This document shows, piece after piece, positions 1-64,000 of a DNA stretch of 64,000 nucleotides (within the stretch, counting starts at the first letter, position 1; every line of letters begins with the position of its first letter). The notes beneath the pieces are model-generated. The model had not been told where the DNA came from, did not search any database, and saw nothing but the letters and a program-made list of their open reading frames with translations. Source of the DNA: Bacteroidota bacterium (GTDB taxonomy: Bacteria > Bacteroidota > Bacteroidia > Bacteroidales > GCA-2711565); NCBI GenBank assembly GCA_018816945.1, contig JAHIVC010000030.1, positions 13,053 through 77,052 of the forward strand. Reading direction: 5' to 3'. Both the position numbers and the translations under genes were made by a program.

Positions 1-591
1 ATAAGTCGGGGTCCCGTCCTTGTCATCTACAATAAATAATTCTTTTCTGCCATTCTTTAATTGCTCCATGATTTTTTGAATGAATTTTTTGTCTTTTGTT
101 GGTCCTGCACCCATCATCCAACCTGCTCGACAAACCAAATAGCGTTTTGCATTTTCAACTACAAATCGTTCACCCATATATTTAGATCTAGCATAAACAC
201 CTAATGGATTAGGTTGATCCCAATCATCATACAATGCCTTCTTACCATCAAAAATACCTGCTGAAGAGATGTAAAGCAATGGAATATTTAATTTATTTGC
301 AATGTTTACAGCAGTTTCTACCGATATAGTATTCGTCGCATAGGTGTCATCTTCATTCTGCTCACAGAATTCCAGGTCTGTGTAGGCTCCTAAATGAAAA
401 AGATAGTCGGGTTTAAATTCGATTACTTGTTTCATGTATTCATCTGAATCCCGAAAATCCAGAAAATTTAACCATACTGAATTTACATCTTTATCTGTGC
501 ATTTCAAATCATATTCGTTATTATATTCCCTATAAAAAGCTTCTCCAAGCATTCCGCCACATCCTGTAATAAATATTTTTTTCTTCACCAT
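1..591 (-). CDS. RmlD-like NAD(P)-dependent sugar-nucleotide reductase/epimerase, N-terminal 197 codons (gene continues past window start)
   Basis: Own translation from ATG at 591 (absent from ORF track because there is no stop in the window): MVKKKIFITGCGGMLGEAF...YARSKYMGE...VDDKDGTPTY. Rossmann GxxGxxG and YxxxK motifs; frame open to base 1. The ATG shares 1 nt with the TAA of the upstream GT2 gene. Confidence 0.75.
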   Translation of the reverse strand, partial: MVKKKIFITGCGGMLGEAFYREYNNEYDLKCTDKDVNSVWLNFLDFRDSDEYMKQVIEFKPDYLFHLGAYTDLEFCEQNEDDTYATNTISVETAVNIANKLNIPLLYISSAGIFDGKKALYDDWDQPNPLGVYARSKYMGERFVVENAKRYLVCRAGWMMGAGPTKDKKFIQKIMEQLKNGRKELFIVDDKDGTPTY

Positions 592-1604
592 TAGTATTTA
601 TAGATTAGATTTTTAAAATTCTGAAATGAAAAAAGATTCATTAATAATTGTATATTGAATATTTTTGAGTTGAAAAAAATTAAGATTCTTTTTTTGAGAG
701 GAATATTATTTTTATGAAAGCACACAATTATCCAGTATATTAAAATTACTTTACGAAGGCTATTTTCAGAAAGACTTTTTTCCCTCCTGTTAATCATTAG
801 AAGCTTTAGGTACCATTTTTCTATGGCGTGAATATCAAACAAGCTAATATTTTTCGTAATGGGGAGTAAATTATGAATGCTTTTTTCTTCTTCGCTCAAT
901 TCAATTGAAAATGCCTGCTCTACTATCTTATGTCTTATTTTTTTAAATATTTCATTTTGAATATTTTCATTCAAATGACTAACATTACTGTTATGCCATC
1001 GAATTAAGAGTAAAGCATTAGGCAAATTTGCCAATTTGGCTTTTGTTGAAATTTTAAACCACAGATAATAATCTTCTGCAGGATAATAAGACAAGTCATA
1101 TTTCATACTATTATCTTCTAAAAGCAAACTCCTCCTAATCATGACAGATGAATGAATGAAAGGATTTCGAATAATCATATTTGCCCTTATATCCTGATCA
1201 TTTAATGGCATAGAAGTATGCCAATGTTTCTTGCCGAAAAATATTGCATTTGTACCACAAATTCCGACATCTAAATTGTTTTCCATATACCGAACCTGCA
1301 ACATCAATCTATCAGGCAGTGATATGTCATCATGATCCTGTCTTGCGATGTATTCTCCTTTTGAATGTGTAATTAATTGATTGAGAGAATGAACATACCC
1401 TTGGTTAATTTTATTTTTAAAAACTTTTATACGGCCATCTTTGTAGCTTGAAATAATTTTATGGGATTTATCATTACTACAATCATCGATAATTAAAAAT
1501 TCAAAATCAATAAATTTTTGATTTAAAATACTGTCCAGGGTCTTACAAATAAACTTTTCAGCGTTGTAAACAGACATTATAACAGACACTTTGGGATTAC
1601 TCAT
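591..1604 (-). CDS. family 2 (GT-A fold) glycosyltransferase
   Basis: VSVIMSVYNAEKFI, IIDDCSNDKS and RQDHDDIS (DxD) motifs. ATGA overlap with the upstream gene at 1601-1604. Confidence 0.85.
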   Translation of the reverse strand: MSNPKVSVIMSVYNAEKFICKTLDSILNQKFIDFEFLIIDDCSNDKSHKIISSYKDGRIKVFKNKINQGYVHSLNQLITHSKGEYIARQDHDDISLPDRLMLQVRYMENNLDVGICGTNAIFFGKKHWHTSMPLNDQDIRANMIIRNPFIHSSVMIRRSLLLEDNSMKYDLSYYPAEDYYLWFKISTKAKLANLPNALLLIRWHNSNVSHLNENIQNEIFKKIRHKIVEQAFSIELSEEEKSIHNLLPITKNISLFDIHAIEKWYLKLLMINRREKSLSENSLRKVILIYWIIVCFHKNNIPLKKRILIFFNSKIFNIQLLMNLFSFQNFKNLIYKY

Positions 1605-2326
1605 ATACTATTTTTTGTAATCATTAAATCGAGTAATTCAAGGTCACTCCTTTTAATTTGTAAAAGAATGAACTTATTATGCAGATTTTGATGGGGAGAA
1701 AATAACTTTGCATTTTCCAACAGGTATTGTTGAGAATTTTGAAATGGTTTTTCCAAAAACTTGCTTGACAATGGAACTTTATCGCAAAGGGATTTGTAGG
1801 AATTTTTTAAAAATTCTTTCTGACCGGATCTAAGGTGACCTCTATTATAATAAATTGCAATGAATAACATATGGATAATATCATAGCCCCAATACTCTGC
1901 TTCGGATTTATGGAAATGCTCCCAATCAATTAAATAAATAACTCCTCTATTAATTATTATGTTACTTATAACCAAATCCCCATGAATGGCAATTCTACCT
2001 TCTTCCATCTTCCATAAATTCTTGTAAAGGTCAATAACACTTTCAAAAATTCCTTCATTTCCTTTGATGCCACTTTCTGATTTTTTATTCCATCCATTAT
2101 AATACGGAATTTTTATTTTGCAATAATAATCATTGTCAAAAGAAATGTTATTAACCCACCCATTTCTAGAATAATACCATTCATACCCATTCAATTCATT
2201 CTTTATGAAAGTGTTCCCAATTTCAGATACCGCAACCTTTAAATAGTATTTAATGGATGTGTCAAAGCATCTGAAAATAGCGATACCATTGTTATGATGA
2301 TTAACATTTACTAATTCGTAATTCAT
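1601..2326 (-). CDS. APH/choline-kinase-fold phosphotransferase (LicA-like small-molecule or sugar kinase)
   Basis: IAIHGDLVISNIIINRGVIYLIDWEHF matches the HxDxxxxN catalytic loop plus the IDWE metal-binding motif of this kinase fold. Confidence 0.6.
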   Translation of the reverse strand: MNYELVNVNHHNNGIAIFRCFDTSIKYYLKVAVSEIGNTFIKNELNGYEWYYSRNGWVNNISFDNDYYCKIKIPYYNGWNKKSESGIKGNEGIFESVIDLYKNLWKMEEGRIAIHGDLVISNIIINRGVIYLIDWEHFHKSEAEYWGYDIIHMLFIAIYYNRGHLRSGQKEFLKNSYKSLCDKVPLSSKFLEKPFQNSQQYLLENAKLFSPHQNLHNKFILLQIKRSDLELLDLMITKNSI

Positions 2327-2399
2327 GCTTGTGATTTTATTGGACTTAACACAGTACTAACAATAAATGTGAAACCAATTATTAAAGATCTCTGAATCT

Positions 2400-3455
2400 T
2401 TAACTATTACTGTTTTTTTTATAGGCAATTATGATAAATGCGGGTGCCAATGAGAAGATTTTTAATTTTTTAAATATTATAAAATCCATTATTTTTATTA
2501 TTTTAAAAACAATTTTTGCCCATAAGTCAGTTCTCTTTTTCCAATAAAAAACTGTTTTAAAGTGGTCAAAATATTTTTTTTCAGCCGGAATAATTTTAAG
2601 AGGGAAATGGTAATCAGGGAAAGCGACAGAAAACTTGTATCGATCAAACCCCGCCTCACTCAACAATTTTTTTAATTCTTTAATTGAATATATATAATTG
2701 ACATATGGCCGACCGTACCAAATATTTGAAATAATATTCGCAAAAAATCTTGGCAAAATAGTAGTAAAATAAAGATTTGAATGCGGATCTCTTTTCCATA
2801 AAAAATGTTTATAATCGTATCTGTTTTCTATAGCCAAGTAAAGCCTGCCATTACTTTTTAGGGTTTTATTCACATTTTTTAAAAATGCCAATTGCTCTAA
2901 TCGGGGATTTGTTTCAGGAGTAACAAATTTTATTCTTTTCTTTTTGAAATGATCTTTTAGGTCGACTGCTTCCTGTTGAGGTATCCATTCCAAGACCCCG
3001 TTGACAATTGAAAAATCAAATACTCCTTCAATATTCAATCCATTTCTCAAGTTTGCATTCAACAAATAACAATTATTTATTTTTTCCTCTTCTATTCTTT
3101 TCTTCAAAAACTTTAATGAATCAATTGTTTGATCAACACCCAGCATCGCCTTACATTGACGAGCTGCAACCAGCATTAGATTTCCCCACATACACCCATA
3201 ATCAATTCCTATTTCATTTTTTTGTATCTCAAGAAGCTGCAACCCAACAGCTCTTGTCTGATCAAATATCATATTATAATACTGAGAAAAATTCTCTTCT
3301 ATTGCTTCTTTTGTTGATTTAGTCTCTAAACTTAAGAATAGAGTTTCTTGATCTTTTTGAGAAAAATTACTCCAATACCCTTCAGTAGATGATTGGTGAT
3401 AAATTGCATTATAATAGTCGAATTTTGACATCAACATATCTCTTAATTCATTCAT
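2400..3455 (-). CDS. class I SAM-dependent methyltransferase
   Basis: GIDYGCMWGN (motif I-like) and FDFSIVNGVLEWI (motif II/III-like); hydrophobic C-terminus. Confidence 0.55.
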   Translation of the reverse strand: MNELRDMLMSKFDYYNAIYHQSSTEGYWSNFSQKDQETLFLSLETKSTKEAIEENFSQYYNMIFDQTRAVGLQLLEIQKNEIGIDYGCMWGNLMLVAARQCKAMLGVDQTIDSLKFLKKRIEEEKINNCYLLNANLRNGLNIEGVFDFSIVNGVLEWIPQQEAVDLKDHFKKKRIKFVTPETNPRLEQLAFLKNVNKTLKSNGRLYLAIENRYDYKHFLWKRDPHSNLYFTTILPRFFANIISNIWYGRPYVNYIYSIKELKKLLSEAGFDRYKFSVAFPDYHFPLKIIPAEKKYFDHFKTVFYWKKRTDLWAKIVFKIIKIMDFIIFKKLKIFSLAPAFIIIAYKKNSNS

Positions 3456-3466
3456 ATTTAAATGAT

Positions 3467-4648
3467 TTATGATATTAAATCGTGGAAATTATATGCCATT
3501 TTTAGAGCATTGAATTTTTGGATATGTTCTTTTGCTTTATATGCCATTTTAGAATATTTTGTGGGATTATTATAGAAATCAATAATGGCCTCACAAATCA
3601 TATCTGGAGATTCTGGTGAAATTATTCTGGCGATGTCAGAATTATAATACTCAGGAATAGCTCCAACATTAGTAATAATAGTAGGAATCCCTATACTCAT
3701 CGCTTCAGCAATTGTATAGTTAAACGCTTCAAAATCTTTTGTCAACATTAATAAGACATCAAAGCAATTTATTATTTCATCCGATTTGTTTTCAATAAAT
3801 CCAGTAAAAATAACCCGATCTTGCAAATCATATTTTTTAACCAGAGACTTAAGTCTAAAAATCTCTTTCTTATTACCTCCGCCAACAATTAAGACTTTAA
3901 ATTTTATCTTTATTTCTTTCGGTAAACGGGATAGGGCAATGATTATATCTTCCTGCCCTTTGTACCTTTCGACTCTGCTAATAATTCCAAGAATAAACTC
4001 ATCCTTTGTTATGTTATATCTTTCTCTTAAATTAATATCAGCAAGCCCTAAACCGTTTATTAAATTAATGCCGTTGGGTATTACACGTATCGGATTTATC
4101 ATGGTATTGAAATGTCTTCTTTCCACCAGGGTGGTTCTTGTAGCCAAAGAAACAGTTACCAAATCAGTGGCACATTTTTGTAATCCAATAATTTTAATAG
4201 AGTCCAACAATATAAATATTGGAATTCTCGGCATCGCTGCATGATGGATCAGCAAAACACGTTTAGGGATTTTTAAAAAAGTTGAGCTAAAAATAATTGT
4301 AGTACAGCTCCTGGCACCAGGAAATCCACCATTATCAGATATTAAGACATCGAATTCCCCATGAATTTTTAATAAAAAAACCCCTCTTATAAACTCATAG
4401 AAAAAAATGAGCCAAGCAAAAAAGAAAGAAAATAAATAAAATCTGTCCCAATTAAATCGTTTATATTGAACCAACTTTAAGTTTTGAATTCTTTTTAAAT
4501 ACACAATGTTTTTTTTAACCCCATCATTATCATGATTGTAAAAAAGAATAAATTGGTCCTCTTTATCTGGCCAGTTTTGGAGTAAACATAATAGATGAGT
4601 GTCAACACCGCCATGTTCTTTAGAATCTAAATATATTGCAATTTTCAT
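3467..4648 (-). CDS. GT-B fold glycosyltransferase (family 4-like)
   Basis: C-terminal EAFNYTIAEAMSIGIPTIITNVGAIPEY (E-x7-E type motif); one N-proximal hydrophobic segment. Confidence 0.8.
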   Translation of the reverse strand: MKIAIYLDSKEHGGVDTHLLCLLQNWPDKEDQFILFYNHDNDGVKKNIVYLKRIQNLKLVQYKRFNWDRFYLFSFFFAWLIFFYEFIRGVFLLKIHGEFDVLISDNGGFPGARSCTTIIFSSTFLKIPKRVLLIHHAAMPRIPIFILLDSIKIIGLQKCATDLVTVSLATRTTLVERRHFNTMINPIRVIPNGINLINGLGLADINLRERYNITKDEFILGIISRVERYKGQEDIIIALSRLPKEIKIKFKVLIVGGGNKKEIFRLKSLVKKYDLQDRVIFTGFIENKSDEIINCFDVLLMLTKDFEAFNYTIAEAMSIGIPTIITNVGAIPEYYNSDIARIISPESPDMICEAIIDFYNNPTKYSKMAYKAKEHIQKFNALKMAYNFHDLIS

Positions 4649-4652
4649 AAGA

Positions 4653-5696
4653 TTATTTTCTAAATATTGTATTAAATAACAAAAACTTAAATCGTTTTTT
4701 ATATCTCGTAGTTATGGAGTTATTATCAGAAAACCATCCAAAAAGACGACTTTTAATTTGAAAGAAGTTTCCTGTTAAAGAAATTAAATAACCCAATTTC
4801 TCAAAAAAAACATTGTTAAAAAGAAAAACTCTTATAGAACCTAACTTCGTGTATTTATAAATACAATCCTTTATTGTTTTTTTTTCTTCTGAGCTCAAAT
4901 TCGAATCCGGATGCAATGCAAATTCCAAAGCCAAATCAAATTGTCCATAGGCGCACAAAATCAATACAATTTTCCAAATCTTTGTATGCTTAATTTGATC
5001 TTCTAATTTTTTATTATAAAAATGATCAATAGAAATGATAAAAAATGTGTCTGCGAACATTATTTGACCTCGGGTTGAGTTGGATATAGGTAAGTTTTTC
5101 TGTTTTGCATAATAATTACATACATCTATTAATACAAAGCCATTTTCATACATTAGGTTATAAATTTCCGGAAAAAAATGTTCCCCCTTATACATCTCAT
5201 TGTATTCAACTTCAATCTCAAAAAACAAACTATCAGAAATAAATTCATTGCCCATTCCTATTAATACCTGAAAAGCCAATCCTTGAACATCAATTTTTAC
5301 AATGTCAGGTAAAATATTATTGGTAACTAATATTTTCTTTAAGGGAATCGTTTGAATTTTTATTTGCTTTTCGACTTCCCACCTCTCAGATAAATAGAAT
5401 TTTGAAAGAAACTCATTGTTGGGACAAAGGATTGAAGAACATCCTGGCTCATTTGTTAAATATAAGCTAGACTCACCTTCAATATCAGATATGGCAATTG
5501 GGAAGTAGGTAATATTTTTAGTAGTGTTTTTATTTAATAAGGCACACTCTTCTTTATCTGGCTCAAAACCATAATAGATTATAAATTCGCTATCAACTCC
5601 ATCCCAAGGTGGGTTTACACCCCATCTAGCACCAATATCAATCAGCGTGATTTTTTCACTTTTAGGGAATGGCAATGATTTTAGTAATTTTTTCAT
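4653..5696 (-). CDS. FkbM-family methyltransferase
   Basis: LIDIGARWG and IVKIDVQGLAFQVL resemble the FkbM family signature (IDIGAxxG ... KIDvEG). Confidence 0.65.
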   Translation of the reverse strand: MKKLLKSLPFPKSEKITLIDIGARWGVNPPWDGVDSEFIIYYGFEPDKEECALLNKNTTKNITYFPIAISDIEGESSLYLTNEPGCSSILCPNNEFLSKFYLSERWEVEKQIKIQTIPLKKILVTNNILPDIVKIDVQGLAFQVLIGMGNEFISDSLFFEIEVEYNEMYKGEHFFPEIYNLMYENGFVLIDVCNYYAKQKNLPISNSTRGQIMFADTFFIISIDHFYNKKLEDQIKHTKIWKIVLILCAYGQFDLALEFALHPDSNLSSEEKKTIKDCIYKYTKLGSIRVFLFNNVFFEKLGYLISLTGNFFQIKSRLFGWFSDNNSITTRYKKRFKFLLFNTIFRK

Positions 5697-5749
5697 CTAG
5701 CACCTTAAAAATTTTGGAATGTACTATTTTAAAGATATTAACTTAATAA

Positions 5750-7591
5750 TTATTTTTTTGCTTGTTCAATAAGGAAATCTACAATTCGCTCACCTGATTT
5801 ACCGTCTATTTGACCAATATACTTATTGCCATATTTTTCTAAAAAATTGGTTAAAAAACCTGTTAATTCAGAGGCGTCATTAATATTGCGAAGAACTATA
5901 TCCAATAGCTCTTCACCTTTGCTAAGCCTTATAACCTCGTCCCAGTTTAATCCAGAATATGGTAAACATAATGAACCCTCTATTAAATTTGGTTCAAAGA
6001 ATATTGTTGGAATTCCGGCTGCCTGGGCTTCAAAAAAACAAGATGAGACATTACAAACCAACAAATCCATAGTACCAATAATTTCAGAGAAAGGGATTGA
6101 AAAGAAGCTATTGAATTTTAGGCTATTTTCTTTAACTCCCACAAATTCAAATATGTATTTGAAATATTCAGCGGATTCATTGTGAGGTCTAAAATAAACT
6201 TCAATACCTTTCTTAGCTAATTGTGGGAATAAGGGGATGATTTCTGCTAAATATTTTTCGCGAAATGCAAAACGATCCATGCGGGCAAAATGGTTATCTT
6301 CAAATGAGAGAAACAATACCCTATGAATTTTTTTAATCTCCTTTTTGGAAGTTTTGAAATAAGGATCGATACAAGGAGAACCAGTAACGCAATGAATGTC
6401 ATTTTTATTGTAGGGATCATATGATCCTGCTAAAAAACGGATATCATAATCAGGTATTTGTGCTATTGAGCTACTCGCACGAAAACCCTGAATTCCATGA
6501 TCAACAAAAGCATATAAAATATCATTTCTTTTGCAGATATCCTTTCTAAGTTGTGCATTTTCACCTTCAGACTCAATGTCTATCATTATTTTAATTTTAT
6601 TTTTAATTAATGCCCATTCTAATTTATTACGTGATAACAGCAAATTAGGAATCTCATTACTTGTTAGTTGTATAGCAACACGCTGATAGAAAGGAGAATA
6701 GTCAATACCATGATAGCAATATGAATTGTTTGATTTGTTTTTAATTCTTGCACTTAAGGCAGTTAAAAATTGATCATCAAATTTAGAAAGAGGAGTCTTG
6801 GTCGTTTCAAGATTTATAAAAGACGTGTGAAAATGATTAATCAATTTTTTTACATACAGATTGGGTATAAATAGGTGAGCCTTTTGATTTTCAATTAGTG
6901 ATATTAGGTTTGGATAATTATTAATAAAGATTCTAGTTTTGCCACGATGTCGTAAAATATTTATTTTATTGATGGTATATTCTAAAAAGGTTATCAAAAT
7001 TTTTCGAATTAATTGTTGGATTATTCTTTTTACAGAAGTTTTTGATTTTATTTGTAATTTTTGATTTGCAATTATCCCAGAGGGAATAACCTGATTGCAA
7101 GGAATAAAGGTTAAGGTAATATCTAGCTGTTTGCAAACCAATTCTGCAAGTTCAACTTTGCTAAAGATTCGTTCCACATCATTACCATTCTTGTAAAAAG
7201 TGTTTTCATTATCTGAAAAGTCACAAAATACATGTTCCGGTTTGAATTGAGATACCGCCCAGCGTATAACCTCTCCGTATTTAACCAAGATATTTAATAA
7301 ATAACTTTTATTAATCAAGATACGTGATATCTCCCCAAAAGAAAAACCATTATACTGTGAAATATCACCTTCGGGTTTATTATACCAATAAGAAGTAAAC
7401 TCATCTGTAATTTCTTGTAGATTTGAGAAATCTTTACCTGAAAATAGATCATCAATGAAAAAGACTTCTTTACATTGCTCGCTCTTACTCAAAGATAAGT
7501 ATGGGAGATAATTAAAACAAATAACAACATCATTGTTGTGTAGTAGCTTAGCTATAACACTTTTATCGTTCTCTATTAGAAAAACATTCAT
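5750..7591 (-). CDS. hypothetical 613-aa protein with GT-B-like C-terminal lobe (possible polymerising glycosyl- or phospho-transferase)
   Basis: Long intact ORF in operon register. C-terminal LLVCNVSSCFFEAQAAGIPTIFFEP resembles the nucleotide-sugar-binding lobe of TagF/KpsC-type enzymes. No firm family recognised. Confidence 0.4.
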   Translation of the reverse strand: MNVFLIENDKSVIAKLLHNNDVVICFNYLPYLSLSKSEQCKEVFFIDDLFSGKDFSNLQEITDEFTSYWYNKPEGDISQYNGFSFGEISRILINKSYLLNILVKYGEVIRWAVSQFKPEHVFCDFSDNENTFYKNGNDVERIFSKVELAELVCKQLDITLTFIPCNQVIPSGIIANQKLQIKSKTSVKRIIQQLIRKILITFLEYTINKINILRHRGKTRIFINNYPNLISLIENQKAHLFIPNLYVKKLINHFHTSFINLETTKTPLSKFDDQFLTALSARIKNKSNNSYCYHGIDYSPFYQRVAIQLTSNEIPNLLLSRNKLEWALIKNKIKIMIDIESEGENAQLRKDICKRNDILYAFVDHGIQGFRASSSIAQIPDYDIRFLAGSYDPYNKNDIHCVTGSPCIDPYFKTSKKEIKKIHRVLFLSFEDNHFARMDRFAFREKYLAEIIPLFPQLAKKGIEVYFRPHNESAEYFKYIFEFVGVKENSLKFNSFFSIPFSEIIGTMDLLVCNVSSCFFEAQAAGIPTIFFEPNLIEGSLCLPYSGLNWDEVIRLSKGEELLDIVLRNINDASELTGFLTNFLEKYGNKYIGQIDGKSGERIVDFLIEQAKK

Positions 7592-7680
7592 TAAACTTAA
7601 GCGCTGAAATTCATTAAGAATAACTTATTGTTAATTTGTTAAATAATAACTGGAAAGTAGAGATTTTTTGTTCTTTCCTC

Positions 7681-9036
7681 TCATTTTATTTGTTCACTAC
7701 CTTCTGGTAGTATCTTAATCCGAATTAATTCCTCAATGAAATCTAATAAAATATAATCATCCCATTTTCTAGAAATGAATTGTACACCGAAAGGCATGTT
7801 TTCCGGACAACGAAATTTTGGAGCCGAAACTGCAGGAATGTGTGCCATTGTCCATATAAGTGATGGATCTGAAAGCTCTAAACTACCCCTTTCAGGTGCT
7901 GAGCTCGAAGTTGAAAGAGAAATTCCAACATCAAAAGGGGTTAGTAATTGATCTACCTCAGCAATTATTCTCTGTTGTTGGGAAAGAGCATGTTTGAAAG
8001 TGTCTAACGAAATCTCCTTTCCTCTCTCAATCATTTCATACATAATAGGCGAAATCTCAGTGGCTCCTTGATTAATCTCATTTTGAAAATAATATGATAA
8101 TGATTTGGAATAAATTATTTCATGTATAAAGTGTGTTTCTGATAGACTGGATGGCCAGTTAATCTCTGTTACATTTATGTCGTGTTTGCTATCAAGTTGG
8201 TTGACAAAGTTTTGTAGCGATAATTTAGCATAATCTTTTGCTGAATCCCAAGTGTGAGTTTTAATTAATGCAACTTCCCAATGTTCCTTTCTCTTGTTTT
8301 CAGCGAGTTTTTTATCAATATTTTGAAATACAAACGGATAATTAGGACCTTTGACTCGTAATTGATTATATATAGGCCGAATGCTCATGCCATTAGCAGA
8401 CAGAAAGCCTACTGTATCTAGGGTATCCGTAGTTTTTAGAATTCCCGTTCTTGGTATTGTGCCAAAAGAGGGTTTAAACCCCCAGATTCCACAAAAACTT
8501 GCAGGTCGCATAATCGATCCTGCTGTTTGGGTACCCAGCGCAAAAGGTACCATTCCGCAAGCAACTGCTGCAGCTGATCCACTTGATGATGTTCCGGGTG
8601 TTTTTGAATTATTATGTGGATTAAGTGTCTGGTTTAATTGATGAACCGCAAACTCAGCAGTCACAGTTTTACCAGCCACGATACCTCCACTATTACAAAT
8701 CGAATCAACAACTCTGGCATTGTTGCCAGGAGTAAATCCTTTCCATAAAACCGAACCCATCTGTGTTGGATACTCACGGGTATTGAAAATATCTTTAACT
8801 CCAAATGGAATTCCTTCAAGTTCGAGAGCATGACCACGACGTTTATAAATTGAAGCGGCAATTTCACTGGCTTGAATAAGCCTGTCGGGGTCGAATACCT
8901 CCCATGCTAAGCATTTTTTCTCATGGATAGAGAAAGCATCAATTGTTTCATTTATCAACTCAGTATGAGAGAGACTATGATCCTTGATTTTATCAACGAG
9001 CTCTGAAATTGAGTAATTAAGGAAAAGTGAATTCAT
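7681..9036 (-). CDS. amidase-signature (GatA-like) amidohydrolase
   Basis: GIPFGVKDIF plus the Gly/Ser-rich signature GTSSSGSAAAVACGMVPFALGTQTAGSIMRPASFCG. ATGA overlap (9033-9036) with the upstream amidotransferase. Confidence 0.85.
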   Translation of the reverse strand: MNSLFLNYSISELVDKIKDHSLSHTELINETIDAFSIHEKKCLAWEVFDPDRLIQASEIAASIYKRRGHALELEGIPFGVKDIFNTREYPTQMGSVLWKGFTPGNNARVVDSICNSGGIVAGKTVTAEFAVHQLNQTLNPHNNSKTPGTSSSGSAAAVACGMVPFALGTQTAGSIMRPASFCGIWGFKPSFGTIPRTGILKTTDTLDTVGFLSANGMSIRPIYNQLRVKGPNYPFVFQNIDKKLAENKRKEHWEVALIKTHTWDSAKDYAKLSLQNFVNQLDSKHDINVTEINWPSSLSETHFIHEIIYSKSLSYYFQNEINQGATEISPIMYEMIERGKEISLDTFKHALSQQQRIIAEVDQLLTPFDVGISLSTSSSAPERGSLELSDPSLIWTMAHIPAVSAPKFRCPENMPFGVQFISRKWDDYILLDFIEELIRIKILPEGSEQIK

Positions 9037-10250
9037 TTTGAGTTATTTTCTTTTTCGATTAAACGTGGATCGGGAGTATTTAAATGTTTTGCTATAATTT
9101 GTTCTACAAAAGGAATAATTACTTCGGCATTTTTTCCAGATTTTTTAAGTATAGGTAGTAAGGTCTCTTTTAATTGTTCTAATTTCATGCCATTCAGGAT
9201 ATTAAAAAATTCATTTTCATCCAGGCCCGTAATTTTTAAATAGTAATCAAGGGCTTCAGGTCTCTCCCGATCATGTTTGCTTATTAGTTTAAATCCTTCG
9301 TCTCTTGTGAGTAGGCCGTTTCGAATATCAACTGAAGCCTGCCATGTTGATCTTCCAAAGCCACGTTTTAGATAGCAAGTGAAATCATGCATGCCAGCCA
9401 TTATACATTCGGCACTTTTATAACCCTTGTATGCATTTTCCATTTCTGTTTCCCTCCATCCATAGGTGTCCCTTATCCACTCCGTTTGGCGCTCGTCATC
9501 CCAGAAAATGTAATCACCAAGGTGAATTCCCCAAACACCGGTCTCTTCAATTTCTTCATAAGAAGGAAGTTTGAAACCGTTCAAATCTTTTAAACTTAAT
9601 CCATCACCAATCATTTCTTCCGGCGTTTTCTTCGCGGATACTTTCGTAAAGTAATCTCGATCAAATTTGTGAACCGGACATTGATAGGTGGCTCGGCCAT
9701 CATTTTCAGCTATAGACTCTCCCCATACTAACAGAGGTATTTTGAACTTCGTTGCAATCTGCAATGGGAAAGCTCCAACACCTGAGTGACAGTGCCAGCA
9801 AGAATCCCCGATAGCTCCAATTGATTTTCTTGCCAGTTTATTTACGGTCCCTCTTGCTGGAGTAAATTGAATATGATCAAGATTAAAAACCTCCAGACAT
9901 CTTTGTAAATTGTAAAATCCTGTCTCAGAGAACCAATTATGACTAAAAGTCACAGCTAGTGGTCTTAATCCATAAATCTTAACTAATACATGAGCTTGAA
10001 AAAAACTATCTTTTCCTCCTGAAATGGGCAAAACACAGTCATAACCATCTCCGGCCTTTTGTTTAGCATCACTCAAAATTTTTTGCAGTTGCTCTTCGCG
10101 TACCTGCCAATTTATATGCATCTTTTCTTCAGAAGAACGGCAAGCTGTGCAAACTCCCAATTCATCGAAACTGACTCCTTCCTGAGTCTCCGGTGTACAG
10201 CATCTGATACAGTACCTAATTCCAGGAATTTGATGGTCGTTTTGTTGCAT
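9033..10250 (-). CDS. N-acetyl sugar amidotransferase (WbpG/WbuX/PseA family, PP-loop)
   Basis: N-terminal Cys cluster CIRCCTPETQEGVSFDELGVCTACRS and PP-loop SGGKDS, as in the acetamidino-forming LPS/flagellin glycan enzymes. Confidence 0.8.
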   Translation of the reverse strand: MQQNDHQIPGIRYCIRCCTPETQEGVSFDELGVCTACRSSEEKMHINWQVREEQLQKILSDAKQKAGDGYDCVLPISGGKDSFFQAHVLVKIYGLRPLAVTFSHNWFSETGFYNLQRCLEVFNLDHIQFTPARGTVNKLARKSIGAIGDSCWHCHSGVGAFPLQIATKFKIPLLVWGESIAENDGRATYQCPVHKFDRDYFTKVSAKKTPEEMIGDGLSLKDLNGFKLPSYEEIEETGVWGIHLGDYIFWDDERQTEWIRDTYGWRETEMENAYKGYKSAECIMAGMHDFTCYLKRGFGRSTWQASVDIRNGLLTRDEGFKLISKHDRERPEALDYYLKITGLDENEFFNILNGMKLEQLKETLLPILKKSGKNAEVIIPFVEQIIAKHLNTPDPRLIEKENNSK

Positions 10251-10279
10251 AAAATAATTATTCTATTAGTTTGATAAAA

Positions 10280-10855
10280 TTATATTGCTTTAAAAATATT
10301 GACCGGGTAATAGGATGCAGCAACAAGCCCGACTTGCTTATTCTCATAAACAAATCGATTTGGTAAAATTGCATCAATTTTCATCCCGGAACGATTCATG
10401 AGTTTAATCATCGGTATATTAGTTTCCATTGTTCCGGCAGTAACAAGTCTAATGCCTAGTTCTTGTACCAAAACATTCATTACCAGAGCCCATGCCCGAC
10501 TTGCAGCACCTGATCCCCAAACGCTTTTCTCTCCAATCATTATTGATACATCTGCTTTATTATTAAACAGATCAACTTCTACACCCATATTTCCAATGTG
10601 CAATATTTTTGAGTCAACTAACTCGATAGCCAGAAAATAGTTTGGAGACCTTTTTTGAGACTCAAAGTACTCGATACAGGTAGCTAAAGTGTGTTTGTGA
10701 TGACGTTGTTCAGAATACCGAACAACTACCGGATCATTGAGCCAGCCTACATATAGCTCTGTTAAATGTCTTTCAGAGAATTCCACGATTCTGACCTTAT
10801 CATCATTACATTCAGGAAATCTCGGTTTATTCGGCAATGATTCTAGTAAAGACAT
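10280..10855 (-). CDS. GNAT-family N-acetyltransferase (PseH/RimL-like)
   Basis: 191 aa; VWGSGAASRAWALVMNVLVQELG fits the GNAT acetyl-CoA-binding motif A region. Lies next to a DegT aminotransferase. Confidence 0.7.
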   Translation of the reverse strand: MSLLESLPNKPRFPECNDDKVRIVEFSERHLTELYVGWLNDPVVVRYSEQRHHKHTLATCIEYFESQKRSPNYFLAIELVDSKILHIGNMGVEVDLFNNKADVSIMIGEKSVWGSGAASRAWALVMNVLVQELGIRLVTAGTMETNIPMIKLMNRSGMKIDAILPNRFVYENKQVGLVAASYYPVNIFKAI

Positions 10856-10858
10856 ATA

Positions 10859-12136
10859 TTAAATTCTTTTAATGTTATTCCATACTTTCCGAAACGCCTG
10901 CACGATTAAATCTACATCTCCATCGGTAAGTTCATAACTGCAGATCTCAATACCAAAGTAACTTTCATCATGGAACTTTTCAGCAACCGGACAAATTCCT
11001 TTAGCGTAATCGACCTCGCGGTGGCAGATGTCGGATGACCATGGAAATCCTTTTGAGCCGTAAGCAATCTTCTTTTGATAAATTGGCAACAAATGCACGT
11101 TAGCATAGCCAGATGCCAAACCGATTACTCCTTCGGATTCAAGTGCTGCTTGAATGCGCTCTCTGGATACACCAATTTGTGCAATATCCAGTACCATAGG
11201 GTAAATATAATAGGCATGAGTGCAGTCGGAATTAACAATTGGTGTTTGTAGTCCAGGAAGATCTTTAAGACCAGTTGTTAAACGTTCAGCAGAATGTTGT
11301 CTTTCAGATACTAATCTCTTTAGCTTTTTCAATTGCTCAATGCCGATTGCCGATTCTATTTCACCTAACCTAAAATTGTGCCCTATCATATTGACAAGAT
11401 TTGTCACACCCTTGTCACTCACTACGGCCTCAGCATGGTTACGAATTAGTTGCAAACGTTCAAAAATGTCATCATCGTTAGTAACAAGAATTCCACCCTC
11501 ACCCGTGTGAATATGCTTGTGATAATTTAGGCTATACCCACCTACATGGGAAGATGTTCCCGTAATTCTTCCTTTATAGAAAGTGCCTGGTGCCTGAGCA
11601 GTATCTGTGATTACTTTTAAATTATAACGGGCTGCAATGTCCATCAGAGCATCGATATCGCAGGAATGCCCAAATATATCAACTGCCATAATTGCTTTAG
11701 TGAAAGGTGTAATATTTGCCTCTACTGATTTTGGATCTATATTGAAGGTTCTAGGCTCGATATCGGCAAAAACAGGTATAGCATTCCAATGCAGGATGGC
11801 AGTGGCACTGGCGCACATGGTCCAGGGCGTGACAATTATTTCATCACCAGGCTCAATACCAATGGCACCAACCGCTGTAATGAGTCCGGATGTCCAGGAA
11901 TTGACAGTAACAGCGTGTTTTACTCCTAAGTATTCTTCGCATTGACGCTCAAAAGCTTGTACTTTTGGACCTCCATAAAAATCAGGGTCCCAACAGCCCA
12001 GAAATTTGGAAAGTACCCCAGATTCCATGACTTCTCTTACAGCTTGAATCTCTTCATTTCCAATTGGATTATAACGTTTAAAAGACTTTGTAATCGTCTT
12101 GGGACCTCCATTAATAGCTAATTTTTCATATCTCAT
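10859..12136 (-). CDS. DegT/DnrJ/EryC1/StrS-family PLP-dependent sugar aminotransferase
   Basis: 425 aa; family-typical N-terminus (EEIQAVREVMESGVLS), GDEIIVTPWT and GGYSLNYHKHIHTGEGG (PLP-Lys region). Confidence 0.85.
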   Translation of the reverse strand: MRYEKLAINGGPKTITKSFKRYNPIGNEEIQAVREVMESGVLSKFLGCWDPDFYGGPKVQAFERQCEEYLGVKHAVTVNSWTSGLITAVGAIGIEPGDEIIVTPWTMCASATAILHWNAIPVFADIEPRTFNIDPKSVEANITPFTKAIMAVDIFGHSCDIDALMDIAARYNLKVITDTAQAPGTFYKGRITGTSSHVGGYSLNYHKHIHTGEGGILVTNDDDIFERLQLIRNHAEAVVSDKGVTNLVNMIGHNFRLGEIESAIGIEQLKKLKRLVSERQHSAERLTTGLKDLPGLQTPIVNSDCTHAYYIYPMVLDIAQIGVSRERIQAALESEGVIGLASGYANVHLLPIYQKKIAYGSKGFPWSSDICHREVDYAKGICPVAEKFHDESYFGIEICSYELTDGDVDLIVQAFRKVWNNIKRI

Positions 12137-12163
12137 ATTAAAACTATTTTATTTAATAGACTA

Positions 12164-13120
12164 TTAATCAATTATTTCATGCATCGTTTTAATTGTATCA
12201 AATGCTTCATGACCACTGCACAATGAGGCTTCCTTACCTTCTAATGCCCGTGCAAGTTGATCAGCAACATGGTATTGATATTGGTACATTCCATTTTGAA
12301 TAATTTCAGGATTCGGATTCAAGATGGTGTAACCGATAAAGTGCGGATCGATAATAGTGGACTGCCATTGAATGAGTTCTCCTCCGCGATCATAATGCAA
12401 ACGACCTGTTTGACTGACAAGTTCAACTGTATAATGGGAATAATATTCTTCCCAGGCAGCAAGAAAAACGATATGACCATGTTCAAATTCGACATAGACA
12501 TCAGGCTCCGGATCAATGTTATTCCAAAGACGACCTTTGCTGATAATGGAATGCCGTTGATATGATCCCAGCCAGAATTGGATGAGATTAAAAAGATGTG
12601 ATCCGTTATGTAAAAACCCCTTTGAATACCAAACTGTTCCTTTAATTGGATTCGCAATACTTCCAGTCATGATTCTTTTTTTAACCTCGATTGCCCCTGG
12701 ATCGGATCGGCGCATATAATTTACATACAACATTACACCGCAACTATCACAAGATTGAACTATTTCTTTGGCTTCTGCCAGATCATAGGCCAAAGGCTTT
12801 TCACACAGTATAGCTAAGGGCTTTGAAAGTGATAACACAATTCGTACATGCATACTATGAAAGGCTGTAGGGCTGGAAATCACAACTACATCGAACTTAA
12901 GTCCCTTGATAGCAGAAGGAATATCACTAAAAGCCGGTTTCCTAAAAAGTTTCTCAAATGTGGAACGCTGCGCTGCAGAAGGATCAACGGCACCCACTAT
13001 TTCGAACGAGAGATGTACAGAGAAAGCTTTTGAATGTGTAAAAATCTCGTTTTTAGGTGAATTTAGATCATAACTCATACCGATCTGTCCAAGCCCAATT
13101 ATTAAGCAACTATATTGCAT
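12164..13120 (-). CDS. Gfo/Idh/MocA-family NAD(P)-dependent oxidoreductase
   Basis: N-terminal Rossmann LIIGLGQIGMSY and the EKP motif (ILCEKPLA). Confidence 0.75.
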   Translation of the reverse strand: MQYSCLIIGLGQIGMSYDLNSPKNEIFTHSKAFSVHLSFEIVGAVDPSAAQRSTFEKLFRKPAFSDIPSAIKGLKFDVVVISSPTAFHSMHVRIVLSLSKPLAILCEKPLAYDLAEAKEIVQSCDSCGVMLYVNYMRRSDPGAIEVKKRIMTGSIANPIKGTVWYSKGFLHNGSHLFNLIQFWLGSYQRHSIISKGRLWNNIDPEPDVYVEFEHGHIVFLAAWEEYYSHYTVELVSQTGRLHYDRGGELIQWQSTIIDPHFIGYTILNPNPEIIQNGMYQYQYHVADQLARALEGKEASLCSGHEAFDTIKTMHEIID

Positions 13121-14021
13121 GATTCATTTCTGTATTTTGTGATACAATATTTTGAAGGTGTTCGATCTCTTTTTGAGGTAAGCTGCAGGCTCTTCCTCCT
13201 GGAGGAATGCTGCTGATAACTCTTTTCTTTGCAATTAAGCCAATGACCATTGCCATGGATTCGCAACCAACAATTATGTCGGCTTCAGAAATCTCCTCTA
13301 TTAAAGTTTGATTTCCATCACTGACAACAATCAAATCAGAATAGTCTCTGGTCCAATCATATTTGTCTCTTTTCTCCGAAGGATGCGGACGAATTGTAAT
13401 CTTGTGAACAGGATATTCCAGCAATCCTCTGTTTTTTAAGAAGAAATTCAAAGCTTCCTCTTCTGTGTATCCCCAGTACCTTTCGTCTCCGTGCTGCAGC
13501 AATGCATGCGCACGGATGGGCTCGCAAACGTAGAGAATTGACTTTTGATGCAATGAATTTATCAGAGGTTTGGCTTTTTTAATTTCGAGTACTATATCTT
13601 CAAAGTAAGGATTCGATAAACGAACCAAATGTGCAGATGGGAAAATATTTCGCGCGATTCTTTCTGCTATTTCATCTCCTACCCATATTTCATCGGGAAG
13701 AATTAATTCTCCATTATTAAGGAAGCGCTCACGATAGTTGACCCAATGATCGAGAAAAGCAATGACTCTCTTTCCGGATGACTTGCATAATCTGATGGCC
13801 CTGCTTTCAAGATCAGATTGCCAACTAGTACCGCATAGCACCCAATCGCTTTGTTGTATGGCCAATTCCAAAGGTAAATTTATTTGACAGTCTAGCTTTT
13901 TTCGGAATATTTCGATAGCCGGACCCTCAAGCACCAAACAATAATTTTTATTTTGATGCGAAGCCCAACTGCTCAGGATCTCAGCACCCCCGGCATCATG
14001 ACTGACAATTGCTATGTTCAT
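13110..14021 (-). CDS. hypothetical protein, two-lobe GT-B-like; candidate PseG-type nucleotide-sugar hydrolase
   Basis: Intact 303-aa ORF overlapping its neighbour by 11 nt. C-terminal IVGCESMAMVIGLIAKKRVIS resembles the MurG/PseG-type lobe. Assignment rests on context only. Confidence 0.35.
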   Translation of the reverse strand: MNIAIVSHDAGGAEILSSWASHQNKNYCLVLEGPAIEIFRKKLDCQINLPLELAIQQSDWVLCGTSWQSDLESRAIRLCKSSGKRVIAFLDHWVNYRERFLNNGELILPDEIWVGDEIAERIARNIFPSAHLVRLSNPYFEDIVLEIKKAKPLINSLHQKSILYVCEPIRAHALLQHGDERYWGYTEEEALNFFLKNRGLLEYPVHKITIRPHPSEKRDKYDWTRDYSDLIVVSDGNQTLIEEISEADIIVGCESMAMVIGLIAKKRVISSIPPGGRACSLPQKEIEHLQNIVSQNTEMNHAI

Positions 14022-14026
14022 GTTTC

Positions 14027-14761
14027 TCAGGTATCACCTTTTCTAATCACATTACTATTGATTGCCAACCATTCAGGATGCTCGCGCAAAAATCTGATAA
14101 CATCGGCACATCCAAAAAGTGGTTTGATTGGCTCGAAGTGTTCAATTATCCGTTTCAGTAATTCATAATCAGCGGGTTCGTCCAGCGTTAATCCTAACTC
14201 AGGCCAGCATAGTTCAGGCGGGGCAACAAGGTGTACATGACTGAATACTTCAGGGTTATTTCTAATATGAAGTGTTACGTGTTCGTGATCAAGTCTGTTT
14301 TTTGTCATCATCGCGGAGCGTTTCAAGGTTTTAAGAAGAAAAACCTGAGTATCCATTCCATCAGGAAAGCTTCGAATATGTGCATTGCTAACATATTCGG
14401 CCCGATTGGCATAAAACATACGGATTGTTTGTTCAACGATTTCAGGATCAATAATTGGGCAATCTCCGGTGATTTCAACAACAAGTTCGGCACCTGCAAA
14501 ATCAGCGGCACCGATCACCCTGGTCATCACATCATCTTCGCTTCCACGAAAACAAATGATGCCAGTCTTTCTTGCAAAATCAACAAGCAAATCATCTGTC
14601 GTGTTGGTCGTAGTTGCCAGAATTATTTCGTCTACTGATGGTACTGCTCGTAAACGGCGAATCAGGTGCGAAAGCATCGGCATGCCGGCAGCAGGTAAAA
14701 GCACTTTCCCCGGCAACCTCGATGAGGTCATTCGAGCTTCGATTGTTGCAACAATTTTCAT
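14027..14761 (-). CDS. SpsF/FlmC-type cytidylyltransferase-like protein (CMP-sugar synthetase family)
   Basis: MKIVATIEARMTSSRLPGKVLLP N-terminal nucleotide-binding motif. Confidence 0.75.
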   Translation of the reverse strand: MKIVATIEARMTSSRLPGKVLLPAAGMPMLSHLIRRLRAVPSVDEIILATTTNTTDDLLVDFARKTGIICFRGSEDDVMTRVIGAADFAGAELVVEITGDCPIIDPEIVEQTIRMFYANRAEYVSNAHIRSFPDGMDTQVFLLKTLKRSAMMTKNRLDHEHVTLHIRNNPEVFSHVHLVAPPELCWPELGLTLDEPADYELLKRIIEHFEPIKPLFGCADVIRFLREHPEWLAINSNVIRKGDT

Positions 14762-14783
14762 TTTCTAAAATATTCGAATTAGA

Positions 14784-15413
14784 CTAAAGCGTATCAATAC
14801 ATCCATAATTGTTTCGGATGTTTAAATGCCGATGAACACTAAACCCATTTTTATTTTTTCCTTCCGGATCAATATATCTGCCGACATATATCCTATCTCC
14901 ATTATGATCTGTATCAATGCACCATATGTAATCGTTAACCCATAATATTTTAGTGTATAAGTGCCAGTAAGAAAATAGGGCAAATGCACATGATATTGCA
15001 GATGGCAATGAGATATTTTGCAGATAGAGTTCAGGGTTCTTTGACCGTGTTTCGTTTATAATGGACTTCCTTAATAAAAACCATTTGACACTTAATGAGG
15101 TTGAGAAAAAATCTTCTTTCAGATACCAATCCTGATTATAAAAACATGGTTCCGATACGTCAGGATTAATTCCAAAACGATCTCTCATAGAACTTAACGT
15201 CAGAGGGACTCCATTTGACATTTGCGATGTGCCTAAAATTAAAATGTAGTCTTTTTGTTTGTTAATTAGTTCTATTGGGCTAAAAGGGATGGGTGGGACA
15301 TTTTCAGGAACACGGATATCCATTTTACTGCTAATGAGAGCCAGCTCGATGGGACCTATGAAATTAGTACCCATGATAGCTTTTGCTTCATCTATCGTTG
15401 TTGTTCTTTCCAT
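14784..15413 (-). CDS. hypothetical protein
   Basis: 209-aa ORF in operon register overlapping the upstream gene by 22 nt. No motif recognised. Confidence 0.45.
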   Translation of the reverse strand: MERTTTIDEAKAIMGTNFIGPIELALISSKMDIRVPENVPPIPFSPIELINKQKDYILILGTSQMSNGVPLTLSSMRDRFGINPDVSEPCFYNQDWYLKEDFFSTSLSVKWFLLRKSIINETRSKNPELYLQNISLPSAISCAFALFSYWHLYTKILWVNDYIWCIDTDHNGDRIYVGRYIDPEGKNKNGFSVHRHLNIRNNYGCIDTL

Positions 15414-15976
15414 TTTTGATATTCAATTGCTTCTTCAAATGAGGCTAAATGATTGTTTGTTTCATATTTATCCATACGGTCGAATTCAGATTCCAGCAAG
15501 TCAAATCGTTTACCCCAACCTGTTTCGGTGAACCAGTCTAATTTTTTTTCAGGGGCATTGTAAAGCAGCAAGGAGTTGTTTGAATCCAGAACTTCACGTA
15601 AAAAGGTTAAATATGCTCTGTATTGGTGATAATGCGAAGCTACCAAAATTAAGGACTGCCACTGGTTTGTTATTGCAAGTTTTATGACTCCTAATGCTTG
15701 TTCTCTTGTGTTTTGGGATCTATTTTCGTGAATAATTGAACTATCGGGAATGCCTGAATTTATTAATATTGGATGTACTTCAGAGAATGGAACACTTCCA
15801 TAGGCAAGATTAGTGATTCCTCCACTGAAAACGATAGTTTTTGCGTAACCTAAATTGTATAGTTCAATCGCCTTTGAACATCTGTTCAGGCCATCTCCTT
15901 CCAGTAATATGATGGCATCTGAAATCCTAAGGCAATCATTGTCCACTAATGCAATTAGCTTCTCTCTATAAGTCAT
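15392..15976 (-). CDS. DUF218/YdcF-like protein
   Basis: ILLEGDGLNR...VFSGG...ASHYHQYRA pattern. Start moved to the internal ATG at 15976 (MTYREKL), 2 nt after the stop of the upstream synthase; the track start 16039 would overlap that gene by 62 nt. Confidence 0.55.
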   Translation of the reverse strand: MTYREKLIALVDNDCLRISDAIILLEGDGLNRCSKAIELYNLGYAKTIVFSGGITNLAYGSVPFSEVHPILINSGIPDSSIIHENRSQNTREQALGVIKLAITNQWQSLILVASHYHQYRAYLTFLREVLDSNNSLLLYNAPEKKLDWFTETGWGKRFDLLESEFDRMDKYETNNHLASFEEAIEYQKWKEQQR

Positions 15977-15977
15977 A

Positions 15978-17045
15978 TTAAAAATTTTGCCAAAAAAGAG
16001 GCTGACCAGCTTCAATATATTCTTTTGAAGTTTTTCCAATGACTATATTCTTGAATTTTGGAGGAATTCCAAGAGCGGGTCTTAAAACATCGATGTCCTC
16101 TGCTTCAATTATCTTTCCAATTGGAATATTTCTTTTGGCATAAAGGCACCGACGTTGGACAAATACTGTTTCTCCTTCTTCTTCAACCACCTCTTTCCGG
16201 GTACTTCCCATAGCCCGTTCAATTTCACGAACATAATCAGCCATCTGTTTAAACTCATCTGGATTCATTGAATGCGGATGATCAGGCCCTTTATCTGCTT
16301 TATTTAAAGTAAAATGTTTCTCGATGACACAAGCCCCTAAAACAACTGAAGCCAGCGCAACTACAGGGCCTGGTGAATGATCTGAATAGCCTGTAAGTAT
16401 ATCAAAAGCAGACTGATATGTCTTTAGTACATTTACGTTTGCACTATCAAGTTTGGATGGATAATTTGTAATACATTGCATTAAAACCAAGTTTTTATTC
16501 CCGGTTGCTTCGATTGTGCGTACAGCCTCATCAATCTCAGACATTGTTGCATCACCGGTAGCCAACATCATTGGTTTTCCTTTGCGAGCAATGTAATCCA
16601 GCATTTCGAGCCAGGTAATTTCACCTGATCCAATTTTAATGAAAGGCACATCAAGTTCTACGCATAAGTCAACTGCCTCAAAATCGTATGGTGAGGTTGA
16701 GAAGTCGATCCCGATTTCGGCACAATAATCTGAAATTTCCTGGTGCCACTCCCTGGGAAACTCAGCATCTTTAAATACTTCGCTCACAGTTCTTCCCCAC
16801 GAACCATGCACTCCCTCAAGCTTCATCCTGGAAAATCCACCTTCAGATACAATTTTTGGCGTGCAAAACGTTTGGAATTTTGCACAGTCAGCCCCGGCTT
16901 CTTTGGCTGCAATTATGAGTGCTTTCGCTTTTTCTTTGCTTTGATCAAAATTTGCTCCCATTTCAGCAATCAAATAGGCAGGATGTTCTAACCCAATCAT
17001 CCTATTACCAATTTTAATTTCTTTTGGGAAAGATAGTTTTTTCAT
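15978..17045 (-). CDS. NeuB-family nonulosonic acid synthase (PseI/SpsE-like) with C-terminal SAF domain
   Basis: IGLEHPAYLIAEMGANF...AKFQTF...GYSDHS motifs. Start set at ATG 17045 (MKKLSFPKEIKIG); the track start 17135 would overlap the upstream gene. Confidence 0.85.
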   Translation of the reverse strand: MKKLSFPKEIKIGNRMIGLEHPAYLIAEMGANFDQSKEKAKALIIAAKEAGADCAKFQTFCTPKIVSEGGFSRMKLEGVHGSWGRTVSEVFKDAEFPREWHQEISDYCAEIGIDFSTSPYDFEAVDLCVELDVPFIKIGSGEITWLEMLDYIARKGKPMMLATGDATMSEIDEAVRTIEATGNKNLVLMQCITNYPSKLDSANVNVLKTYQSAFDILTGYSDHSPGPVVALASVVLGACVIEKHFTLNKADKGPDHPHSMNPDEFKQMADYVREIERAMGSTRKEVVEEEGETVFVQRRCLYAKRNIPIGKIIEAEDIDVLRPALGIPPKFKNIVIGKTSKEYIEAGQPLFWQNF

Positions 17046-17094
17046 AAAAGAGTAGTTTAAATATTTTCTGGTTAACAATACATGAATGAGATAA

Positions 17095-18402
17095 TCAGGA
17101 TAATCTTTTGAATCCGGATTGGCAGACAGGTCCACTCAGATGCTTTTCAGGATTTCCTTCTTGTATTATTCGTGAAATAAAACTGAATACTTCGTCAACA
17201 GCATCTAAATATTTGTCAAGATGATCTTTTTTGTGCGCATAACAGGAGTAATAAGAATTAGTTGCAAGAAAACCCCTGATTAGCATCTCCTGAGTAAATA
17301 GTGTTTTCAAAATTAAAGGAGATTCAATAAAATCAAAATGACTTAAAGGATAAATGCCGCCAACTTTTATATTTATTGTGTATTTATCTGCCAGGGTTTT
17401 CCATCCCTTTTGTATCGTTTTACCACACTCCATCATGTGTTTCTGCACATTCAGCTTTCTCATCTTATTTATTGTCGCAATGGCTGCTGCCGGCCCAATC
17501 CGCTCCGTCCAATATGTACTGCTAATAAATGAATCCTGTGCTGCATCCATATATATCCTTTTCCCAATAACTACTCCCATTGGATATCCATTACTAATAC
17601 CCTTCGCGAATACTGCAATGTCCGGTTCCAATCCAAGTACCAGATGTGCACCCCCGCAATTTATCCTGAATCCACTTGATACTTCATCAATGATTAACGG
17701 AATACCTAATTTTCTTGTTTCCAATCTAATGGTTTGAAGAAAAATCTCGGATGGTTCAATATTCCGGATTGCTTCAAGAACAACAGCCCCGATATTATCT
17801 TTGTGTTTTGCAACTAACGCAAGAAACTCATCGGTATTATTATATAAGAATGGATAAGATGTACCCTTCATACCCTTGGTAACTCCTGCAGGTTTCAGTC
17901 CGGGTAACAACTGTCCATCCAGGGCACTGTCGTCAGATAAATTTGCAGATAAGTACCAGTCGTGCCATCCGTGATATCCACTAAATAAAACTATGTCTTT
18001 GTGAGATGAAGCTCGTGCAATACGCACTGCAATCGCCATGGCATCACCACCCCCACGCGAATAGCGAACCATTTCGGCCCATGGATGAAGTTCAAGCATT
18101 AAAGATGCGAGTTTAACTTCCTCAGGCGCATTCAGTGTACACATGTTACCCCTTTGAATTGCTTCGTAAACCGCAGCATTTACGTCGTCATCTGCGTACC
18201 CAAGAGTGCAGGCGCCGATGCCCATAAAACTCATGTCAATGTATTTCTGCCCGTCCAGATCCCAAACTTCACAACCTTTCGCTTTGCTGTAATAAGCCGG
18301 CCAAAGATCCGGTAAAAACTGTTCCGGTCGTTTTGAAAGTAACTGAACCCCTCCGGGTATTAATTTTTTTGCTTTTGTATATAGATCTTGCCCTTTTCCC
18401 AT
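17095..18402 (-). CDS. class III PLP aminotransferase (glutamate-1-semialdehyde aminomutase-like)
   Basis: DEVSSGFR, GGGDAMAIAVRIAR and overall HemL-like length (435 aa). Confidence 0.8.
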   Translation of the reverse strand: MGKGQDLYTKAKKLIPGGVQLLSKRPEQFLPDLWPAYYSKAKGCEVWDLDGQKYIDMSFMGIGACTLGYADDDVNAAVYEAIQRGNMCTLNAPEEVKLASLMLELHPWAEMVRYSRGGGDAMAIAVRIARASSHKDIVLFSGYHGWHDWYLSANLSDDSALDGQLLPGLKPAGVTKGMKGTSYPFLYNNTDEFLALVAKHKDNIGAVVLEAIRNIEPSEIFLQTIRLETRKLGIPLIIDEVSSGFRINCGGAHLVLGLEPDIAVFAKGISNGYPMGVVIGKRIYMDAAQDSFISSTYWTERIGPAAAIATINKMRKLNVQKHMMECGKTIQKGWKTLADKYTINIKVGGIYPLSHFDFIESPLILKTLFTQEMLIRGFLATNSYYSCYAHKKDHLDKYLDAVDEVFSFISRIIQEGNPEKHLSGPVCQSGFKRLS

Positions 18403-18413
18403 GTGTTTGATTC

Positions 18414-19172
18414 TTAATTTACGGTCTGATCATTTTTCAGAGAGTTTAAATATCCTTCATTTCTGATAATATTTGAATTTATTATTTCCAGTGAGGGTTG
18501 CTTATCCAACAGATTTAATATATCTCTCATCCCAAAAAGGGGATTGGAATTATAAAGATTAGAAAAGACAGCTTTTAAGAACTTAAAGTCTGAATCAGTA
18601 TCCAAAGTCCATCTCTTGTCTGCATAGTTTATCTCAGAGACAATCGATTTAATTGCAAACAAATCAGGATGCTTCTTGATATAAGGAGTAACATGTTCTC
18701 TTTCAGACGATAATTTTGCTTCAACCCAGGCTTTTTCAAGAGCGGAAAAGGAGAAAATTTCTGTATCAAGTCCATCGGGATATGAATCCAGAATTGTATT
18801 AGAGGTATAATCCGAATTGGAACTTAAATGATTTTCGATGATCAAATCAATTATTTCAGGATCAATAACAGGACAATCAGATGTTATCCTTACGATGTGG
18901 TCCGGATGAATCAGTTTTGCAAGTTGATAGAACCGGTCTAATACATCACCTTCGGATCCACAAAAAACACGAATGTTTTGCGATGAACAGAGTTGAATCA
19001 GCGGAAGATTGTTTTTGTCAATAGTGGTCGCTACAAAGACTTCATCGATATACCTGCTTGTACTAACTCTTGAAACAACATGCTCTAAAACCGTTTTATC
19101 TTCCAGATATTTCATCACTTTATTTGGAAGCCTTGAAGAACACGCACGTGCCTGAATAATAGATATGATCAT
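18414..19172 (-). CDS. SpsF/PseF-type cytidylyltransferase-like protein
   Basis: MIISIIQARACSSRLPNKVMKYL N-terminal motif; paralogue of 14027..14761. Confidence 0.75.
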   Translation of the reverse strand: MIISIIQARACSSRLPNKVMKYLEDKTVLEHVVSRVSTSRYIDEVFVATTIDKNNLPLIQLCSSQNIRVFCGSEGDVLDRFYQLAKLIHPDHIVRITSDCPVIDPEIIDLIIENHLSSNSDYTSNTILDSYPDGLDTEIFSFSALEKAWVEAKLSSEREHVTPYIKKHPDLFAIKSIVSEINYADKRWTLDTDSDFKFLKAVFSNLYNSNPLFGMRDILNLLDKQPSLEIINSNIIRNEGYLNSLKNDQTVN

Positions 19173-19174
19173 TC

Positions 19175-20179
19175 CTAAGTGATATTGGGGTCAACATGTA
19201 TTTTTATTAATTGGCGCATCTCTTCGACGTTAATCCAATCTTTATTTGTCCCGGAGTTATATCTGAATCCTTTTTGGACCTCCCAGCCATTAAAGTGGTT
19301 TAAAAATTTTTCTTTAGGAGCATCCGAAGGGAGGATTGCATAATACTTATCAAACTCGATGGTATTATAGGAGTCACTTTCGGTTATCATCTCTTCATGA
19401 AGCTTCTCCCCCGGTCTAATGCCAACGTCTTCAAGAATAGCATTAGGAGCAATTGCTTTTGCGACTGTTTCGATTTTATAGGAAGGGATTTTCGGAACGA
19501 AAATTTCGCCGCCCAGTGCGTTATTAATTGCCCAAAGTACCATTTCGACACCATCTTCCAGTGAAATATTAAAGCGGGTCATTTCTTTATGGGTTATAGG
19601 CAGAATATTCCCATTTTTTGCTTTTTGTAAAAAAAATGGAATAACAGAACCTCTGGAACCCATAACGTTTCCATATCTTACAACGGAAAAGCGAATATCT
19701 CTGTTCCCCTTGATATTATTTGCCGCAATAAACAATTTGTCTGACACCAACTTTGTGGCTCCGTACAAGTTGATAGGCGCAGCCGCTTTATCGGTTGAGA
19801 GGGCTATAACTGTTTTTACATTAGTAGATAAGGCTGCCTCTATAACATTTTGTGCCCCAATAATATTCGTTTTAATAAACTCATCCGGATTGTATTCGGC
19901 AGTAGGAACCTGTTTCAGCGCCGCAGTATGAATGATTAAGTCGATACCTTCCAACGCTCTTTTCAACCTGGAAAAATCCCTGACATCGCCGATAAAAAAC
20001 CTGACCTGAGGATATTGATTTTCGGGATATAAAAGGGACATTTCATATTGTTTCATCTCATCTCGTGAGAAAATAACGAGCCTGTTGATGTCAGGATACC
20101 TTTTTAGGATAGTTTCCGTAAATTTTTTACCGAAAGAACCGGTTCCACCGGTAATCAGAATTGATTTATAGCTTAGCAT
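19175..20179 (-). CDS. pseB: UDP-N-acetylglucosamine 4,6-dehydratase (inverting), PseB/FlaA1 type
   Basis: ILITGGTGSFGKKF, FIGDVRD, HTAALKQVPTAEYNP, LSTDKAAAPINLYGATKL, VRYGNVMGSRGSVIPFF, GIRPGEKLHEEM. Start set at the internal ATG 20179 (MLSYKS). Confidence 0.85.
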   Translation of the reverse strand: MLSYKSILITGGTGSFGKKFTETILKRYPDINRLVIFSRDEMKQYEMSLLYPENQYPQVRFFIGDVRDFSRLKRALEGIDLIIHTAALKQVPTAEYNPDEFIKTNIIGAQNVIEAALSTNVKTVIALSTDKAAAPINLYGATKLVSDKLFIAANNIKGNRDIRFSVVRYGNVMGSRGSVIPFFLQKAKNGNILPITHKEMTRFNISLEDGVEMVLWAINNALGGEIFVPKIPSYKIETVAKAIAPNAILEDVGIRPGEKLHEEMITESDSYNTIEFDKYYAILPSDAPKEKFLNHFNGWEVQKGFRYNSGTNKDWINVEEMRQLIKIHVDPNIT

Positions 20180-20251
20180 ATCTTTTTTTGATTCTATTAT
20201 TCTTAGGGAAGTGTTAATCTGGATTAATTTATTAAATATCAATATAAGTGC

Positions 20252-21094
20252 CTAGTATAAGCAAATTTGGTCGTACGGAAGGCATTTATGCATCATTTTT
20301 AAATACTCATGATCAATAAACTCATGGTTTTCCTGGTAGATCTCCGGCGAATTAAAATACTCTTCAAAACAAACGGACTCAAAATCCGGACTTTTAATCC
20401 CTTTTGGAAAAACACACAGAATTTCAATCCCCTCAGCTATTCTTACTATACTATCACGATAGTCTTTATTATCGATCCCAATAAATGGCGCAGGATAAGC
20501 ATAAAAATGACCTTCCATTTTGGGGCTTCCAAGATAATCGCAACCCAAAAGAATTGCTTTTGAGAAGCCAAGATACTTGGCAACACCTATCATAATGTGA
20601 AGAGCTCCAATACTTATGGCAAATTTTCCACCCAGATCACAACTTGTTGATGTTTTGTCTCCAAAATGATAAAAAAAGTTTAAGTTTTTTGGTGTTTTGA
20701 AAAACCCATAATAATTGGACAGACTAGTGAAAAAAGTTGTTCCCTTGTTTGTGAGAATAAGCTTTCTCATAATTGGGCCAATCATATTTCTTTGAAGCTT
20801 ATGTTGTGCTTTACTGTGTCGTATCGGATACAGTAGATATGGATCTGATATAACGCAGTATTGCATATTCAGATGATTGGTTCTATTATCAGTCAACGTA
20901 TAGCTGCATCCGATTGCAGGGACATTAGGTAAAGCAGAAAAGTCATAGTACTTCAGTGACCCTGCATTTCCAAAGATCAGACAGGTCTCTCCCTTGTGGA
21001 TATCCTTGAATTTAATGTTTTTCTCTACGACCGATTTTTTTGAATTCCAAAGAATACGATCTGCCTTGCGAAGGAATTTAATCAGGTACCCCAT
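20252..21094 (-). CDS. hypothetical protein with DUF115/GT42 (Cst-II-like) features; candidate nonulosonic acid transferase
   Basis: CLIFGNAGSLKYYDF (cf. GNGPSL) and ALHIMIGVAKYLGFSKAILLGCDY (cf. the helix plus GxD motif of Cst-II/Maf-type proteins). Resemblance judged by eye only. Confidence 0.4.
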   Translation of the reverse strand: MGYLIKFLRKADRILWNSKKSVVEKNIKFKDIHKGETCLIFGNAGSLKYYDFSALPNVPAIGCSYTLTDNRTNHLNMQYCVISDPYLLYPIRHSKAQHKLQRNMIGPIMRKLILTNKGTTFFTSLSNYYGFFKTPKNLNFFYHFGDKTSTSCDLGGKFAISIGALHIMIGVAKYLGFSKAILLGCDYLGSPKMEGHFYAYPAPFIGIDNKDYRDSIVRIAEGIEILCVFPKGIKSPDFESVCFEEYFNSPEIYQENHEFIDHEYLKMMHKCLPYDQICLY

Positions 21095-21177
21095 TCAACT
21101 TAGTTTTAACTAACATCATTTTTTTAAGAATAAATATTTTCAGGATTAAAGTTCTAATAATCCAGCCTGTGTCCTGT

Positions 21178-22242
21178 CTAATCAGCAATGGCTTCACTAA
21201 GATCTTCGAATTTTCCAACGTCCCTCCATCGCTCATAAATAGGATAGGCGATTGTCCGTTTTCCTTTTTTCCTAAGCATCTCGAAAAGAGAAGGCATGTC
21301 ACAATTTTCACCAGTTTTCAGTTGATCCAAACTCTCAGGATTCAGTACGTAAACACCGGCATTGATGCGTGACATTATTACGGGTTTTTCCTGAAAACCA
21401 ATGATATCTACACCATTAGTTTCAACAACCCCAAAGGGCTGTTGCCATTCATGCAGGCTTACAGCCATCGTGGCACTTGATTCGAAACGATTATGGAAAT
21501 CCAGTATATCGTTATATCGGATATTGGTCATAACATCGCCATTGCTTACGATAAAGGGTAGTGTGGGACGTGGATTCAATAGCGATAGTGCTCCTGCCGT
21601 TCCCAATGGAGTTTTTTCATGAAGGTATTCAATTCGAACCTGCCAGGGATCACCATTGCCGAAATAATCCTCAATTATATTGCCCAAATAATAAACGGCA
21701 AAAACAAAATGATTAAAGCCGTATGACTTTGCTCTTTCAATAATGTGCTCCAACATCGGTTTTCCGGCTATTGGCAACATCGGTTTAGGGCAGTTCTCCG
21801 TATGCGGGCGCAATCTTACCCCTATTCCTCCTGCCATGATAACCATGGTATTAGGTCTTTTTACCGGTAATTCATGGAATTGATCCCATAATAATAAGCC
21901 AACTACACATCTGTTTTCGTCAACTACAGGTAACTGCTGTATCCTGTTTGCCAACATCAAATTGATGGCCATTTCCTCTGAAATAGTCGGGGTCGCAACA
22001 AACGCCTTATAGTTTATAACCGACTGAATAGGACTGTTAAGATTCAATCCTCTCAATAGTCCCCTGCGTATATCTCCATCGGTTATAGTTCCTATTATGC
22101 GAGTATTCTCATCACATACTAATACGATCTGTAATTTGGTATCGTTCAGGTTTCGAACAGCCTGCTCAAGAGTAGAACTTAAAGGGAGTATTGTTTTGGC
22201 CCAATCCTGTTTCAATCTAATTGTTATACTAGATGGTGTCAT
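21178..22242 (-). CDS. CBS-domain sugar-1-phosphate nucleotidyltransferase (PtmE-like)
   Basis: N-terminal CBS pair (IGTITDGDIRRG, LPVVDENRCVVGLL) followed by MAGGIGVRLRPHTENCPKPMLPIAGKPML. Confidence 0.8.
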   Translation of the reverse strand: MTPSSITIRLKQDWAKTILPLSSTLEQAVRNLNDTKLQIVLVCDENTRIIGTITDGDIRRGLLRGLNLNSPIQSVINYKAFVATPTISEEMAINLMLANRIQQLPVVDENRCVVGLLLWDQFHELPVKRPNTMVIMAGGIGVRLRPHTENCPKPMLPIAGKPMLEHIIERAKSYGFNHFVFAVYYLGNIIEDYFGNGDPWQVRIEYLHEKTPLGTAGALSLLNPRPTLPFIVSNGDVMTNIRYNDILDFHNRFESSATMAVSLHEWQQPFGVVETNGVDIIGFQEKPVIMSRINAGVYVLNPESLDQLKTGENCDMPSLFEMLRKKGKRTIAYPIYERWRDVGKFEDLSEAIAD

Positions 22243-22249
22243 TGTTTAA

Positions 22250-23173
22250 TTAATTTGAATTAAGCGGCTTCGTAACTTTAAGGAACAATGTGTCTGCCTG
22301 ACCGCTAGATTGAAGATAAATATTCCAAAGCGTATCAGCCTCATTCTCAATGCCCGGTAATCTATTGGTGTTGCCTGTAGGACGACGCTGGATCAGCCAG
22401 GATAACATGTTTGACATATTCATTGTGTGCAGATATCGTTCTGATTCAATGGTATAGCCTGATTCAATAGCACATCGTTTTAAACTTTTACAATCGAAGT
22501 ACCAGCGGTGGACTATTCGGTAGAAAAACGCAGGGAATTCTTCGGGCAGTAGTTTCATCATAATATCATTCCGGTTGGGTGTGGCAATCAGTAATGTACC
22601 ACCGGGTTTCAATAATGTAAAAATTTCGGCAAGAAAAGTTCGAGGATTTTGTACATGCTCAATTACCTGAAATGTAACTGCAAGGTCAACACTATCAGGT
22701 CTTATGGCAATTGCTTCGCTGGCATAGCTATATACTTCATAACCACGCTTTCGTAATGAATTCTGGTACATTGCCGTTGGCTCAATTGCAATGATTTTTT
22801 CGGCTAAACCGGAAATATGATCAATAAAGGAACCTGCACCGCATCCGATATCTGCAACTGTTTTACCGCGAAATGAGCCAGGCCAAGCTGCGGTTAGATG
22901 GTGAATCTGAATAGGATCAGCTTGATGAAAGAAATCTGCTACCTCTAAACCCTGATCAACGGCAACCCTATATTCCTTGGTTTCATACGCTTTTGCATCA
23001 ATTGAATCGGACTCAGCCAACCTGCCAACTCCACAGCCGTTACAAATTGCAACAGTTCCGTCATTTTTAAAAGAGCCAAAGCCACCGGACCGTACCGGCC
23101 CTTCGTATATTGACACCCAGGAATCTGTACCACAGATTTCGCATGGACCAAATTTTTTATCAATTCTTATCAT
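22250..23173 (-). CDS. class I SAM-dependent methyltransferase with N-terminal Cys4 zinc ribbon
   Basis: CEICGTDSW...CNGCGVGRL, then VADIGCGAGSF (motif I). Confidence 0.75.
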   Translation of the reverse strand: MIRIDKKFGPCEICGTDSWVSIYEGPVRSGGFGSFKNDGTVAICNGCGVGRLAESDSIDAKAYETKEYRVAVDQGLEVADFFHQADPIQIHHLTAAWPGSFRGKTVADIGCGAGSFIDHISGLAEKIIAIEPTAMYQNSLRKRGYEVYSYASEAIAIRPDSVDLAVTFQVIEHVQNPRTFLAEIFTLLKPGGTLLIATPNRNDIMMKLLPEEFPAFFYRIVHRWYFDCKSLKRCAIESGYTIESERYLHTMNMSNMLSWLIQRRPTGNTNRLPGIENEADTLWNIYLQSSGQADTLFLKVTKPLNSN

Positions 23174-23248
23174 GAGTTATTATTGTCAGAAATGACCAGA
23201 AATGGTCAATATTAAGTTATAATTTCTCAGCGAATCCTTTACCATTCA

Positions 23249-24229
23249 TTATGCCTGATCATACCAGGAATTGGTGGAAGCATTCGCCATGGTTGGAATG
23301 TCATTGGTATCGAGGCGAGGTAGTTCAAATCTTCGGTGTGGATTTATACTGGCAATGTCAACATTAGTTGTCAGTGCCAATTTACATCCTTTTTTGTTAA
23401 TAATATGTATTGTATCAGCATTATAGCTTCCATAAGGATAGGACATTGTCCAGTTATCTAAATTAGCCCCAATTAATTTTAAAAATTCCAATGATTTATC
23501 AATTTCAGTTTCTTGTTTTTCCTTTTGTAAATCACTAAGCCAATTATGGTCAAAACCATGACTACCAATATGCATTCCGAATTGTCTCATTATCTTGATC
23601 TGGTCAATGCTCATATATAATTCATGGGCAAATGCACTCTCAGAAATCCCTATGAATCTTTCGAAAAGGATATTCGTAATAATTTTTCTTAATTTTTCTC
23701 CTAATCCTCTCTGCAACAATCTTTTAATGAAGATGGTGTCGGCAGTATCAAACCTGTCAGGAATGGCAAATTTCTTATAAAGGTATTTGTTCGATTCAAG
23801 TTTGAATTCCTCGCGATATTGATCCAGAAGATTAAATATTTCATTGATGATTTTGTCATTACCTGCGCCTGAAGCCAGTATATGATGTATTTTATTAACA
23901 TCTAATACAATATGCTCTTCGATCGCCTTAGCCGGAGGATAAAATGAACCCTGAATATTATTTTTTACCAAAACCGGAAAGACCTGGGTAAAATGGTCAA
24001 TATAAGCATCATCAAAAGTGAGTAAAGCTGATTTATCCGGCAATGGTGTTTTATTATCAATGGAATCAATTAATTGCTCCATTGTTATAATTGTATAATG
24101 ATTCTTTATATAGGCTATCTGATCTTTGAAATGTTCAGTATCCAGACCTTTAATTCCGGGGTATCTGCTGTTCTTAAGATCCCTGACATAATGGTACAAT
24201 ATAATACTTACCCGTCTATTCATTTCCAT
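23249..24229 (-). CDS. polysaccharide deacetylase (NodB-homology domain)
   Basis: LTFDDAYIDH and GSHGFDH metal/catalytic motifs. Confidence 0.8.
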   Translation of the reverse strand: MEMNRRVSIILYHYVRDLKNSRYPGIKGLDTEHFKDQIAYIKNHYTIITMEQLIDSIDNKTPLPDKSALLTFDDAYIDHFTQVFPVLVKNNIQGSFYPPAKAIEEHIVLDVNKIHHILASGAGNDKIINEIFNLLDQYREEFKLESNKYLYKKFAIPDRFDTADTIFIKRLLQRGLGEKLRKIITNILFERFIGISESAFAHELYMSIDQIKIMRQFGMHIGSHGFDHNWLSDLQKEKQETEIDKSLEFLKLIGANLDNWTMSYPYGSYNADTIHIINKKGCKLALTTNVDIASINPHRRFELPRLDTNDIPTMANASTNSWYDQA

Positions 24230-25253
24230 CTTTTATGATGCTTGGCCTGTCCTGATCCGCATCACCCTTAAAAATAATGTAATCAGAATATTGCATTTTA
24301 ATTGCAAAATTAATCGCCACATTTCGTTGTTCAAAAGGTTCGAAATAGTTGGGTATAATGGTGTCACCTTCAGGATCCAGTTTTACGAAACCCATTCTGG
24401 CAAATATTGCCTCATCTATTCCGTAATTGCAACAATCGATGTATTCTGATTCCTCCTTCATTATTAATTTCTGAAGCTGATGATAAGCTCTTCCAATGCT
24501 ATTTATTTCACCATAAATGTCAACAAGCCTTAAACAGGATGAATTGTTTGCAAATTGTTTTCTTATAACGAAAATTGCAAATATGGCAGTCCCTTCATAA
24601 ATGCCAAAAAAACGGTACTTATATATTGGGTGATTCTGGTATCTGTTTATAAGATAGGTGATCGATTTTTGAGGGTGAAATGGATGAGAAAGAGAAAAGT
24701 CAGATGACAACCGAATCTCCTTGATTAGCACCTCATCAGGTAACCTAATTTCTGCCTCATTTTTTCTTCCTGGTTTGGCAATAGTATACTGTTTTACTGA
24801 ATCTGACAGGATATAATATTGGTTCAGATAACCGGTTTTTTGTCTGGTCAGTTTGTATAAATTCAAAGCTATATCTGTGTTAGATACCGAGACATGCGAC
24901 AATGGTTTAACTTCATCGTGAAAAAACTGCATGATATTCATACCTAAACCGTAAGGGGCATCGTCTGTAACCTTCCAAATCGCACCCCAGGTATCTTTGT
25001 TTGTACTCAGATCTTTGTCAAATTGTGATGTTGGAATAAATCCAAAGATTCCGAGTATTCGGTTTGATCCGGTTTCTCTGGCTATGATGAAATTAATAAA
25101 ACTACCATCCAGATGCTGCCATTTTAATAAGGCTGGACATTTAACAAATATATGATCGTCTTTCCAATATTTTTGGAGAAAATCGACGAGGTCACAAAAT
25201 TCAGAGGCATTACACCGGCTTATCTTATATCTATTCTCTAATGTGTCAGCCAT
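24216..25253 (-). CDS. hypothetical protein; candidate N-acyltransferase of the acyl-ACP cassette
   Basis: Intact 345-aa ORF overlapping the downstream gene by 14 nt. No confident motif; role inferred from position only. Confidence 0.35.
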   Translation of the reverse strand: MADTLENRYKISRCNASEFCDLVDFLQKYWKDDHIFVKCPALLKWQHLDGSFINFIIARETGSNRILGIFGFIPTSQFDKDLSTNKDTWGAIWKVTDDAPYGLGMNIMQFFHDEVKPLSHVSVSNTDIALNLYKLTRQKTGYLNQYYILSDSVKQYTIAKPGRKNEAEIRLPDEVLIKEIRLSSDFSLSHPFHPQKSITYLINRYQNHPIYKYRFFGIYEGTAIFAIFVIRKQFANNSSCLRLVDIYGEINSIGRAYHQLQKLIMKEESEYIDCCNYGIDEAIFARMGFVKLDPEGDTIIPNYFEPFEQRNVAINFAIKMQYSDYIIFKGDADQDRPSIIKDGNE

Positions 25254-25262
25254 TTTCTCCTA

Positions 25263-26606
25263 TTAGGTACTCCGTATCTTTTTAAACCTTTCATTATACT
25301 GGGTATTTTCGAGGATATTTATCTTAACTGGAATCATAAAGCTTTTCATCCTGCTGAAACAATGTTTTTTAAGCCGGGAAATGAATTCTTTCTTTTCTTC
25401 AGGTTCTTTTAAAGTGACATTTGCACAAACAATGTTTCCTATAATGGTATTTTTTTCACCATAAACGGTAACTTCACGTACATTACCCAATTCCAAAATA
25501 ATATTTTCAACTTCCTGAGGATACACCTTTTCGCCCCCGACATTGATTAGTTCTGATTTTCTTCCCAGTATTTTGAGGTATTCTCCGTTTACTTCAACAC
25601 TATCACCCGTAATGAACCATCCGTCATCTGTAAATGGACTAGGTGCATTTAAATATCCTAACATCGCGGAGTCCGCTTTAATTTGTAAAATGCCATCAAC
25701 AACCCTTGTCTGATACCCACTGCCCCCCACTTTCACCCATAGGGAATCGTCACTCTTCGATTTTGTGCGGAGTACTCCCAATTCTATTAAACCATAGGTT
25801 TGCTGAAGTTTAATATTTGGAAAGATGCTCTTTAATTTCTTCAGTGTGAATTCCGGCATTGGTTCTGTACCATAGGACATTATCTGCAAACTACTTAAAT
25901 CAAAATGAAGATAAGACTCGCTCATTAACATCAGGTTAAAGAAAGTCGGTGAGGCGGGCAGTAATTCGATGTGGTGTTTTTGAATAAAGGCACAGATGGC
26001 ATCCGGTGACCGGTCTTTGGTTGTAAGTACAACCCCGGCATTGGAAAGTGTATGGAACATCGTGTTCAAACCTCCCCAATGATCGAACATTAAAAAATTG
26101 ACGGTTTTTAATGCCCGTCTTGGCGTTTTGAATTTTTCGAGTAATCTGGTGAAATCGTGAACAGCTCCTTTGGGTGTACCTGAAGTACCTGAAGTGAATA
26201 ATACCAATCCAGCCACTTTTCTTAATCGTAGTTCAGTGTAAAAAGGATGTTTAGCCTTTACATCGAAATTTTTAACACTAAATGTATCAAATTCGCTGAT
26301 AAAAATTGCCTTTTCAGCCTGAGAAATCCGGTATTTTTCAGAATAATCAGATTTAGAACCGTTATTAAGCGGAATAATAATGTTTTCATTTTCAATTAGT
26401 GAAAGTAATACCGCCACACATTCTGGTGAAAAGTCTCCAATAAGTGCTACTAAATCGCCCGGTCTGATCAATAATTCAGCGAGTTTATCCTCCCAATAGG
26501 ATATTCTGTTCAGTAACCATTCATAATTAAACTCCTGATCCTTCCAGATGATTGCAGTAGTGTTTGTGTTTTTCTCAAATATGTTAATCAGAAAATCTAT
26601 ATGCAT
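25263..26606 (-). CDS. AMP-dependent acyl-CoA/acyl-ACP synthetase (adenylate-forming ligase)
   Basis: LFTSGTSGTPKGAVH (AMP-binding motif), YGLIE, GDSVEV...LGRKSELINVGGEKV. Start placed at ATG 26606 (MHIDFL); the alternative ATG 26648 overlaps fabH-like by 28 nt. Confidence 0.8.
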   Translation of the reverse strand: MHIDFLINIFEKNTNTTAIIWKDQEFNYEWLLNRISYWEDKLAELLIRPGDLVALIGDFSPECVAVLLSLIENENIIIPLNNGSKSDYSEKYRISQAEKAIFISEFDTFSVKNFDVKAKHPFYTELRLRKVAGLVLFTSGTSGTPKGAVHDFTRLLEKFKTPRRALKTVNFLMFDHWGGLNTMFHTLSNAGVVLTTKDRSPDAICAFIQKHHIELLPASPTFFNLMLMSESYLHFDLSSLQIMSYGTEPMPEFTLKKLKSIFPNIKLQQTYGLIELGVLRTKSKSDDSLWVKVGGSGYQTRVVDGILQIKADSAMLGYLNAPSPFTDDGWFITGDSVEVNGEYLKILGRKSELINVGGEKVYPQEVENIILELGNVREVTVYGEKNTIIGNIVCANVTLKEPEEKKEFISRLKKHCFSRMKSFMIPVKINILENTQYNERFKKIRST

Positions 26607-26620
26607 AAGATAATTGAATG

Positions 26621-27628
26621 TTAGTATCTCATAATTATGGTACCCCATGATAAACCTACACCAAAACCCGAAAGGAGGATCAGGTCGCCATTTTTCAATT
26701 TTCCTTCATTTTCTGCATCTTTTAATGCCACAGGAATTGAAGCCGAGACCAGGTTGCCTTTGTTTCCGAGATTTATAAATACTTTCTCAATGTCAATTTT
26801 GACAGCATTTATCAATGACTCAATAGTCATTTTACTTGCTTGATGAAAAATGAACAAGTCAATATCATTGGCCGAGAAGCCATTTCTACTGAGGATTTCA
26901 TTGATTTGTTTTGGGACCGTTGAAGCGATAAATTTCCAAACTCCGAATCCATTCATGTGAATATTCTCAGGAGAATGGATATTCCCGCTTGCATCAACTT
27001 CTGCAACAGATGTTTTCTGTGATTTCGGGATACGGCATCCACCTGAAGGTATATAAAAGAAATCGAAGTCCTTGCCCGAACTAGCAAGCATAACATCAAT
27101 TATTCCTTCTGTTTCAGTTTTTGTAATTAACGAAGCAGCGGCTCCATCTCCGAATAATATTCTGGCTGATCTGTCTCCAGGATGTATATATTTTGAATAA
27201 GTGTCTGCAGTAATTAATAAAATATTTGTTGCTAAGGAAGTTGCAACAAAACCTCTTGCGATTGAAAGTCCGTAGATAAATCCTGAACAGGCAAGATTGA
27301 AATCAAAAGCAAAAGCAGACTGTCTGAGATTCAGGTACCTGTGAATTAAAAAAGCATTCGATGGCATAATATAGTCTGGACTTTGGGTACAGAAAATAAC
27401 ACCATCAATAGCTCCTTTTAAATCCTCATCGTTCAGAAATAATTTATCACAAGCAATACAGGCAAGGTCAAAAGCTGTTTCATTTACAGCTGCAATATGT
27501 CGACTGTATACACCTGATTTTTCAGAGAGTTTTTCCATATCCCATTCGGGATTCTCTTTCTGAAGATCGATATTCGTAACTATCTTCTCTGGTAAATGAT
27601 AACTAATCTGTGAAATTTTAATATTCAT
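26621..27628 (-). CDS. 3-oxoacyl-ACP synthase III (FabH-like KASIII)
   Basis: FDFNLACSGFIYGL (active-site Cys), FHQASKM (His), GNLVSASIP (Asn), C-terminal SGFGVGLSWG. Confidence 0.85.
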   Translation of the reverse strand: MNIKISQISYHLPEKIVTNIDLQKENPEWDMEKLSEKSGVYSRHIAAVNETAFDLACIACDKLFLNDEDLKGAIDGVIFCTQSPDYIMPSNAFLIHRYLNLRQSAFAFDFNLACSGFIYGLSIARGFVATSLATNILLITADTYSKYIHPGDRSARILFGDGAAASLITKTETEGIIDVMLASSGKDFDFFYIPSGGCRIPKSQKTSVAEVDASGNIHSPENIHMNGFGVWKFIASTVPKQINEILSRNGFSANDIDLFIFHQASKMTIESLINAVKIDIEKVFINLGNKGNLVSASIPVALKDAENEGKLKNGDLILLSGFGVGLSWGTIIMRY

Positions 27629-28254
27629 CAGGTATTGATAATATTAATCAACTCTTTGTTGGAATTCTTTTCAGATACAAGCGTAGTATTTTCACTATGA
27701 CCCGGGAAGATATTTATATCAATAAAAGTTTCGGTTATCCTTTTTAAGGAGTTTTTGATCTTGTCCTTATTTCCACCGGGCAGATCTGTCCTTCCAAGAT
27801 GGTTCTTCATTAACACATCCCCTGTAAATAAATTATTATCAAAATAAAAACAAACTCCTCCCTCTGTATGACCTGGTGTATGGATCACTTTTATTCTTAC
27901 AAATTTGAAATCAAGTGTATCAGCGTCGTTTATAAAAAAGTCGAGTGAAGGGATTTCTATTTTTTCAGAACCATTTATTATTTTCGAATAAAAGCCGGCA
28001 TGCTTCACCAGTATTTTATCTGCTGGATGAATATAAACTTGTGTTTTATATTTACGTCTTAATTTTTCAACATTAAAGATGTGATCGTAGTGTCCGTGGG
28101 TTAGAAGGATTGCTTTCAATGATAGACCTGACAAATAGTTGATAATAGTTTCATATTCTCCACCAGCGTCAATAATAATAGCATCAATGCCATTTTCAAT
28201 GATATAGCAATTTGAACCTACACCAGCACCAATTATTTTAATAATGTTTGTCAT
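27628..28254 (-). CDS. MBL-fold metallo-hydrolase (glyoxalase II-like, possible thioesterase)
   Basis: LLTHGHYDH metal motif, HTPGHTEG, GRTDLPGG. Confidence 0.8.
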   Translation of the reverse strand: MTNIIKIIGAGVGSNCYIIENGIDAIIIDAGGEYETIINYLSGLSLKAILLTHGHYDHIFNVEKLRRKYKTQVYIHPADKILVKHAGFYSKIINGSEKIEIPSLDFFINDADTLDFKFVRIKVIHTPGHTEGGVCFYFDNNLFTGDVLMKNHLGRTDLPGGNKDKIKNSLKRITETFIDINIFPGHSENTTLVSEKNSNKELINIINT

Positions 28255-28311
28255 TAAAAAAAATAGGAATCTTTAAATTATAAAGATATAAGTTTAAAAA
28301 ACCATATGTGG

Positions 28312-29010
28312 TCAAACCCCTCCCAAATAGATGTTTTGTCCTGTAACAAAGTCACTGCCTTCGCTTATATAAAAATCTATCACGTTAGAGATGTCCCTGA
28401 ATTCACAATATCGCTTTATCGCCTGACGATTAATCATGTGTGAAAATTTCTCTTCTGGAATTCCTCTGATCAGACCGGTTTTGACAGGCGATGGGCCAAC
28501 CGTATTAACAGTGATATTGTAAGATGCGAGTTCTCTAGCAATCACTTCAGTGAAGTTAACGATCGCTGCCTTAGACGCAGCATAAACTGCAGTGCCTTCT
28601 AATTTTAAAGGAGTATCGACAGAAACGACATTAACTATCCTGCCCCAATTCTTTTTAACCATTGCTTTGGCAGCTTCACGGCAAAAAAGAAAAGTGCCGA
28701 TAAAATTAGTATTAACAATATTTTCAGCTGTTTTTGTTGGAAATAGTAATAAATGGTTAGTGGAAGCAAATCCCGCATTGTTAATAAGGATATCGATCCT
28801 TTTAAAGTTCCTCATAACGTGGTTGATCATTGCCTTAACATCTTTTTCAATAGATACATCAAGTAAAAAATGTGTATAGTTCTCATTTTCAATACTTGTC
28901 TCTCTTCGGCTGCATCCAATCACTTGGTATCCTTTAGATACATAGTACTCTGCCAGGTATTTCCCAATGCCTGAACTAGTGCCTGTAATAACCATTACTT
29001 TTCTGTCCAC
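28312..29010 (-). CDS. SDR-family ketoreductase (FabG-like)
   Basis: VITGTSSGIGKY, NNAG, YAASKAAIVNFT (YxxxK). Confidence 0.85.
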   Translation of the reverse strand: MDRKVMVITGTSSGIGKYLAEYYVSKGYQVIGCSRRETSIENENYTHFLLDVSIEKDVKAMINHVMRNFKRIDILINNAGFASTNHLLLFPTKTAENIVNTNFIGTFLFCREAAKAMVKKNWGRIVNVVSVDTPLKLEGTAVYAASKAAIVNFTEVIARELASYNITVNTVGPSPVKTGLIRGIPEEKFSHMINRQAIKRYCEFRDISNVIDFYISEGSDFVTGQNIYLGGV

Positions 29011-29026
29011 TATATATTTATTTCTA

Positions 29027-29329
29027 TTATTTGCTTTTGGATTCAGCTATCAGCTTTTCAATAAACTCTGCCAGCGCACTTACAGTTCTGAAAGGACTGC
29101 TAGCCATCATCATTGCCCTTTCATCAGCTAAAGTTATTTCTACATTCAGTTCATCATTAACAGATTGTTCGAGTGAGACTATCAGGTTTATTAGTCCCAA
29201 TGAATCAAGAACACCATTTTGCCCCAAGAACTTTGTATTCTCTGTTTTAGATATTTGCTCTTCAGATCCTCTATGCTCATTTATTTCATCTATTGTTTTA
29301 TAAATTAATTCAACGATTTTATCTTTCAT
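29027..29329 (-). CDS. acyl carrier protein (phosphopantetheine-binding)
   Basis: 100 aa, acidic, with the GVLDSLGLINLI (DSL serine attachment) motif. Confidence 0.75.
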   Translation of the reverse strand: MKDKIVELIYKTIDEINEHRGSEEQISKTENTKFLGQNGVLDSLGLINLIVSLEQSVNDELNVEITLADERAMMMASSPFRTVSALAEFIEKLIAESKSK

Positions 29330-29416
29330 ATAGTCAAAATTTCATGGTTTAAATTTAGAAATTGTATTATTGGAAATTCAGAAATCTATAAATATTATTT
29401 AATTAATCAGCATATA

Positions 29417-30202
29417 TTACCAAGTTGTTAATCCACCATCCACTACTATATTTTGTCCGGTACAATATCGGGATGAGTCACTCAGGAGATACACAAGTAT
29501 CCCGGTGATGTCTTCGCGGTCGGCCATACGCCCCATGGGAGTCCGGTTAATATAAGCCTCCACGAATTTTTGGTTGTGTCCATTGTATACACCTCCGGGC
29601 GAAACGCAGTTTACCCGTATATTTTCTTTTGCCCACCAGGTGGCCAGCCAACGGGTAAGGCCGATGATGCCTGCTTTTGTGGCAGAGTATGCCGGGAATG
29701 AACTAAATGGCTGGTCTTCATATATTCTGTGATCAGGTCCAACAACACCATAAATACTGGCAATATTAATAAGGCTTCCACCACCGCCTTCCTTTAATAC
29801 TTTCCCAATCTCACGTGCAAAAAGAAAGGCTCCTGTCAGATTGATGTCTATCGCTTTTTGCCACAGATCTAACGGATATTCCTCGAATTTGGGAAAGGAA
29901 CTACCCTCACAGGCAAGGGCTTCGCCTGTGATCGCAGCGTTATAAATGGCGCCGTCCAACCCATTGAAAGGAAGAGCAGCATTAGCAATGCCTGAGACTA
30001 TCGATTTTTCGTCTGCAGCGTTAATCTCAAAACCCGGAATACCCATTCCTTTTGCATCTTCTAAAACAGGACTTCCCGGCCGGTCAGCAATAATAAGTTT
30101 AGCACCCTGTTCAACAAGTAGTTGTGTGTGAGCACGACCCAAAACACCACATGCCCCCATTAATAATACCTTTTTGCCAATTATTCCTGTATCAATGCTC
30201 AT
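29417..30202 (-). CDS. SDR-family oxidoreductase (PtmA-like position)
   Basis: LLMGACGVLGRAH, YSATKAGIIGLTR. ATGA overlap with the upstream cytidylyltransferase. Confidence 0.8.
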   Translation of the reverse strand: MSIDTGIIGKKVLLMGACGVLGRAHTQLLVEQGAKLIIADRPGSPVLEDAKGMGIPGFEINAADEKSIVSGIANAALPFNGLDGAIYNAAITGEALACEGSSFPKFEEYPLDLWQKAIDINLTGAFLFAREIGKVLKEGGGGSLINIASIYGVVGPDHRIYEDQPFSSFPAYSATKAGIIGLTRWLATWWAKENIRVNCVSPGGVYNGHNQKFVEAYINRTPMGRMADREDITGILVYLLSDSSRYCTGQNIVVDGGLTTW

Positions 30203-30915
30203 TTCAATAATCCGTGTTTAAGTTTCATGAGATATTCAATCAAAAGAAAGTCAAAATCGGAATCCACATCCAGACTTTTTTCGCTTCCTATATTATATCC
30301 TTCCGTATGCCCATCCAATAAATAGTTTGCGCTACGAATGTAATCAGGCGCAAGCGCATAAATACTTGCCACATGTTCGAACACTGCCGGAGCATCCTGC
30401 CTGCGTACGATGGTGCCAGGCAATTTTTTGCAAATTTTAAGTGCGCCTTCTTCATTCGTTTCCAATAAATTGAAATAGGGATTCTTACGTGCTTCACAAA
30501 TAGAGAATACACCATCAACACCATGTTTGCGGCGCTCATGGTATTGGGCAATGCATGCAGAGATATCACTTACATCCCGAAGTGGGTTTGTACAATCCAG
30601 ATCAACATAGAGGTTATAGGATTCACTATAATATTCTTCACATGCCTGAAGTGCATGTTTAAATACCCCAAATTTTCCTGCTTCCGAACCAGAGAGATAT
30701 TCCGGCCGTATAAACGGCGTTTCTGCCCCGGCAGCGCGGGCTATTTCTGCAATGACTTCCAAATCTGTGGAAACTACTACCCTGTCAATTTCCTTTGTCG
30801 CAAGTGCCTGTTCAATCGACCATACGATCAATGGTTTACCCAACATCTGGCGGATATTCTTCCCAGGTAAACCACGACTTCCACCACGGGCGGAAATTAC
30901 GCAAATTGTTTTCAT
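30199..30915 (-). CDS. acylneuraminate cytidylyltransferase family (CMP-nonulosonic acid synthetase, NeuA/LegF/PtmB-like)
   Basis: MKTICVISARGGSRGLPGKNI N-terminal signature. Confidence 0.85.
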   Translation of the reverse strand: MKTICVISARGGSRGLPGKNIRQMLGKPLIVWSIEQALATKEIDRVVVSTDLEVIAEIARAAGAETPFIRPEYLSGSEAGKFGVFKHALQACEEYYSESYNLYVDLDCTNPLRDVSDISACIAQYHERRKHGVDGVFSICEARKNPYFNLLETNEEGALKICKKLPGTIVRRQDAPAVFEHVASIYALAPDYIRSANYLLDGHTEGYNIGSEKSLDVDSDFDFLLIEYLMKLKHGLLK

Positions 30916-30929
30916 TTGTCAATCATTTT

Positions 30930-31913
30930 TTATATGATAATTTTTTTACCACTTAGATTGGCTTCACGTGCACATATCGCAACCATCAATGCTGAAATGC
31001 CATCCTGAAGGGAACATAGCGGGGGAACTGAATTGTCTATAAGTCTCTCAAGGAAATGAGCCATATGTTTAATAAACAGATCATTCCTTACAAACTCTTT
31101 TGGGACCTGGTCAACGATAAGGGTTTCTTTATTCGTATGATTATACAAAATGCCTTGAGAATACGACCAATTGAAAATAGAATTGGTTGTCATTACTTCT
31201 GCTTCACACCGATAAACAGGACTTGCCATATCAAGTTGAATATGGCCGGTAAGGCCACTGCTGTGTGTGAGTAATAAATTAGTTACATCATCGCCTGAAA
31301 TATCAAGTTCACTTCTTTTCGATAATATTGCATTTACTTCAGCGATAGGTCCAAAGAACCAAATAGCTAAATCAATCTGATGAATCAAATCAAAAAGTGC
31401 GCCTCCTCCACGCATTTCATCCACACTATATGACTCACGATAATCCTTCCCCTTTCTCCAGGCATCAAGCCGATACCCCATAGCAAAACGGTAAGTCAGA
31501 ATATTCTTGCTACCGATTTGTTGAAGTAACTTTGCAAATGCAATAAGATTCTGATGCGTACGAAGCTGACAACCAACTTCGACGATTTTTCCAAAAGACA
31601 ATTGATGTAAATCTTCAATGCCAATCCAATTATGCGAAAGAGGTTTTTCAATGAACAGTGCTTTACCAGCTTGCAAAGCCGTTATTGCAATGGGAATATG
31701 ATTGTCTGTGGCAGTTGCAATTACAACAGCATCAGCTTTTTCAATCGCGTCATCCAGATTTTCATTTACCTCAACATTAAATTCATCATGAATGGCTTTT
31801 AACAAATGAACCTGCGAACGCCATACTGTAACTTCAGCACCTAGCTGTATCAGATTCGCAATATGCCTTTTGCCTATTGAGCCTGCACCACAAACAAGAA
31901 TACGTTTAGCCAT
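30930..31913 (-). CDS. Gfo/Idh/MocA-family oxidoreductase (PtmF-like position)
   Basis: ILVCGAGSIGKRH Rossmann motif and FIEKPLS. Start set at ATG 31913 (MAKRILV), 1 nt after the neuC stop; the track start 31937 overlaps neuC by 23 nt. Confidence 0.8.
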   Translation of the reverse strand: MAKRILVCGAGSIGKRHIANLIQLGAEVTVWRSQVHLLKAIHDEFNVEVNENLDDAIEKADAVVIATATDNHIPIAITALQAGKALFIEKPLSHNWIGIEDLHQLSFGKIVEVGCQLRTHQNLIAFAKLLQQIGSKNILTYRFAMGYRLDAWRKGKDYRESYSVDEMRGGGALFDLIHQIDLAIWFFGPIAEVNAILSKRSELDISGDDVTNLLLTHSSGLTGHIQLDMASPVYRCEAEVMTTNSIFNWSYSQGILYNHTNKETLIVDQVPKEFVRNDLFIKHMAHFLERLIDNSVPPLCSLQDGISALMVAICAREANLSGKKIII

Positions 31914-31914
31914 T

Positions 31915-33141
31915 TTAACGGAACCACCCATTTTCATGAATACCTTTCAGGTTCATCCCTTTTCGAAGAATGTGTTTAGGATTGAGATCTACAGTTGCGA
32001 GACTTTCGGCTATTAATTTTCCGGAGCTCCCTCCACCGTATGGATTTACTGTCGTCGCACAAACAGAACGAAAATTTTCATCATCAAGACATTTCATTAT
32101 TGCAGAATAGATTTCTTCCTTATTATAATCTGCATCAATTACATTATCTCCCCGCAGTCTTCCTTGCTGTCTTGATCCGATATTTACAGTGGGACATCCG
32201 AAAACTGGAGTCTCTTTAATGCCGGAGGAAGAATTTCCAACGCAGGCAACACGCCAATCCTGTGTTTTAGCCAATGCAAGGATGCCGTGATAAACAAAAC
32301 GGCCAAGTGATGTATATAATTGAATATTAGGATTTTTAAGTTCTGACAGCTTTTTTAGTCCTTTAGATATCTTTTCGCCACCTGCATCATTATTTGGATA
32401 GGTCATAATTATCTGAACCCCCTCATCTGCCAGTTTAGCCAGGGCCTCCAGAGATGGCTCCAATTGCCAGGTTCCATCCTCGAATTCTGTTGTGACAGAA
32501 TGTTGGGTAAACAGAACTAATGGTCGTTTGGGATTAAGTTGTAATCGTTTGATAAGATTTTCCGGCGTTTCAAATGAACCATACTTGATGAGGTCAATAG
32601 CAGGAAAGCCAACATTATTTACCCTCCAGGGATCTTCTCCCATAGCCAGTATGCGATTTGCAGCCTGTAAATTAGTAGTATAATGTAAGTGTGCAAGTTT
32701 TGACATGGCATGACGAACTGAGTCATCCAGTGCTCCGCCTTCTGTAATATCCCCACCTTCAATATGTGCTGTTGGCATATTCATTTGTGTACTTGTAATC
32801 ACTGCCGCAAATCCTTCAAACCGGTCAGCATAAACCACAAAAATGTCTGGTTTTAGCTGATCCAGAACAGGTGTCAGATTGCTGATCCCTGAAGCAATAG
32901 CAAGAGCGGTTGAGGTTCTTTTATCTCCACTCATCTCGATATTCACCTCAGCATAAATATCAAAACCATCCTTGCGGATCTCAGAGATAGTAGAACCAAA
33001 ATTATTATCCAAATGTGCACCCGATACAATAAGTCTATATTCGAGTAAAGGATGATTTTTTATAGCCTGTAAAATTGGAAACTGCAATCCATATTCTGCC
33101 CTGTTTCCCGAAAATACGGCAATCACTCTTTTTTTATTCAT
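31915..33141 (-). CDS. neuC: UDP-N-acetylglucosamine 2-epimerase (hydrolysing), NeuC/LegG type
   Basis: RVIAVFSGNRAEYGLQFPILQAI N-terminus; HIEGGDITEGGALDDSVRHAMSKLAH. Confidence 0.85.
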   Translation of the reverse strand: MNKKRVIAVFSGNRAEYGLQFPILQAIKNHPLLEYRLIVSGAHLDNNFGSTISEIRKDGFDIYAEVNIEMSGDKRTSTALAIASGISNLTPVLDQLKPDIFVVYADRFEGFAAVITSTQMNMPTAHIEGGDITEGGALDDSVRHAMSKLAHLHYTTNLQAANRILAMGEDPWRVNNVGFPAIDLIKYGSFETPENLIKRLQLNPKRPLVLFTQHSVTTEFEDGTWQLEPSLEALAKLADEGVQIIMTYPNNDAGGEKISKGLKKLSELKNPNIQLYTSLGRFVYHGILALAKTQDWRVACVGNSSSGIKETPVFGCPTVNIGSRQQGRLRGDNVIDADYNKEEIYSAIMKCLDDENFRSVCATTVNPYGGGSSGKLIAESLATVDLNPKHILRKGMNLKGIHENGWFR

Positions 33142-33955
33142 TACTCATTTTTAGTTTAAGTAGATACGAAAGGCCTCCGGAAATATCCCATTCCGGTGAC
33201 CAATTTAGTATATTTTGAGTTTGCGAAATATCAAGTACCAGATGTGATGACCGACCCAAATTGGTTTTTGATACTACTGGTCTAGTCTCTTCTCCTGCAA
33301 GATTTAGCGTTAATTCTGCAAGGTTCCCGATGGATATTCCAGTGCCACTACCCACGTTTAATAAGATGCCAGGTCTGACAATTGATGCTAATACAACACA
33401 GCGGACAGCATCTTCAATCCATACAAAATCGCAGATCGGTATTTTGTCTTTTACCATCAACGGACCAATGCCGGGAATCTGGCCTAAAATGTCAGCGATA
33501 ACAGAATTTGGAGCCATACCTGGGCCATAAACATTTGCAAAACGCAAACAAGTGCCCCCCGCACTGGCAACTATGGATTCACACTCAAGTTTAACCATTG
33601 CATATTCGTTAACTGCTGTAACCTTTTCGTCAGGTCTGCGCAAATATCCCCTGGTATCGCCATATACAATCGAACTGGAAACGTAAATGATGTGTTGCCA
33701 GGATTTGGAGCAAAGTGACCTGCATAGCGCTATCTCATCCCCATCCGAAGGATTTGTGGCATTACGCGGTTGTGCCAGATGTATTAGAATCGCATCTTTT
33801 GATGATAGCCAATCCAAATAAGAAGATACAGTTGTCAGCCCTTCCACTTTTTGACGGGACAACCCTGTTGCCGGAATATTACTTTTACTAAGTTGGTTTA
33901 ACAAAGCACCGCCAATAAACCCGGATGCACCAGTTACTACGACCTCATAAGCCAT
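33134..33955 (-). CDS. NAD-dependent epimerase/dehydratase family protein
   Basis: VVVTGASGFIGGAL Rossmann motif, YAMVKLECE (YxxxK). Confidence 0.75.
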   Translation of the reverse strand: MAYEVVVTGASGFIGGALLNQLSKSNIPATGLSRQKVEGLTTVSSYLDWLSSKDAILIHLAQPRNATNPSDGDEIALCRSLCSKSWQHIIYVSSSIVYGDTRGYLRRPDEKVTAVNEYAMVKLECESIVASAGGTCLRFANVYGPGMAPNSVIADILGQIPGIGPLMVKDKIPICDFVWIEDAVRCVVLASIVRPGILLNVGSGTGISIGNLAELTLNLAGEETRPVVSKTNLGRSSHLVLDISQTQNILNWSPEWDISGGLSYLLKLKMSNE

Positions 33956-33981
33956 TACCTACAATTAAGCTTTGCTATTTC

Positions 33982-35034
33982 TTATTCGAATAAGCCAGAA
34001 TTAATATGTTCCCGTTTGATCCTCAATCCACAGGGGATTTCAACAACCGCTTTTTTCCCCAATAACATATCGTATTCTGCTGCGGTGAAATCGCCTCCTC
34101 CCGGACGCTTCAGCCAGATATTATCCTCACTCAAAGCTTCTCCTTTAGAAATGTTTTTGATACTTATCACAGATGCAAATGCAAATGCGATTGTGGGAGC
34201 CTCAGCTAAAGTTGGCGCTTTTTCTCCACCACGGGCATAAAATATTGTTCTGGAACCGTAAATGAGTTCCCTTAGTGCAGTCGGGTCCATTGAACATACG
34301 ATATCGGGTCCAGGTCGATTCATTTGATCAGTAAAATGTCTTTCAAGAATAGATGCACCTAATGCAGTTGCTCCGAGGCAGGGATAGTTTGAAGTGGTGT
34401 GATCCGAAAGTCCAATAATTGCATCAGGAAATGCGTCTTTCAAAATCCGCAAGGCACCTAATCTTACCAACTCAGGAGGGGTAGGGTAGACATTCGTACA
34501 ATGTAAAAGTGCAAATGGAATCTTAGAGTTCCTTAAAATCTCAACAGACGGCCGAATTGTTTCAATTGAGTTCATTCCTGTGCTAATGATTATTGGTTTG
34601 CCAAACCGGGTTATGTATTTGATTAAAGGATAGTTGTTACACTCTCCGGAACCAATTTTGAAAGCGGGTACATCAAATTTAACCAATCGATCAATTGCTG
34701 CACGTGAGAAAGGGGTACTGATAAAAATAGCTCCCCTGTTTTGTACATGCTCCATTAACTTTCTTTCATCAGTCTCTGAAAGAGCACACCGTGCCATAAT
34801 TTCATAGATTGACTCTATCGTATGCCCTGGGATCACAGATTTTGCTTCATCTGACATCTCGTCTTCAACAATGTGTGTTTGATGCTTGATGATTTCTGCC
34901 CCGGAATCAATCGCCGCATCTGCCATTGTAATCGCAGTTTCCAAAGATCCTTCATGGTTAATCCCGATCTCAGCAATTACAACAGGGGGATGATCATCCC
35001 CAATCCACCGATTTTGTATTTTAAATTCAGCCAC
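33982..35034 (-). CDS. neuB: N-acylneuraminate/legionaminate synthase (NeuB/LegI type)
   Basis: [33 protein letters not shown]-terminal SAF-like region. Confidence 0.9.
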
Positions 35035-35071
35035 TTTATTGTTATTTATTGAATTTCAAGTAAATAAATAT

Positions 35072-36274
35072 TTATTGAAGCCAATTTTGGTTGTTACGAA
35101 GAAAGTATGCACCGAAGCTGGATCTGATTTCTCCGTGAAGGGGTCGCCCATTGTAACTGGCGACTGCCTTTGAGGGAAATATCTCCCAGAAACGGTGTTG
35201 AAGTTTTTCATCATCTTCCTCAGGTTTCCACGAGCCATCCAAACGCATAACCATTTCGATGACTACATCGCGAATCTCTTCCGGGGTATTCTCGATTAGC
35301 TTGATTCTATTTAATTCATAATCAGAAGTATTATTGAGAAAGCCACCACAAGCAAAGATTTCATTTAGTGTCAATTCCCGATTCTCATCTATAGCATAAT
35401 AGTGCTTTGTGATGGCAAGGTATTGACTGCTATATGTGGATATAACTCCAATTGGTACCATGTTTACATATACAACAGGTCTTCGGAATATTTGAGGAAT
35501 TGCATCGAAACCCGTACCGACTGAAATACAAAAATGACACTTCGCTCCAAGATAAATGTCCATAAAATCACTTCTCATTCCATTGGAAGCATAATCAATG
35601 ATCATTGAATCCAGAGACTGCATAGCTTCTTCAACTTTAGCACCCATTCTAATGACATAATACCCTTGTGAAGTCAGCTCTTCTGCAGCCAAAATATAAT
35701 TTTGAATATTACTATTCCGATAATCATTCTTAAAATCAGTACTGCATTCTGTCGAAAGATATTTTCCGTCCCTAACAATCATACAAACAAAAGGGTTCCC
35801 CCTTGGAATACCCAATTCCTGTAATTCTTTTTCACCCCTAATTAATTCTGACGTTGTAAATGAGATCTGAGCCGGATATTTATCATAAAGATTTAGTATG
35901 TCTCTGTCGAGATTCATTGTAGTTCCAACAAAAGAATGCAGGAATCCAATATTCCTTATTAAATAATCAAGAGGCCGTAAAAAGAAGGGTGGGAAGATAA
36001 TTATCTTTCTCCTCCACATTTTAGCCAGTTGTTTATTGCATGCTGGTCTGGCAAAGTAAAAAAGAGACAATTCCTTTCTGTGTTGCTCTTTTTTCTCACA
36101 GATATGAAGCTCGATATCTGCAGCAAAGTGGCCAATTCTGTTTGACCTCATCAAATAGATACGTGTTCTGATAAAAGGCCTTATAAGAAGTATAATAACC
36201 AGCCAGATAAGAGATAACGGCAATGACAACAATAAATGAGGGTATGCCCTGAATATCTCGTAATAACGTTTCAT
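35072..36274 (-). CDS. hypothetical membrane-anchored protein; candidate glycosyltransferase
   Basis: 400 aa with an N-terminal hydrophobic segment (LLLSLPLSLIWLVIILLI). Sits directly after neuB. No catalytic motif recognised. Confidence 0.4.
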   Translation of the reverse strand: MKRYYEIFRAYPHLLLSLPLSLIWLVIILLIRPFIRTRIYLMRSNRIGHFAADIELHICEKKEQHRKELSLFYFARPACNKQLAKMWRRKIIIFPPFFLRPLDYLIRNIGFLHSFVGTTMNLDRDILNLYDKYPAQISFTTSELIRGEKELQELGIPRGNPFVCMIVRDGKYLSTECSTDFKNDYRNSNIQNYILAAEELTSQGYYVIRMGAKVEEAMQSLDSMIIDYASNGMRSDFMDIYLGAKCHFCISVGTGFDAIPQIFRRPVVYVNMVPIGVISTYSSQYLAITKHYYAIDENRELTLNEIFACGGFLNNTSDYELNRIKLIENTPEEIRDVVIEMVMRLDGSWKPEEDDEKLQHRFWEIFPSKAVASYNGRPLHGEIRSSFGAYFLRNNQNWLQ

Positions 36275-36280
36275 TTGTTA

Positions 36281-36563
36281 ATAATTTGTTTTTTAATGGC
36301 CAAATGGAATGCCCCTGAGGTTATTATCATTTCGATTGGTGATTCGCAAATCATTGGCATTTCATGCGTATATAATTTGTTTTTAAAGGTCACATGGAAT
36401 AGCCATGACGAAAATATTCATTCCGGTTGGTGATTTTCTGATCATGGCTATTTCATGCGTTTATAATTTGATTTTAATTGCCGCATGGAATACCCACATA
36501 ATCATTTTCGGTTGGTGTTAAATCCTTCTCGTGGGTATTTCATTATAAATTTAGTTTTTAATT
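36281..36563. repeat. three tandem ~91-bp units (plus a truncated fourth head), each a long imperfect hairpin
   Basis: Unit heads ATAATTTG at 36281, 36372 and 36463. Stems at 36304-36313/36356-36365, 36393-36408/36442-36457 and 36485-36497/36531-36543. Conserved loop core TCATT(T/C)CG(G/A)TTGGTG. The array fills the whole gap between two genes. Confidence 0.9.
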
Positions 36564-37418
36564 ACCAAGTCCAAAAATCTCATCCAAAGCTGTCCATGCG
36601 TCCGTTGGCAATATTTCCAGTTCGGCTAACCGACTACAATCGAGGGTGGTGTTTTTTGCAGCGTTGCTGATACCAGCATCCCTGAAAGAAATTGGCTGGA
36701 TCAGTTCTTCGTCAAAATTTAACCTGTGCGCAAGGTGTATGGCGAGATCGGAATAGGTCATATCCTGGTATGAAGAGAGTTGAAAAATTCCCGGAACCTG
36801 TTTTTCAGCAATTTTTTGTATTGCTGAGAACGCCAATGAAATTGGAACGGGTGATATAACCATATCGGAAAATGGATGAATTACATTTCCCGCCTTCAAC
36901 TCTTTAATCCAGCCTTTTAACAGTGGCATTTCAGGAGTTATAATTTTGCTAAAACGTATAATTGCTACTTTGTTACCTATTTTCAGGAGTTGTTCCTCCG
37001 CTTCAGCCTTCTGGCGACCATATTCGGTTTGAGGTCTGACTGGATCGTTCACTTTTGCAAAAGGGGTATTCCCATTGAATACCGCATTACTGGATAGAAA
37101 AATGACAAAGGCTCCGGCTTCAACCATCTGTTCAGCAAATGCAACAGTCCCTTCAACATTTACACGCCGACTGAATTCAGGATCATTCGCACATTGTTCC
37201 TGAGATGTTATTGCAGCACAGAAAACTACTGTTTTTATTGAAGCGGGAAGTTTTGGCCAGGATTTACTGTCGAGAGTCAAATCGAGAAAAAGGCATTTTT
37301 CATTTACATTGGCAGAAAAACAAGTAGTGCTTAATGCATTATTTCCATCAGCCCCGAATGACGCTACCAAACGACTACCTATTGTTGAGTCACCTCCAAT
37401 AATTAGCACTTCATTCAT
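36558..37418 (-). CDS. SDR-fold NAD(P)-binding protein (RmlD/epimerase-like)
   Basis: MNEVLIIGGDSTIGSRL Rossmann N-terminus after moving the start to ATG 37418 (8-nt overlap with the upstream methyltransferase stop). Confidence 0.65.
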   Translation of the reverse strand: MNEVLIIGGDSTIGSRLVASFGADGNNALSTTCFSANVNEKCLFLDLTLDSKSWPKLPASIKTVVFCAAITSQEQCANDPEFSRRVNVEGTVAFAEQMVEAGAFVIFLSSNAVFNGNTPFAKVNDPVRPQTEYGRQKAEAEEQLLKIGNKVAIIRFSKIITPEMPLLKGWIKELKAGNVIHPFSDMVISPVPISLAFSAIQKIAEKQVPGIFQLSSYQDMTYSDLAIHLAHRLNFDEELIQPISFRDAGISNAAKNTTLDCSRLAELEILPTDAWTALDEIFGLGN

Positions 37419-38076
37419 AAAAAATACAGCTATAATCTCCTGAATACCCACATTTATTAAAAATCCACTCCCACTCTTTTGGGGTATAGAAACATTCACA
37501 AGTAAGTTGCCAATACATCAGATTTACTTTTTCTTCTTCTGTTCGGTAAGAATCTAAAACAATGTATTTATTGACCTTCCCAACACGTTCAATTTCTTTT
37601 AAAGCCTTTTCTATATCTGGGAGATCCAAATTGTGCAAAGTATTAATTGAAAGAACAAGATCAAAACTCTTGTCTTTATATGGTAACTCAATTGCATTTC
37701 CTAATTTCAGAAACGGCATCATTTCCTCTTTTGCGTTGTCCAAAGCATATTTTGAAATGTCAAGACCGAAAACTTCAATCCCGGGGATGGACTTACTGAA
37801 TTCAAATAATAAATATGCTTTTCCACATCCCACATCTAAAATTTTTTGACCAGATTTTAGATTATAATGTTTTACTATTTGATCAGCCACAGGTCGCCAT
37901 CGACCATCATATTGAAATCCTCCATAGCCATACTTTCGATCACCATCCCAATAGTTAAAATCAAACTTTTTGGCAATTTTTGCACATTCTGCTTTATTAA
38001 CTCCAATAACACGCTCACCCAGATAGTCACGAGTGGTCTTTTTATGAATTTTTTCAATAAAATCGATATAAGCCAT
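37411..38076 (-). CDS. class I SAM-dependent methyltransferase
   Basis: KILDVGCGKAYLL (motif I), FDLVLSINTLHN. Confidence 0.8.
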   Translation of the reverse strand: MAYIDFIEKIHKKTTRDYLGERVIGVNKAECAKIAKKFDFNYWDGDRKYGYGGFQYDGRWRPVADQIVKHYNLKSGQKILDVGCGKAYLLFEFSKSIPGIEVFGLDISKYALDNAKEEMMPFLKLGNAIELPYKDKSFDLVLSINTLHNLDLPDIEKALKEIERVGKVNKYIVLDSYRTEEEKVNLMYWQLTCECFYTPKEWEWIFNKCGYSGDYSCIFYE

Positions 38077-38093
38077 TTTATCGCAGTTTATAA

Positions 38094-39155
38094 TTAAAAG
38101 GGTCCTTTAAATTCTTTATTGGGAATATCAAGTGGACTTTTCTGAACAATGCCAAGTTCCTCCTCAGTTTTCTCAGTTTTACCGAGCATTTTTAATACTG
38201 AGTTTATAATGTTGATGGCTCGTGGATGATAGTATTTCGTTAGCCCGGGACTACTCGGAGATGGAAAGTCGGGAAGAGTAAGACGAACAGGATTTGCCTT
38301 AAGAAATCCAAATGCTTCCTCTGATGTTATTGCAATGATTTCGCCGGCAATACCACCAGTTTTCCAGGCCTGATCGGCAACTACCAAATGTCCTGTCTTT
38401 TTAACAGATTCAATAACGCAATATGTATCTAAAGGCCTGATTGAGCGCATATCGATCACCTCAACATCAACCCCAAGTTTTTCCAATACTTTTGCAGCAA
38501 ATAATGATTCTATAACCATATATGAGAATGCAACGATAGTAACATTGGAGCCGGATCTGGCAATATTCGCCTTTCCAATAGGTATTCTAAAAATACCATC
38601 CGGCACATTTCCTGTAATGTTGTGCAACCACCTATGCTCCAAAAAGATAACAGGATTATTGTCTTCAACGGCAGATATCATTAGTCCTTTTGCATCATTT
38701 GGAGTTGCAGGCATTACAACTTTAAGTCCGGGTACATGGGCAAACAGTGCATGAAGGCTTTGTGAATGCTGAGGTCCCTGGCCCCATCCACGCCCAATAA
38801 ACATTCTGATTACCAGAGGCATTGAGGATTTGCCCCCAAACATATAATACCAGTTTGCCGCCTGATTTATGATCTGTTCTGTGGACAGAAGGGCAAACTC
38901 CATCCGGTGATGTGCCATAATAGGTCGCATTCCGGTAAGGGCTGAACCGATTGCCACACCTGTCATTCCGTTTTCAGCGGTTGGCATATCCATTGCTCTC
39001 AACTTGCCATACTTTTCTTGTAACCCAATCGTTGTACCAAAAAATCCGGAGGGATCGGGGACTCCCAAACCCATAATATACACTGTATCGTCTTTTGCCA
39101 TGCACAAATCAATGGCCTCAGATAGTGCCTTTGCATAGGTAATAATTCTTTCCAT
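38094..39155 (-). CDS. 2-oxoacid dehydrogenase E1 beta-like subunit (transketolase Pyr/C-terminal domains)
   Basis: 353 aa; VYIMGLGV, MDMPTAENGMTGVAIGSALTGMRPI, IRPLD. Confidence 0.85.
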   Translation of the reverse strand: MERIITYAKALSEAIDLCMAKDDTVYIMGLGVPDPSGFFGTTIGLQEKYGKLRAMDMPTAENGMTGVAIGSALTGMRPIMAHHRMEFALLSTEQIINQAANWYYMFGGKSSMPLVIRMFIGRGWGQGPQHSQSLHALFAHVPGLKVVMPATPNDAKGLMISAVEDNNPVIFLEHRWLHNITGNVPDGIFRIPIGKANIARSGSNVTIVAFSYMVIESLFAAKVLEKLGVDVEVIDMRSIRPLDTYCVIESVKKTGHLVVADQAWKTGGIAGEIIAITSEEAFGFLKANPVRLTLPDFPSPSSPGLTKYYHPRAINIINSVLKMLGKTEKTEEELGIVQKSPLDIPNKEFKGPF

Positions 39156-39176
39156 TTTACTTCTTTTTGACTTTAA

Positions 39177-40136
39177 CTAGGCGTAAAGGTGAGTATAAAG
39201 CGATGCCTCTTCCGGATAGGGCGCTGATTTTGCAAAAGTAAAAGATTCGTCAATCTCCATATTTATTAGATTGGACATCTGCTGAATCTCAAATTCAAAA
39301 TTTTCATCTGCAGCTAATTTCAATGCAAGCATTTTTAGCGGATCCCTCTCTTTCCAGGAATTGAATTCTTCTTCTGTCCTATACCCCAATTGATTGTCAA
39401 AATTGGGTCCGCAATGCTCATAATAGCGATAGGTTGAAAGCTCCAACAATGTCGGTCCACCACCCATGCGAGCCTTTTCAACAGCCTTTTTTGTAGCTTC
39501 ATATACTGCTATAATATCATTCCCGTCACATTTATTTGCGTCAACTCCATGAGCTTTAGCAATGTCAATTAAATTTCGTTCTTGGGGTTGTCTGACATAA
39601 AGAGGGGAGTAAACGGAGTACAGATTATTTTCGCAAATGAAAATTACAGGTAGTTTATGTAAAGCTGCATAATTTAAGCTTTCTGAAAAAACTCCTTCTT
39701 CTGTTGCAGCATCACCAAAAAAAGCAACGCTAACCAGCGATTTATTTTGCATTTTAAAACCAAGGGCAATACCAACGCCTATTGGAATTGTACTTCCAAC
39801 AATTGGTACTGCATAAAACCCAATAGTAGGATCAACAAGATGCATTGAACCCCCTTTCCCTCCGCAGCATCCAGTTACTTTACCATAAAGTTCGCTTATC
39901 ATTGCTTTAAGATCACCCCCTTTTGCTAAATAATGTGCGTGCGAGCGATGGGTGCTTAAGGCAAAATCATTTTCTCCCAATGCATTACATACACCAACAG
40001 CTGTTCCTTCCTGCCCGACACTGAGGTGAACCGGGCATCTCATTTCCTGCTCAGGATAGATTTCAGCAATTTTTTCTTCAACTAGTCTGATTCGAAGCAT
40101 TTTATAGTATAATGATTTCAATTCTTTATATTCCAT
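39177..40136 (-). CDS. ThDP-dependent 2-oxoacid dehydrogenase E1 alpha-like subunit
   Basis: ThDP-binding motif FFGDAATEEGVFSESLNYAALHKLPVIFICENN; YRYYEHCGP. Confidence 0.85.
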   Translation of the reverse strand: MEYKELKSLYYKMLRIRLVEEKIAEIYPEQEMRCPVHLSVGQEGTAVGVCNALGENDFALSTHRSHAHYLAKGGDLKAMISELYGKVTGCCGGKGGSMHLVDPTIGFYAVPIVGSTIPIGVGIALGFKMQNKSLVSVAFFGDAATEEGVFSESLNYAALHKLPVIFICENNLYSVYSPLYVRQPQERNLIDIAKAHGVDANKCDGNDIIAVYEATKKAVEKARMGGGPTLLELSTYRYYEHCGPNFDNQLGYRTEEEFNSWKERDPLKMLALKLAADENFEFEIQQMSNLINMEIDESFTFAKSAPYPEEASLYTHLYA

Positions 40137-40205
40137 AAGAGTTTTTTTAAATAAACAATAACATACAAATTTTATTAGAATTCTTTTTAAGTAAATGAAT
40201 CATCG

Positions 40206-41312
40206 TTAAAGAGAATTATAAAATTTCTTTATTACAAAGATTGTATATGCCAGAAGATCTTCATTAATGTATTGGTGTGCGGGAAGAGTGAGTATCTCTT
40301 TTCCATATGTTTCAGATACCGGAAAATCCCCAATTTTATAACCAAGATTTTTGGCAGCTTCCTGCAAATGCAGTGGGATAGGATAGTGTATCTTTGCATC
40401 AATACCGTTTTCTATTAAATATGCTTTTAGTTCATCTCTTCTTTCAAACCGAGCCATATATAGGCTGTAGGTTTCTCTGTATCCATGTGGTCTGGGAGGA
40501 ACTTTAACAAAGGGATATAATTGTTTTAACCCTTCATCTAATATTTTAGCATTATTATTGCGCATTACCACAGTCTCTTCTACTGTTTTTAGCACATGTC
40601 CTGCCACGATGGCCTGTAGTGGTTGTAATCTCATATTAACTCCCCATATACGATTATGATCTCTATCAACCATGCCATGGTTTCTATACATTCTCATCCA
40701 GTCTGCAAGCCTATCATCATTGGTACTTACCATCCCGCCATCACCCATTACGTTCAAGGGTTTTAAGGGGTGCATACTCCACGCGCTTATATGACCTATA
40801 GTGCCAGCGTGACAATTGTTTACAGTTCCACCTGGGGCCATACAAGCATCTTCAAGCACCTTAACACCATGGAATTGTGCGATTTTCATGATAGCCTGAA
40901 TGTTAGGAGAAGCACCTCCCCAGTGAACAGGGAGAATTACTTTGGTTTTAGGGGTAATTGCATCAACAATCTTATTTTCATCCATCTGATAGCGATCGTC
41001 AATATCTATAAAAACAGGACGAGCGCCAACAGCAATAATAGCTCCGATAGTTGCATAAAAAGTAATCGGAACTGAAATAACTTCATCATCTGGACCAACC
41101 CCTATGGCTTTTAAAGCAAGAATTAATGCATCTGTTCCTGTATTTGTTCCGATCACATGCTTACATCCAATAAAATCAGCAAATTTCTTTTCGAATTTCT
41201 CCACATAAGGGCCAAGTGTAAATTCTGTTGAACAAATAAGATCTTTCCATTCAGTAAAGATTTCCTCATTATTAGCAAACTGCATCGGGAGGTAGTTGTA
41301 CGGTACTTTCAT
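40206..41312 (-). CDS. DegT/DnrJ/EryC1/StrS-family sugar aminotransferase
   Basis: 368 aa; GTDALILALKAIGVGPDDEVI, SMHPLKPLNVMGDGGMV (PLP-Lys region). Confidence 0.85.
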   Translation of the reverse strand: MKVPYNYLPMQFANNEEIFTEWKDLICSTEFTLGPYVEKFEKKFADFIGCKHVIGTNTGTDALILALKAIGVGPDDEVISVPITFYATIGAIIAVGARPVFIDIDDRYQMDENKIVDAITPKTKVILPVHWGGASPNIQAIMKIAQFHGVKVLEDACMAPGGTVNNCHAGTIGHISAWSMHPLKPLNVMGDGGMVSTNDDRLADWMRMYRNHGMVDRDHNRIWGVNMRLQPLQAIVAGHVLKTVEETVVMRNNNAKILDEGLKQLYPFVKVPPRPHGYRETYSLYMARFERRDELKAYLIENGIDAKIHYPIPLHLQEAAKNLGYKIGDFPVSETYGKEILTLPAHQYINEDLLAYTIFVIKKFYNSL

Positions 41313-41319
41313 TGGAATT

Positions 41320-42435
41320 TTATCTTTTTGTATAATAATTTTTAATCAATTCAGCAACCCAATCTTGTTGTTGATAAGTCATACTGGGGAATAGAGGCAA
41401 GCTTAGGATCCGATCAACATGTTTCATCGTTTGGGGAAAATCAGAAACTTTATATCCCAAGTATTTAGCAGCCGGTTGAAGATGAATAGGTGTTGCATAG
41501 TGAATCAATGCCTGAACTCCATTTTCAATCAAATAATTTTGCAAACCATCTCTTTGTTCCGCTAAAATAACATAGGTTTGATAAACACAATATTCACCAG
41601 GGCCTTCATCAGGGGTCTTAACATAAGGTTTTAATAAACGATTGTATCTTAATGCCATTTCTCTTTTGGCGGCATTATAGTTGTCAAGTTGGCGCAGCTG
41701 GATTCTCAAAAATGAGGCTTGTAATTCATCAAGCCGGGTATTATAACTCCAGAAGTCGCATTGTTCCCGATTGACAAGGCCATGATTTCTTGCGATCTTC
41801 AATCGGTTATAAAGAGCTTCATGTTTTGTAGTAATCATTCCGCCATCACCTATTGCTTTCAAATTCTTCAATGGATGCAGACTAAAACAAGCAGCATCAC
41901 CCCAACTTCCCACACGTTTGCCATGTATTGATGCCCCAACAGATTGTGCCGCATCCTCTATAACGAATAGATTATATTTCTTGGCGATCTCAAGGATCTG
42001 AGGCATTTTTGCCGGCCTACCGGTTAAGTGTACAGCGATGATAGCTTTTGTTTTTTTGGTAACAACCGATTCAAGTTTATTGGGATCCATATTTCCATCC
42101 TCTCCAATATCAACAAATACAGGTTTGGCTCCTGCCAATGCAATTGAAGATGCTGAAGCAATAAATGAATTTGAAACTGTAATTACCTCCGCATCCTTCT
42201 TCAAATTTAAAGCTTGCATGGTCAGATAAAGAGCATCAGTTCCATTGGCCACACCCAGAGAAAACGGTGTCTGACAATAGGAGGCAAATTCCATTTCAAA
42301 ATTTGACAATTCAGGTCCCAGAATGTATTGACCACTTAGTAACACTTTTTCAAAGACTTTTATATAATCTTCCTTAAATGCTTTTGCTTCTTCCCCAAGA
42401 GCCGCATAAGGGACCGTCCATTGTTTTTGTGTCAT
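41320..42435 (-). CDS. DegT/DnrJ/EryC1/StrS-family sugar aminotransferase
   Basis: GTDALYLTMQALNLKKDAEVI, SLHPLKNLKAIGDGGMI. Start set at ATG 42435 (MTQKQW), giving an ATGA overlap with the Nudix stop. Confidence 0.85.
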   Translation of the reverse strand: MTQKQWTVPYAALGEEAKAFKEDYIKVFEKVLLSGQYILGPELSNFEMEFASYCQTPFSLGVANGTDALYLTMQALNLKKDAEVITVSNSFIASASSIALAGAKPVFVDIGEDGNMDPNKLESVVTKKTKAIIAVHLTGRPAKMPQILEIAKKYNLFVIEDAAQSVGASIHGKRVGSWGDAACFSLHPLKNLKAIGDGGMITTKHEALYNRLKIARNHGLVNREQCDFWSYNTRLDELQASFLRIQLRQLDNYNAAKREMALRYNRLLKPYVKTPDEGPGEYCVYQTYVILAEQRDGLQNYLIENGVQALIHYATPIHLQPAAKYLGYKVSDFPQTMKHVDRILSLPLFPSMTYQQQDWVAELIKNYYTKR

Positions 42436-42875
42436 GATTTTTCGAAAGTTAATTTTGATACTTTTAGAGCCAAATCCCAAACATCAATTAAATATCCTGG
42501 AATATCATAGAATTTAGCCTGATCACGATTTATAAATTTCAGGTCTTGGCCTTCCATACACTTATAATTTTGAATTTCATCATAAAATGCCCAATAAACT
42601 GTTAACATATATGGATTCCAACCCTCAACGTGGTCTTCGAATTCAGTAAGTAATTTCAGATCAGGGCAGTCATAATTGGTTTCTTCAAGCAATTCTCTGC
42701 GTGTACAGGTTTTCATATCCTCATTTTGTTCAGCATGTCCTCCTGGGGGTACCCATTTTCCTGAATGTCTAAGGCCTTCTTTATGATCGCGCAGTTGCAT
42801 CAAAACAGCCCCATCTTTACGAATGAGCATAACAGCCCCCACACGCCCAGATAATCGATTATCATTAAATGCCAT
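42432..42875 (-). CDS. Nudix hydrolase
   Basis: Nudix box GGHAEQNEDMKTCTRRELLEETNY (Gx5Ex7REUxEExGU). Confidence 0.8.
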   Translation of the reverse strand: MAFNDNRLSGRVGAVMLIRKDGAVLMQLRDHKEGLRHSGKWVPPGGHAEQNEDMKTCTRRELLEETNYDCPDLKLLTEFEDHVEGWNPYMLTVYWAFYDEIQNYKCMEGQDLKFINRDQAKFYDIPGYLIDVWDLALKVSKLTFEKS

Positions 42876-42888
42876 TTGTGTTCAATTT

Positions 42889-43776
42889 TTAAGACTTAGA
42901 TTTTAATCTCCTAAATGTCTTCTCAATACCATCGGCTAATGTTGTATATCTAAAATCAGGAAAAGAAGCTAAAGAGGCAGAATTATCAAACGGTCTGTAT
43001 CCGTTATGAGGCATTGGCACTAATCTGGGTATGGTGTTTATGATTGTCGGAGGATTAAAATATTCTGAAACCATTTCAGCAATTTCCCGAAACGAAACAG
43101 CAGTACCTGTAGCGATATTTAAAACGCCTTCACTATAATGAAGAATAATAAGCCGTAAAAGATTTACCAAATCGTCAATATAAACATGATCGCGTCGTTC
43201 TTCCCCTTCTCCAAATAGCGTAATTTCCTTATTGGAAAAAGCAAGCCGAAGAAACTGATTAGGACCATATCCATTATGGGTATCTTCGGCACCATAAAGT
43301 AAACTTGGACGCAGTATAGCCATTGGAACAGAACAAACCTGTTTTAACATAATCTCTCTGCACAAATGCATAATACCATGTATTGAACCCGGTTCCGCAT
43401 TTGAAGTTTCTGTCAGGGGATTAGGTCTATCAGCATAAACAGCATCAGAACTCAAATAAATAAGATGTTTTGGTTGTTTTTTTTCAATAGCGTCACATAC
43501 TGCTTTCATCATAGAGATGTTTTGAAGAAGCATTTCATTGTTTTTACAGGGAGCAATGGCTGAAATTACAACCAGAGTATCGTATGGATGCAGAATATTT
43601 GACAAACGATCAGATGCCTCTGCATCAAACAGATTCATGTTTTTTTCCGTTAAGGCCAGAAAAGGAATTTTATTTTCATATAGATTTTTAACTAGGGAAG
43701 CACCGACAAATCCACCGGCACCCATTACAACAACTCTATTAGGAATTGTTTTTACAAAGGTGTTATGTTTAAGCAT
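42889..43776 (-). CDS. NAD-dependent epimerase/dehydratase family protein
   Basis: VVVMGAGGFVGASL Rossmann motif; SDR-like length. Confidence 0.75.
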   Translation of the reverse strand: MLKHNTFVKTIPNRVVVMGAGGFVGASLVKNLYENKIPFLALTEKNMNLFDAEASDRLSNILHPYDTLVVISAIAPCKNNEMLLQNISMMKAVCDAIEKKQPKHLIYLSSDAVYADRPNPLTETSNAEPGSIHGIMHLCREIMLKQVCSVPMAILRPSLLYGAEDTHNGYGPNQFLRLAFSNKEITLFGEGEERRDHVYIDDLVNLLRLIILHYSEGVLNIATGTAVSFREIAEMVSEYFNPPTIINTIPRLVPMPHNGYRPFDNSASLASFPDFRYTTLADGIEKTFRRLKSKS

Positions 43777-43802
43777 ATGGTAGTTTTCATGATAATTAAG
43801 TC

Positions 43803-45089
43803 TTATTTCTTTTTGATATCAATGGGTGCACCGAGTGTAAAATAATCCAGCCCTGCATTTTTCACCTGCTCATAATCTAAAATACCATACGGATCAATAA
43901 CAATCTTACCTTTCATCTTTTGTGCAAGTTCATTTGCAGAAATATCTTTGAATTCAGGCCATGCAGTCATAATTAATAATGCATCTGCATTAATTGCTAC
44001 ATCAATAGCCTTACTTGCATTAATTATATTTTTACCTGCAATTTCAGTTTTAACAATAGGATCATAAGCAGTAACCCGACATTTGTTAAGGTTATTAATT
44101 AAAATAATTGCAGGAGAGTTTTTAATGCTATGAGTATTTTCTTTGTAGGCCAAGCCAAGTATTCCAATAGTAGCATTTGGATTCTCTTTTAATAGTACTT
44201 CATTTAATATTTTAAAAGGCCAGTTTTTCCTGTAATTACTATTATACACCCAAGAGGCCACTATTCCTCCATCTGTTTCATTTTTTTTTGCTAATTCTAG
44301 CACTGTAATTAGGTCTCTTTCTAAGTTTCCACCTGAAATTCCTAAACCCGGTTGAATATAACTATATTGTCCAATACGGCGATCTAGTTTGAGAGCCGGA
44401 ATAATTTCTGACCATTTTGCACCAATTTTTTCGCAAATTTCAGCCATTGTATTTGCGGCACTAACTGATGCCACCAAGCATACATTAATAGAAATTTTTG
44501 CTAACTCGGCACTTTCATAGCGCATAGCCAAAATGGGACAATCAAAGGCCTTTAAATAGTTTTCAAAAATTACAGGTAATGGTAATTGAGGGTTCGCACA
44601 GCCAATGATATATCTTTCAGGGTATAAGCCTCTTTCTACAGCTCTTCCAAAGATTAAAGTTTCTACCTGATAAATAAGGCGCTCAGAATCAAAATCGATC
44701 TGTCTGGTGAAACCAGGAGGAACCTGTGATAAAATAACCAATATTGCAGATGAGTTCAACGAAGGCTTGATCTGCTCAATAATATTATTAATGGGATTGA
44801 GATCGCTAATTCCCTCATCGTTAGTTGGAATATCAACAGAAACATAAACAATATCGCATTCTGAAAGTAGAGCTGTATCATTTGTAAAAGTCAGCAGCTC
44901 TTTATATTTTTTAAATAATTCATCCAGTTGAGGCTCTTCAATAGGTAATATGGCCATATTCAATTCATCAATAAGTTTCTTGTCATCCTGAAATCCAATA
45001 ATCTGATATCCTTTTGAAGCAGCAGATATAGATGAAATAATTCCAAGATGAGTCATCCCCGCAAATCCAATAATAGTTTTTTGGTTCAT
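43803..45089 (-). CDS. UDP-glucose/GDP-mannose dehydrogenase-family protein with Asn in place of the catalytic Cys
   Basis: LDRRIGQYSYIQPGLGISGGNLERD aligns by eye to D.RIG....P..G.GG.C.PKD. C-terminal GLAYKENTHSIKNSPA...AYDP matches the UDP-binding domain. Confidence 0.7.
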   Translation of the reverse strand: MNQKTIIGFAGMTHLGIISSISAASKGYQIIGFQDDKKLIDELNMAILPIEEPQLDELFKKYKELLTFTNDTALLSECDIVYVSVDIPTNDEGISDLNPINNIIEQIKPSLNSSAILVILSQVPPGFTRQIDFDSERLIYQVETLIFGRAVERGLYPERYIIGCANPQLPLPVIFENYLKAFDCPILAMRYESAELAKISINVCLVASVSAANTMAEICEKIGAKWSEIIPALKLDRRIGQYSYIQPGLGISGGNLERDLITVLELAKKNETDGGIVASWVYNSNYRKNWPFKILNEVLLKENPNATIGILGLAYKENTHSIKNSPAIILINNLNKCRVTAYDPIVKTEIAGKNIINASKAIDVAINADALLIMTAWPEFKDISANELAQKMKGKIVIDPYGILDYEQVKNAGLDYFTLGAPIDIKKK

Positions 45090-46015
45090 ATTAAAGCCCT
45101 TCCCTCTTTATGGAGTTTTTTTAAAAATTTATTAATAATAAGATCGTTTTCAATATTGCCATCTTTACCGTTTAAACAAAGATTTTTAAAATGGGAATAT
45201 TCTAATTCCCAAGTTGGATCAGCTTTCACAAGTGTTACAGATTCTTCCGGGGGCCTTCCACTTGGGAGAACTCTTTTTCGATAAGTAAATGTGGAAGGTC
45301 CCCATTTGCAAAGTGAGTCAATATGTATACTTCCATTTTCTCCATAGACTTCTGCAACGAAATGATTTCTCCAACTAAGAATACTCATTTCCATTTCAAC
45401 CTGAATTGAAGAGGTAGATCCAAAAATAATATTATCGAAGGAATTATTTTCGAAACATTTGGCACTCCATATTTTAATATCTGCTGGAATTGAATTAAAG
45501 GCAAACATAAATGTGTCTAAAAGATGCGAACCCAAATCGGGCAAAACACCACCACCATCAGGCAAATCACGCCAAGGGGAATTACGAACATCTCTTGCCG
45601 TACCATTTCCATAGAAAAACCGAACTTTATATATTTTACCCAAAGCCCCAGATTCAATGGTTTCTTTTAACCGAATAAAATGTGGTTCAAATCTATGGTT
45701 GTAAGCAGTATAGCACACAATGTTTTTTGCCTTTACCAGATTGGCAAGGTTTTCAAGTTCCGCTTGATCTTCTGAAATCAAAGGTTTTTCAACTAATACG
45801 TGTTTGCCATGTTGAGCCAGATAACTAATAATTTCAATTTTTGGTTCATCAGGAATACATAGTAGAGCAGCATCAAAAAGGTCTAAAGGTACATCTTCAA
45901 TGTCTTTAAAGTCAGCATCAGAGGTTGCAGGATCGACGGTTGCAACCACATCATTACCAGCAATTCTCTTTCGCTTAACTCCTTGAATACCAAGACCAAC
46001 AACAATAACTTTCAT
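45086..46015 (-). CDS. Gfo/Idh/MocA-family oxidoreductase (WbpB-like position)
   Basis: MKVIVVGLGIQG, VLVEKPL; 4-nt overlap with the downstream gene. Confidence 0.8.
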   Translation of the reverse strand: MKVIVVGLGIQGVKRKRIAGNDVVATVDPATSDADFKDIEDVPLDLFDAALLCIPDEPKIEIISYLAQHGKHVLVEKPLISEDQAELENLANLVKAKNIVCYTAYNHRFEPHFIRLKETIESGALGKIYKVRFFYGNGTARDVRNSPWRDLPDGGGVLPDLGSHLLDTFMFAFNSIPADIKIWSAKCFENNSFDNIIFGSTSSIQVEMEMSILSWRNHFVAEVYGENGSIHIDSLCKWGPSTFTYRKRVLPSGRPPEESVTLVKADPTWELEYSHFKNLCLNGKDGNIENDLIINKFLKKLHKEGRALI

Positions 46016-46024
46016 GTGATTAGA

Positions 46025-47581
46025 TTATTCTTCATTAAAATTTGCTGTTTTTTCAACTGCATCAAGTTTAGCCAATACATCCATTGGATTAATAGGTATA
46101 TTTCCATCAAACTCACATTCACAGGCTGCAGCCATTGATCCTATGATGGTCGCAATTGCTTCTGATCCACTTGAAAGCAACGAAAGTGTTGCATAAGCCA
46201 AAAGTGCATCGCCAGAGCCAACAGCATCTAAAACTCTTTCGGCAAAACTATCTATTGCAAAGAAGTTGCTTACGCATTTTTTTTCTTCAGATGGAATTGT
46301 AAAGACACCTCTGTCTCCAAGCTTTAATATTAAAGATTTACAATTCGTAATTTCTTTTAGTGAACCTGCAAGTTTTCCAACTGTTGAATCCTGGTCTGCA
46401 AGTGAAAAGCGCGCTTCTCGTTCATTTGGAGTTAAAAGATCGAAGTTTTTAAAATCTGTAATATTTCCCCATCGGGAGGCAACCTGACTATCGGCTACGC
46501 GAAATGTATTAATTGGAATTGCCTCAATCAACCTATTAATCGTTGATCGATTAAATATTCCATGCCTAAAATCACTAAATACAATAGCATCCGTTGAAGT
46601 ATTCTTAATACTATCGATCAGTTGATCAAGAATTTTAACAGAGATAGTAGCGTTATCAAGTGTGTCTATTTTAAGTAGTCGATACCCCCCCGCTATAATT
46701 ACATTTTTATTGACAGTCGGCCTTGTAGGGTCAATTATGGGGATTGTATTTATTCCTGTATCTTTAAGTCCTGCAATTACAAAGTCTTTTAATTGATCAT
46801 TGCCCAGAACTGTTGAAAATACAACATCTGCTCCAGCTGCTTGAAGATGTTGGGCAACAATTCCTGCACCTCCGATATAATCATCCTTACCAATATAACG
46901 AACACTGAAAGTAGGAGTTTTTGTCTGACCACCAATCAGAACAGTTCTTGTGTAAGTATCTACAATAGTATCACCAACTACATGAACCTTCAGACCTTTT
47001 AGTGATGAAAGTGTATGCCTAAGGTCATCAAATGAAATATTTTCAACATTCATAAGCGAAAGTAATTTTTCGATATGAATTTTAGGTCTAGAAAGGTTTA
47101 TGAACGTTGAAGATGAATACACAACATCTCCTGGTGTAAAAACCATCTCACCTCCATATTCATTAACAACATTAGCCTCTTCTTGAGTACTAGGAGGTAG
47201 ACCTGTTGAGGTGTATTCAAATCCTTTAGCAAAATAATTTGGTTTAATTTTCCTTATAATTTTCAGAGGTTTTTGGTTGTCATCAATAATAACATAATCT
47301 ACCATTTCATAGGCAGCCAGATTCAAAGCTCGCAATTGTTCTGGAACGTGAGGTCGATAAATTCCCTTATCGATGTATTTGTCTGAGGTAATACTTGCTA
47401 TTAGAATATCGGCCTTTGATTTAGCATACGCCAAATGGCGTACATGCCCGGGATGAACAACATCAAAAACTCCATGACAAAGAATTACTTTCTTTTCACG
47501 AGAAAAAGGACCTATTATTTCTATTAAATCGTCAATTATTTTAAGTTTTGGACGATACTTCTCAAAAAAATCTTGTTCCAT
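46025..47581 (-). CDS. bifunctional nucleotidyltransferase (N-terminal) / PfkB sugar kinase (C-terminal), HldE-like with reversed domain order
   Basis: N-terminus: HGVFDVVHPGHVRHL (HxGH cytidylyltransferase-fold motif). C-terminus: IGGAGIVAQHL and DAVGSGDALLA (PfkB signatures). Confidence 0.8.
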   Translation of the reverse strand: MEQDFFEKYRPKLKIIDDLIEIIGPFSREKKVILCHGVFDVVHPGHVRHLAYAKSKADILIASITSDKYIDKGIYRPHVPEQLRALNLAAYEMVDYVIIDDNQKPLKIIRKIKPNYFAKGFEYTSTGLPPSTQEEANVVNEYGGEMVFTPGDVVYSSSTFINLSRPKIHIEKLLSLMNVENISFDDLRHTLSSLKGLKVHVVGDTIVDTYTRTVLIGGQTKTPTFSVRYIGKDDYIGGAGIVAQHLQAAGADVVFSTVLGNDQLKDFVIAGLKDTGINTIPIIDPTRPTVNKNVIIAGGYRLLKIDTLDNATISVKILDQLIDSIKNTSTDAIVFSDFRHGIFNRSTINRLIEAIPINTFRVADSQVASRWGNITDFKNFDLLTPNEREARFSLADQDSTVGKLAGSLKEITNCKSLILKLGDRGVFTIPSEEKKCVSNFFAIDSFAERVLDAVGSGDALLAYATLSLLSSGSEAIATIIGSMAAACECEFDGNIPINPMDVLAKLDAVEKTANFNEE

Positions 47582-47582
47582 A

Positions 47583-48584
47583 CTATTTATTCTTAGTCAT
47601 ATATTTAAACCATGATTTTGTTGCAGTTTCAATACTTTCTGGATTCCAAAGCGGAGCGTCTTTCCAATTTTCAATATTGGCGGTCATTTTTGCAACTCCT
47701 TCTGGAAAACTAATTTGTGGTTCCCATGAAAGTTGATTTTTAATTTTCGTAATATCTGCCCATGTGCAATCAGGTTCTCCTGGACGTTTTGGAAGGTAAA
47801 CAACATCCCCACCAAGTAAATCAACCAGATTGTTAACACTTTGAGGATTACCAGCACCAACATTGTAAATTTCTCCAATATGTTCTGTTTCTGCCGCAGC
47901 CAGAAATGCAGTGGCAATATCAGTTACAAAAATAAAGTCACGACTTTGACTACCATCACCAACAACTGTAAAAGGCATTCCCTCTAATTTTTGTTTGAAG
48001 AATACTCCAAATACAGCACCATAAGCTCCAGTAGTGCGAACTCTTGGACCATAAGCGTTAAATATCCTAATTGAATTAACGGGAAGACCATAAACCTTTT
48101 GCCAGTGGAAAGCGGTTTGTTCACCAATATACTTACTGAAGGCATAAGGATATTCAGGGCATATTTTATGATCTTCATTAGTTGGTGTATCAGCGAGTCC
48201 ATAACAAGATGATGATGCAGCATAAACAAATTTTTTCACAGCATGATATCGAGAACATTCAAGTACATGCGAAGTACCTTGAATATTAGTTGACATGTAC
48301 TCTAAAGGTCTTTCGATAGACGGAACAATATCTCCAATACCGGCAAAATGAAAGACATAATGAGCGCCGGAAAAAATTTCTGAATCTGGTTTTAAATTTA
48401 GAATATCCTCTTCAAAAAATTCAAAATCAGGATGATTGCTATGATGAGATAAGTTTGATGATCTTCCTCCAGTCAAATTATCAATTACCCTAACCCTGTA
48501 ATTTCTTTTAATTAGGAGGTCAACCATGTGACTGCCAATGAATCCGGCTCCCCCAGTAACAATAGCGATCGGTTTTATACTCAT
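47583..48584 (-). CDS. NAD-dependent nucleotide-sugar epimerase/dehydratase (extended SDR)
   Basis: IVTGGAGFIGSHMVDLL, YAFSKYIGE. Confidence 0.8.
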   Translation of the reverse strand: MSIKPIAIVTGGAGFIGSHMVDLLIKRNYRVRVIDNLTGGRSSNLSHHSNHPDFEFFEEDILNLKPDSEIFSGAHYVFHFAGIGDIVPSIERPLEYMSTNIQGTSHVLECSRYHAVKKFVYAASSSCYGLADTPTNEDHKICPEYPYAFSKYIGEQTAFHWQKVYGLPVNSIRIFNAYGPRVRTTGAYGAVFGVFFKQKLEGMPFTVVGDGSQSRDFIFVTDIATAFLAAAETEHIGEIYNVGAGNPQSVNNLVDLLGGDVVYLPKRPGEPDCTWADITKIKNQLSWEPQISFPEGVAKMTANIENWKDAPLWNPESIETATKSWFKYMTKNK

Positions 48585-49588
48585 CTGGCCTGAAGTCTTT
48601 TTAATCGTCGAACATTGAAGTAGAAATCATCATCAAAACTGTTTGGGAGCTTTCCTTCTTGAAAGGCATGACAAAGATCACGTATAGCTTCTTCTATTGA
48701 ATGTGTTGGTTGAAATCCAAGAACTCTTTTAATCTTATCAGAGTTAATATGATATGAGCGATTATCATCACTTGGCGTAGTAGTAATTTCGATATTTTTT
48801 TTCTCAGGAAATTCCTTTTGAACAACTTTCTTTACTAAATGTGCAATATCCATGATCGACATGTTTTGATATCCTACATTAAAGATTTCGTTTTTAATCT
48901 TTTCAGATGGAGCATTCAATAATAGTTCCACAGTGTCGCAATAATCTTGTACATGAAGATTTGGTCGCAATTGGTCCCCACCAAATACTGTGATCTTATT
49001 TTTATTAACGGCGTGATTGGTAAGAATGTTTACTGATAGGTCAAGTCGCTGCCTTGGGGCATAACCACATACCGTTGCCGGGCGAAAGATAACACCAACA
49101 AAATTATCATCTGTATGTTTCTTAAGAAGTGGTTCACACATACCTTTATATTTATTATATAGTGTTAATGGTACAAGGGGGTGATCTTCGGTAACATCTG
49201 GCTTATCAGAAACTCCATAAACTGAACTTGAGGAGGCATAAATAAATCTTTTTACTCCAGCTTGTTTTGCGGCAATTACCATGGGTTCAAATGCTTCAAG
49301 ATTTACACTTGTCGATAAACGTTCATCTAATTCAAAACTGGCATCATTTGAAATGCATGCCAGACTCACGAATGCATCATGTCCTTTACAAGTATCAAGA
49401 ATTTTTTTAGTCTCACGGATATCACCCTCAATAATTTTGAGGTTTGGATTTTCCTTAGGCAAAAAATCATTTCCAAAATGCATAATGTCATAAACAGTGA
49501 CCCTATAACCATGTGATAAAAGTTGAGGAATTAATAAACTGCCAATATAACCAGCTCCTCCTGTAACAAAAACAGATTTAAATTGCAT
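48581..49588 (-). CDS. NAD-dependent nucleotide-sugar epimerase/dehydratase (extended SDR)
   Basis: VFVTGGAGYIGSLL, YNKYKGMCE; 4-nt overlap with the downstream gene. Confidence 0.8.
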   Translation of the reverse strand: MQFKSVFVTGGAGYIGSLLIPQLLSHGYRVTVYDIMHFGNDFLPKENPNLKIIEGDIRETKKILDTCKGHDAFVSLACISNDASFELDERLSTSVNLEAFEPMVIAAKQAGVKRFIYASSSSVYGVSDKPDVTEDHPLVPLTLYNKYKGMCEPLLKKHTDDNFVGVIFRPATVCGYAPRQRLDLSVNILTNHAVNKNKITVFGGDQLRPNLHVQDYCDTVELLLNAPSEKIKNEIFNVGYQNMSIMDIAHLVKKVVQKEFPEKKNIEITTTPSDDNRSYHINSDKIKRVLGFQPTHSIEEAIRDLCHAFQEGKLPNSFDDDFYFNVRRLKRLQAR

Positions 49589-49617
49589 ATGATTTAATTT
49601 TTTATTATTTCTTATAT

Positions 49618-50343
49618 TTATTTCAGATCAATCGTGTAACCTGCTGTCTTGGCATCATTATAAAACATGGACACTGTTTCGAGTGAGAAAGTGGTTAAAT
49701 CCTTGCCTACAACAGATAGTTTCTTCAACACATCTGGAGTAACGGTTATTATATGGCAACCCACTTCATCAGCCTGAAAGATATTCAACAATTCCCTTGG
49801 ACTAGCCCAGAGCACTTCAGCTTTCGATTTGCTTGAAGCAATTTTTACTGCTTCTTTCATAAGAGGGACAGGATCAAAGCCCGTATCTGCAATTCGACCA
49901 GCAAAAACAGAAAGAATTGCAGGAGTGTTAGGATTTAAAGCATCTACGATCTCTTTTACTTGAGCAAGTGTAAACATTGCAGTTATATTACAAATAACCC
50001 CCTTATCTGAGAGTGTTTTAACAAGATTTGCTGTACTCTCTCCTTTGGTATTGGTGATTGGAATTTTTACATTAACATTTTTCCCCCATGATGCTATCTC
50101 GATAGCTTGAGCCTCCATATTGGGAATATCATCGGCAAAAACCTCAAATGAAACAGGCAGGTCTGGAACTAACTGAAGAACCTTTAGTGCAAAAGATTTA
50201 TAATTTTGAACTCCTGCTTGACGCATTAGTGTTGGGTTGGTCGTAAAACCTTTAATATATGGTTGGCTGTAAAGCATTTCAATGCTTTTCAAATCTGCAC
50301 CATCCCCAAAAATTTTTATTTTAAGATTAATGATTTTTTTCAT
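49618..50343 (-). CDS. transaldolase / fructose-6-phosphate aldolase family (short TalC/Fsa type)
   Basis: GFTTNPTLM and NVKIPIT (Schiff-base Lys region), NITAMFT. Start set at ATG 50343 (MKKIINLKIKIFGDGAD). Confidence 0.8.
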   Translation of the reverse strand: MKKIINLKIKIFGDGADLKSIEMLYSQPYIKGFTTNPTLMRQAGVQNYKSFALKVLQLVPDLPVSFEVFADDIPNMEAQAIEIASWGKNVNVKIPITNTKGESTANLVKTLSDKGVICNITAMFTLAQVKEIVDALNPNTPAILSVFAGRIADTGFDPVPLMKEAVKIASSKSKAEVLWASPRELLNIFQADEVGCHIITVTPDVLKKLSVVGKDLTTFSLETVSMFYNDAKTAGYTIDLK

Positions 50344-50353
50344 AAAATGCATG

Positions 50354-50899
50354 TTAACATCTAGTTGTAATAATATATGCAACAGCTGATTGTAATGAAT
50401 TTACTATTGCATGGAATTGTAAGGGGCGTGTTTCCTTATAATGTCGATCAATAAAGATAGTTTTACAACCAGCTTTATTACCAGCTTCAATATCGCTTGA
50501 ACGGTCTCCAATCATAAAACTTTTTTTAAGGTCGATGCTATGTTTTAACGAAGCCTTGTTCAACATACCTGGATTTGGTTTTCGACAATCGCATCCTTCA
50601 TCCTGGCGATGAGTACACATAAAAACATCATCAATCATTGTCTTTTCATAAAGTTTAAGATGCATGGCTTCAACTTCTTCAAGAGGCACTAATCCATTAC
50701 CAATATCTGGTTGATTAGTAACCACAATAACTTTAAATCCAAATTGTTTTAATAAAGCTACTGAACGCTGAGCATTTGGCATGAGTATAAAACTTTTTAG
50801 TTTGCGTGGAGCGTATGGCTTGCCATTTCTGACAAATGTTCTGCATATTACGCCATCCCGATCCAAAAAAACAGCAGGACATAGTTCTTTTTTTACCAC
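50354..50899 (-). CDS. gmhB: D,D-heptose 1,7-bisphosphate phosphatase (HAD, GmhB type)
   Basis: FLDRDGVI (HAD motif I), VVTNQ, zinc motif CTHRQDEGCDCRKPNPGML, GDRSSD. There is no in-frame ATG before motif I. Candidate starts are GTG 50899 (chosen, 7-nt overlap with gmhA) or TTG 50947 (track). Confidence 0.75.
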   Translation of the reverse strand: MVKKELCPAVFLDRDGVICRTFVRNGKPYAPRKLKSFILMPNAQRSVALLKQFGFKVIVVTNQPDIGNGLVPLEEVEAMHLKLYEKTMIDDVFMCTHRQDEGCDCRKPNPGMLNKASLKHSIDLKKSFMIGDRSSDIEAGNKAGCKTIFIDRHYKETRPLQFHAIVNSLQSAVAYIITTRC

Positions 50900-51489
50900 T
50901 TTGTTGCCTGGATTTGCAGTGCGGGATGAGAAACTAGACAATGCCAAACTACAGCCTGAAATGCTTCGCTATGTGGAGTAATAAGTTTATCGTCAACTAC
51001 AGGGACAAGCACAACAGCGTCTCCTTTGATCTGTGTATATCCGCCATCTCGACCGACTATACCGAAAACTTTCGCTTTTCTTTCAACAGCAAGGTCAATA
51101 GCCTGAACTAGATTGACGCTAACTTGCTTTTCGATGTTTCCCCCACCTACAGACATTATAAATAAAGCATCTTTTGAGTCAAGTTTACTTATCTTAAGCC
51201 AAGCGGCCAATGCTCCATCCCATCCTTCGTCATTAATTCGTGCTGTAAGTTCTGAAACATTATCTGTTGGTGCATAGGACTCTATCCCACATAGTTTGCG
51301 AAAATCATTTACTGCATGACTACAATTTCCTGCACTTCCTCCGACCCCCAAAAAGAATAACCGGCCACCATTTTCTCGCAATCTGACAAGTGCGTTTGTC
51401 AAAATCTCAATCTGTTGCTTGTCGATCAACTTAGCAACTCGTTTAACTTGTTCGAAATATTGATTTACGTGCTCGTTACGTATATTCAT
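50893..51489 (-). CDS. gmhA: SIS-domain phosphoheptose isomerase (GmhA type)
   Basis: FFLGVGGSAGNCSHAVNDFRK, MSVGGGN; 198 aa. Confidence 0.8.
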   Translation of the reverse strand: MNIRNEHVNQYFEQVKRVAKLIDKQQIEILTNALVRLRENGGRLFFLGVGGSAGNCSHAVNDFRKLCGIESYAPTDNVSELTARINDEGWDGALAAWLKISKLDSKDALFIMSVGGGNIEKQVSVNLVQAIDLAVERKAKVFGIVGRDGGYTQIKGDAVVLVPVVDDKLITPHSEAFQAVVWHCLVSHPALQIQATKW

Positions 51490-51563
51490 TTTTTGAATTA
51501 TTTTATTAAAAAGATAAAAAACTTTAATAATGTTTAGTACTATTTGCTTACGGGTTAGGCAAT

Positions 51564-53315
51564 TTATTTAGTAGTTGAAAGCATTATCTTTGGAGAACCA
51601 GACCCCACTATTTTTCCTTCTTCCAGCCTGAATATTCGGTCGCAGTGTTCAACAGTAGAAAGTCGATGGGCTACAATCAGAATGGTTTTAGTTCCCTGAA
51701 GATTAGTAACTGTTTTCATCACACTACGCTCTGTTGATATATCAAGAGAACTTGTGGCTTCGTCAAGTACCAAAACAGCCGGATCATGGTAAAGAGCCCT
51801 TGCAATACCGATGCGTTGCCGTTGTCCACCCGATAACCTTACACCACGCTCACCTACGAGAGTTTCAAGTCCCAAAGGCAAACTCTCAACAAAAGACCCA
51901 AGTTGGGCTGCCATAATGGCTTTGTTAACAGCACTATCATCAATCTGATCGTTTGATAATCCAAAAGCTACATTTCGCCGCAGAGTATCATCGGTAAGAT
52001 AAATATGCTGGGGCACATAGCCGATCTGGTTCTGCCAGGCACGCAAATTTTGTTGGATATTCTCACCGTCGAATAATACCTGACCCGCATTTGGCGTCAA
52101 CAACCCCAGCAATACATCCACCATGGTGCTTTTCCCCGAACCACTTGAACCAATAAAACCCACAGACTCACCATTCCTGATGGTAAGCGTAAGATTATTG
52201 AGTGTTGGCTTTGGAGTGTTTGGATATGTGTAGCTGATGTCCCTCAACATGATCTCGTTCGAGAATACCTTTACATTTGCCCCAGTTTTGGCATTGGGGT
52301 CGATTGCATCGAGCTTGAATTCGTCAAACAGAATATTAATAACCGGCAATGCATATCGTAGCGACTGTATTGAAGTCAACATTTTGTTGATAGATGGTAA
52401 TAGCCGAAAAGCAGAAGCAGTAAATAGTCCCAGTTTAGGTATAATGCTGGATATGTTTTGACCCTGAATTATCATTATAATTACAAGAGCAGCTAAAGCG
52501 ATTATGACTATAAATTCTAGCCATAATCGCGGAAGTGCTAATACAGTTTGATGTAACCGACCTGCTTCTGCTGTCTTTGTGTTGTTTAAATTGTATTGTT
52601 TCAAAAAATCGCTTTCACGGCCTAGTATTTTGACATCTTTAACTCCTCCCAGACCCTCTTGAAGATTTTGGATACGAAATCCTTCATACAACTGACGTAT
52701 CTCTCCCCATCGTATTATTTTGGAGCGTGTAATTCGGTAGAATATCAAGGTTGCTATACCTAATATAAGCATCACTATAATTGTTCCAATAGGTTCGAAC
52801 ATCAAAAGAAGACTGACTATCCCAATCGTAACAAGACCGTCAGTTAATAGGCTTATTGCATTTGATAAAGCACCGGAGAATTGGTTTACCTCGGAAACAG
52901 AATTTCGAATCAACTGTGCGGAGTTTCTCGATAAATGGAAAATGTATGGCTGTCGGAGATATATAGTGAAGAGACGTTGTGAAATTTGAACCTGCACCCC
53001 CATTGTAAAATGTGTTTGTTGCCATATCAAAAAGGAAATAAATATCATTTTGATTAGGTTCATAACAACCAGTGTGAGCATTGCTCCAATAATTAATTGT
53101 ATTTGCGTAGGATTGCCCAGAGCATTGATTACAGGTTGTAATCTAGGGTAACTCAAGACAAGATTCTGCTCTGACATCAGCCCAATTGCAGGGATCACCA
53201 ATCCAATTCCCATGACCTCTAATCCCATACCAATAAACATGAGAAGCAGTAATATCATAGCTTTCTTTCGCTCTGAAGGTGTAAGTAAGTAGTATATTTT
53301 TTTGGATATCGTCAT
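51564..53315 (-). CDS. fused ABC exporter (6-TM permease + ATPase, MsbA-like)
   Basis: Hydrophobic N-terminal half; Walker A GSSGSGKST, signature LSGGQRQRIGIARAL, Walker B VLVLDEATS. Confidence 0.9.
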   Translation of the reverse strand: MTISKKIYYLLTPSERKKAMILLLLMFIGMGLEVMGIGLVIPAIGLMSEQNLVLSYPRLQPVINALGNPTQIQLIIGAMLTLVVMNLIKMIFISFLIWQQTHFTMGVQVQISQRLFTIYLRQPYIFHLSRNSAQLIRNSVSEVNQFSGALSNAISLLTDGLVTIGIVSLLLMFEPIGTIIVMLILGIATLIFYRITRSKIIRWGEIRQLYEGFRIQNLQEGLGGVKDVKILGRESDFLKQYNLNNTKTAEAGRLHQTVLALPRLWLEFIVIIALAALVIIMIIQGQNISSIIPKLGLFTASAFRLLPSINKMLTSIQSLRYALPVINILFDEFKLDAIDPNAKTGANVKVFSNEIMLRDISYTYPNTPKPTLNNLTLTIRNGESVGFIGSSGSGKSTMVDVLLGLLTPNAGQVLFDGENIQQNLRAWQNQIGYVPQHIYLTDDTLRRNVAFGLSNDQIDDSAVNKAIMAAQLGSFVESLPLGLETLVGERGVRLSGGQRQRIGIARALYHDPAVLVLDEATSSLDISTERSVMKTVTNLQGTKTILIVAHRLSTVEHCDRIFRLEEGKIVGSGSPKIMLSTTK

Positions 53316-53628
53316 TTAAATAATACTTGAGATAAATTATTTAAAGTTGGTCAATAAATCATATAGGAATTGAATCTGAAAATCTCTAACTTAATCGTAA
53401 TATGTCGAAAATAATTCGTGAAAATTTCCCGCAATAATTCAGTTATGCCTAACTCAGCAAGGAAGTTGTTGCTGGAGATAATGCAGTTTATGGGGCAAAA
53501 GTCCGATTTCAGATTAAATGGTAAATTACATTGCATTTATCAATTAAAGATTTATGTATCTATTTCGTGTTGGTTTTCTTAGTTGAAAAGCATGACATCA
53601 CATAGATAGAGGAGCTTTTCATTTTTCA

Positions 53629-54232
53629 CTACTCCCTATTCATTCTCTTTACCCACTCATGTATTGATGTAATTTCCAAACTTTCATTCCAAAAAAAAAG
53701 CTCCGTCATCTCAGTTTGCAGGCTGTTGTGTCCATCTCTTCGTTTTCTGTTACAGGGAATCACTCTTACCATGTACTCCGGGCCAAGGCCAAAGATTTTT
53801 AATGCATTGTCTCCACTGGGTTTTCGATCGCGGGCATTGCTGCTCCAATGGAGCTCAATGGTATTATCGGCTAAAAATTCAATATCCAGATTTTCAAAAC
53901 CACCCAGATCACCCGTTATGGGTTTAAACAGAGCCAGATCAGGCTGTCCGTTTTTTCATCAAAGGCATGTACATTGAGTTTACAAAATAAATTCTGTCCG
54001 GTCATTTGTTGCCGCCTAGCTTCAGGGTTCCAGCAGGGGCGGATCAATGAATTCAGGTTTATGCTTATAAATTCGATAGCGGCCTTAAATTTAGATCGTT
54101 GCTTTTGTTGTTCCGGGGTTTTTGGATTTTTCAACTTCAGAGGGCGGCTTCTTACACAGTCCTTTTTGAAACGGCGATAATATATCGAGGGGCCCAGGAT
54201 CCCACTAAAATGTCCGTTTTTACTCGTGCCAT
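53629..54232 (-). pseudogene. frameshifted ~201-codon gene (two -1 frame breaks at A-runs), possibly a Bacteroidota DUF6266-like protein
   Basis: Own three-frame reading. Segment 1 from ATG 54232: MARV. Segment 2: KNGHFSGILGPLDIYYRRFKKDCVRSRPLKLKNPKTPEQQKQRSKFKAAIEF...NVHAFDE. Segment 3: KNGQPDLALFKPITGDLGGFENLDIEF...EWVKRMNRE, stop at 53629-53631. Breaks lie at 54217-54221 (A5) and 53951-53956 (A6). Family name is from memory only. Confidence 0.45.
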
Positions 54233-54350
54233 ATTTTTGTTTAGGAATCAGAAATTTCTAACACTTTTTATGCTTCCTCGTCGGGCAGGTTTTACTTTTC
54301 TACTCGAACCTACCACCTCAACATTCCGGTCGTAGCAAATCCTAGTAAAA

Positions 54351-54745
54351 ACTTGAACAGACCTTGAATAAAACCTGAACAACTCCGGTTTTATTCAGAC
54401 TTGCTGCAGTGTTGATCTGAACTTGTATTGGAGTTGGTTAATAGACGATTTATTTTGAAGTAATTAATGTTTAAATTCCATCCTCGTTGGCAGACCAAAT
54501 TCCAAACAAATTCCAATTCTGAATTTTCAAATTTCACCCTTCGACTCACTTCGACTCACTTCGACTTCGCTCAGTGCGAGTAGCTCAGTGCGAGTAGCTC
54601 AGCGCGTGCTCAGTGGAACCAGGCTCAGTGTGACGAGTCCACAGATTTCACGGATTTTCACGAATTGTTTGCTGTTCGCGCTCAAAGGTTCAGAGGTTCA
54701 AAGGTTCAAAAGTTCAGAGGTTCAAAGGTTCAAAAGTTCAGAGGA
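54351..54745. repeat. patchwork of different short tandem word repeats downstream of wzz
   Basis: TTGAAC/CTGAAC words (54353-54380, 54417-54422). AAATTCCA x3 (54473-54515). CTTCGACTCA x2.8 (54539-54566). GCTCAGTG-type words x5 (54569-54637). ATTT(T)CACG x2 (~54645-54663). 8-mers A(G/A)GTTCA(A/G) x7 with a 24-nt super-period (54686-54741). Confidence 0.9.
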
Positions 54746-54766
54746 TTTATCTTTTAACTTTCGCCT

Positions 54767-55915
54767 TTATACTTTCAACTTTTCACTTCCCTCTTCCATC
54801 CAACGTTTCTTGATATTGACTAAAAAATGCTTTCCAAACACCCATCCAATACCCACTACACCACCAAAGAATATCCAAGTTATCAGGATTTTCGTTCTTT
54901 TTGGCTTAAAACTTTCTCTCGGGACACTAATAGGTTGGATGATTATAAATACAGGCGTTTCTCCTTTTACCTGTATTTGTGCACTTTCGAGTTGTTTTGC
55001 TAATTCAGTAAACACCGCAAAAATAATATGATATTCACTTTGCAGGCGCTCCAGTTCGGTTTTATCAAGCTCGGTAACGATATTTTTATTTTTATCCCGA
55101 AAACGTGCTAATTTCTCCTGAATTTGTTTGAATTCCTGTTCCTTTTCCTGATATCTCTCCATGACAAACTCAAGCTGAGTCTGTGCTTTTTTTATTTTAA
55201 ACTCAGTAATTTTTTCCTGTAACAGTTTCTGGGCATTTTGTCCTAATTGAGCTGCGGCTTTAGCCTCAGGCATAATTGCTATTAAAGTTATAACTCCCTG
55301 TTTTTGATCAATCTTCAAACTAATGGATGAGCTCAATAAATTGATTATTCTTCTTTCTTCAGCGGTTAATATCACGATACTTTTATCCTGTTCAATTGTA
55401 GCTTCAACTGAAGTAGATTTCCTTTTTAAAGCACTTAATATTGTGCCTGGAAGTCCAATGGTGAACTTTTTTACAAAATTTAACACATTGAACTTAGTAT
55501 ATTGTGGGTCGGTGTAAAAGTTGTAAATACTAATCTGGTTGCTATATCCATCAAAATTTACCTCAACTTTCATTAATTCTTTCAGGAAAGGGATGCTTTT
55601 TACAATTTCGGGATAAACTGTAGGACTTAATTCAGCTCCGGTATTCATATCCATATTAAAACCTGCCATTGCAGCGAGGGATGAAAGCCCTCCCAAATTA
55701 TTATTTCCTGAATTTATCTGAGGAACCATGATGCTGCTTGCGGAATACTGTTTTGGCGTGAAAATGGCAATAAATAATCCAATGATTGTAAAAATGATGA
55801 TCGTTATTATGATCATTCTTCGTTTATTCCAAATGATTTTGGCCAGCGCAATGAGGTCGATTTCGTCGCTGTGGGCGTCGAGTGACTGTGTGGTTGTATT
55901 GGGAGTTTCAGTCAT
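54767..55915 (-). CDS. Wzz-family polysaccharide chain-length determinant protein
   Basis: N-terminal EIDLIALAKIIWNKRRMIIITIIIFTIIGLFIAIFTPKQY (Wzz motif plus TM1), coiled-coil middle, C-terminal TM (ILITWIFFGGVVGIGWVFG). Confidence 0.8.
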   Translation of the reverse strand: MTETPNTTTQSLDAHSDEIDLIALAKIIWNKRRMIIITIIIFTIIGLFIAIFTPKQYSASSIMVPQINSGNNNLGGLSSLAAMAGFNMDMNTGAELSPTVYPEIVKSIPFLKELMKVEVNFDGYSNQISIYNFYTDPQYTKFNVLNFVKKFTIGLPGTILSALKRKSTSVEATIEQDKSIVILTAEERRIINLLSSSISLKIDQKQGVITLIAIMPEAKAAAQLGQNAQKLLQEKITEFKIKKAQTQLEFVMERYQEKEQEFKQIQEKLARFRDKNKNIVTELDKTELERLQSEYHIIFAVFTELAKQLESAQIQVKGETPVFIIIQPISVPRESFKPKRTKILITWIFFGGVVGIGWVFGKHFLVNIKKRWMEEGSEKLKV

Positions 55916-55935
55916 AGAAATATATTTTTGTTATA

Positions 55936-56196
55936 GTGACGGGTGAATTGGTGACAGGTGAATTGGTGACGGGTGACGGGTGACAGGTGACGGGTGAATT
56001 GGTGACGAGTGACGAGTGACGGGTGACAGGTTTTTTTGAAGTTTTTTGTCACTAGTCACGTGTAACTTGTCACTTTTTTTGGTGGTGACGGGTGAGTTGG
56101 TGACAGGTGACAGGTGACAGGTGAATTGGTGACGGGTGACGGGTGAATTGGTGACGAGTGACGAGTGACTGAGTGACGTGTCACTTTCTCTGTCAC
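55936..56196. repeat. two modules of GTGAC-word arrays (7/8-nt period), each followed by T-rich GTCAC words
   Basis: Array A, 55936-56030: 10 heptamers GTGAC(G/A)(G/A) plus 3 octamers GTGAATTG. Its tail has GTCAC at 56048, 56055 and 56069. Array B, 56085-56177. Its tail has GTCAC at 56180 and 56192. Confidence 0.95.
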
Positions 56197-56198
56197 GA

Positions 56199-56555
56199 TT
56201 AGGTTTTATTTAAAGATTTTATAAGAGCAGTTAACATTCTAATGATACTTTTTAGTTCGTTGTTAGTATCTTCAATGTTTTCTATATAATTTAATCTTTT
56301 TGATATTTCTATCTGAGTTTCAATTTCAGATGCAGAACCCAAAGAATGATATAAAAATTGAATAAACTCTTTGGTATTTCTACGTGCAGCTCCTTCAGAT
56401 ATATTTGAGGGTATAGAAACAGCTGCTCTCCTTAATTGGCTTGTAAGTCCAAATAGTTCCTCTTTCGGAAATTTATCAGTTAATTTGTAAATATGGAATA
56501 CAAAATTCATTGATTTTTGGTATACTTCTAAATCTTTATGGGTTTTTATTTCCAT
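56199..56555 (-). CDS. four-helix-bundle protein (23S rRNA intervening-sequence protein / Avd-like family)
   Basis: 118 aa. LEVYQKSMNFVFHIYKLTDKFPKEELFGLTSQLRRAAVSIPSNISEGAARRNTKEFIQFLYHSLGSASEIETQIEI is the typical pattern of this family. Confidence 0.8.
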   Translation of the reverse strand: MEIKTHKDLEVYQKSMNFVFHIYKLTDKFPKEELFGLTSQLRRAAVSIPSNISEGAARRNTKEFIQFLYHSLGSASEIETQIEISKRLNYIENIEDTNNELKSIIRMLTALIKSLNKT

Positions 56556-56563
56556 CGTTATTT

Positions 56564-56746
56564 GTGACTAGTTAAATGGTGACGGGTGAATTGGTGACGG
56601 GTGACAGGTGACGGGTGACAGGTGAATTGGTGACGGGTGAATTGGTGACGGGTGACAGGTGACGGGTGACAGGTGACGGGTGACGGGTGACGCGTCACTT
56701 GTCACTTTTCAGTCACTTGTCACTTTCTTTGTCACTTTTTAGTCAC
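56564..56746. repeat. third GTGAC-word array (16 words) followed by six GTCAC words
   Basis: Array at 56579-56691; junction palindrome GTGACGCGTCAC at 56687-56698; GTCAC at 56694, 56701, 56712, 56719, 56731 and 56742. Ends 3 nt before the wza-like stop codon. Confidence 0.95.
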
Positions 56747-56749
56747 TGA

Positions 56750-59443
56750 TTACAGTTGTTTAGCTAACACAAAAATAGTCAGAGCAGTAGTTACAGCGGT
56801 CAAAGTGGTTCCCCAAACCTCACTCCACTTTGTTTTTTCTCTGGTGCTTTCTCTTTTTTCTTTGGGCGGTTTCATTTTAAGACTTATTAATGATCCTGTT
56901 TCTACTTCGGGATAGTTCCTGAAAAGTAATAGTGATTTTTTTGTGCTTTTTACCCGGCCATTTTTTAAGGAAACGGTGACACTTTTTTTATCTGCCCGGT
57001 CGACAAATCCACCTGCATAATTATTAATATACCAGCGTGCCGATTTTTCACCCTGAAACACAAGGTTAAAGGATACTGCTGCCTCATTGAATGTATTATC
57101 TGCCAACCTGGTACCGATAGGTCTTATGGATACGGTATTTTCTCTCCTTTCAATATTGATCACATCCCCTTCAAATAAAATCGGATCCTGCTTAAGATTT
57201 CCATGATAGATGAGTGCCTTTTCAATATCCATAATGATATTTCCCCGATTGTTGTAGGTTCTGAAAAGTCTGCTTCCTCTTGCATCAGCTGCTCCCAGCA
57301 ATCCTCCGGCACGATTAATTAATTCACTCATTTGAACCTGCTCAGATTCGAGTACATATAAACCGGGATAGTTTACTTCACCGGCAATTTCAACCGTTCT
57401 GCCCAATGTGAATGCAGGGGTTAGCCTTACAACTACCTGATCATATGGTTGCAGGTTAAAGTTAGCCGGTTTGATGACCTGGTAATTGTTATCGATCTCA
57501 AGGGTGATTAACTCCAGCCGGGTTTGCTCAGTTGGAGAAAGTATAGCGCGGAAAACTTCAATGCGATTTAAAGCTGCTCCAATATTAAATCCTCCGGCAG
57601 CGGTTATCATATCAGAAATAGTAAGACTGGGATCAAATGTAAATTCTTGCGGCTGTTTTACAGCTCCAAATATTCGAACTTCTCCAATATTGGAATAGAT
57701 ACTATTATCATACACATTTAATCGATCTCCGGGTTTCAAAACTAAATTGTCTGAATCTTCCAATCGGATTCGAATATATTCAGTTCTTCCCGGATTGAAT
57801 AAATCTTGCCTGAAAATATATGCGACCGGATATGCGCTTGTTTTAAGACCGCCTGCAAGTTCAATTGCCTGCTTAACTGTTAATCGATAGTTTAAAGCAA
57901 AAGTTTGCTCATATGGAGCTCTCACATGGCCATTAACCGAAATAGTTGCCACATCTCTGTATGTTGATTGGTTTGGAACCCGGATGCGGTCACGAGCCAT
58001 TAATGTAAAATCCTTCCCGGAACCCTTCATGTCTTCCCAAGGGATTGTTAATACTTCAACCGTTTCATCTGTCTGTATCCGTTCTATAAGAATCAGATCG
58101 GTTTTAGCATTACTGTTTGGTTGAGCGTTAGCCAGCAGTTTAGCCAAAGAAGGATTGGCCAGAAAATCATAGTTACCGGGATAAAATACACTACCTGATA
58201 TTTCAACATATTGTTCAATTGGTTTCTGGATTGATTTAATGCGAATAATATCACCATTCACTAGTGGAACATTTAATTTACCATTTAAAACTTCGTTGAG
58301 ATTATATTCCTGCAATCTGATCTCCCCATTTATATATCGCTGAATTTGAACAAAATCAGGATAGGCATCTACATTTAAACCTCCGGCATACTGAATCAGA
58401 TCATTCAGGTTTTCCTTTGCAAGTAATTCATATCGCATAGCCCTTTTAACCGCACCTTCAATGCTAACCAAATTTTGAACAACAGGTACAAAAATGATAT
58501 CATTTTGCTGCAAATCAAATTTGTATTGCATGGTCGGATCTTTCATAAAAGCATATAAATCGATTATAGTTCGATTATTGCCACGGATGTGTTGAATGGT
58601 ACGCACACTCCCGATTTCTGTTGGTCCACCGGCAGCACTTAATGCATTTATTGCAGAGTTTAGGGCAGAAAGGGTAAATCCACCGGTTATTTTTGATTCT
58701 CCAAAAATATTAACCATAATGGTTCTTGCAGTGGAGATTGTCAACGCAAATTGATCAGATCGAAAGGTATAAGCCTTTGCTAATCTTTCAAACATTAATT
58801 CTTTGGCCTGTTTCAAGGATAAGCCCTGCAGGAAAATCTTGGGCATTCCTGATGGCTGTATATAACCATCATCATTAATTTCAAGTTGTAAATCAGTTTG
58901 AGAAGATCCAAAAATACTAATCCGGATTTTATCTCCTGCCCCCAGAATATAGGTGTCAGGAGCAGTTGCACCATCCGTAGTTCTAAAAATATCCAAGCTT
59001 TGATCGGTAAACAAGGAGTGACCATAAATTTTAACAGGGGCTTTCTCTTCGTTTGCAGCAGCCTGAACTACTCTTTGTGCAGCTTCAGCGGTGGCTTCCT
59101 GCACTGTAGTTTCCGGTTCAGTTATTACCGGTTCAACAATTACTGTTGGGGTTTTTACTGTTGTCTTTTTCTCTGCTTCCATTGCATCCAATATGGCAGT
59201 TACTCTTGCCTGATATTGTGGAAGTTCCGCAGGAGGAATATTTTCAAGATCAATACCTTCCTGAAGCAATCGTGTGCGAACCTCTGCTTCTGTAAGTCCT
59301 CGGCGTTGCAATTCAGCATTTACCTGTGCCATTATTACAGGAGGCGGATTTTGAGCATAACTTATTTGAGCACTTGACAATAGAAAAAAAGCAGATAATA
59401 AAAGTCCTAAAAGTGAAGACTTTGTTTTTGTGAATGACTTCAT
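56750..59443 (-). CDS. Wza-like outer-membrane polysaccharide export protein with multiple SLBB domains
   Basis: Signal peptide (LLGLLLSAFFLLSSAQISYA); Poly_export motif YILGAGDKIRISIFG...DDGYIQPSGMPKIFLQGLSLKQAKE; repeated SLBB-like segments; C-terminal TM. Confidence 0.85.
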   Translation of the reverse strand: MKSFTKTKSSLLGLLLSAFFLLSSAQISYAQNPPPVIMAQVNAELQRRGLTEAEVRTRLLQEGIDLENIPPAELPQYQARVTAILDAMEAEKKTTVKTPTVIVEPVITEPETTVQEATAEAAQRVVQAAANEEKAPVKIYGHSLFTDQSLDIFRTTDGATAPDTYILGAGDKIRISIFGSSQTDLQLEINDDGYIQPSGMPKIFLQGLSLKQAKELMFERLAKAYTFRSDQFALTISTARTIMVNIFGESKITGGFTLSALNSAINALSAAGGPTEIGSVRTIQHIRGNNRTIIDLYAFMKDPTMQYKFDLQQNDIIFVPVVQNLVSIEGAVKRAMRYELLAKENLNDLIQYAGGLNVDAYPDFVQIQRYINGEIRLQEYNLNEVLNGKLNVPLVNGDIIRIKSIQKPIEQYVEISGSVFYPGNYDFLANPSLAKLLANAQPNSNAKTDLILIERIQTDETVEVLTIPWEDMKGSGKDFTLMARDRIRVPNQSTYRDVATISVNGHVRAPYEQTFALNYRLTVKQAIELAGGLKTSAYPVAYIFRQDLFNPGRTEYIRIRLEDSDNLVLKPGDRLNVYDNSIYSNIGEVRIFGAVKQPQEFTFDPSLTISDMITAAGGFNIGAALNRIEVFRAILSPTEQTRLELITLEIDNNYQVIKPANFNLQPYDQVVVRLTPAFTLGRTVEIAGEVNYPGLYVLESEQVQMSELINRAGGLLGAADARGSRLFRTYNNRGNIIMDIEKALIYHGNLKQDPILFEGDVINIERRENTVSIRPIGTRLADNTFNEAAVSFNLVFQGEKSARWYINNYAGGFVDRADKKSVTVSLKNGRVKSTKKSLLLFRNYPEVETGSLISLKMKPPKEKRESTREKTKWSEVWGTTLTAVTTALTIFVLAKQL

Positions 59444-59650
59444 CTGTATAATTGTTTAATTAATTATAAAATATCAATTCCTAGGTAATAATTCTTATAG
59501 ATTAGCTTTATCTGTAAATCTTTATGGTCAGCTATAAATTGGAAACTTATTTTGGTACAAATAATTTGAATATTCTTTTGATGGCTAAAATGAAAGATAC
59601 AGCTTTGCTACGTATATTTTTGAAACCCATTATTTGATACCGGAACATAA

Positions 59651-60169
59651 TTACACGGGTAATTTAGATTTCTTTGTTACTGATGCTGCATGTTCAAGAA
59701 TCAATGAATAACCTATATCCTTAATCCGGATGATAATTTTGTTTTTGCCATTATTGTCTTTTACGACTTCTCCTTCATATCCCTTTAAAGGCCCTGATTC
59801 TATTATTATCATCTCACCTTTCAAAAACCTTTCGCCGCTGTAATAATGAGGTGCCTTAAATTCTACCATTTTTTTCATGGCGTCGATCTGCCATTCAGGA
59901 ATCGCGACTGCTTTACCTTCAAATGTTACATAACGCACAGCACCAGTTATGTTAACGATGTCATAATACTCTTTTTCACTGATATTCACAAACACATAGG
60001 ATCGAATCATTGGGACTTCTACTTTTTTCTTTCGATCACTCCATTGCTTTATCTTTGTTTCAAGTGGTAAATAAGCATTAAACCCTCTTTTAATAATTTC
60101 GGCATAAACTTTCTTTTCCTGCATTGATTTGGTATAAAGAGCGTACCAGTGATAGGAAAGTTGTTTCAT
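59651..60169 (-). CDS. UpxY-family (NusG-like) transcription antiterminator
   Basis: WYALYTKSMQEKKVYAEI (NGN domain) and KOW-like GEMIIIESGPLKGYEGEVV. Start set at ATG 60169 (MKQLSYHWY); the track start 60256 is a TTG. Confidence 0.85.
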   Translation of the reverse strand: MKQLSYHWYALYTKSMQEKKVYAEIIKRGFNAYLPLETKIKQWSDRKKKVEVPMIRSYVFVNISEKEYYDIVNITGAVRYVTFEGKAVAIPEWQIDAMKKMVEFKAPHYYSGERFLKGEMIIIESGPLKGYEGEVVKDNNGKNKIIIRIKDIGYSLILEHAASVTKKSKLPV

Positions 60170-60459
60170 GGGAAAAGAGTTTTTTTCTTCATCGTTATGT
60201 GACTTAGCAATTGATGGTAAAGAAGAATTGGAATTGCTGCTCAACGGTCGATTCAATATTTTTGTGTTTACTTGTATTTTATTTTTTTATAATCAATGTA
60301 ATGTGTTGTGGAATAAAGTTTTAGAGATCAATTAAAATACATGATCAATTGTAATATTAATATCTGAATGTCATAGCTTCGCCCCTATAGTCACATTTTA
60401 AAAAATCTCAATTCTCCTTCAAATACTGTATTTCAGCCCCTAATTTAGCATTTTAATCT

Positions 60460-60996
60460 TTACACTTCTTCCCATAAAAGCAGCGGTGCAATTTTATTAT
60501 TCTGTTCTTTATAAATTTCAAATTCTTCTTTGGTGTAGATTAAGTACCGGATTCTACGTTCAATATTTTTTTCAACTTTCTCAATCAATTCAATTAAGAA
60601 CGGCTGATTGATATCTTTTCCAATAAAAAGTAAATCAATACAATTGTTATCTATTCCATTAGCAAAGTCTCCAACAATAAAAACATAATTCACTTTACCG
60701 AGCTTTTCTATAACTTTATCTATAATTTGGTCGAAACCAATATGATACATGATAAGGTTATTAATTGGTTTAAATAGTGGATGTTGAGTATTGGCCTTAA
60801 ATATTTTTTTATTTCCTGAAAACTCTGATTTAAGTAATCCGGCATTTTCAAACCTAACCAGTTCTACCCGGATTGCATTCGTAGATTCGTTAAATTCTGC
60901 TTCAAGATTTCGCAAATACGCACTAGCGTTACCATTCAGGAAGAATTTTAACAATATCTTTATACGTGTTTTTGAGGTAATTAGCGTATCTAACAT
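60460..60996 (-). CDS. winged-helix (ArsR-like) transcriptional regulator with C-terminal nucleotidyltransferase-like domain
   Basis: SKTRIKILLKFFLNGNASAYLRNLEAEFNESTNAIRVELVRFENAGLL. Start at ATG 60996; the track start (TTG 61023) lies inside the predicted -7 box. Confidence 0.6.
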   Translation of the reverse strand: MLDTLITSKTRIKILLKFFLNGNASAYLRNLEAEFNESTNAIRVELVRFENAGLLKSEFSGNKKIFKANTQHPLFKPINNLIMYHIGFDQIIDKVIEKLGKVNYVFIVGDFANGIDNNCIDLLFIGKDINQPFLIELIEKVEKNIERRIRYLIYTKEEFEIYKEQNNKIAPLLLWEEV

Positions 60997-61020
60997 GATA
61001 TGTAGTGGTAGATTGAGTAA

Positions 61021-61051
61021 CAAACTTACTCAATAATTATTGAAAATCAAA
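61021..61051 (-). promoter_or_regulatory. Bacteroidota-type promoter (-33 TTTG / -7 TAnnTTTG)
   Basis: On the minus strand: TTTG (61051-61048), a 19-nt spacer, then TAAGTTTG (61028-61021), about 25 nt upstream of ATG 60996. Matches the published Bacteroides consensus spacing (19-21). Confidence 0.45.
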
Positions 61052-61136
61052 AGAAATTTAGGATTTTAAAAAAGCGCCTTTTAAGGAATAATTATTCATC
61101 TGTTATTATTTATTTAGTTTGAAAAGCTCCTATAAG

Positions 61137-61186
61137 CAGGGATGGCGTCCCGAACTCGCCAAGAGCGAGTCGGGACGCCATCCCTG
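61137..61186. repeat. 50-bp GC-rich near-perfect palindrome (copy 1)
   Basis: CAGGGATGGCGTCCCGAACTCGC-CAAG-AGCGAGTCGGGACGCCATCCCTG; ~22-bp stem with one bulge. Confidence 0.9.
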
Positions 61187-61344
61187 TGATGCTTAATTGC
61201 CTTTAATTGCTGGAGTTCGTTAATTATTTCCCTACATGGGGATTAAATTGATTACCTTTATGAAAAGCACATCTTATTTTCTTTCCTAAAAAGCTTGTTT
61301 ATTTGAAGATGTATCTACGGGATTGATATTAATACTAATCACCA

Positions 61345-61578
61345 ATGACAACTAGACAACAAATGGAAAAACATGTTTGCGGAGTAAATAAATTCCTGAA
61401 AGCTAAAGTAAAAAACATGACAACAGTAGAATTGCTATACAACATGCACCCGTCTGATAGAGCAGACTTTTTAAGGGATAAAGAATTAGTAAAGCAAATT
61501 CCTGCAGATATACTACTTAAATTGAACTTTGAGTTAAACAAATTTTACGCTGAAAAACAAAAGCAAAAACAACCTTAA
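61345..61578 (+). CDS. hypothetical small protein (77 aa)
   Basis: ATG ORF with its own downstream intrinsic terminator; Lys/Gln-rich C-terminus. No family recognised. Confidence 0.45.
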   Translation: MTTRQQMEKHVCGVNKFLKAKVKNMTTVELLYNMHPSDRADFLRDKELVKQIPADILLKLNFELNKFYAEKQKQKQP

Positions 61579-61592
61579 TTAAAAACCCTGCT

Positions 61593-61628
61593 AAGCGGTT
61601 CCGAAGCTTCGGGACCGCTTTATTGTTC
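61593..61628 (+). terminator. intrinsic terminator of the small ORF
   Basis: AAGCGGTTCCG-AAGCTT-CGGGACCGCTT stem (one G:U pair) followed by TATTGTT. Confidence 0.6.
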
Positions 61629-61677
61629 ATGATTTTGCAAATTTAATTTTTTACATTATTTATTGAATTACAAATAA

Positions 61678-61727
61678 CAGGGATGGCGTCCCGACTCGCT
61701 CTTGGCGAGTTCGGGAAGCCATCCCTG
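61678..61727. repeat. 50-bp palindrome (copy 2, inverted relative to copy 1)
   Basis: Equals the reverse complement of 61137-61186 with one substitution (A at 61717). Confidence 0.9.
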
Positions 61728-61801
61728 TTATCTACAGAAGCTCGAAGAAGCCTTGAAGAAGAGAGTGAAACACTACTTCGCCAAGGCTCCGTAGAGCGAA
61801 G

Positions 61802-61815
61802 GTGGAGCTGCAGGG
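61802..61815. repeat. 14-nt direct duplicate of the tmRNA 3' end
   Basis: GTGGAGCTGCAGGG at 61802-61815 is identical to 61910-61923 (acceptor 3' strand plus part of the T-stem of ssrA). Confidence 0.8.
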
Positions 61816-61869
61816 TTTTCCCGTTTCTCAGAGTTCACGGGATAAACTTCTCATCCCTGTTTTTCTACG

Positions 61870-61893
61870 AAAAAAAGCCGACCTTCGGTCAGC
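61870..61893 (-). terminator. intrinsic terminator downstream of ssrA
   Basis: Minus strand: GCTGACC-GAA-GGTCGGC followed by TTTTTTT (A-run 61870-61876 on the plus strand), 18 nt after the tmRNA 3' end. Confidence 0.65.
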
Positions 61894-61910
61894 TTTTCAT
61901 CTCCACTGCG

Positions 61911-62275
61911 TGGAGCTGCAGGGATTCGAACCCTGGTCCAAACAAGCAGTCAAAACGCTTTCTACATGCTTATCCTTTAGTTGATTGTCGGGAAATAACC
62001 GATGAAAGGCACACCTATTATAACCTTAGTCTTTATATTTCGCCCGTGCACCAAGACCTTGCAAAAGCTAGCTCAACATTTATGATGCTTCGGTCGGGAC
62101 ACCGTTAAGCGAGGTTTCCCGGGAAGCAGTAAGCGGCTTAATCTCTAGACTAAGCGGCTATCGCGTAATTATTGTCGCCAGTTAATGGCTGTGAGAATTA
62201 GGATTAACGAGGCATATTCACAACCCTCGGCATGCTTACATCTCCACTTCCTTGCTGTCAAAACCGGTCAGCCCC
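61911..62275 (-). ncRNA. ssrA: tmRNA (transfer-messenger RNA)
   Basis: 5' GGGGCTGACCGGTTTTGACAGC; 3' GGTTCGAATCCCTGCAGCTCCA (T-arm plus acceptor, G3:U70 pair; CCA not encoded). Tag frame 62179-62150: GGC GAC AAT AAT TAC GCG ATA GCC GCT TAG = GDNNYAIAA*. A -7-like TAAATTTG box sits at 62339-62332. Confidence 0.9.
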
Positions 62276-62653
62276 GGGTAATATTGATGTTAAATGTAGA
62301 AATGATATTTGGGAACCCCATATATCAGCGGCAAATTTACTAAAATTAATGCAGTATATAAAATAATTATTGATTAAGCCCTTTACGGAGTAAGGCATCA
62401 TTTAAAATTTCACTGTTAAGATTTTTTGAATTCAGATTTATAATTTGCATCCTGATATGAAGAAAAAATATTAGTCATTGAGTCTGAATTACTTTATAAA
62501 TCAAGAATTGTTATCAGAAATTTAATTTTATTAAGTTGATTAGAACAATATGCTTATGTTAAAAAATATTTTATATTTACCCTAGGTTTCGATTAATTAA
62601 AACCCAATTTTTTTTGATCCAGGCATCTTATTGTGAACCTAATTATCCTTCTA

Positions 62654-64000
62654 ATGAAAAAATCAATAATCTTCTTAAGCATCTTTATTATTTCAACGAT
62701 TGTAATGAATGCTCAAAATGTAGCTCAAACAGGTAAAAAAGTTAAAGATCAAAAAGTGTCTTCGGATTATGACCGAAACTCAATGACCTTTTATTATCTG
62801 GATTTTAATGAAAATCACAGCGATTTGGTAAAACAAAAATTTTCGTCATTTGTAGTACCTGATAAATTCTATGATAATACTTTGGATGTAAAAATCCTGA
62901 AAGTGCTAAAAGACAGAGCTTCAATAACCACCACTTCGGTATTTGCGAAACAAATTAACACGGCCAGTCTGGATGATGTGTTAACTGAAAACAAAACCGG
63001 ACAAAAATTGATTTCGAAATGGTTTAGCCGCACCAATGGACAGTTTGGCGTTGACCTGCTAAAAGAAAGAGGAATGTATAATGCTACTGATGCAGATTAT
63101 GTGGTTGCTCAGGCATCGAAGAGGGGCAAGGCAGCATTGATGGATATGGGAATGAACCTGGTAGATAAATCGTTTGTTTTGATGTTTGATTTTTCAAATG
63201 TCATGACCATGAATGAATACTATGAAAAGAACAAAACAGAAGCTAAGAACCGCACCAGCAATGGTTTTATGGCCGATGTTACAGGGTACTTGTATAAACT
63301 GGATTTTAACGATTCTGTCGCTGCGGTATTTTTTCAGGATTATTGGATTGGTGAAAATGACCCAAATCGTGAATCAAAAATAAAAGCTTTCGAATCAACT
63401 TCTTTCCCGCTGAAGTTGGTATCCACTTTCACACAGCCGCTTTCTGCATCTCAATTCAATCCCGGACAAAAGCTGGCCCCTAAAACACAAAAAAGCAGCG
63501 ATCAACTTATGCAGGATTTGGTGAATTCAGGAATGAATGGGATCATCACGAAAATAGAGAATAAGTTCGATGAATTCAGGGTAAAAGCATTTGTAACCGG
63601 AGTGAGGCCCATCACCTCGAAAATTGGAAGAAAGGAAGGTTTGAAGTTTGATCAGCGATATTTTGTATACGAAAATATTCAAACCAATAGTGGCGAAACT
63701 ATTACAAAAAGAAAAGGTGTTGTTAAGGCAATAAAAATTTCGGATAATAGAGACATCACCAGTGGCGAAACCCAACCCTCTCAATTCTATCAAACCTCAG
63801 GATGGAAAATTGATAATTACGGAATGTTCATGGAACAAAAAAATGCAGTAGGAATCAACCTCTTTCTAGGATTGACCAATACAGAATTTACCGGTTTTGC
63901 AGGTCGTGCCGAGTTTTATATATCAACACTGATTTATGAAGGAGCGGTGAAGAAAGGCAGATCAGGCTTGCTAAGTTCGCTTCATCTCTATATAGAGGGA
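62654..64000 (+). CDS. hypothetical secreted protein, N-terminal 449 codons (runs off window end)
   Basis: Own translation from ATG 62654: MKKSIIFLSIFIISTIVMNAQNVAQTGKK... (signal peptide). Frame open to base 64000; absent from the ORF track because no stop lies in the window. Confidence 0.7.
   Translation, partial: MKKSIIFLSIFIISTIVMNAQNVAQTGKKVKDQKVSSDYDRNSMTFYYLDFNENHSDLVKQKFSSFVVPDKFYDNTLDVKILKVLKDRASITTTSVFAKQINTASLDDVLTENKTGQKLISKWFSRTNGQFGVDLLKERGMYNATDADYVVAQASKRGKAALMDMGMNLVDKSFVLMFDFSNVMTMNEYYEKNKTEAKNRTSNGFMADVTGYLYKLDFNDSVAAVFFQDYWIGENDPNRESKIKAFESTSFPLKLVSTFTQPLSASQFNPGQKLAPKTQKSSDQLMQDLVNSGMNGIITKIENKFDEFRVKAFVTGVRPITSKIGRKEGLKFDQRYFVYENIQTNSGETITKRKGVVKAIKISDNRDITSGETQPSQFYQTSGWKIDNYGMFMEQKNAVGINLFLGLTNTEFTGFAGRAEFYISTLIYEGAVKKGRSGLLSSLHLYIEG

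Follow-up and report, generated by a model that had tools for sequence, protein, structure and literature searches.

An UpxY-led, co-oriented and very large glycan locus occupies 69.2 kb of the minus strand of contig C76 of a Bacteroidota genome (contig positions 4111-73308, 65 genes), and it probably encodes a Wzy-type surface-polysaccharide pathway, acquired as a mosaic, in which a PglK-type ABC flippase stands in for Wzx. The product would be a capsule or exopolysaccharide, or an O-antigen-like surface polysaccharide. The stretch analysed here (the window, 64,000 nucleotides) covers positions 13053-77052 of the 81.8-kb contig, so that window coordinates are contig coordinates minus 13052, and it ends within the locus. 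The seeming lack of a Wzy protein and of a priming enzyme, and the small number of glycosyltransferases, are artefacts of that window edge.

Along the minus strand, a small gene and UpxY are followed by the Wza-like and Wzz-like genes, the ABC gene, a long series of precursor and tailoring genes, and a low-GC assembly tail of transferases, a Wzy_C protein and a priming enzyme that lies mostly past base 1 (Table 1). Much of the initial annotation of this run was borne out. Apart from ORFs contained within longer ones, all ORFs between positions 1 and 60256 are encoded on the minus strand, and 58 genes extend from the UpxY homologue (59651-60256, in frame with the ATG at 60169 previously taken as its start) to the gene crossing base 1, past which same-strand genes continue on the contig, as the proposed run-off implied. 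Packing is tight, with 45 of the 57 in-window junctions in the gap list overlapping or no longer than 60 nt (47 of 64 junctions are at or below 60 nt in the whole locus), and four ATGA overlaps can be read on the reverse complement at 1601-1604, 9033-9036, 30199-30202 and 42432-42435. The many precursor modules described are present, and the UpxY loci of congeners, at 8-40 kb, are indeed much smaller and do not include this one. The run may form a single operon. The largest gaps (1451, 743, 646 and twice 283 nt) speak against uninterrupted transcription of the whole, as do a terminator-like hairpin and, after it, a repeated 150-nt element that precede the final two genes.

Table 1. Features of the locus in transcriptional order; negative window positions lie past base 1.
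Feature	Window position	Contig position	Strand	Basis or remarks
Candidate Bacteroidota-type promoter, TTTG ... TAAGTTTG	61021..61051		-	directly upstream of first gene
First gene, 187 aa	60460..61023		-	directly upstream of UpxY
UpxY-family NusG-like antiterminator	59651..60256		-	NF033644, 145 bits (cut-off 100); Pfam NusG
Wza-like outer-membrane polysaccharide export protein, 897 aa	56750..59443		-	Poly_export, several SLBB/SLBB_2
Four-helix-bundle "23S rRNA IVP" gene	56199..56555		-	PF05635, 133 bits
Wzz-like polysaccharide co-polymerase, 382 aa	54767..55915		-	Wzz and GNVR domains; 2 TM
Non-coding interruption, 1451 nt	53316..54766		.	micro-repeat arrays, frameshifted gene remnant
Fused ABC half-transporter, 583 aa, PglK-like	51564..53315		-	ABC_membrane, ABC_tran
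Heptose module (GmhA-like, GmhB-like, transaldolase, 2 SDR epimerase/dehydratases, HldE-like)	46025..51489		-	Pfam, NCBIfam
Nucleotide-sugar dehydrogenase, GFO/IDH/MocA oxidoreductase, epimerase	42889..46015		-	Pfam
Amino-sugar tailoring block	36558..42875		-	Pfam, NCBIfam
Intergenic tandem repeat, 91-nt unit, ~2.4-3 copies	36275..36557 (283 nt)		.	TRF
TIGR04372-family glycosyltransferase, 400 aa	35072..36274		-	235 bits (cut-off 45); one N-terminal TM
Nonulosonic-acid pathway A	29417..35034		-	Pfam, NCBIfam
Acyl-group cassette	24216..29329		-	Pfam; weak carrier-protein matches
Polysaccharide deacetylase, methyltransferase, CBS + sugar-1-phosphate nucleotidyltransferase	21178..24229		-	Pfam, NCBIfam
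Candidate CMP-nonulosonate transferase, 280 aa	20252..21094		-	GT42/DUF115-like fold; AlphaFold model pLDDT 96
Nonulosonic-acid pathway B with acetamidino chemistry	7681..20242		-	Pfam, NCBIfam
Orphan, 613 aa, GT-B fold	5750..7591		-	model pLDDT 82
Low-GC tail, in-window part (FkbM methyltransferase, GT4, methyltransferase, kinase-like protein, GT2)	591..5696		-	Pfam
RmlD-like reductase crossing base 1	1..591		-	
Orphan, 258 aa		11315-12091	-	
Wzy_C protein, 476 aa	-3241..-1811	9811-11241	-	40 bits (cut-off 31.7)
GT4	-4446..-3262	8606-9790	-	
WecG/TagA GT26	-5262..-4534	7790-8518	-	
Polysacc_synt_2 dehydratase, CapD-like	-6684..-5464	6368-7588	-	
Epimerase	-8390..-7428	4662-5624	-	
Bac_transf phosphoglycosyl transferase, 184 aa	-8941..-8387	4111-4665	-	PF02397, 168 bits; one TM

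Three interruptions, described earlier at 53.6-54.7, 55.9-56.7 and 36.3-36.6 kb, all exist. The longest holds tandem word arrays and no intact ORF, with a weak similarity to DUF6266 that falls below the cut-off (E 6e-4), and the matching junction in the collinear locus of the distant genome G041 measures 278 nt. The second (55916-56749) is built around the IVP gene, which is flanked by GTGACGG heptamer arrays and by gaps of 283 and 194 nt; IVP homologues are found in the UpxY loci of genomes G002, G004 and G007 and in one Methylophilaceae locus. The 91-nt repeat located in the third is absent from the G041 locus, where its two flanking genes overlap.

At the head of the locus, of the matches to TTTG-N15-21-TANNTTTG in the window, only the promoter candidate is both intergenic and on the minus strand. 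Nine matches in total against 5.1 expected are not significant alone; it is the location of this one, not the match count, that is suggestive of a promoter. UpxY-led operons of Bacteroidales can have an invertible promoter between inverted repeats. Upstream of the locus, two inverted 62-nt arms (61137-61198 and 61666-61727) enclose 467 nt, but the motif falls outside them, and each arm is itself a hairpin element that is also present on contigs C35 and C46. The 187-aa first gene has no Pfam or NCBIfam match above threshold, and its homologues (66-75% identity) precede UpxY in the same manner in the congeners G004 and G007. UpxY is thus the second gene at the 5' end of the run, behind a conserved small gene, and no other gene in the genome scores above the UpxY cut-off. 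A 207-nt gap without an ORF separates it from the Wza-like gene, the product of which also has weak matches to EpsE and Wza-family models in NCBIfam, while the Wzz-like co-polymerase (PCP) carries no kinase domain. Both the PCP and the outer-membrane export protein (OPX) that a Wzx/Wzy-dependent pathway requires are encoded here.

The remaining assembly genes were found within 9 kb past base 1, on the same strand, by ORF prediction, Pfam, NCBIfam and a transmembrane scan. The initial annotation had itself named Wzy or further glycosyltransferases just beyond the window as grounds for abandoning its reading, and these are what the flanking sequence contains. The Wzy_C protein has at least nine TM segments and an 84-aa loop, with no relative found in the PDB, and is probably a polymerase. 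The earlier statement that no Wzx-, Wzy- or WaaL-like polytopic protein is present thus holds for Wzx but fails for a Wzy- or WaaL-type protein. An initiating phosphoglycosyl transferase, also reported as missing, is encoded by the last gene of the run; the protein is the size of PglC and is the initiating transferase that a Wzx/Wzy pathway requires. Next come genes for an AAA_14 ATPase, a second IVP protein and HipA and HTH proteins, and therefore the glycan genes stop at contig position 4111.

Transferases number six at the family level and two at the level of fold. The two that had been called unambiguous, a GT2 (591-1604) and a GT4 (3467-4648), were confirmed, but the TIGR04372 protein is a third within the window, and a second GT4 and a GT26 lie past base 1. 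For the 280-aa candidate, the sole significant fold matches in the PDB are the Campylobacter jejuni sialyltransferases Cst-II and Cst-I (E 3e-5 to 1e-3, TM-score 0.38-0.54), and 11 of its 107 homologues match PF01973. The predicted structure of the 613-aa orphan has 205 matches at E <= 1e-3, with TarL/TagF, MurG, GtfB and UDP-GlcNAc 2-epimerases among the folds matched, making it a candidate glycosyl- or polyol-phosphate transferase. With the GT4, GT26, Wzy_C and Bac_transf genes past base 1 and the two orphan folds within the window, the locus is not transferase-poor, Wzy-less or primer-less.

The fused ABC protein had been described as MsbA-type and as the only inner-membrane exporter, working with the Wza- and Wzz-like proteins. 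This exporter set stands, but the closest match is to PglK. Of 188 NCBIfam families, PglK (NF050066) scores best; its 347 bits exceed the 306 bits of MsbA but are far under the PglK equivalog cut-off of 1000. Among bacterial half-transporters in the PDB, PglK again ranks first (~300 bits over the full length, against 208 for MsbA), and the protein aligns over its full length, as a TMD-NBD half-transporter of the exporter fold, with structures 5c73 and 6hrc. A six-frame search of the genome for Wzx (PF01943) gave eight matches, none of them on C76; the TM scan found no third polytopic ORF in the run besides the Wzy_C and ABC proteins, and the large gaps hold no Wzx remnant. In Methylophilaceae and in G041, homologues of the ABC protein are encoded within long polysaccharide loci that have many nonulosonic-acid genes, and 7 of 10 sampled Bacteroidota contexts have no Wzx within 20 kb. 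A point against the model is that, in the other Bacteroidota ABC loci, the Wzy_C match among polytopic partners is weak or absent. There is precedent in PglK and Wzk, which flip undecaprenyl-pyrophosphate-linked glycans of varied structures and are interchangeable (PMC2841628). By exclusion and by family resemblance, we propose that the ABC protein is a lipid-linked glycan flippase.

In the pathway that we favour, the phosphoglycosyl transferase would prime undecaprenyl phosphate, probably with a 6-deoxy-HexNAc supplied by the adjacent dehydratase and epimerase. About eight transferases (GT26, two GT4, GT2, TIGR04372, the GT-B orphan and the Cst-II-like protein) would then build a complex repeat unit, which the ABC protein would flip instead of Wzx. 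The Wzy_C protein would polymerise the flipped unit under the control of Wzz, and the Wza-like protein would export the polymer. UpxY may keep RNA polymerase elongating along the long unit.

Precursor and tailoring genes account for ~45 kb of the locus. In the heptose module, the transaldolase exceeds its cut-off (TIGR02134, 342 bits), there is a HAD-IIIA/GmhB match, and the HldE-like kinase/nucleotidyltransferase has rfaE domains I and II in reversed order. The nucleotide-sugar dehydrogenase that follows is also above cut-off (TIGR03026, 222 bits). The amino-sugar block encodes a NUDIX protein, two DegT aminotransferases, a ThDP-dependent E1 alpha/beta pair, a methyltransferase and an RmlD-like reductase, and the acyl cassette an ACP-like protein, an SDR, an MBL-fold hydrolase, KASIII, an AMP-binding ligase and a 345-aa orphan. 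The core of nonulosonate biosynthesis of the pseudaminic, legionaminic or neuraminic type (PseB or NeuC, a NeuB-type synthase and a CMP-transferase) is present. Pathway A comprises a NeuB-type synthase (TIGR03569, 365 bits, just under the cut-off of 399.65), an epimerase, a NeuC-type hydrolysing 2-epimerase (TIGR03568, 372 bits, above cut-off), a GFO oxidoreductase, a CMP-transferase and an SDR, with a PseF-like match of 115 bits. Pathway B comprises PseB (TIGR03589, 504 bits) and a WbuX amidotransferase (TIGR03573, 325 bits), both above cut-off, together with two cytidylyltransferases, a class-III aminotransferase, a NeuB/PseI-type synthase, DUF218, a PseC-like DegT protein, a GNAT, a GFO protein, two orphans and an amidase. 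The two NeuB-family synthases, at 300 and 365 bits, both fall just under their equivalog cut-offs, and one of the three CTP_transf_3 proteins in the locus is PseF-like. By these assignments, the sugar precursors would include heptose and nonulosonic acids.

Comparison with relatives points to horizontal acquisition. The ABC protein has no homologue at E <= 1e-60 in any of the 12 other genomes of the genus, in which the Wza-like protein finds nothing above 31-32% identity (two weak matches, E <= 1e-30), and synteny with the nearest relative ends at about window position 61189. Proteins of the locus share 44-93% identity with their counterparts in a collinear block of G041, the amino-sugar block (36558..42875) being collinear and spanning this same range, and G041 is a distant genome, with an NtrC-like housekeeping regulator 65% identical compared to 87-97% within the genus. 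Sharing such a block, at protein identities reaching 93%, with so distant a genome is what suggests transfer. A JGI metagenome contig has a counterpart, at 71-91% identity, of a further block (5750-14761, from a cytidylyltransferase to the GT-B protein).

This mosaic origin bears on whether the run is one functional unit. It is possible, though we doubt it, that two or more separate units have been juxtaposed: a head typical of the genus (small gene, UpxY, IVP), then a precursor block, imported and led by the ABC gene, and finally a tail, the last genes of which would have their own promoter, the whole perhaps serving more than one glycan. The uneven identity to G041, the sharing of blocks rather than of the entire locus with relatives, and the presence of two separate nonulosonate pathways are consistent with juxtaposition, as are the stepwise composition (28-33% GC in the tail and 34-46% in the middle; 28-31% in the in-window tail against a genome ORF mean of 36.8 +/- 2.7%) and the large gaps, terminator-like site and repeated element before the epimerase/priming-enzyme pair. 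However, the run has one each of priming enzyme, Wzy_C protein, PCP, OPX and ABC protein, orientation is strictly uniform, the 44-60 kb interval yielded no strong intrinsic terminator, and a mosaic origin is compatible with function as a single unit today. The reading with which the initial annotation began, a transferase-poor locus with neither Wzy nor primer that exports through the ABC, Wza- and Wzz-like proteins alone, is accurate for bases 1-60169 taken by themselves; with Wzy_C, phosphoglycosyl transferase, GT4 and GT26 genes 1.8-8.9 kb past base 1 on the same strand, and three more transferases inside the window, it is refuted by the flanking sequence and is scarcely credible for the locus.

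The other alternatives concern the flipping step. A Helicobacter-type arrangement, in which the glycan is completed in the cytoplasm, flipped whole by a Wzk-like ABC protein and attached to lipid A-core or proteins by the Wzy_C protein acting as a WaaL/PglL-type ligase, while Wzz and Wza serve another step or polymer, seems unlikely. Because PF04932 is a ligase as well as a polymerase domain, the two roles are indistinguishable by domain, and the ABC gene adjoins the export genes, at a distance from the Wzy_C gene; PglK and Wzk moreover accept long glycans (PMC2841628). Yet the Wzy_C gene sits among glycosyltransferases in a low-GC, type-specific tail, the usual site of a polymerase; the same unit also encodes a chain-length regulator and an OPX channel, and about eight different transferases are more in keeping with a repeat unit than with a processive backbone. 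Quite improbable, in our judgement, is flipping of the unit by a distal Wzx with the ABC protein exporting other cargo (a lipid anchor or a different glycoconjugate, for example). The eight PF01943 matches on other contigs represent at least five Wzx genes, and Wzx proteins are able to work in trans. Against this, Wzx proteins generally favour their cognate unit, the three other Wzy_C genes of the genome (on C69, C7 and C49) each lie 3-5 kb from a Wzx match of their own, and the ABC family is found consistently within glycan loci, several of them without a nearby Wzx.

The favoured Wzy-type pathway with an ABC flippase resembles several known systems in part. As in the UpxY capsule operons of Bacteroides fragilis and B. 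thetaiotaomicron, a NusG paralogue heads a long one-strand run with type-specific transferases and the polymerase at its far end. Bacteroides UpxY loci have roughly 11-30 genes, whereas this one has 65 over 69 kb, with a single UpxY in the genome, no Wzx and a conserved small gene before UpxY; judged by gene order, UpxY is followed directly by the Wza-like gene and not by a UpxZ-like one. Similar nonulosonic-acid genes (PseB, NeuC, NeuB-type synthases, CMP-transferases, a WbuX-type amidotransferase and a Cst-II/Maf-like transferase) occur in Campylobacter flagellin-glycosylation and capsule loci and in the Tannerella forsythia O-glycan locus. Here, two such pathways are combined with heptose, acyl-carrier and ThDP modules in one UpxY-led unit that includes polymer export genes. 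KpsMT-KpsE-KpsD and Wzm/Wzt systems also pair an ABC exporter with PCP-like and OPX-like proteins, but here the exporter is a fused MsbA/PglK-type protein accompanied by Wzy_C, and the 65 genes include no ABC-2 permease (Wzm/KpsM) with a separate ATPase and no KpsC/KpsS-type genes. C. jejuni PglK and Helicobacter pylori Wzk are TMD-NBD half-transporters of similar size (~560-590 aa), encoded within glycan loci that start from a small PglC-type priming enzyme. They are partnered by an oligosaccharyltransferase (PglB) or only by the WaaL ligase (PMC2841628), in contrast to the Wzz-like, Wza-like and probable polymerase proteins found here, and the present protein scores far under the PglK equivalog cut-off. 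Compared to Wzx/Wzy capsule and EPS systems with PCP and OPX proteins, such as E. coli group 1 (Wza-Wzc) and Myxococcus EPS, the locus has the full component set except Wzx (priming transferase, several glycosyltransferases, Wzy_C protein, Wzz-type co-polymerase and Wza-type channel), differing in its kinase-less PCP and its fused ABC half-transporter. The only oddity left is an ATP-driven pump of the PglK type in the place of the usual Wzx flippase.

The glycan locus that leaves the window at base 1 is of an ordinary kind, encoding a Wzy-type polysaccharide, and is exceptional in its size and in the complexity of its precursors; its sole truly non-canonical feature is a PglK-type ABC protein where a Wzx flippase would be expected. 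The initial annotation had found neither a Wzy polymerase nor an initiating transferase and had described the locus as poor in glycosyltransferases. When the next 13 kb past base 1 were scanned with Pfam, NCBIfam and hydropathy plots, a Wzy_C protein and a Bac_transf priming enzyme were found just beyond the window edge, together with a GT4 and a GT26 transferase. Because a Wzy and extra transferases adjoin the window, that description falls on the initial annotation's own terms.

From UpxY to the priming enzyme the run extends over 69,198 bp and 65 genes of a contig of 81,780 bp (C76; the window is its bases 13053-77052), in a genome of 4.14 Mb, 35.7% GC and 108 contigs. The physical layout was described correctly at the outset: in the ORF listing, all non-nested ORFs from window position 60256 to base 1 (58 genes) lie on the minus strand, 45 of the 57 in-window junctions in the gap list are at most 60 nt long or overlap, each of the four ATGA stop/start overlaps was found at its stated place, the three interruptions exist, and minus-strand genes continue past base 1. 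Beyond the priming enzyme, and on the same strand (C76 397-3898), come an AAA_14/DUF4143 ATPase gene, a second gene of the four-helix-bundle "23S rRNA IVP" type, and a HipA kinase gene with its HTH partner, so that the glycan genes end at the priming enzyme. The 212-nt gap between the priming enzyme and the ATPase group carries tandem short repeats. Another contig, C75 (7056 bp), ends in 42 nt that it shares with the start of C76, and it encodes, on one strand, a 647-aa membrane-anchored Polysacc_synt_2 protein (WbpM/PglF-like) and several predicted outer-membrane proteins; given this content, the toxin-antitoxin genes may be followed by more envelope-glycan genes.

Coordinates of features in and around the locus (window positions unless a contig is named; negative values lie beyond base 1)
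Feature	Position	Strand	Remarks
tmRNA gene	61908-62275	minus	Rfam 156 bits; tag peptide GDNNYAIAA; 3' end faces locus
62-nt element	61137-61198 and 61666-61727; C35:36932-36985; C46		perfect 17-bp hairpin (CAGGGATGGCGTCCCGA ... TCGGGACGCCATCCCTG)
Strong hairpin terminator	61593-61620		follows the ~68-aa ORF
~68-aa ORF	61335-61541	plus	between locus and tmRNA gene
Bacteroidota-type promoter motif	61021-61051		just upstream of conserved first gene
Interruption around four-helix-bundle (IVP) gene	55916-56749		gaps of 283 and 194 nt
Interruption	53316-54766		1451 nt
Fused ABC half-transporter	51564-53315		
HldE-like bifunctional protein	46025-47581	minus	nucleotidyltransferase, then PfkB kinase
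Interruption	36275-36557		283 nt
TIGR04372-family glycosyltransferase	35072-36274	minus	235 bits vs cut-off of 45
280-aa orphan	20252-21094		
303-aa protein	13110-14021		weak "surface carbohydrate biosynthesis" match
WbuX-type amidotransferase/amidase-signature pair	7681-10250	minus	genes overlap by 4 nt
613-aa orphan	5750-7591		
RmlD-like gene	crosses base 1	minus	
Orphan, 258 aa	beyond base 1	minus	
Wzy_C protein, 476 aa	-3241..-1811	minus	at least 9 TM segments
GT4	-4446..-3262	minus	
WecG/TagA GT26	-5262..-4534	minus	
Polysacc_synt_2 dehydratase	-6684..-5464	minus	
~150-nt structured element	-7408..-7257 (C76 5644-5795)		20-170 nt upstream of epimerase gene
NAD-dependent epimerase	-8390..-7428	minus	
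Bac_transf phosphoglycosyl transferase, 184 aa	-8941..-8387	minus	single TM; 168 bits

Six transferases are recognized at the family level: the priming enzyme, the GT26 protein, two GT4 proteins, one GT2 protein and the TIGR04372-family protein. Two in-window orphans, modelled from alignments of their homologues, are further candidates. For the 280-aa orphan (model pLDDT 96), the only folds in the PDB that match significantly are those of Cst-II and Cst-I, two Campylobacter sialyltransferases (E 3e-5 to 1e-3; TM-score 0.38-0.54), with the MptE/DUF115 fold next in the ranking, and PF01973 is found in 11 of its 107 homologues. The 613-aa orphan (model pLDDT 82) is predicted to adopt a GT-B fold, with matches to TarL/TagF, MurG, GtfB and UDP-GlcNAc 2-epimerases (205 at E <= 1e-3). 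Counting both modelled orphans and the weakly matched 303-aa protein would make a total of eight to nine transferases, roughly the number that six or more precursor modules call for.

The presence of at least six such modules is borne out by family matches across the precursor genes. Above curated cut-offs are PseB (504 bits), a NeuC-type hydrolysing 2-epimerase (372 bits), a staphylococcal-type transaldolase (342 bits), a WbuX amidotransferase (325 bits) and a nucleotide-sugar dehydrogenase (222 bits). The locus also encodes two NeuB-family synthases, three CTP_transf_3 cytidylyltransferases, four DegT aminotransferases, GmhA-like, GmhB-like and HldE-like proteins, a ThDP-dependent E1 alpha/beta pair, an ACP/KASIII/ketoreductase/ligase cassette, a deacetylase, several methyltransferases, and an amidase coupled to WbuX. 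The domains of the HldE-like protein are in reversed order, and the transaldolase gene sits inside the heptose module. The amidase-signature gene takes the place of HisH/HisF-like partners beside WbuX; this pair recurs in a JGI metagenome contig with 91% conservation, whereas in a Methylophilaceae locus the classical HisF/HisH pair is present in place of the amidase-signature partner.

Only two polytopic proteins are encoded in the whole run, the Wzy_C protein and the fused ABC exporter. The absence of Wzx noted initially holds for the entire contig, as a six-frame search for the Wzx family gave eight matches in the genome and none on C76, and no Wzx remnant was found in the large gaps beyond base 1. 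Each of the three other Wzy_C genes of the genome (on C69, C7 and C49) lies 3-5 kb from a Wzx match, so that it is this locus in particular, rather than the organism in general, that lacks Wzx. For the ABC protein, PglK was the top of 188 NCBIfam matches, at 347 bits versus 306 for MsbA, although 347 bits falls far short of the PglK equivalog cut-off (1000); compared with bacterial half-transporters of solved structure, the protein again matched PglK best over its full length (~300 bits; MsbA 208). Homologues are numerous and conserved across phyla, with 59-62% identity in records of Methylophilaceae, Nitrospiraceae and Sulfuricellaceae, and those inspected head long polysaccharide loci that are rich in nonulosonic-acid genes and have their glycosyltransferases at the opposite end. 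Of 401 evenly sampled Bacteroidota genomes, 34 carry a homologue (E <= 1e-120); none of the 34 shares the order or class of this bacterium, and even the closest reach only 47-56% identity. Ten of these 34 contexts were examined over +/-20 kb, and in seven the ABC gene lies in a long one-strand cluster with one non-Wzx polytopic protein and zero Wzx; one of the seven, in genome G073, has Wzz-like and Wza-like genes as well. In G212, outside the seven, a Wzx lies 18 kb away on the opposite strand.

There is precedent for such a function, as Helicobacter pylori Wzk and Campylobacter jejuni PglK flip Und-PP-linked glycans of various structures and lengths, and each can stand in for the other (PMC2841628). 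The resemblance to PglK, the glycan-locus contexts and the Wzk/PglK precedent together make substitution of the ABC protein for Wzx the best explanation, and it is probable that a PglK-type ABC flippase takes the place of Wzx while the rest of the pathway is of the Wzy/Wzz/Wza type. Two alternatives are less probable. The locus could follow a Helicobacter-like route in which the Wzy_C protein is a ligase, and the Wzy_C protein has no sequence relative in the PDB by which to tell polymerase from ligase. A Wzx encoded elsewhere, such as one of the eight matches off this contig, could act in trans; those matches include the Wzx neighbors of the other Wzy_C genes.

Three routes of surface-polysaccharide assembly are given in textbooks. 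The same three, namely Wzx/Wzy, ABC-transporter and synthase, are given in a 2025 review of Wzy (PMC12004945). A literature search, in an open library only and hence no proof of novelty, returned no account of a PglK-like ABC protein paired with a Wzy polymerase. Flippase replacement at this locus could be extended to a fourth, hybrid route, in which a PglK-type ABC flippase feeds Wzy polymerase, Wzz and Wza. Such a route would be specialized for highly complex, nonulosonic-acid-rich repeat units, would travel as a module from one phylum to another, and at this locus would be transcribed as one UpxY-antiterminated operon of >69 kb; we consider this larger proposal rather unlikely as a whole.

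Whether the locus yields a single primary transcript is a related question, to which we lean slightly toward a negative answer. In favor of one unit are the UpxY antiterminator at its head, the close gene spacing, the lack, from 44 to 60 kb, of a convincing intrinsic terminator on the minus strand, and a sole intergenic Bacteroidota-type promoter motif, just upstream of the conserved first gene, although the overall motif count does not exceed chance. Against it are gaps of 1451, 743, 646 and, twice, 283 nt, and a terminator-like hairpin that precedes the 150-nt element (itself present in about eight genome copies) ahead of the epimerase and priming-enzyme pair. Scans for sigma-70 promoters and terminators gave counts no higher than shuffled sequence and are of little use in a Bacteroidota genome. 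The further copies of the 150-nt element, on other contigs, are 80-91% identical, and one copy (96%) is found in the nearest congener, G002; the element has no Rfam match, and its other copies show no linkage to homologues of the genes downstream at this locus. An inverted pair of 62-nt elements upstream of the locus was considered as an invertible promoter, a reading not adopted here, as the arms are dispersed hairpin copies and do not enclose the promoter-like motif.

Comparison with congeners places the locus as an acquisition. In G002 the tmRNA gene is 98% identical to that of this genome and the flanks are 92-93% identical at the DNA level, yet synteny with C76 holds only to the right of window position ~61189, and the leftward G002 sequence corresponds to C35 here. 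Compared with G002, this genome thus carries an insertion of 74 kb or more that takes in the entire locus and starts ~0.7 kb from the tmRNA gene, on its 3' side. The 62-nt hairpin element has only 4-5 copies in the genome, one of which coincides with the right border of this insertion and another of which lies on C35, past the end of synteny with the G002 left flank. The ~68-aa ORF shows 93% DNA identity in G002. In congener G003, ~20 kb from its tmRNA gene, a 68-nt stretch matches the sequence downstream of this genome's tmRNA and adjoins 13 nt copied from the tmRNA 3' end; from these displaced sequences, the genus may have an insertion hot spot beside the tmRNA gene. A classical tmRNA integrative island was rejected, since neither a direct repeat of the tmRNA 3' end nor a far-end integrase was found in this genome, and we therefore claim no more than an insertion by comparison with G002.

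The head of the locus is typical of the genus. Exactly one UpxY is encoded in 7 of 13 genomes, at other chromosomal sites in the relatives, and the congener loci are indeed smaller, with one-strand runs of ~24 kb (G003), 38 kb (G004), 40 kb (G007) and 8 kb (G002); those of G004 and G007 start with homologues of the 187-aa gene (66-75%) and UpxY (60-73%), and they hold an IVP gene as well. The single UpxY of G002 (73% identical, on its contig C5) lies in a region syntenic to C48 here, where the corresponding ~235 bp (C48:205968-206203) hold no UpxY, so that UpxY appears to have been lost from that site or moved into the big locus.

The body of the locus has its relatives elsewhere. The ABC protein is absent from all 12 other genomes of the genus at E <= 1e-60, and these hold nothing closer to Wza than 31-32% identity, with two weak matches at E <= 1e-30. 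A contig of the more distant genome G041, which came from the protein database, is collinear with the window from 55.9 to 32 kb, sharing the order Wzz, ABC, heptose module, dehydrogenase block, ThDP block, TIGR04372 transferase, NeuB and NeuC; a search of genome contigs with the ABC protein alone gave distant ATPase-domain matches only. The G041 locus proteins are 44-93% identical, for most genes above the value for its NtrC-like regulator, which is 65% identical versus 87-97% within the genus. In a JGI metagenome contig, the genes running from the cytidylyltransferase (14027-14761) to the 613-aa GT-B protein are matched at 71-91% identity, beyond which that contig has a different transferase tail with IS elements. 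GC content (28-33% in the assembly tail and 34-46% in the middle, against a genome ORF mean of 36.8 +/- 2.7%) agrees with a mosaic, and horizontal acquisition of blocks is the simplest reading. The interruptions, initially described as non-coding or selfish-looking, include an IVP gene with heptamer arrays that recurs as a passenger in such loci and so is no isolated insertion. The 1451-nt gap, which holds a frameshifted remnant with weak similarity to DUF6266, is 278 nt long in G041, and the 91-nt tandem repeat of the gap at 36275-36557 is absent there, its flanking genes overlapping.

For annotation, the lesson is that "missing" Wzy proteins, priming enzymes and transferases may be an effect of the window edge. 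If the locus is one operon, its >69 kb would be among the longest in bacteria, and a Wzy/Wzz/Wza locus with a PglK-type ABC protein for Wzx would be a natural instance of a flippase exchange hitherto seen only in complementation (PMC2841628). Antiterminator-led glycan units can reach 65 genes, built of blocks exchanged between distant lineages.

What the first reader, a model, noticed from the sequence alone, without database searches (positions are those of the whole stretch)
36281..36563. A whole intergenic gap is a 3 x ~91-bp tandem array of one hairpin, maintained by compensatory base changes
Units start at 36281, 36372 and 36463 with the head ATAATTTG(T/A)TTTT. A truncated fourth head, ATAAATTTAGTTTTTAATT, overlaps the stop codon at 36558-36560. 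The array begins 7 nt from the start codon at 36274, so the 283-nt gap consists of nothing else. Each unit folds into a long stem: 36304-36313/36356-36365 (continuing TGA/TCA at 36316-18/36351-53), 36393-36408/36442-36457 (16 bp) and 36485-36497/36531-36543 (13 bp). The proximal stem ATGGAAT/ATTTCAT is identical in all units. The distal stem differs yet stays paired: GCC/GGC, AGCCATGA/TCATGGCT and ACCCAC/GTGGGT. Three aligned columns change as pairs (G-C/A-T/A-T, C-G/G-C/C-G, T-A/T-A/C-G). The ~30-nt loop keeps a conserved core, TCATT(T/C)CG(G/A)TTGGTG. The one non-Watson-Crick position in every stem is G:T on the plus strand, which would be G:U in a plus-strand RNA but C:A in the operon mRNA. 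This hints that the folded species may be an antisense transcript or DNA. Each unit also has a one-off match to the Bacteroidota -7 box (TATAATTTG vs TAnnTTTG) before the stem and a T-rich run after it. I do not recognise it as a named RNA family, a MITE or a CRISPR. It sits exactly at the junction between two biosynthetic modules of the operon.
Basis: partly seen in the sequence, partly recalled or inferred. Interest (0 to 1): 0.8.

Follow-up and report, generated by a model that had tools for sequence, protein, structure and literature searches.

The report
Start-codon-targeting hairpin repeats, three stacked
The "array" is three different copies of a small non-coding hairpin repeat, apparently undescribed and found across Bacteroidota, that sits exactly on ATGAAA start codons, rebuilds the start codon and brings its own leader; here all three copies sit in front of one capsule gene.

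Summary
In detail: three head-to-tail units of 91, 91 and 87 nt (36275-36543), each a long hairpin with a conserved loop.

It is not a private, locally evolved array.
About 115 of the 120 genome hits are real, and all of those are Bacteroidota.
- Each window unit is 86-90% identical to copies in other species but only 70-77% identical to its neighbours.
- A close relative (94% identical downstream protein) has the same two genes with only a 14-nt spacer. The 269-nt array is therefore an insertion (or a precise loss) bounded by the direct repeat ATGAAA at the start codon.

Family-wide, the element lies on the gene's strand: AUGAAAU-hairpin-AUUCCAU, then about 29 nt of A-rich leader, then the AUG. 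In about half of the copies that AUG opens a long ORF, and the genes are unrelated in function.

A second helix pairs AUUCCAU-NNG with CNN-AUGAA, so it contains the start codon. It covaries strongly in two independent samples.

Best reading: a non-autonomous mobile repeat that targets start codons and is co-transcribed with its host gene. The mobilising enzyme and the strand that folds remain unknown. It has no Rfam match and is not a REP, a MITE with terminal inverted repeats, an attC site or a CRISPR.

The parts
36269..36274 (-). ATGAAA: start codon plus Lys codon of the downstream TIGR04372 glycosyltransferase gene (35072-36274). It is the target-type copy 'c' of the direct repeat that bounds the insertion.
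   Evidence: ORF and NCBIfam TIGR04372 hit, E 5e-70. The same ATGAAACGTTATTAC is present once in the empty site L122.
36275..36365 (-). Leader 36275-36303, hairpin 36304-36365. Belongs to the ACCCCTGAGG...GGGT-type sub-family.
   Evidence: Nearest relatives are L094, L009 and L049 at 84-87% identity, against 77% to unit B.
36366..36456 (-). Unit B (91 nt). Leader 36366-36393, hairpin 36394-36456 (16-bp stem 36393-36408/36442-36457). Belongs to the AGCCATGA-type sub-family.
   Evidence: Fold z -4.4 on plus and -6.2 on minus. Best covariance-model hit in the window, 100.5 bits. Nearest relatives L102 and L062 at 88-90% identity.
36457..36543 (-). Unit C (87 nt). Leader 36457-36484, hairpin 36485-36543. 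Belongs to the ACCCAC/GTGGGT-type sub-family. Its ATGAAAT (36543-36537 on minus) is the distal copy 'a' of the direct repeat.
   Evidence: Nearest relatives L082, L005 and L052 at 88-89% identity.
36544..36557 (-). Native 14-nt spacer/leader (AAACTAAATTTATA on minus).
   Evidence: Present as AAACTAAATTTAAA between the same two genes in the array-free relative L122.
36558..37418 (-). Upstream RmlD-like NAD-dependent reductase/epimerase gene (stop at 36558-36560; probable start at the ATG at 37418).
   Evidence: Pfam RmlD_sub_bind 1.7e-26. The ORF list begins at a GTG at 37499, but the domain starts at residue 30.
36268..36310 (.). Helix P2 of unit A. On plus, TTTCAT-TTG (36269-36277) pairs with CAA-ATGGAA (36301-36309). 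On the mRNA, AUUCCAU-UUG pairs with CAA-AUGAA, the real start codon.
   Evidence: Predicted as a 6-bp helix, CAUUUG/CAAAUG, in the minimum-free-energy and centroid folds of the sense RNA. Family-wide covariation.
36333..36341 (.). Conserved loop core CGATTGGTG of unit A. The equivalent cores are at 36424-36432 (unit B) and 36509-36517 (unit C).
   Evidence: The core was part of the search patterns, so its family-wide constancy is partly by construction. A divergent sub-family carries a different loop.

Best explanation
The 269 nt at 36275-36543 are three stacked members, from three different sub-families, of a roughly 90-nt non-coding dispersed repeat that is widespread in Bacteroidota and behaves as a non-autonomous mobile element.

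Read on the gene strand, one element is AUGAAAU, a variable stem, the loop CACCAAYCGRAAAUGA, the variable stem again, AUUCCAU-NNG, about 20 nt of A-rich leader, then CNN. It is followed directly by the host gene's AUGAA(A).

Shown:
- The element is multi-copy and has sub-families shared between species.
- Its borders are sharp and fall at TTCAT/ATGAA on both sides.
- It is present or absent between close relatives exactly at the start codon.
- It always lies on the strand of the gene whose start codon it abuts.
- Two helices that share the AUUCCAU segment are kept by compensatory changes: the main hairpin P1, and a second helix P2 that contains the start codon.

Inferred:
- The element lands on ATGAA(A). 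In plus-strand terms it inserts 3' of TTCAT and itself ends in TTTCAT. A new copy can therefore land behind a resident one and build head-to-tail stacks of unlike units.
- Because it regenerates the start codon and supplies an A-rich, Shine-Dalgarno-free leader, insertion in front of a gene or inside a tight operon junction is tolerated.
- It is then co-transcribed. Here that would be within a roughly 60-kb capsule operon headed by a NusG/UpxY-like gene.
- In the mRNA it adds a stable hairpin plus a weak helix over the AUG, which may alter mRNA stability or translation.

The most likely mobilisation route is a hairpin-recognising enzyme acting in trans on single-stranded DNA (IS200/IS605 or REP-RAYT logic). 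No such enzyme was identified.
For: Family size and taxonomy:
About 115 hits are real, all in Bacteroidota (Prolixibacteraceae, Tangfeifania, Lentimicrobiaceae, Chitinophagaceae, Cytophagales, Weeksellaceae, Flavobacteriaceae). There are many copies per genome, and some sit in tandem at 88-91 nt spacing.
- The metagenome scan also hit its limit; the model finds 67 copies in 100 of those loci.

Sub-families: each window unit is closer to copies in other species than to its neighbours.

Empty site: L122 reads GTAATTAAAAACTAAATTTAAA|ATGAAACGTTATTAC. The window reads ...TTTATA|ATGAAAT...(269 nt)...AACAA|ATGAAACGTTATTAC.

Position relative to genes:
- TTCAT lies 27-30 nt from the hairpin foot in 88 of 98 copies.
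- The ATG at that spot opens an ORF of at least 100 aa (or one running off the contig) in 51 of 98 copies, many with a signal peptide from residue 1. For random ATGAAA sites the figure is 22%.
- 52 of 94 array ends abut long ORFs.
- 44 downstream proteins hit 72 Pfam families, none in more than 2 proteins.
- The upstream neighbour is co-directional in 70 of 93 cases, and 16 have their stop within -12 to +15 nt.

Covariation:
- P1 and P2 exceed all 500 shuffles, and pairing collapses from 89-92% to 30-50% when the partner is slid.
- The P2 pair next to the AUG shows all four Watson-Crick types: GC 40, CG 34, TA 17, AT 3. In the metagenome sample it is CG 21, GC 18, UA 11, AU 3.
- The three bases beside the hairpin foot pair with the right flank in only 30 of 114 copies.

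Precedent: TTCAT is the known insertion target/TAM of ISGst5, an IS200/IS605-family element (bioRxiv 10.1101/2023.03.14.532601).
Against: - No transposase or recombinase was found near any copy. The loci are 8-kb samples, so this was not a systematic test.
- There is only one filled/empty pair. A precise deletion between the ATGAAA repeats would look the same.
- The element has one long hairpin, not the two subterminal hairpins of IS200/IS605 ends, and no GTAG foot as in REPs.
- In the window the gene strand is the G-rich (leading) strand. Under the IS608 rule that would make the strand with the A.C mismatch the active one.
- Mismatch statistics do not identify the folding strand.
- About a quarter of single copies are preceded by a leader-like stretch without a hairpin. 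Simple target-site insertion does not predict this.
- Strong conservation of a helix that contains the start codon could instead mean selection for an RNA function.
Confidence: 0.65

Rival explanations
1. The element is primarily a cis-acting RNA module in the mRNA. The segment AUUCCAU-NNG pairs either with the upstream AUGAAAU (main hairpin closed, start codon free) or with CNN-AUGAA (start codon occluded). This would give a translational toggle, thermosensor or stabiliser for mRNAs without a Shine-Dalgarno sequence. It would have spread because it is useful.
For: - P2 covaries and contains the start codon.
- The spacing is fixed and the element is always in sense orientation.
- The sense-RNA fold of the window array keeps the upper stems and forms the 6-bp P2 over the real AUG.
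- Non-Watson-Crick cells in the P2 triplet lean towards G.U on the mRNA strand, 12 vs 4.
- Bacteroidota initiation depends on unstructured A-rich leaders (PMC6847099, seen; general knowledge).
Against: - There is no regulon: 72 Pfam families for 44 genes.
- About 45% of array ends are not in front of a long ORF.
- The array is absent from a close relative, and the gene there keeps its native leader.
- Stacks of unlike units have no obvious regulatory logic.
- The conserved A.C mismatch leaves only a 6-bp helix with a loop of about 23 nt in the RNA, which is marginal in energy (inference).
- There is no Rfam match.
Confidence: 0.2
2. Each unit is a small antisense RNA gene on the plus strand: a promoter-like TATAATTTG, then the hairpin, then a U-rich tail.
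For: - The fixed non-Watson-Crick position is G.T on plus in 65 of 66 copies, although a single transition would make it G-C.
- T-rich sequence follows the hairpin on plus.
Against: - TATAATTTG does not fit TAnnTTTG; the spacing is off by one (read directly from the sequence).
- The -33 position would fall in unrelated coding sequence.
- P2 needs the start codon of the opposite-strand gene, which a short transcript starting inside the unit would not contain.
- No promoter-like or terminator-like site is called in the array. The promoter scan used a sigma-70 consensus only.
- Other mismatches show no bias towards the plus strand.
Confidence: 0.05
3. It is a local tandem duplication of one hairpin that diverged in place, with the stems repaired by compensatory mutations (the literal reading of the finding's title).
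For: The units are head to tail with a 91-nt period and share the same foot and loop.
Against: - Each unit is 86-90% identical to copies in other species but only 70-77% identical to its neighbours.
- Hundreds of copies exist elsewhere.
- The whole array is missing from a close relative.
Confidence: 0.02
4. It is an atypical REP/REPIN family serviced by a RAYT (Y1 HUH) enzyme. Bacteroidetes are reported to have such enzymes (subclass 2.6).
For: - It is a multi-copy extragenic hairpin.
- A Bacteroidetes-specific RAYT subclass with 'atypical secondary structures' exists (PMC6006769).
Against: - The subclass 2.6 structures listed in that paper's supplement are 24-32-nt GC-rich hairpins with no similarity to this element.
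- There is no GT[AG]G foot.
- Units form direct stacks, not inverted pairs.
- The hairpin is 58-75 nt long.
Confidence: 0.08

Closest known systems
Neisseria REP2 repeats and Borrelia IR-A/IR-B (as summarised in PMC3184786)
   Same: Dispersed repeats that lie immediately upstream of genes, contain the translation-initiation region and the ATG, and carry internal inverted repeats predicted to form stem-loops.
   Different: Those repeats are said to include a promoter and a ribosome-binding site. Here no promoter is evident on the gene strand, and the leader is A-rich without a Shine-Dalgarno sequence. They occur in different phyla with no sequence relation. Stacks of unlike units, the shared-arm double helix and the start-codon direct repeat are not described for them.
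IS200/IS605-family ends and their non-autonomous derivatives (PATEs); ISGst5 with target TTCAT
   Same: No terminal inverted repeats. Insertion next to a specific pentanucleotide (TTCAT on plus), with the element ending in the same motif. Hairpin with a conserved non-Watson-Crick position. A foot-adjacent segment that pairs with the border sequence, similar to guide/cleavage-site pairing.
   Different: There is one long hairpin instead of two subterminal ones, and the pairing with the border is 9-10 bp. No TnpA was found. The strand rule could not be verified.
REP/BIME/REPIN elements of Proteobacteria
   Same: Extragenic hairpin repeats, often inside operons and co-transcribed, known to affect mRNA stability.
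   Different: No GTAG foot, a hairpin two to three times longer, head-to-tail rather than inverted clusters, and precise placement on start codons.
Mycobacterial interspersed repetitive units (MIRU)
   Same: Units of 40-100 bp in tandem inside intercistronic gaps of operons, oriented with the operon, with unit ends overlapping the neighbouring gene boundaries and a filled/empty polymorphism (PMC3184786).
   Different: MIRUs carry small in-frame ORFs and lack a long conserved hairpin. Here the mini-ORFs (2-13 codons) are not conserved. Different phylum.
Integron attC sites / cassette arrays
   Same: Head-to-tail stacks of unlike units, each with an imperfect hairpin that has conserved ends, a variable centre and a strand-specific mismatch.
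   Different: No GTTRRRY core, no attI or integrase context, no cassette ORFs, and dispersed over many start codons.

Membership tests
Rfam RNA families (all 4227) | Covariance-model match at or near the gathering score | tested here: not met
   The only window hit at gathering score is tmRNA at 61908-62275. In E-value mode over 36000-36800 the hits that overlap the array reach only 12-21 bits against gathering scores of 50-63.
REP/REPIN-RAYT | Short (about 20-40 nt) palindrome with a conserved 5' GT[AG]G foot | tested here: not met
   The hairpin is 58-75 nt, the foot is ATGGAAT, and there is no GTAG.
REP/REPIN-RAYT | Occurs as inverted pairs or clusters and flanks a RAYT gene | tested here: inconclusive
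   Clusters are direct head-to-tail stacks. No RAYT was seen in the 8-kb loci, but whole genomes were not available. The published Bacteroidetes subclass 2.6 hairpins are unrelated.
MITE | Terminal inverted repeats at the two element ends | tested here: not met
   The ends are nTGTwTATAATTTG... and ...ATTTCAT. The inverted repeats are internal or shared with the flank (a/b and b/c).
MITE | Target-site duplication flanking the insertion | tested here: inconclusive
   ATGAAA is present once in the empty site and on both sides of the filled site. This fits either a 6-bp duplication or an element that ends in its own target motif.
IS200/IS605-type non-autonomous element | Insertion 3' of a fixed 4-5-nt target, without terminal inverted repeats | tested here: met
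   T[TC]CAT lies at the left border at the expected distance in 98 of 114 genome copies and 35 of 40 metagenome copies. The empty site is cut exactly there.
IS200/IS605-type non-autonomous element | Subterminal hairpins at both ends and a cognate Y1 transposase | tested here: inconclusive
   There is one hairpin at one end. The other end forms helix P2 with the hairpin's 5' arm. The transposase is not testable with these tools.
Neisseria REP2-type 'promoter + RBS + ATG' repeat | Immediately upstream of genes and containing the initiation region and ATG | tested here: met
   An ATG lies at a fixed distance in 98 of 111 copies, and 51 of those open an ORF of at least 100 aa or one running off the contig.
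Neisseria REP2-type 'promoter + RBS + ATG' repeat | Carries a promoter for the downstream gene | tested here: not met
   There is no sigma-70-like site in the array and no TAnnTTTG on the gene strand (read from the sequence). Bacteroidota-specific promoter models were not available as a tool.
MIRU | Tandem intercistronic units with small ORFs that overlap the flanking genes' stop and start | tested here: not met
   The location and orientation fit. The unit-internal ORFs, however, are 2-13 codons long and variable.
Integron attC | R''/R' boxes with a GTTRRRY core, next to an integrase and attI | tested here: not met
   No such core is present in the units. The neighbours are sugar-nucleotide and glycosyltransferase genes.
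CRISPR | Short repeats separated by unique spacers | tested here: not met
   The units abut without spacers.
Intrinsic terminator | GC-rich stem followed directly by a T run | tested here: not met
   No terminator-like sites on either strand of 35900-36900.

The most novel reading that the evidence does not exclude
The element is a self-contained device that homes to start codons. Its middle segment (ATGGAAT on plus, AUUCCAU on the mRNA) would act as a built-in guide that pairs either with the element's own end or with the target ATGAA(A) of a gene. This would direct single-stranded insertion exactly onto start codons.

The one conserved asymmetric pair is G.T in plus-strand DNA and A.C in the mRNA. 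It would keep the DNA form foldable while preventing the transcript from locking the start codon.

Equivalently novel would be that Bacteroidota have domesticated it as a general portable module for initiating translation and toggling it on mRNAs without a Shine-Dalgarno sequence.
Probability: 0.2. Interest if true: 0.85.

Novelty: new variant of a known kind. Interest (0 to 1): 0.66.

Why it matters
Small hairpin repeats are well studied in Proteobacteria and Firmicutes but hardly at all in Bacteroidota. This family is phylum-wide and multi-copy, and I found it neither in Rfam nor in five full-text searches of the held literature.

Its behaviour is unusual in three ways. It sits exactly on start codons, replaces the native leader with its own, and stacks unlike copies in front of one gene.

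If it is mobile as inferred, it shows how a selfish element can insert inside operons and ahead of genes without killing them, in a phylum where translation starts without a Shine-Dalgarno sequence.

It also has practical consequences:
- It is a source of mis-called start codons and spurious mini-ORFs in annotation.
- It is a likely breakpoint for MAG assemblies.
- It is a possible source of strain-level expression differences in capsule and polysaccharide-utilisation operons.
- It could serve as a compact natural leader cassette for expression engineering in Bacteroidota.

Tried and rejected
- Rfam, at gathering score and in E-value mode: nothing relevant.
- Other copies in the window: none.
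- Viral contigs: 4 pattern hits, all chance matches with no complementary stem arms and no leader.
- Plasmid collection, blastn: no match.
- RAYT subclass 2.6 'atypical REPs' of Bacteroidetes: the published hairpins are unrelated.
- Search for an autonomous partner near hairpins with other flanks (L060, L083, L088, L089, L119), near the copy-rich Haoranjiania loci (L050, L054), and in the Weeksellaceae/Flavobacterium island. Only ordinary genes were found. IS91-like genes lie next to one copy in L081, which looks incidental.
- Strand assignment from mismatch types: not significant and contradictory between the two helices.
- Strand assignment from local GC skew: confounded by gene orientation.
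- Further empty sites by all-against-all comparison of flanks: none beyond L122.
- More distant homologues of the glycosyltransferase (P0004, P0005): other spacers, and neither filled nor informative. The P0004 spacer was read. For P0005 only the gene layout was inspected.
- Model R1 was built with a structure shifted by one column and was discarded. R2 was used instead.
- One preprint on genome-language-model mining of non-coding elements could not be opened.

Full report
**1. What is in the window**

Tandem Repeats Finder reports a 91-nt period at 36281-36496. The three units align with 80% mean column identity. Unit 2 is a 16-bp-plus hairpin far more stable than shuffled sequence on either strand (z -4.4 and -6.2). 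Units 1 and 3 are only modestly better than shuffles.

All genes in the window lie on the minus strand.
- The gap separates an RmlD-like reductase gene (36558-37418) from a TIGR04372-family glycosyltransferase gene (35072-36274).
- The wider setting is a capsule/exopolysaccharide locus of about 60 kb. It is headed by a NusG/UpxY-like gene (59651-60256), a Wza-like exporter gene (56750-59443) and a Wzz gene (54767-55915). These are followed by an ABC transporter gene and dozens of sugar-nucleotide, aminotransferase and NeuB-type genes.
- The plus strand has a GC skew of about -0.09, so the gene strand is the G-rich one.

Rfam gives nothing for the array, either at gathering score or in permissive mode. 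Neither nhmmer nor a covariance model finds another copy in the 64 kb. No sigma-70-like promoter or intrinsic-terminator-like site is called inside the array.

**2. It is a member of a large family**

The pattern ATGGAAT-N(12-35)-CGRTTGGTG-N(8-30)-ATTTCAT was scanned over one genome per prokaryotic species.
- Five hits are chance matches (Bacillus, Hydrogenophilaceae, Pseudobdellovibrionaceae and two others, with no hairpin).
- The other roughly 115 are all Bacteroidota: Prolixibacteraceae and other Marinilabiliales, Tangfeifania, Lentimicrobiaceae, Chitinophagaceae, Cytophagales, Weeksellaceae and Flavobacteriaceae.
- Several loci often come from one genome, and some pairs are spaced 88-91 nt apart.
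- The same scan of viral contigs gave four hits, all chance. Plasmids gave none.

**3. The anatomy, once many copies are compared**

Conservation extends beyond the hairpin, but only on one side. In plus-strand orientation a full element reads:

TTTCAT | nTG-T-wTATAATTTGTTTTTTAA-nGGy-CAn | ATGGAAT-stem-loop-stem-ATTTCAT

On the opposite strand, which is always the strand of the neighbouring gene, this reads: AUGAAAU-hairpin-AUUCCAU-NNG, then an A-rich leader, then CNN-AUGAA(A).

- The distance from the hairpin foot to that ATG is 27-30 nt in 88 of 98 copies.
- In 51 of 98 copies the ATG opens an ORF of at least 100 codons or one that runs off the contig. Many of these have an obvious signal peptide starting at residue 1. 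Of all ATGAAA sites in the same loci, 22% do so.
- After chaining tandem units, 52 of 94 array ends abut long ORFs.
- The 44 complete downstream proteins hit 72 different Pfam families, none in more than two proteins. There is no regulon.
- The upstream neighbour is co-directional in 70 of 93 cases. In 16 of those its stop codon lies within -12 to +15 nt of the element. Insertion into tight operon junctions, as in the window, is therefore common.
- In Haoranjiania flava, stacks of two or three units sit at successive gene junctions of one three-gene cluster whose sizes (1025, 557 and 379 aa) suggest a SusC/SusD-type locus. These proteins were not scanned.

**4. Two helices that share one arm**

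The main hairpin (P1) is supported by covariation in the three to six pairs above the invariant foot. All 500 shuffles fall below the observed score, and pairing drops from about 90% to 32-45% when the partner is slid.

A second helix, P2, came as a surprise.
- The three bases just before the gene's ATG are Watson-Crick complementary to the three bases just after AUUCCAU. This holds in 94 of 98 copies at each of the three positions.
- The pair next to the ATG uses all four Watson-Crick types: GC 40, CG 34, TA 17, AT 3.
- As a control, the same three bases pair with the flank on the other side of the hairpin in only 30 of 114 copies.
- Counted on alignments, P2 is 92% paired, against 30-49% when slid.
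- The result repeats on an independent metagenome sample: 89% paired; CG 21, GC 18, UA 11, AU 3.

P2 (AUUCCAU-NNG with CNN-AUGAA) contains the start codon. It uses the same AUUCCAU as the foot of P1, so the two are mutually exclusive over seven positions.

Folding the window's sense RNA gives the upper stems of the three hairpins plus a 6-bp P2 (CAUUUG/CAAAUG) over the real AUG.

**5. The fixed odd pair, and the strand question**

In both helices the one non-Watson-Crick position is G.T on the plus strand, which is A.C on the mRNA strand. My first pattern forced this, so I repeated the scan with the partner left free (T or C). Among model-confirmed copies the pair is G.U in 65 and G-C in 1. 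A divergent sub-family (ATGGAAC...GTTTCAT, with another loop) keeps the odd pair while the neighbouring pair covaries. The asymmetry is therefore conserved.

It does not settle which strand folds.
- Other single mismatches in the main stem are GT 19 vs AC 14.
- In the P2 triplet they lean the other way, AC 12 vs GT 4 on plus, which means G.U on the mRNA.
- Local GC skew is confounded by gene orientation.

**6. Evidence that it moves**

(a) Each window unit is 86-90% identical to copies in other species and only 70-77% identical to its array neighbours. The stack is therefore made of three sub-family members and is not a diverged duplication.

(b) The closest homologue of the glycosyltransferase (94% identity) lies on a contig with the same RmlD-like gene upstream, but the spacer is only 14 nt.
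- Empty site: GTAATTAAAAACTAAATTTAAA|ATGAAACGTTATTAC.
- Window: GTAATTAAAAACTAAATTTATA|ATGAAAT...269 nt...TTAACAA|ATGAAACGTTATTAC.

The array is thus an exact insertion (or exact loss) bounded by the direct repeat ATGAAA.

(c) The borders of conservation in all copies fall at TTCAT/ATGAA on both sides.

Because an element ends in the motif next to which it inserts, a new copy can land behind a resident one. This explains head-to-tail stacks of unlike units. An IS200/IS605-family element with exactly this target/TAM, TTCAT 5' of its left end, is known (ISGst5). That is a precedent, not proof.

**7. What I could not show**

- No transposase or recombinase was found near any copy. One copy in Flavobacterium macacae lies about 250 nt from IS91-like genes, at the edge of a nearly identical island shared by several Weeksellaceae. 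This looks incidental.
- There is only one filled/empty pair.
- About a quarter of single copies are preceded by a leader-like stretch with no hairpin. These may be remnants, or they may indicate an extended target preference.

**8. Comparison with known elements**

- The published 'atypical' REPs of the Bacteroidetes RAYT subclass 2.6 are short GC hairpins and are unrelated.
- The element lacks the GTAG foot and inverted-pair arrangement of REPs, the terminal inverted repeats of MITEs, the core site of attC, and the spacers of CRISPR.
- The closest mechanistic analogue is the single-stranded, hairpin-guided, target-specific insertion of IS200/IS605 and REP-RAYT systems.

**9. Verdict**

It is partly wrong: this is not a private array, and the antisense idea is not supported.

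The best-supported reading is a non-autonomous mobile repeat of Bacteroidota that targets start codons. It is co-transcribed with its host genes, and any effect on expression is still to be measured.

I rate it a new variant of a known kind (small dispersed hairpin repeats), with fairly high interest because of the start-codon specificity, the self-supplied leader and the shared-arm double helix.

Noticed in passing
window 55935-56178, 56577-56692 (with 56046-56075 and 56694-56747): Dense fields of the heptamers GGTGACG/GGTGACA/GGTGAAT (13-16 copies each). Each field is followed by runs of the inverse motif GTCAC(TT). They lie between the Wzz gene and the Wza-like exporter gene of the capsule locus. 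They could be a protein-binding array or a phase-variation region. They are unrelated to the hairpin family.
   Followed up: no
window 54539-54788: A cluster of short tandem repeats: CTTCGACTCA x2.8, GCTCAGTGCGAGTA x2.7, TCAAAGGT x7.9 (also called as a 24-nt period) and TTTAACT x6. It lies at and just downstream of the 3' end of the Wzz gene.
   Followed up: no
window 59651-60256 (-) and 1-53315: A NusG/UpxY-like gene heads a run of more than 45 co-directional genes with almost no gaps. This suggests a single very long operon dependent on antitermination. The array sits inside it.
   Followed up: partly
window 61908-62275 (-): tmRNA gene, Rfam RF00023, 156 bits.
   Followed up: no
L060 404-465, L083 6113-6174, L088 4019-4080, L089 5713-5774, L119 975-1036: A sub-group has the same hairpin foot and loop but, instead of the A-rich leader and ATG, a different conserved module of about 40 nt (TTGATTGAAAAAC..GTTAATACGAAAATT). 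In three of the five loci (L060, L089, L119) it lies about 70-200 nt upstream of an ordinary gene: a 900-aa secreted protein, a 510-aa protein and a 376-aa protein (function guessed from the N-terminus only, not scanned). In the other two no such gene was seen.
   Followed up: partly
L012 578-1002, L023 168-246, L016 7197-7298, L083 6020-6122, L092 2397-2499: A divergent sub-family with the foot ATGGAAC/GTTTCAT (the seventh pair covaries from T-A to C-G) and a different loop (..CCTCCTGTGTGTC..). It is often stacked together with standard units.
   Followed up: partly
L010, L055, L069, L081, L091 (Chryseobacterium, Kaistella, Moheibacter, Flavobacterium macacae, Weeksellaceae MAG): One element copy lies about 12 nt inside the edge of a block that is 97-100% identical across genera and includes a 109-aa ORF of unknown function. 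In L081 an integrase-like gene and IS91-like transposase genes sit about 250 nt away (identified by eye from the N-terminal sequence). This points to recent horizontal transfer of the block.
   Followed up: partly
L066 2665-3546 and L094 6625-7512: The same gene family (Pfam Acyl_transf_1, N-terminus MKAYVFPGQG, probably fabD) carries an element directly on its start codon in two different genomes. The two elements come from different sub-families. This means either recurrent insertion at the same gene or turnover of the element.
   Followed up: no
window 1-8000: GC content falls to 0.30, against 0.36-0.40 in the rest of the window. This may be a horizontally acquired distal part of the polysaccharide locus.
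   Followed up: no

Follow-up and report, generated by a model that had tools for sequence, protein, structure and literature searches.

The window, by which we mean the whole 64-kb stretch of DNA analyzed here, contains two adjacent minus-strand genes for the alpha and beta subunits of an E1-type, ThDP-binding enzyme. The alpha gene (39177..40136, 319 aa) belongs to the E2-less clade described below and matches Pfam family E1_dh (PF00676) over residues 11-309 with an E value of 3.7e-64. In its product, GDAATEEG (aa 141-148) and ENN (aa 169-171) together make up the ThDP motif GDG-x(26)-NN. The beta gene (38094..39155, 353 aa), separated from the alpha gene by 21 nt, matches Transket_pyr (PF02779, 4.9e-29) and Transketolase_C (PF02780, 1.6e-32), and its product has a clade-specific C-terminal extension ending in LDIPNKEFKGPF. 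These matches agree with the first-pass annotation, which had described an E1 alpha with this motif next to a transketolase-like E1 beta. Alpha His241, the equivalent of human alpha-His263, is kept, as are beta Glu61 and beta His130, and all three residues are near-invariant in our alignments. Both E1 genes are thus intact, with the ThDP motif and the catalytic Glu and His residues present. The nearest solved structures for both subunits are PDH E1 subunits. No ALS-like, single-chain ORF (TPP_enzyme_N/M/C) appeared in Pfam searches of the window ORFs that are 100 aa or longer.

Partners of a dehydrogenase complex were sought in several ways. Among all non-nested ORFs of 100 aa or longer in the 64 kb, Pfam detected no Biotin_lipoyl, 2-oxoacid_dh, or Pyr_redox domain. 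tblastn of the same 64 kb with three E2 and two E3 queries from E2-linked operons gave nothing at E ≤ 1e-3, and a free lipoyl protein and an E2 lipoyl domain used as queries reached a best E value of 1.7. The earlier statement that the window holds no lipoyl-E2 or E3 gene was borne out by all of these searches. By tblastn, E2 or E3 genes were found within 10 kb of related E1 pairs in 0 of ~90 loci; the comparison operons (L092, L093, L096, L099, and L100) do encode an E2 with their E1. Both window subunits score below the NCBIfam PDH equivalog cut-offs, with 290.7 for alpha against TIGR03182 (cut-off 393.85) and 309.4 for beta against NF006667 (cut-off 321).

We constructed a neighbor-joining tree from concatenated alpha and beta sequences of 83 E2-less pairs and six E2/lipoyl-linked pairs, with 60 bootstraps. 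The window pair groups with the 83 E2-less pairs, and the bipartition from the six linked pairs was recovered in 60/60 replicates. The E2-less clade includes L086, a trioxacarcin-type pair from a Streptomyces deoxysugar cluster whose alpha subunit is 78% identical to TxnB3, and the actinomycete pairs occupy near-basal positions in this clade. Identity of the window alpha is higher to TxnB3 (48%, E 3e-107) than to E2-linked alphas (41-42%). A subunit phylogeny of this kind had been proposed in the first-pass annotation, which named clustering with housekeeping PDH or acetoin E1 as the contrary outcome; the pair instead fell outside the E2-linked group, with the TxnB3-like L086 on the same side of the split as the window pair. 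One clade member, L091 from an S. griseofuscus plasmid, adjoins genes for a condensation-domain protein, an ACP, and a PPTase, not sugar genes.

An alignment of 90 full-length betas revealed a C-terminal tail of ~26 residues (codons 38094..38171, minus strand, in the window) with the pattern D-[VI]-P-x3-F-x-G-P-[FY]-COOH, which is present in 80 of 84 E2-less betas and in 0 of 6 E2-linked betas. Together with residues common to the window pair and L086, this tail forms the clade signature, as defined in this analysis. The shared alpha residues are R33, P35, Y69, C90, E146, S174, and E240, and the shared beta features are R84, R122, W124, Q126, R175, and the GP[FY] C-terminal tail. Several of these are extra arginines in the loop just preceding the catalytic beta-His, where they would suit an anionic NDP-sugar acceptor. 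As judged from these sequence comparisons, the window pair is not a housekeeping E1 and belongs to a separate, widespread lineage without E2/E3 partners.

The E1 genes lie in a capsule locus within a minus-strand cassette of 16 tightly packed sugar genes (36558-51489), running from a SIS-domain gene to the last of four SDR genes. Intergenic spacing across the cassette ranges from -55 to +69 nt, with the exception of the methyltransferase/SDR4 overlap. This overlap is 89 nt by the longest-ORF call (SDR4 at 36558-37499) and 8 nt if SDR4 starts at ATG 37418, directly ahead of its GxxGxxG motif, so that the 8-nt overlap reported earlier holds with the latter start. A gap of 283 nt follows SDR4. 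Scanning 35-54.9 kb for promoters and terminators gave counts indistinguishable from those of shuffled sequences and was uninformative.

The genes upstream of the E1 pair resemble a heptose-type activation pathway. The cassette opens with a divergent, GmhA-like SIS-domain sugar-phosphate isomerase (50893..51489; PF13580, E 8.9e-07), for which NCBIfam gave no GmhA match, and a GmhB-like HAD-IIIA phosphatase (50354..50947; NF006506 124 bits, below the cut-off of 178; TIGR01656 135 bits). A small transaldolase follows (49618..50382; PF00923; TIGR02134 341.6 bits, above the cut-off of 281.95); its presence as a dedicated enzyme hints that the ketose is not a heptose. SDR1 (48581..49588; Pfam Epimerase 4.2e-35) is a candidate NDP-heptose C4-dehydrogenase that would make a 4-keto acceptor; its best solved structure is 6vo6 (E 1.7e-32), which we take to be C. 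jejuni Cj1427. SDR2 (47583..48584) is 4,6-dehydratase/epimerase-like (Epimerase 5.1e-55, GDP_Man_Dehyd 3.1e-54), with epimerases and dehydratases as its closest PDB entries. The next gene (46025..47581) encodes an HldE-like bifunctional protein, NT-PfkB, with the domain order reversed, in which an N-terminal nucleotidyltransferase (CTP_transf_like, aa 35-126) precedes a C-terminal PfkB kinase (aa 235-490); the corresponding rfaE domain II (aa 28-161) and domain I (aa 191-496) matches are both under cut-off. For the GmhA, HldE, and GmhB roles (isomerase, 1-kinase, 7-phosphatase, and nucleotidyltransferase), the right families are therefore present, each under its equivalog cut-off and with the HldE domains reversed. 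SDR1 and SDR2 are candidates for the NDP-4-keto-sugar step, both from suitable families and both conserved alongside the E1 pair.

Further genes complete the cassette. A GFO/IDH/MocA oxidoreductase (45086..46015; Pfam) overlaps the next gene by 4 nt, and that gene encodes an NDP-sugar dehydrogenase-like protein (43803..45089; Pfam, NCBIfam TIGR03026) without the catalytic cysteine, with GGNLERD in place of GGxCxxKD. This substitution is invariant in 15 orthologues, and we rejected a WbpA/B/E-type uronic-acid pathway formed by GFO, UDPG_DH, and DegT genes because the dehydrogenase is Cys-less in all of them. Downstream are the epimerase/reductase-like SDR3 (42889..43776; Pfam), a Nudix hydrolase (42432..42875; PF00293, E 2.4e-13) of a kind that recurs in related loci, and two DegT aminotransferases. 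DegT 1 (41320..42480, likely start ATG 42435; PF01041, E 2.7e-101) has sugar aminotransferases as its best PDB matches, and DegT 2 (40206..41312; PF01041, E 1e-95) is closest to 3uwc (E 2.9e-101), presumably a C. burnetii aminotransferase. The PLP lysine is kept in both (SLHPLKNL and SMHPLKPL, respectively), which led us to reject ColD/E1-type 3-dehydratase roles for them. Beyond the E1 pair lie a class I SAM methyltransferase (37411..38076; Methyltransf_31, E 1.1e-21) and the RmlD-like reductase SDR4 (36558..37418; PF04321, E 1.7e-26). The two DegT genes, Nudix hydrolase, methyltransferase, and several SDRs that had been noted around the pair in the same operon are all present on the same strand.

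The neighborhoods of related pairs were compared across 43 non-redundant loci whose flanks were complete. Because clustering of neighbors from de novo ORF calls brought in miscalled antisense ORFs in high-GC loci, counts were taken by tblastn instead. E1 beta adjoins E1 alpha in 43/43 loci; NT-PfkB is present in 34/43, SDR1 in 33/43, SDR2 in 34/43, and the methyltransferase in 26/43, DegT-less loci among them. In a set of 89 loci, SDR1 lies directly upstream of E1 alpha in 26. Two DegT genes, directly flanking E1, occur in 20/43 loci, and 16/43 have no DegT gene. The E1 pair is thus tied more strongly to the heptose/octose-type module (34/43) than to the DegT genes (20/43 with two). A survey of co-occurrence with DegT and SDR genes had been suggested in the first-pass annotation; co-occurrence is evident for the SDRs and weaker for DegT. 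Across at least 15 phyla, E1 pairs accompany a heptose-type module consisting of the SIS isomerase, the reversed-domain HldE-like protein, and two SDRs. The E1 pair is rare in Bacteroidota, which account for 2 of the 80 best loci, but taken as a whole the module is widespread. A YerE-like, ALS-type ThDP gene lies next to the E1 pair in L005-L008 and a split transketolase in L010 and L079, suggesting that E1 may have a role other than C4 branching there.

We consider it probable that the alpha/beta pair is an E2-independent heteromeric ThDP enzyme of the AviB1/B2 and TxnB3/B4 kind that branches an NDP-keto sugar. Knockout of txnB4 abolishes the C4 two-carbon-branched (4-C-acetyl) sugar of trioxacarcin (PMC5659172); with this phenotype, the E2-less clade, the sub-cut-off scores, and the identity to TxnB3, the earlier AviB1/B2-type proposal of a two-carbon unit placed on an NDP-keto sugar is the best-supported reading. 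The active site formed by both subunits would decarboxylate a 2-oxoacid, most likely pyruvate, to give hydroxyethyl-ThDP. The hydroxyethyl unit, bypassing lipoamide, would then attack as a carbanion the carbonyl of a keto-sugar that the operon supplies in nucleotide-activated form, and the product would bear an acetyl group that could later be reduced, aminated, or methylated. Because E1 pairs accompany the heptose-type module, the probable acceptor is a heptose or octose in NDP-4-keto form rather than a hexose. Its synthesis would start from a ketose phosphate and employ the SIS isomerase, both domains of NT-PfkB, and the HAD phosphatase, followed by C4 oxidation by SDR1 or SDR2, and the end product would be a C9-C10 branched, possibly diamino, capsule sugar. 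The donor, acceptor, position of attack, and final product are proposals, with pyruvate as donor and the regiochemistry carried over by analogy from the genetics of the relatives. The first reading of the locus is supported in its two-carbon branching and is refined as to the acceptor, which is probably heptose- or octose-derived, the SIS, HAD, transaldolase, and reversed-HldE genes having been overlooked. More tentatively, the cassette (36558-51489) may encode a lincosamine-like pathway to a higher-carbon sugar that starts from a transaldolase-made ketose phosphate, with the E1 pair adding a two-carbon branch or extension to give a C9-C10 branched diamino sugar. We know of no glycan in which a sugar of this type has been described.

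These assignments were weighed against other roles for the pair. It could be the E1 of a conventional pyruvate or acetoin dehydrogenase with its E2 and E3 elsewhere in the genome, for example supplying acetyl-CoA at the capsule locus. The PDH E1 subunits found as best structure matches would fit this role, as would the retention of the alpha-His and beta-His of lipoamide chemistry, which makes the sequence on its own compatible with a lipoyl acceptor encoded elsewhere; the partner search spanned the 64-kb window, and Moses et al. took the Coxiella homologues as PDH (PMC5423948). A housekeeping E1 was nevertheless rejected on the basis of the tree, with its 60/60 split, the sub-equivalog scores of both subunits, the clade-specific beta tail, and the lack of E2/E3 in the window and within 10 kb in ~90 loci. 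Since the pair is also strictly housed in sugar operons, in at least 15 phyla, we regard a conventional E1 as highly improbable. The pair might otherwise acylate the DegT-made amino sugars, through acetyl- or acyl-ThDP or by loading a carrier, to yield N-acylated rather than C-branched products. By Pfam, the cassette from SIS to SDR4 has two aminotransferases and no N-acyltransferase gene, 20/43 loci have a pair of DegT genes immediately next to E1, L091 has its condensation-domain, ACP, and PPTase neighbors, and an ACP-like ORF (29027-29329) lies downstream in the window. This ACP, however, is part of a separate FabH/FabG/AMP-ligase block ~9 kb away, the conserved neighborhood of the pair includes neither an oxidant nor a carrier gene, 16/43 loci have no DegT gene at all, and loss of TxnB4 is loss of a C-branch, making N-acylation improbable.

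The leading competitor is a ThDP carboligation other than C4 branching of an NDP-sugar, either chain extension at a side-chain aldehyde or ketone or a DXS/transketolase-like reaction on a sugar phosphate, such as the use of hydroxypyruvate to form a ketose phosphate feeding the SIS/NT-PfkB module. The strongest co-occurrence of the pair is indeed with the SIS/NT-PfkB/SDR module (34/43 loci), and cassettes of the window type add a transaldolase, a GFO oxidoreductase, and a Cys-less NDP-sugar dehydrogenase, the family set of the lincosamide octose, a side-chain pathway (PMC12945683). The YerE-like and split-transketolase genes alongside E1 in some loci likewise suggest non-redundant roles. Against this, the only relatives examined by genetics modify C4 of dTDP-hexoses in pathways where the module is absent, and they share their active-site signature and tail with the glycan-type pairs. 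The 26 loci with SDR1 directly upstream of E1 alpha also favor C4 chemistry, provided that 6vo6 is Cj1427, in which case SDR1 resembles an NDP-heptose C4-dehydrogenase. We consider such an alternative carboligation unlikely and retain branching of an NDP-keto sugar as the preferred assignment.

To our knowledge, E1-type ThDP enzymes have been linked to branched-chain sugars in only a handful of actinomycete antibiotics, and only by genetics. Our literature search, within a limited set of papers, found no paper on E1-type genes in O-antigen or capsule clusters. Judged by gene content and sequence, this E1 lineage is common yet unrecognized among the surface-polysaccharide genes of many phyla, where it usually accompanies a heptose-type activation module. 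The beta GP[FY] tail offers a simple sequence signature for recognizing it. Current annotation of these proteins as pyruvate or acetoin dehydrogenase misdirects metabolic reconstructions, as when Coxiella homologues are read as a source of acetyl-CoA. If the chemistry is confirmed, these loci would produce a new class of glycan sugars. Cultivable carriers include Azospirillum oryzae KACC 14407, Planctobacterium marinum K7, Ferrovibrio xuzhouensis KCTC 42182, and Leptospira fluminis.

A similar gene set is described in the phase-I LPS region of C. burnetii (CBU0674-CBU0693). There, CBU0674 is a phosphoheptose isomerase and CBU0676/0677 are SDRs (PMC5843353, PMC5423948, PMC13552124). CBU0678 is a reversed-domain HldE with the architecture of the window NT-PfkB and is essential for phase-I LPS (PMC5843353). 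The "pyruvate dehydrogenase" genes CBU0686, 0692, and 0693 are numbered within cbu0664-cbu0704, an LPS region assigned to virenose synthesis (PMC5843353, PMC5423948, PMC13552124), and their published interpretation is acetyl-CoA supply. Among our loci, L038, from an uncultured Coxiellaceae, combines the E1 pair with two DegT genes, the methyltransferase, and SDRs; no named C. burnetii protein was among the best 120 homologues of the Coxiellaceae E1 alpha. The connection between C. burnetii and the E2-less clade is thus a literature one, drawn from gene descriptions, with CBU0692/0693 compared by annotation. If the lincosamine-like reading is true, the E1 and reversed-HldE module of at least 15 phyla would explain the genes of this region that have no assigned role, among them CBU0678, needed for full-length LPS, and CBU0692/0693, and confirmation of the chemistry would give a testable role to genes numbered in a virulence-determining LPS region.

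In comparison with characterized enzymes, the window pair resembles the heterotetrameric E1 of pyruvate, acetoin, and branched-chain 2-oxoacid dehydrogenases in fold, ThDP motif, and catalytic Glu and His, and its subunits are 41-46% identical to plasmid-borne E2-linked pairs. It differs in having no E2/E3, in its sub-cut-off scores, in its own clade and ~26-residue beta extension, and in active-site-loop changes in beta such as F→R84, S→R122, and T→W124. YerE, from yersiniose A biosynthesis in Yersinia pseudotuberculosis, is proposed to use ThDP to transfer a pyruvate-derived two-carbon unit to C4 of an NDP-4-keto sugar (PMC4753412). The proposed chemistry is thus the same, and in a Gram-negative glycan, but YerE is a single-chain, ALS-like flavoprotein (TPP_enzyme_N/M/C) rather than an E1 alpha/beta pair. 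The lincosamide octose pathway (LmbR, N, P, K, O, M, L, Z, and S; PMC12945683 Table 1) corresponds to the whole cassette, not to the E1 pair, and the match is at the family level: transaldolase, isomerase, kinase, phosphatase, nucleotidyltransferase, epimerase, NDP-sugar dehydrogenase-like protein, NAD(P) oxidoreductase, and aminotransferase. An E1 pair is absent from the Lmb pathway, whose kinase and nucleotidyltransferase counterparts are fused in the window cassette.

The known two-component, "pyruvate dehydrogenase-like" enzymes of actinomycete deoxysugar pathways are TxnB3/TxnB4, KstD7/D8, AviB1/AviB2, and Pau11/Pau12. TxnB3/B4 are the trioxacarcin counterpart of AviB1/B2, with genetic support (PMC5659172), and the roles of AviB1/B2 and Pau11/12 are proposed (PMC4753412). 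Like the window pair, these enzymes have separate alpha and beta genes, no E2/E3, and a setting amid NDP-sugar-modifying genes, and the trioxacarcin-type Streptomyces pair shares with it the clade, the signature residues, and the beta GP[FY] tail. The actinomycete enzymes serve antibiotic dTDP-2,6-dideoxyhexose pathways with RmlA, RmlB, and a 2,3-dehydratase, whereas the window pair belongs to a capsule locus, where its neighbors are the heptose/octose-type activation genes, two aminotransferases, the methyltransferase, and the Nudix hydrolase.

The E1 pair lies within a single, very large minus-strand polysaccharide locus of the Bacteroidota type. Genes for a NusG/UpxY-like protein (59651-60256), a Wza-like exporter (56750-59443), and Wzz (54767-55915) stand at its head, all on the minus strand, and biosynthetic genes then take up more than 50 kb. 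ORF 39177-40136 encodes an E1 alpha subunit (PF00676, E 3.7e-64) carrying the ThDP motif GDAATEEG...ENN at residues 141-171, and ORF 38094-39155 encodes an E1 beta subunit with Transket_pyr and Transketolase_C domains, in agreement with the first-pass annotation of both genes. The lack of a lipoyl-E2 or E3 gene that it had reported also held: across the whole 64 kb, ORFs of 100 aa or more gave no match to lipoyl, E2-catalytic, or E3 families, and a tblastn search of the window with E2, E3, and lipoyl queries from genuine E2-linked operons returned nothing.

Both subunits belong to a cassette of 16 consecutive minus-strand genes running from 51489 to 36558, with spacing of -55 to +69 nt at all junctions but one and a gap of 283 nt after the last gene. 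The cassette begins with a divergent GmhA-like SIS isomerase (50893-51489), a GmhB-like HAD-IIIA phosphatase (50354-50947), a small transaldolase (49618-50382), SDR1 (48581-49588), SDR2 (47583-48584), and an HldE-like NT-PfkB fusion (46025-47581) in reverse domain order, the nucleotidyltransferase domain preceding the PfkB kinase. These are followed by a GFO oxidoreductase (45086-46015) that overlaps by 4 nt an NDP-sugar dehydrogenase-like gene (43803-45089), and then by SDR3 (42889-43776), a Nudix gene (42432-42875), DegT1 (41320-42480), DegT2 (40206-41312), E1 alpha, E1 beta, a methyltransferase (37411-38076), and an RmlD-like SDR, SDR4 (36558-37418). Every neighbor previously named (two DegT proteins, Nudix, methyltransferase, and several SDRs) was found, while the upstream SIS, HAD, transaldolase, and NT-PfkB genes had been left out of that account. 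The exceptional junction is that of the methyltransferase and SDR4, nominally -89 nt in the longest-ORF call and -8 nt when SDR4 starts at ATG 37418, the start with which the 8-nt overlap described earlier is recovered.

DegT1 and DegT2 both retain the PLP lysine, indicating that they are aminotransferases and ruling out 3-dehydratases. The dehydrogenase-like protein, of the UDP-glucose/GDP-mannose dehydrogenase family, has GGNLERD where the family has GGxCxxKD, with Asn in place of the catalytic cysteine; this motif does not vary among 15 orthologues from E1-linked loci, and the protein is therefore not a uronic-acid-forming enzyme. The nearest solved structure to SDR1 is PDB 6vo6 (E 1.7e-32), which we take to be C. 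jejuni Cj1427, a GDP-heptose C4-dehydrogenase. The chemistry of Cj1427 has been described (PMC10680097).

We asked how the pair relates to housekeeping E1 enzymes. Both subunits score under the NCBI curated PDH cut-offs (alpha, 290.7 vs 393.85; beta, 309.4 vs 321), and their closest database relatives, at 60-88% identity, all come from sugar clusters like that of the window. When one genome was scanned per species, the best 80 loci (47-84% identity) spanned at least 15 phylum-level groups, among them Bacteroidia, Chloroflexota, Thermodesulfobacteriota, Nitrospirota, Elusimicrobiota, Verrucomicrobiota, Chlamydiota, Cyanobacteria (Prochlorococcus), Spirochaetota (Leptospira fluminis), Streptomyces, and Alpha-, Beta-, and Gammaproteobacteria, including a Coxiellaceae MAG. 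Bacteroidota are rare in this set (2/80), and none of the 80 scanned loci has an E2 or E3 gene within 10 kb. Carriers that can be cultivated include Azospirillum oryzae KACC 14407, Planctobacterium marinum K7, and Leptospira fluminis. For comparison, we used six plasmid-borne pairs encoded beside E2, E3, or a lipoyl protein (L092, L093, L096, L098, L099, and L100). A neighbor-joining tree of concatenated alpha and beta sequences from 89 pairs separated these six from the 83 E2-less pairs in 60/60 bootstrap replicates; the window pair sits with the latter, which answers the clustering test proposed in the first-pass annotation in favor of a separate clade.

This clade carries recognizable sequence signatures. 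E2-less betas have a C-terminal extension of ~26 residues ending D-[VI]-P-x3-F-x-G-P-[FY]-COOH (window codons 38094-38171, minus strand; terminal residues …LDIPNKEFKGPF), which 80 of 84 E2-less betas carry, those of the window and Streptomyces pairs among them, as against 0/6 E2/lipoyl-linked betas. Three of the four exceptions, the basal L085, L089, and L095, lack the whole extension, and the fourth (L088) retains it and ends RVPF. Positions more than 90% conserved in the clade and differing in E2-linked pairs include alpha R33, P35, Y69, C90, E146, S174, and E240 and beta R84, R122, W124, Q126, and R175, all common to the trioxacarcin-type pair. Several are new arginines in the loop immediately before the catalytic beta-His130. 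Judging from sequence, these arginines, and perhaps the tail, might make the lipoyl-lysine entrance suitable for an anionic NDP-sugar.

One E2-less Streptomyces locus, L086, is a classical deoxysugar/aromatic-polyketide cluster encoding an NDP-hexose 2,3-dehydratase, thymidylyltransferase, EryCIII-like glycosyltransferase, 4,6-dehydratase, and 3,5-epimerase. The L086 alpha subunit shares 78% identity with TxnB3, from the trioxacarcin cluster. For the window alpha, identity to TxnB3 is 48% along the full length (E 3e-107), compared with 41-42% to E2-linked alphas. TxnB3/B4 are assigned to attachment of a pyruvate-derived two-carbon side chain at C4 of a branched octose, deletion of txnB4 gives products without this octose, and the pair has been grouped with KstD7/D8 and the avilamycin enzymes (PMC5659172). 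The AviB1/B2-type sugar branching put forward in the first-pass annotation is the reading best supported by this identity and by membership in the E2-less clade with L086, and would apply to the window pair as a predicted function.

Genomic company was counted in a non-redundant set of 43 loci that extend 9 kb or more to each side of E1 alpha. E1 beta is adjacent in 43/43, and a reversed NT-PfkB (34/43), SDR1 (33/43), and an SDR2-like gene (34/43) are near E1 alpha more often than at least one DegT (27/43) or two (20/43), indicating that a heptose-type activation/oxidation module, not the aminotransferases, is the most constant partner. A methyltransferase occurs in 26 of the 43, GFO with the Cys-less dehydrogenase in 11, NeuB in 8, and transaldolase in 7. 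SDR1 is directly upstream of E1 alpha in 26/89 loci, and a Verrucomicrobia MAG has a gene-by-gene match to the window-type cassette (58-77% identity). In L001, the closest metagenomic relative, a GFO/PtmF-like gene downstream of NeuC is in two pieces of 157 and 152 aa (18047-19048), which suggests a frameshift or assembly error.

The cassette has other biosynthetic neighbors in the window. Two NeuB-type synthases (33982-35034 and 15978-17135), a NeuC-like hydrolysing epimerase (31915-33141), three CMP-sugar-type cytidylyltransferases (30199-30915, 18414-19172, and 14027-14761), and a PseB/LegB-like dehydratase (19175-20242), all on the minus strand, amount to at least two nonulosonic-acid pathways in 14027-35034, with a TIGR04372 glycosyltransferase (35072-36274) between them and the cassette. 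An acyl-chain module (25263-29329, minus strand) comprising a 100-aa ACP-like ORF with an LDSLG motif, a FabG-like SDR, a metallo-beta-lactamase-fold protein, a FabH-like KAS III, and an AMP-ligase presumably produces an N-acyl substituent. Window positions 1-8000 have ~30% GC (36-41% elsewhere), encode glycosyltransferases, FkbM-type methyltransferases, and a 613-aa protein without a family match, and may be the serotype-specific end of the locus. A full-length tmRNA gene (RF00023, 156 bits; 61908-62275, minus strand) lies just upstream of the capsule locus, a '23S rRNA intervening sequence protein' family gene (PF05635, E 4e-39; 56199-56555, minus strand) lies between the Wza-like exporter and Wzz, and ~1.45 kb between Wzz and an ABC transporter (53316-54766), where neither strand has an ORF above 83 aa, may hold regulatory sequence or a decayed gene.

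We consider it fairly probable that the E1 pair adds a pyruvate-derived two-carbon unit to an activated keto-sugar. In the pathway we infer, including donor, acceptor, regiochemistry, and product, sedoheptulose-7-P, or possibly octulose-8-P because the cassette has a dedicated transaldolase, would undergo isomerisation, 1-phosphorylation, distal dephosphorylation, and nucleotidylation, and SDR1 or SDR2 would form a 4-keto intermediate. The E1 pair would decarboxylate pyruvate and add the hydroxyethyl carbanion to the 4-keto carbonyl; aminotransferases, methyltransferase, and reductases would finish the sugar, the new acetyl ketone being a plausible aminotransferase substrate.

Some loci encode a second ThDP enzyme beside the pair, either a YerE-like ALS-type protein (L005-L008; L005 13671-15455) or a split transketolase (L010 12193-13940; L079 16432-18142), often with B12-radical-SAM genes nearby. 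Such co-residence would fit formation of a different C-C bond by the E1 pair, which might extend a side chain or act on sugar phosphates in a transketolase/DXS-like manner; we regard this as rather unlikely. The E2-less pair of L091 (S. griseofuscus plasmid pSGRIFU1, 11998-14044), with a GPY tail, adjoins a condensation-domain protein, ACP, PPTase, and ketosynthases, not sugar genes, and the clade may therefore serve non-sugar acceptors too. This condensation domain and ACP, and the lack of an N-acyltransferase gene in the cassette, would fit supply of an N-acyl group by the E1 pair, in our view a very unlikely role. A conventional dehydrogenase complex with remote E2/E3, set against the bootstrap separation from E2-linked pairs, is extremely improbable.

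The two-carbon addition that we favor is chemistry anticipated by precedent, and our literature search found no function assignment for E1-type genes in capsule or O-antigen loci; the E1 pair belongs to a widespread, uncharacterised module. Experiments are warranted by its breadth, its mis-annotation, the diagnostic tail motif, and a possible link to Coxiella. The C. burnetii phase-I LPS region is reported to contain a phosphoheptose isomerase (CBU0674), two SDRs (CBU0676/0677), and CBU0678, an HldE with a 'reversed domain arrangement' that is essential for phase-I LPS (PMC5843353), whose role was still termed unclear in 2026 (PMC13252051) and which shares the nucleotidyltransferase-kinase architecture of the window NT-PfkB. 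CBU0686, CBU0692, and CBU0693, horizontally acquired 'pyruvate dehydrogenases' interpreted as acetyl-CoA supply (PMC5423948), have locus numbers within cbu0664-cbu0704, the LPS region to which virenose synthesis has been assigned (PMC13552124). Going by these published gene descriptions, the region appears to match the E1/heptose-type module in architecture, which we offer as a lead. The lincosamide octose pathway (PMC12945683) resembles the cassette at the family level only, sharing a transaldolase, isomerase, phosphatase, nucleotidyltransferase, epimerase, dehydrogenase, NAD(P) oxidoreductase, and aminotransferase. Overall, the best-supported assignment of the E1 pair is a putative AviB1/B2-TxnB3/B4-type enzyme recruited into a surface-glycan pathway, where its acceptor is probably a higher-carbon sugar, different from those of the AviB1/B2 and TxnB3/B4 systems.
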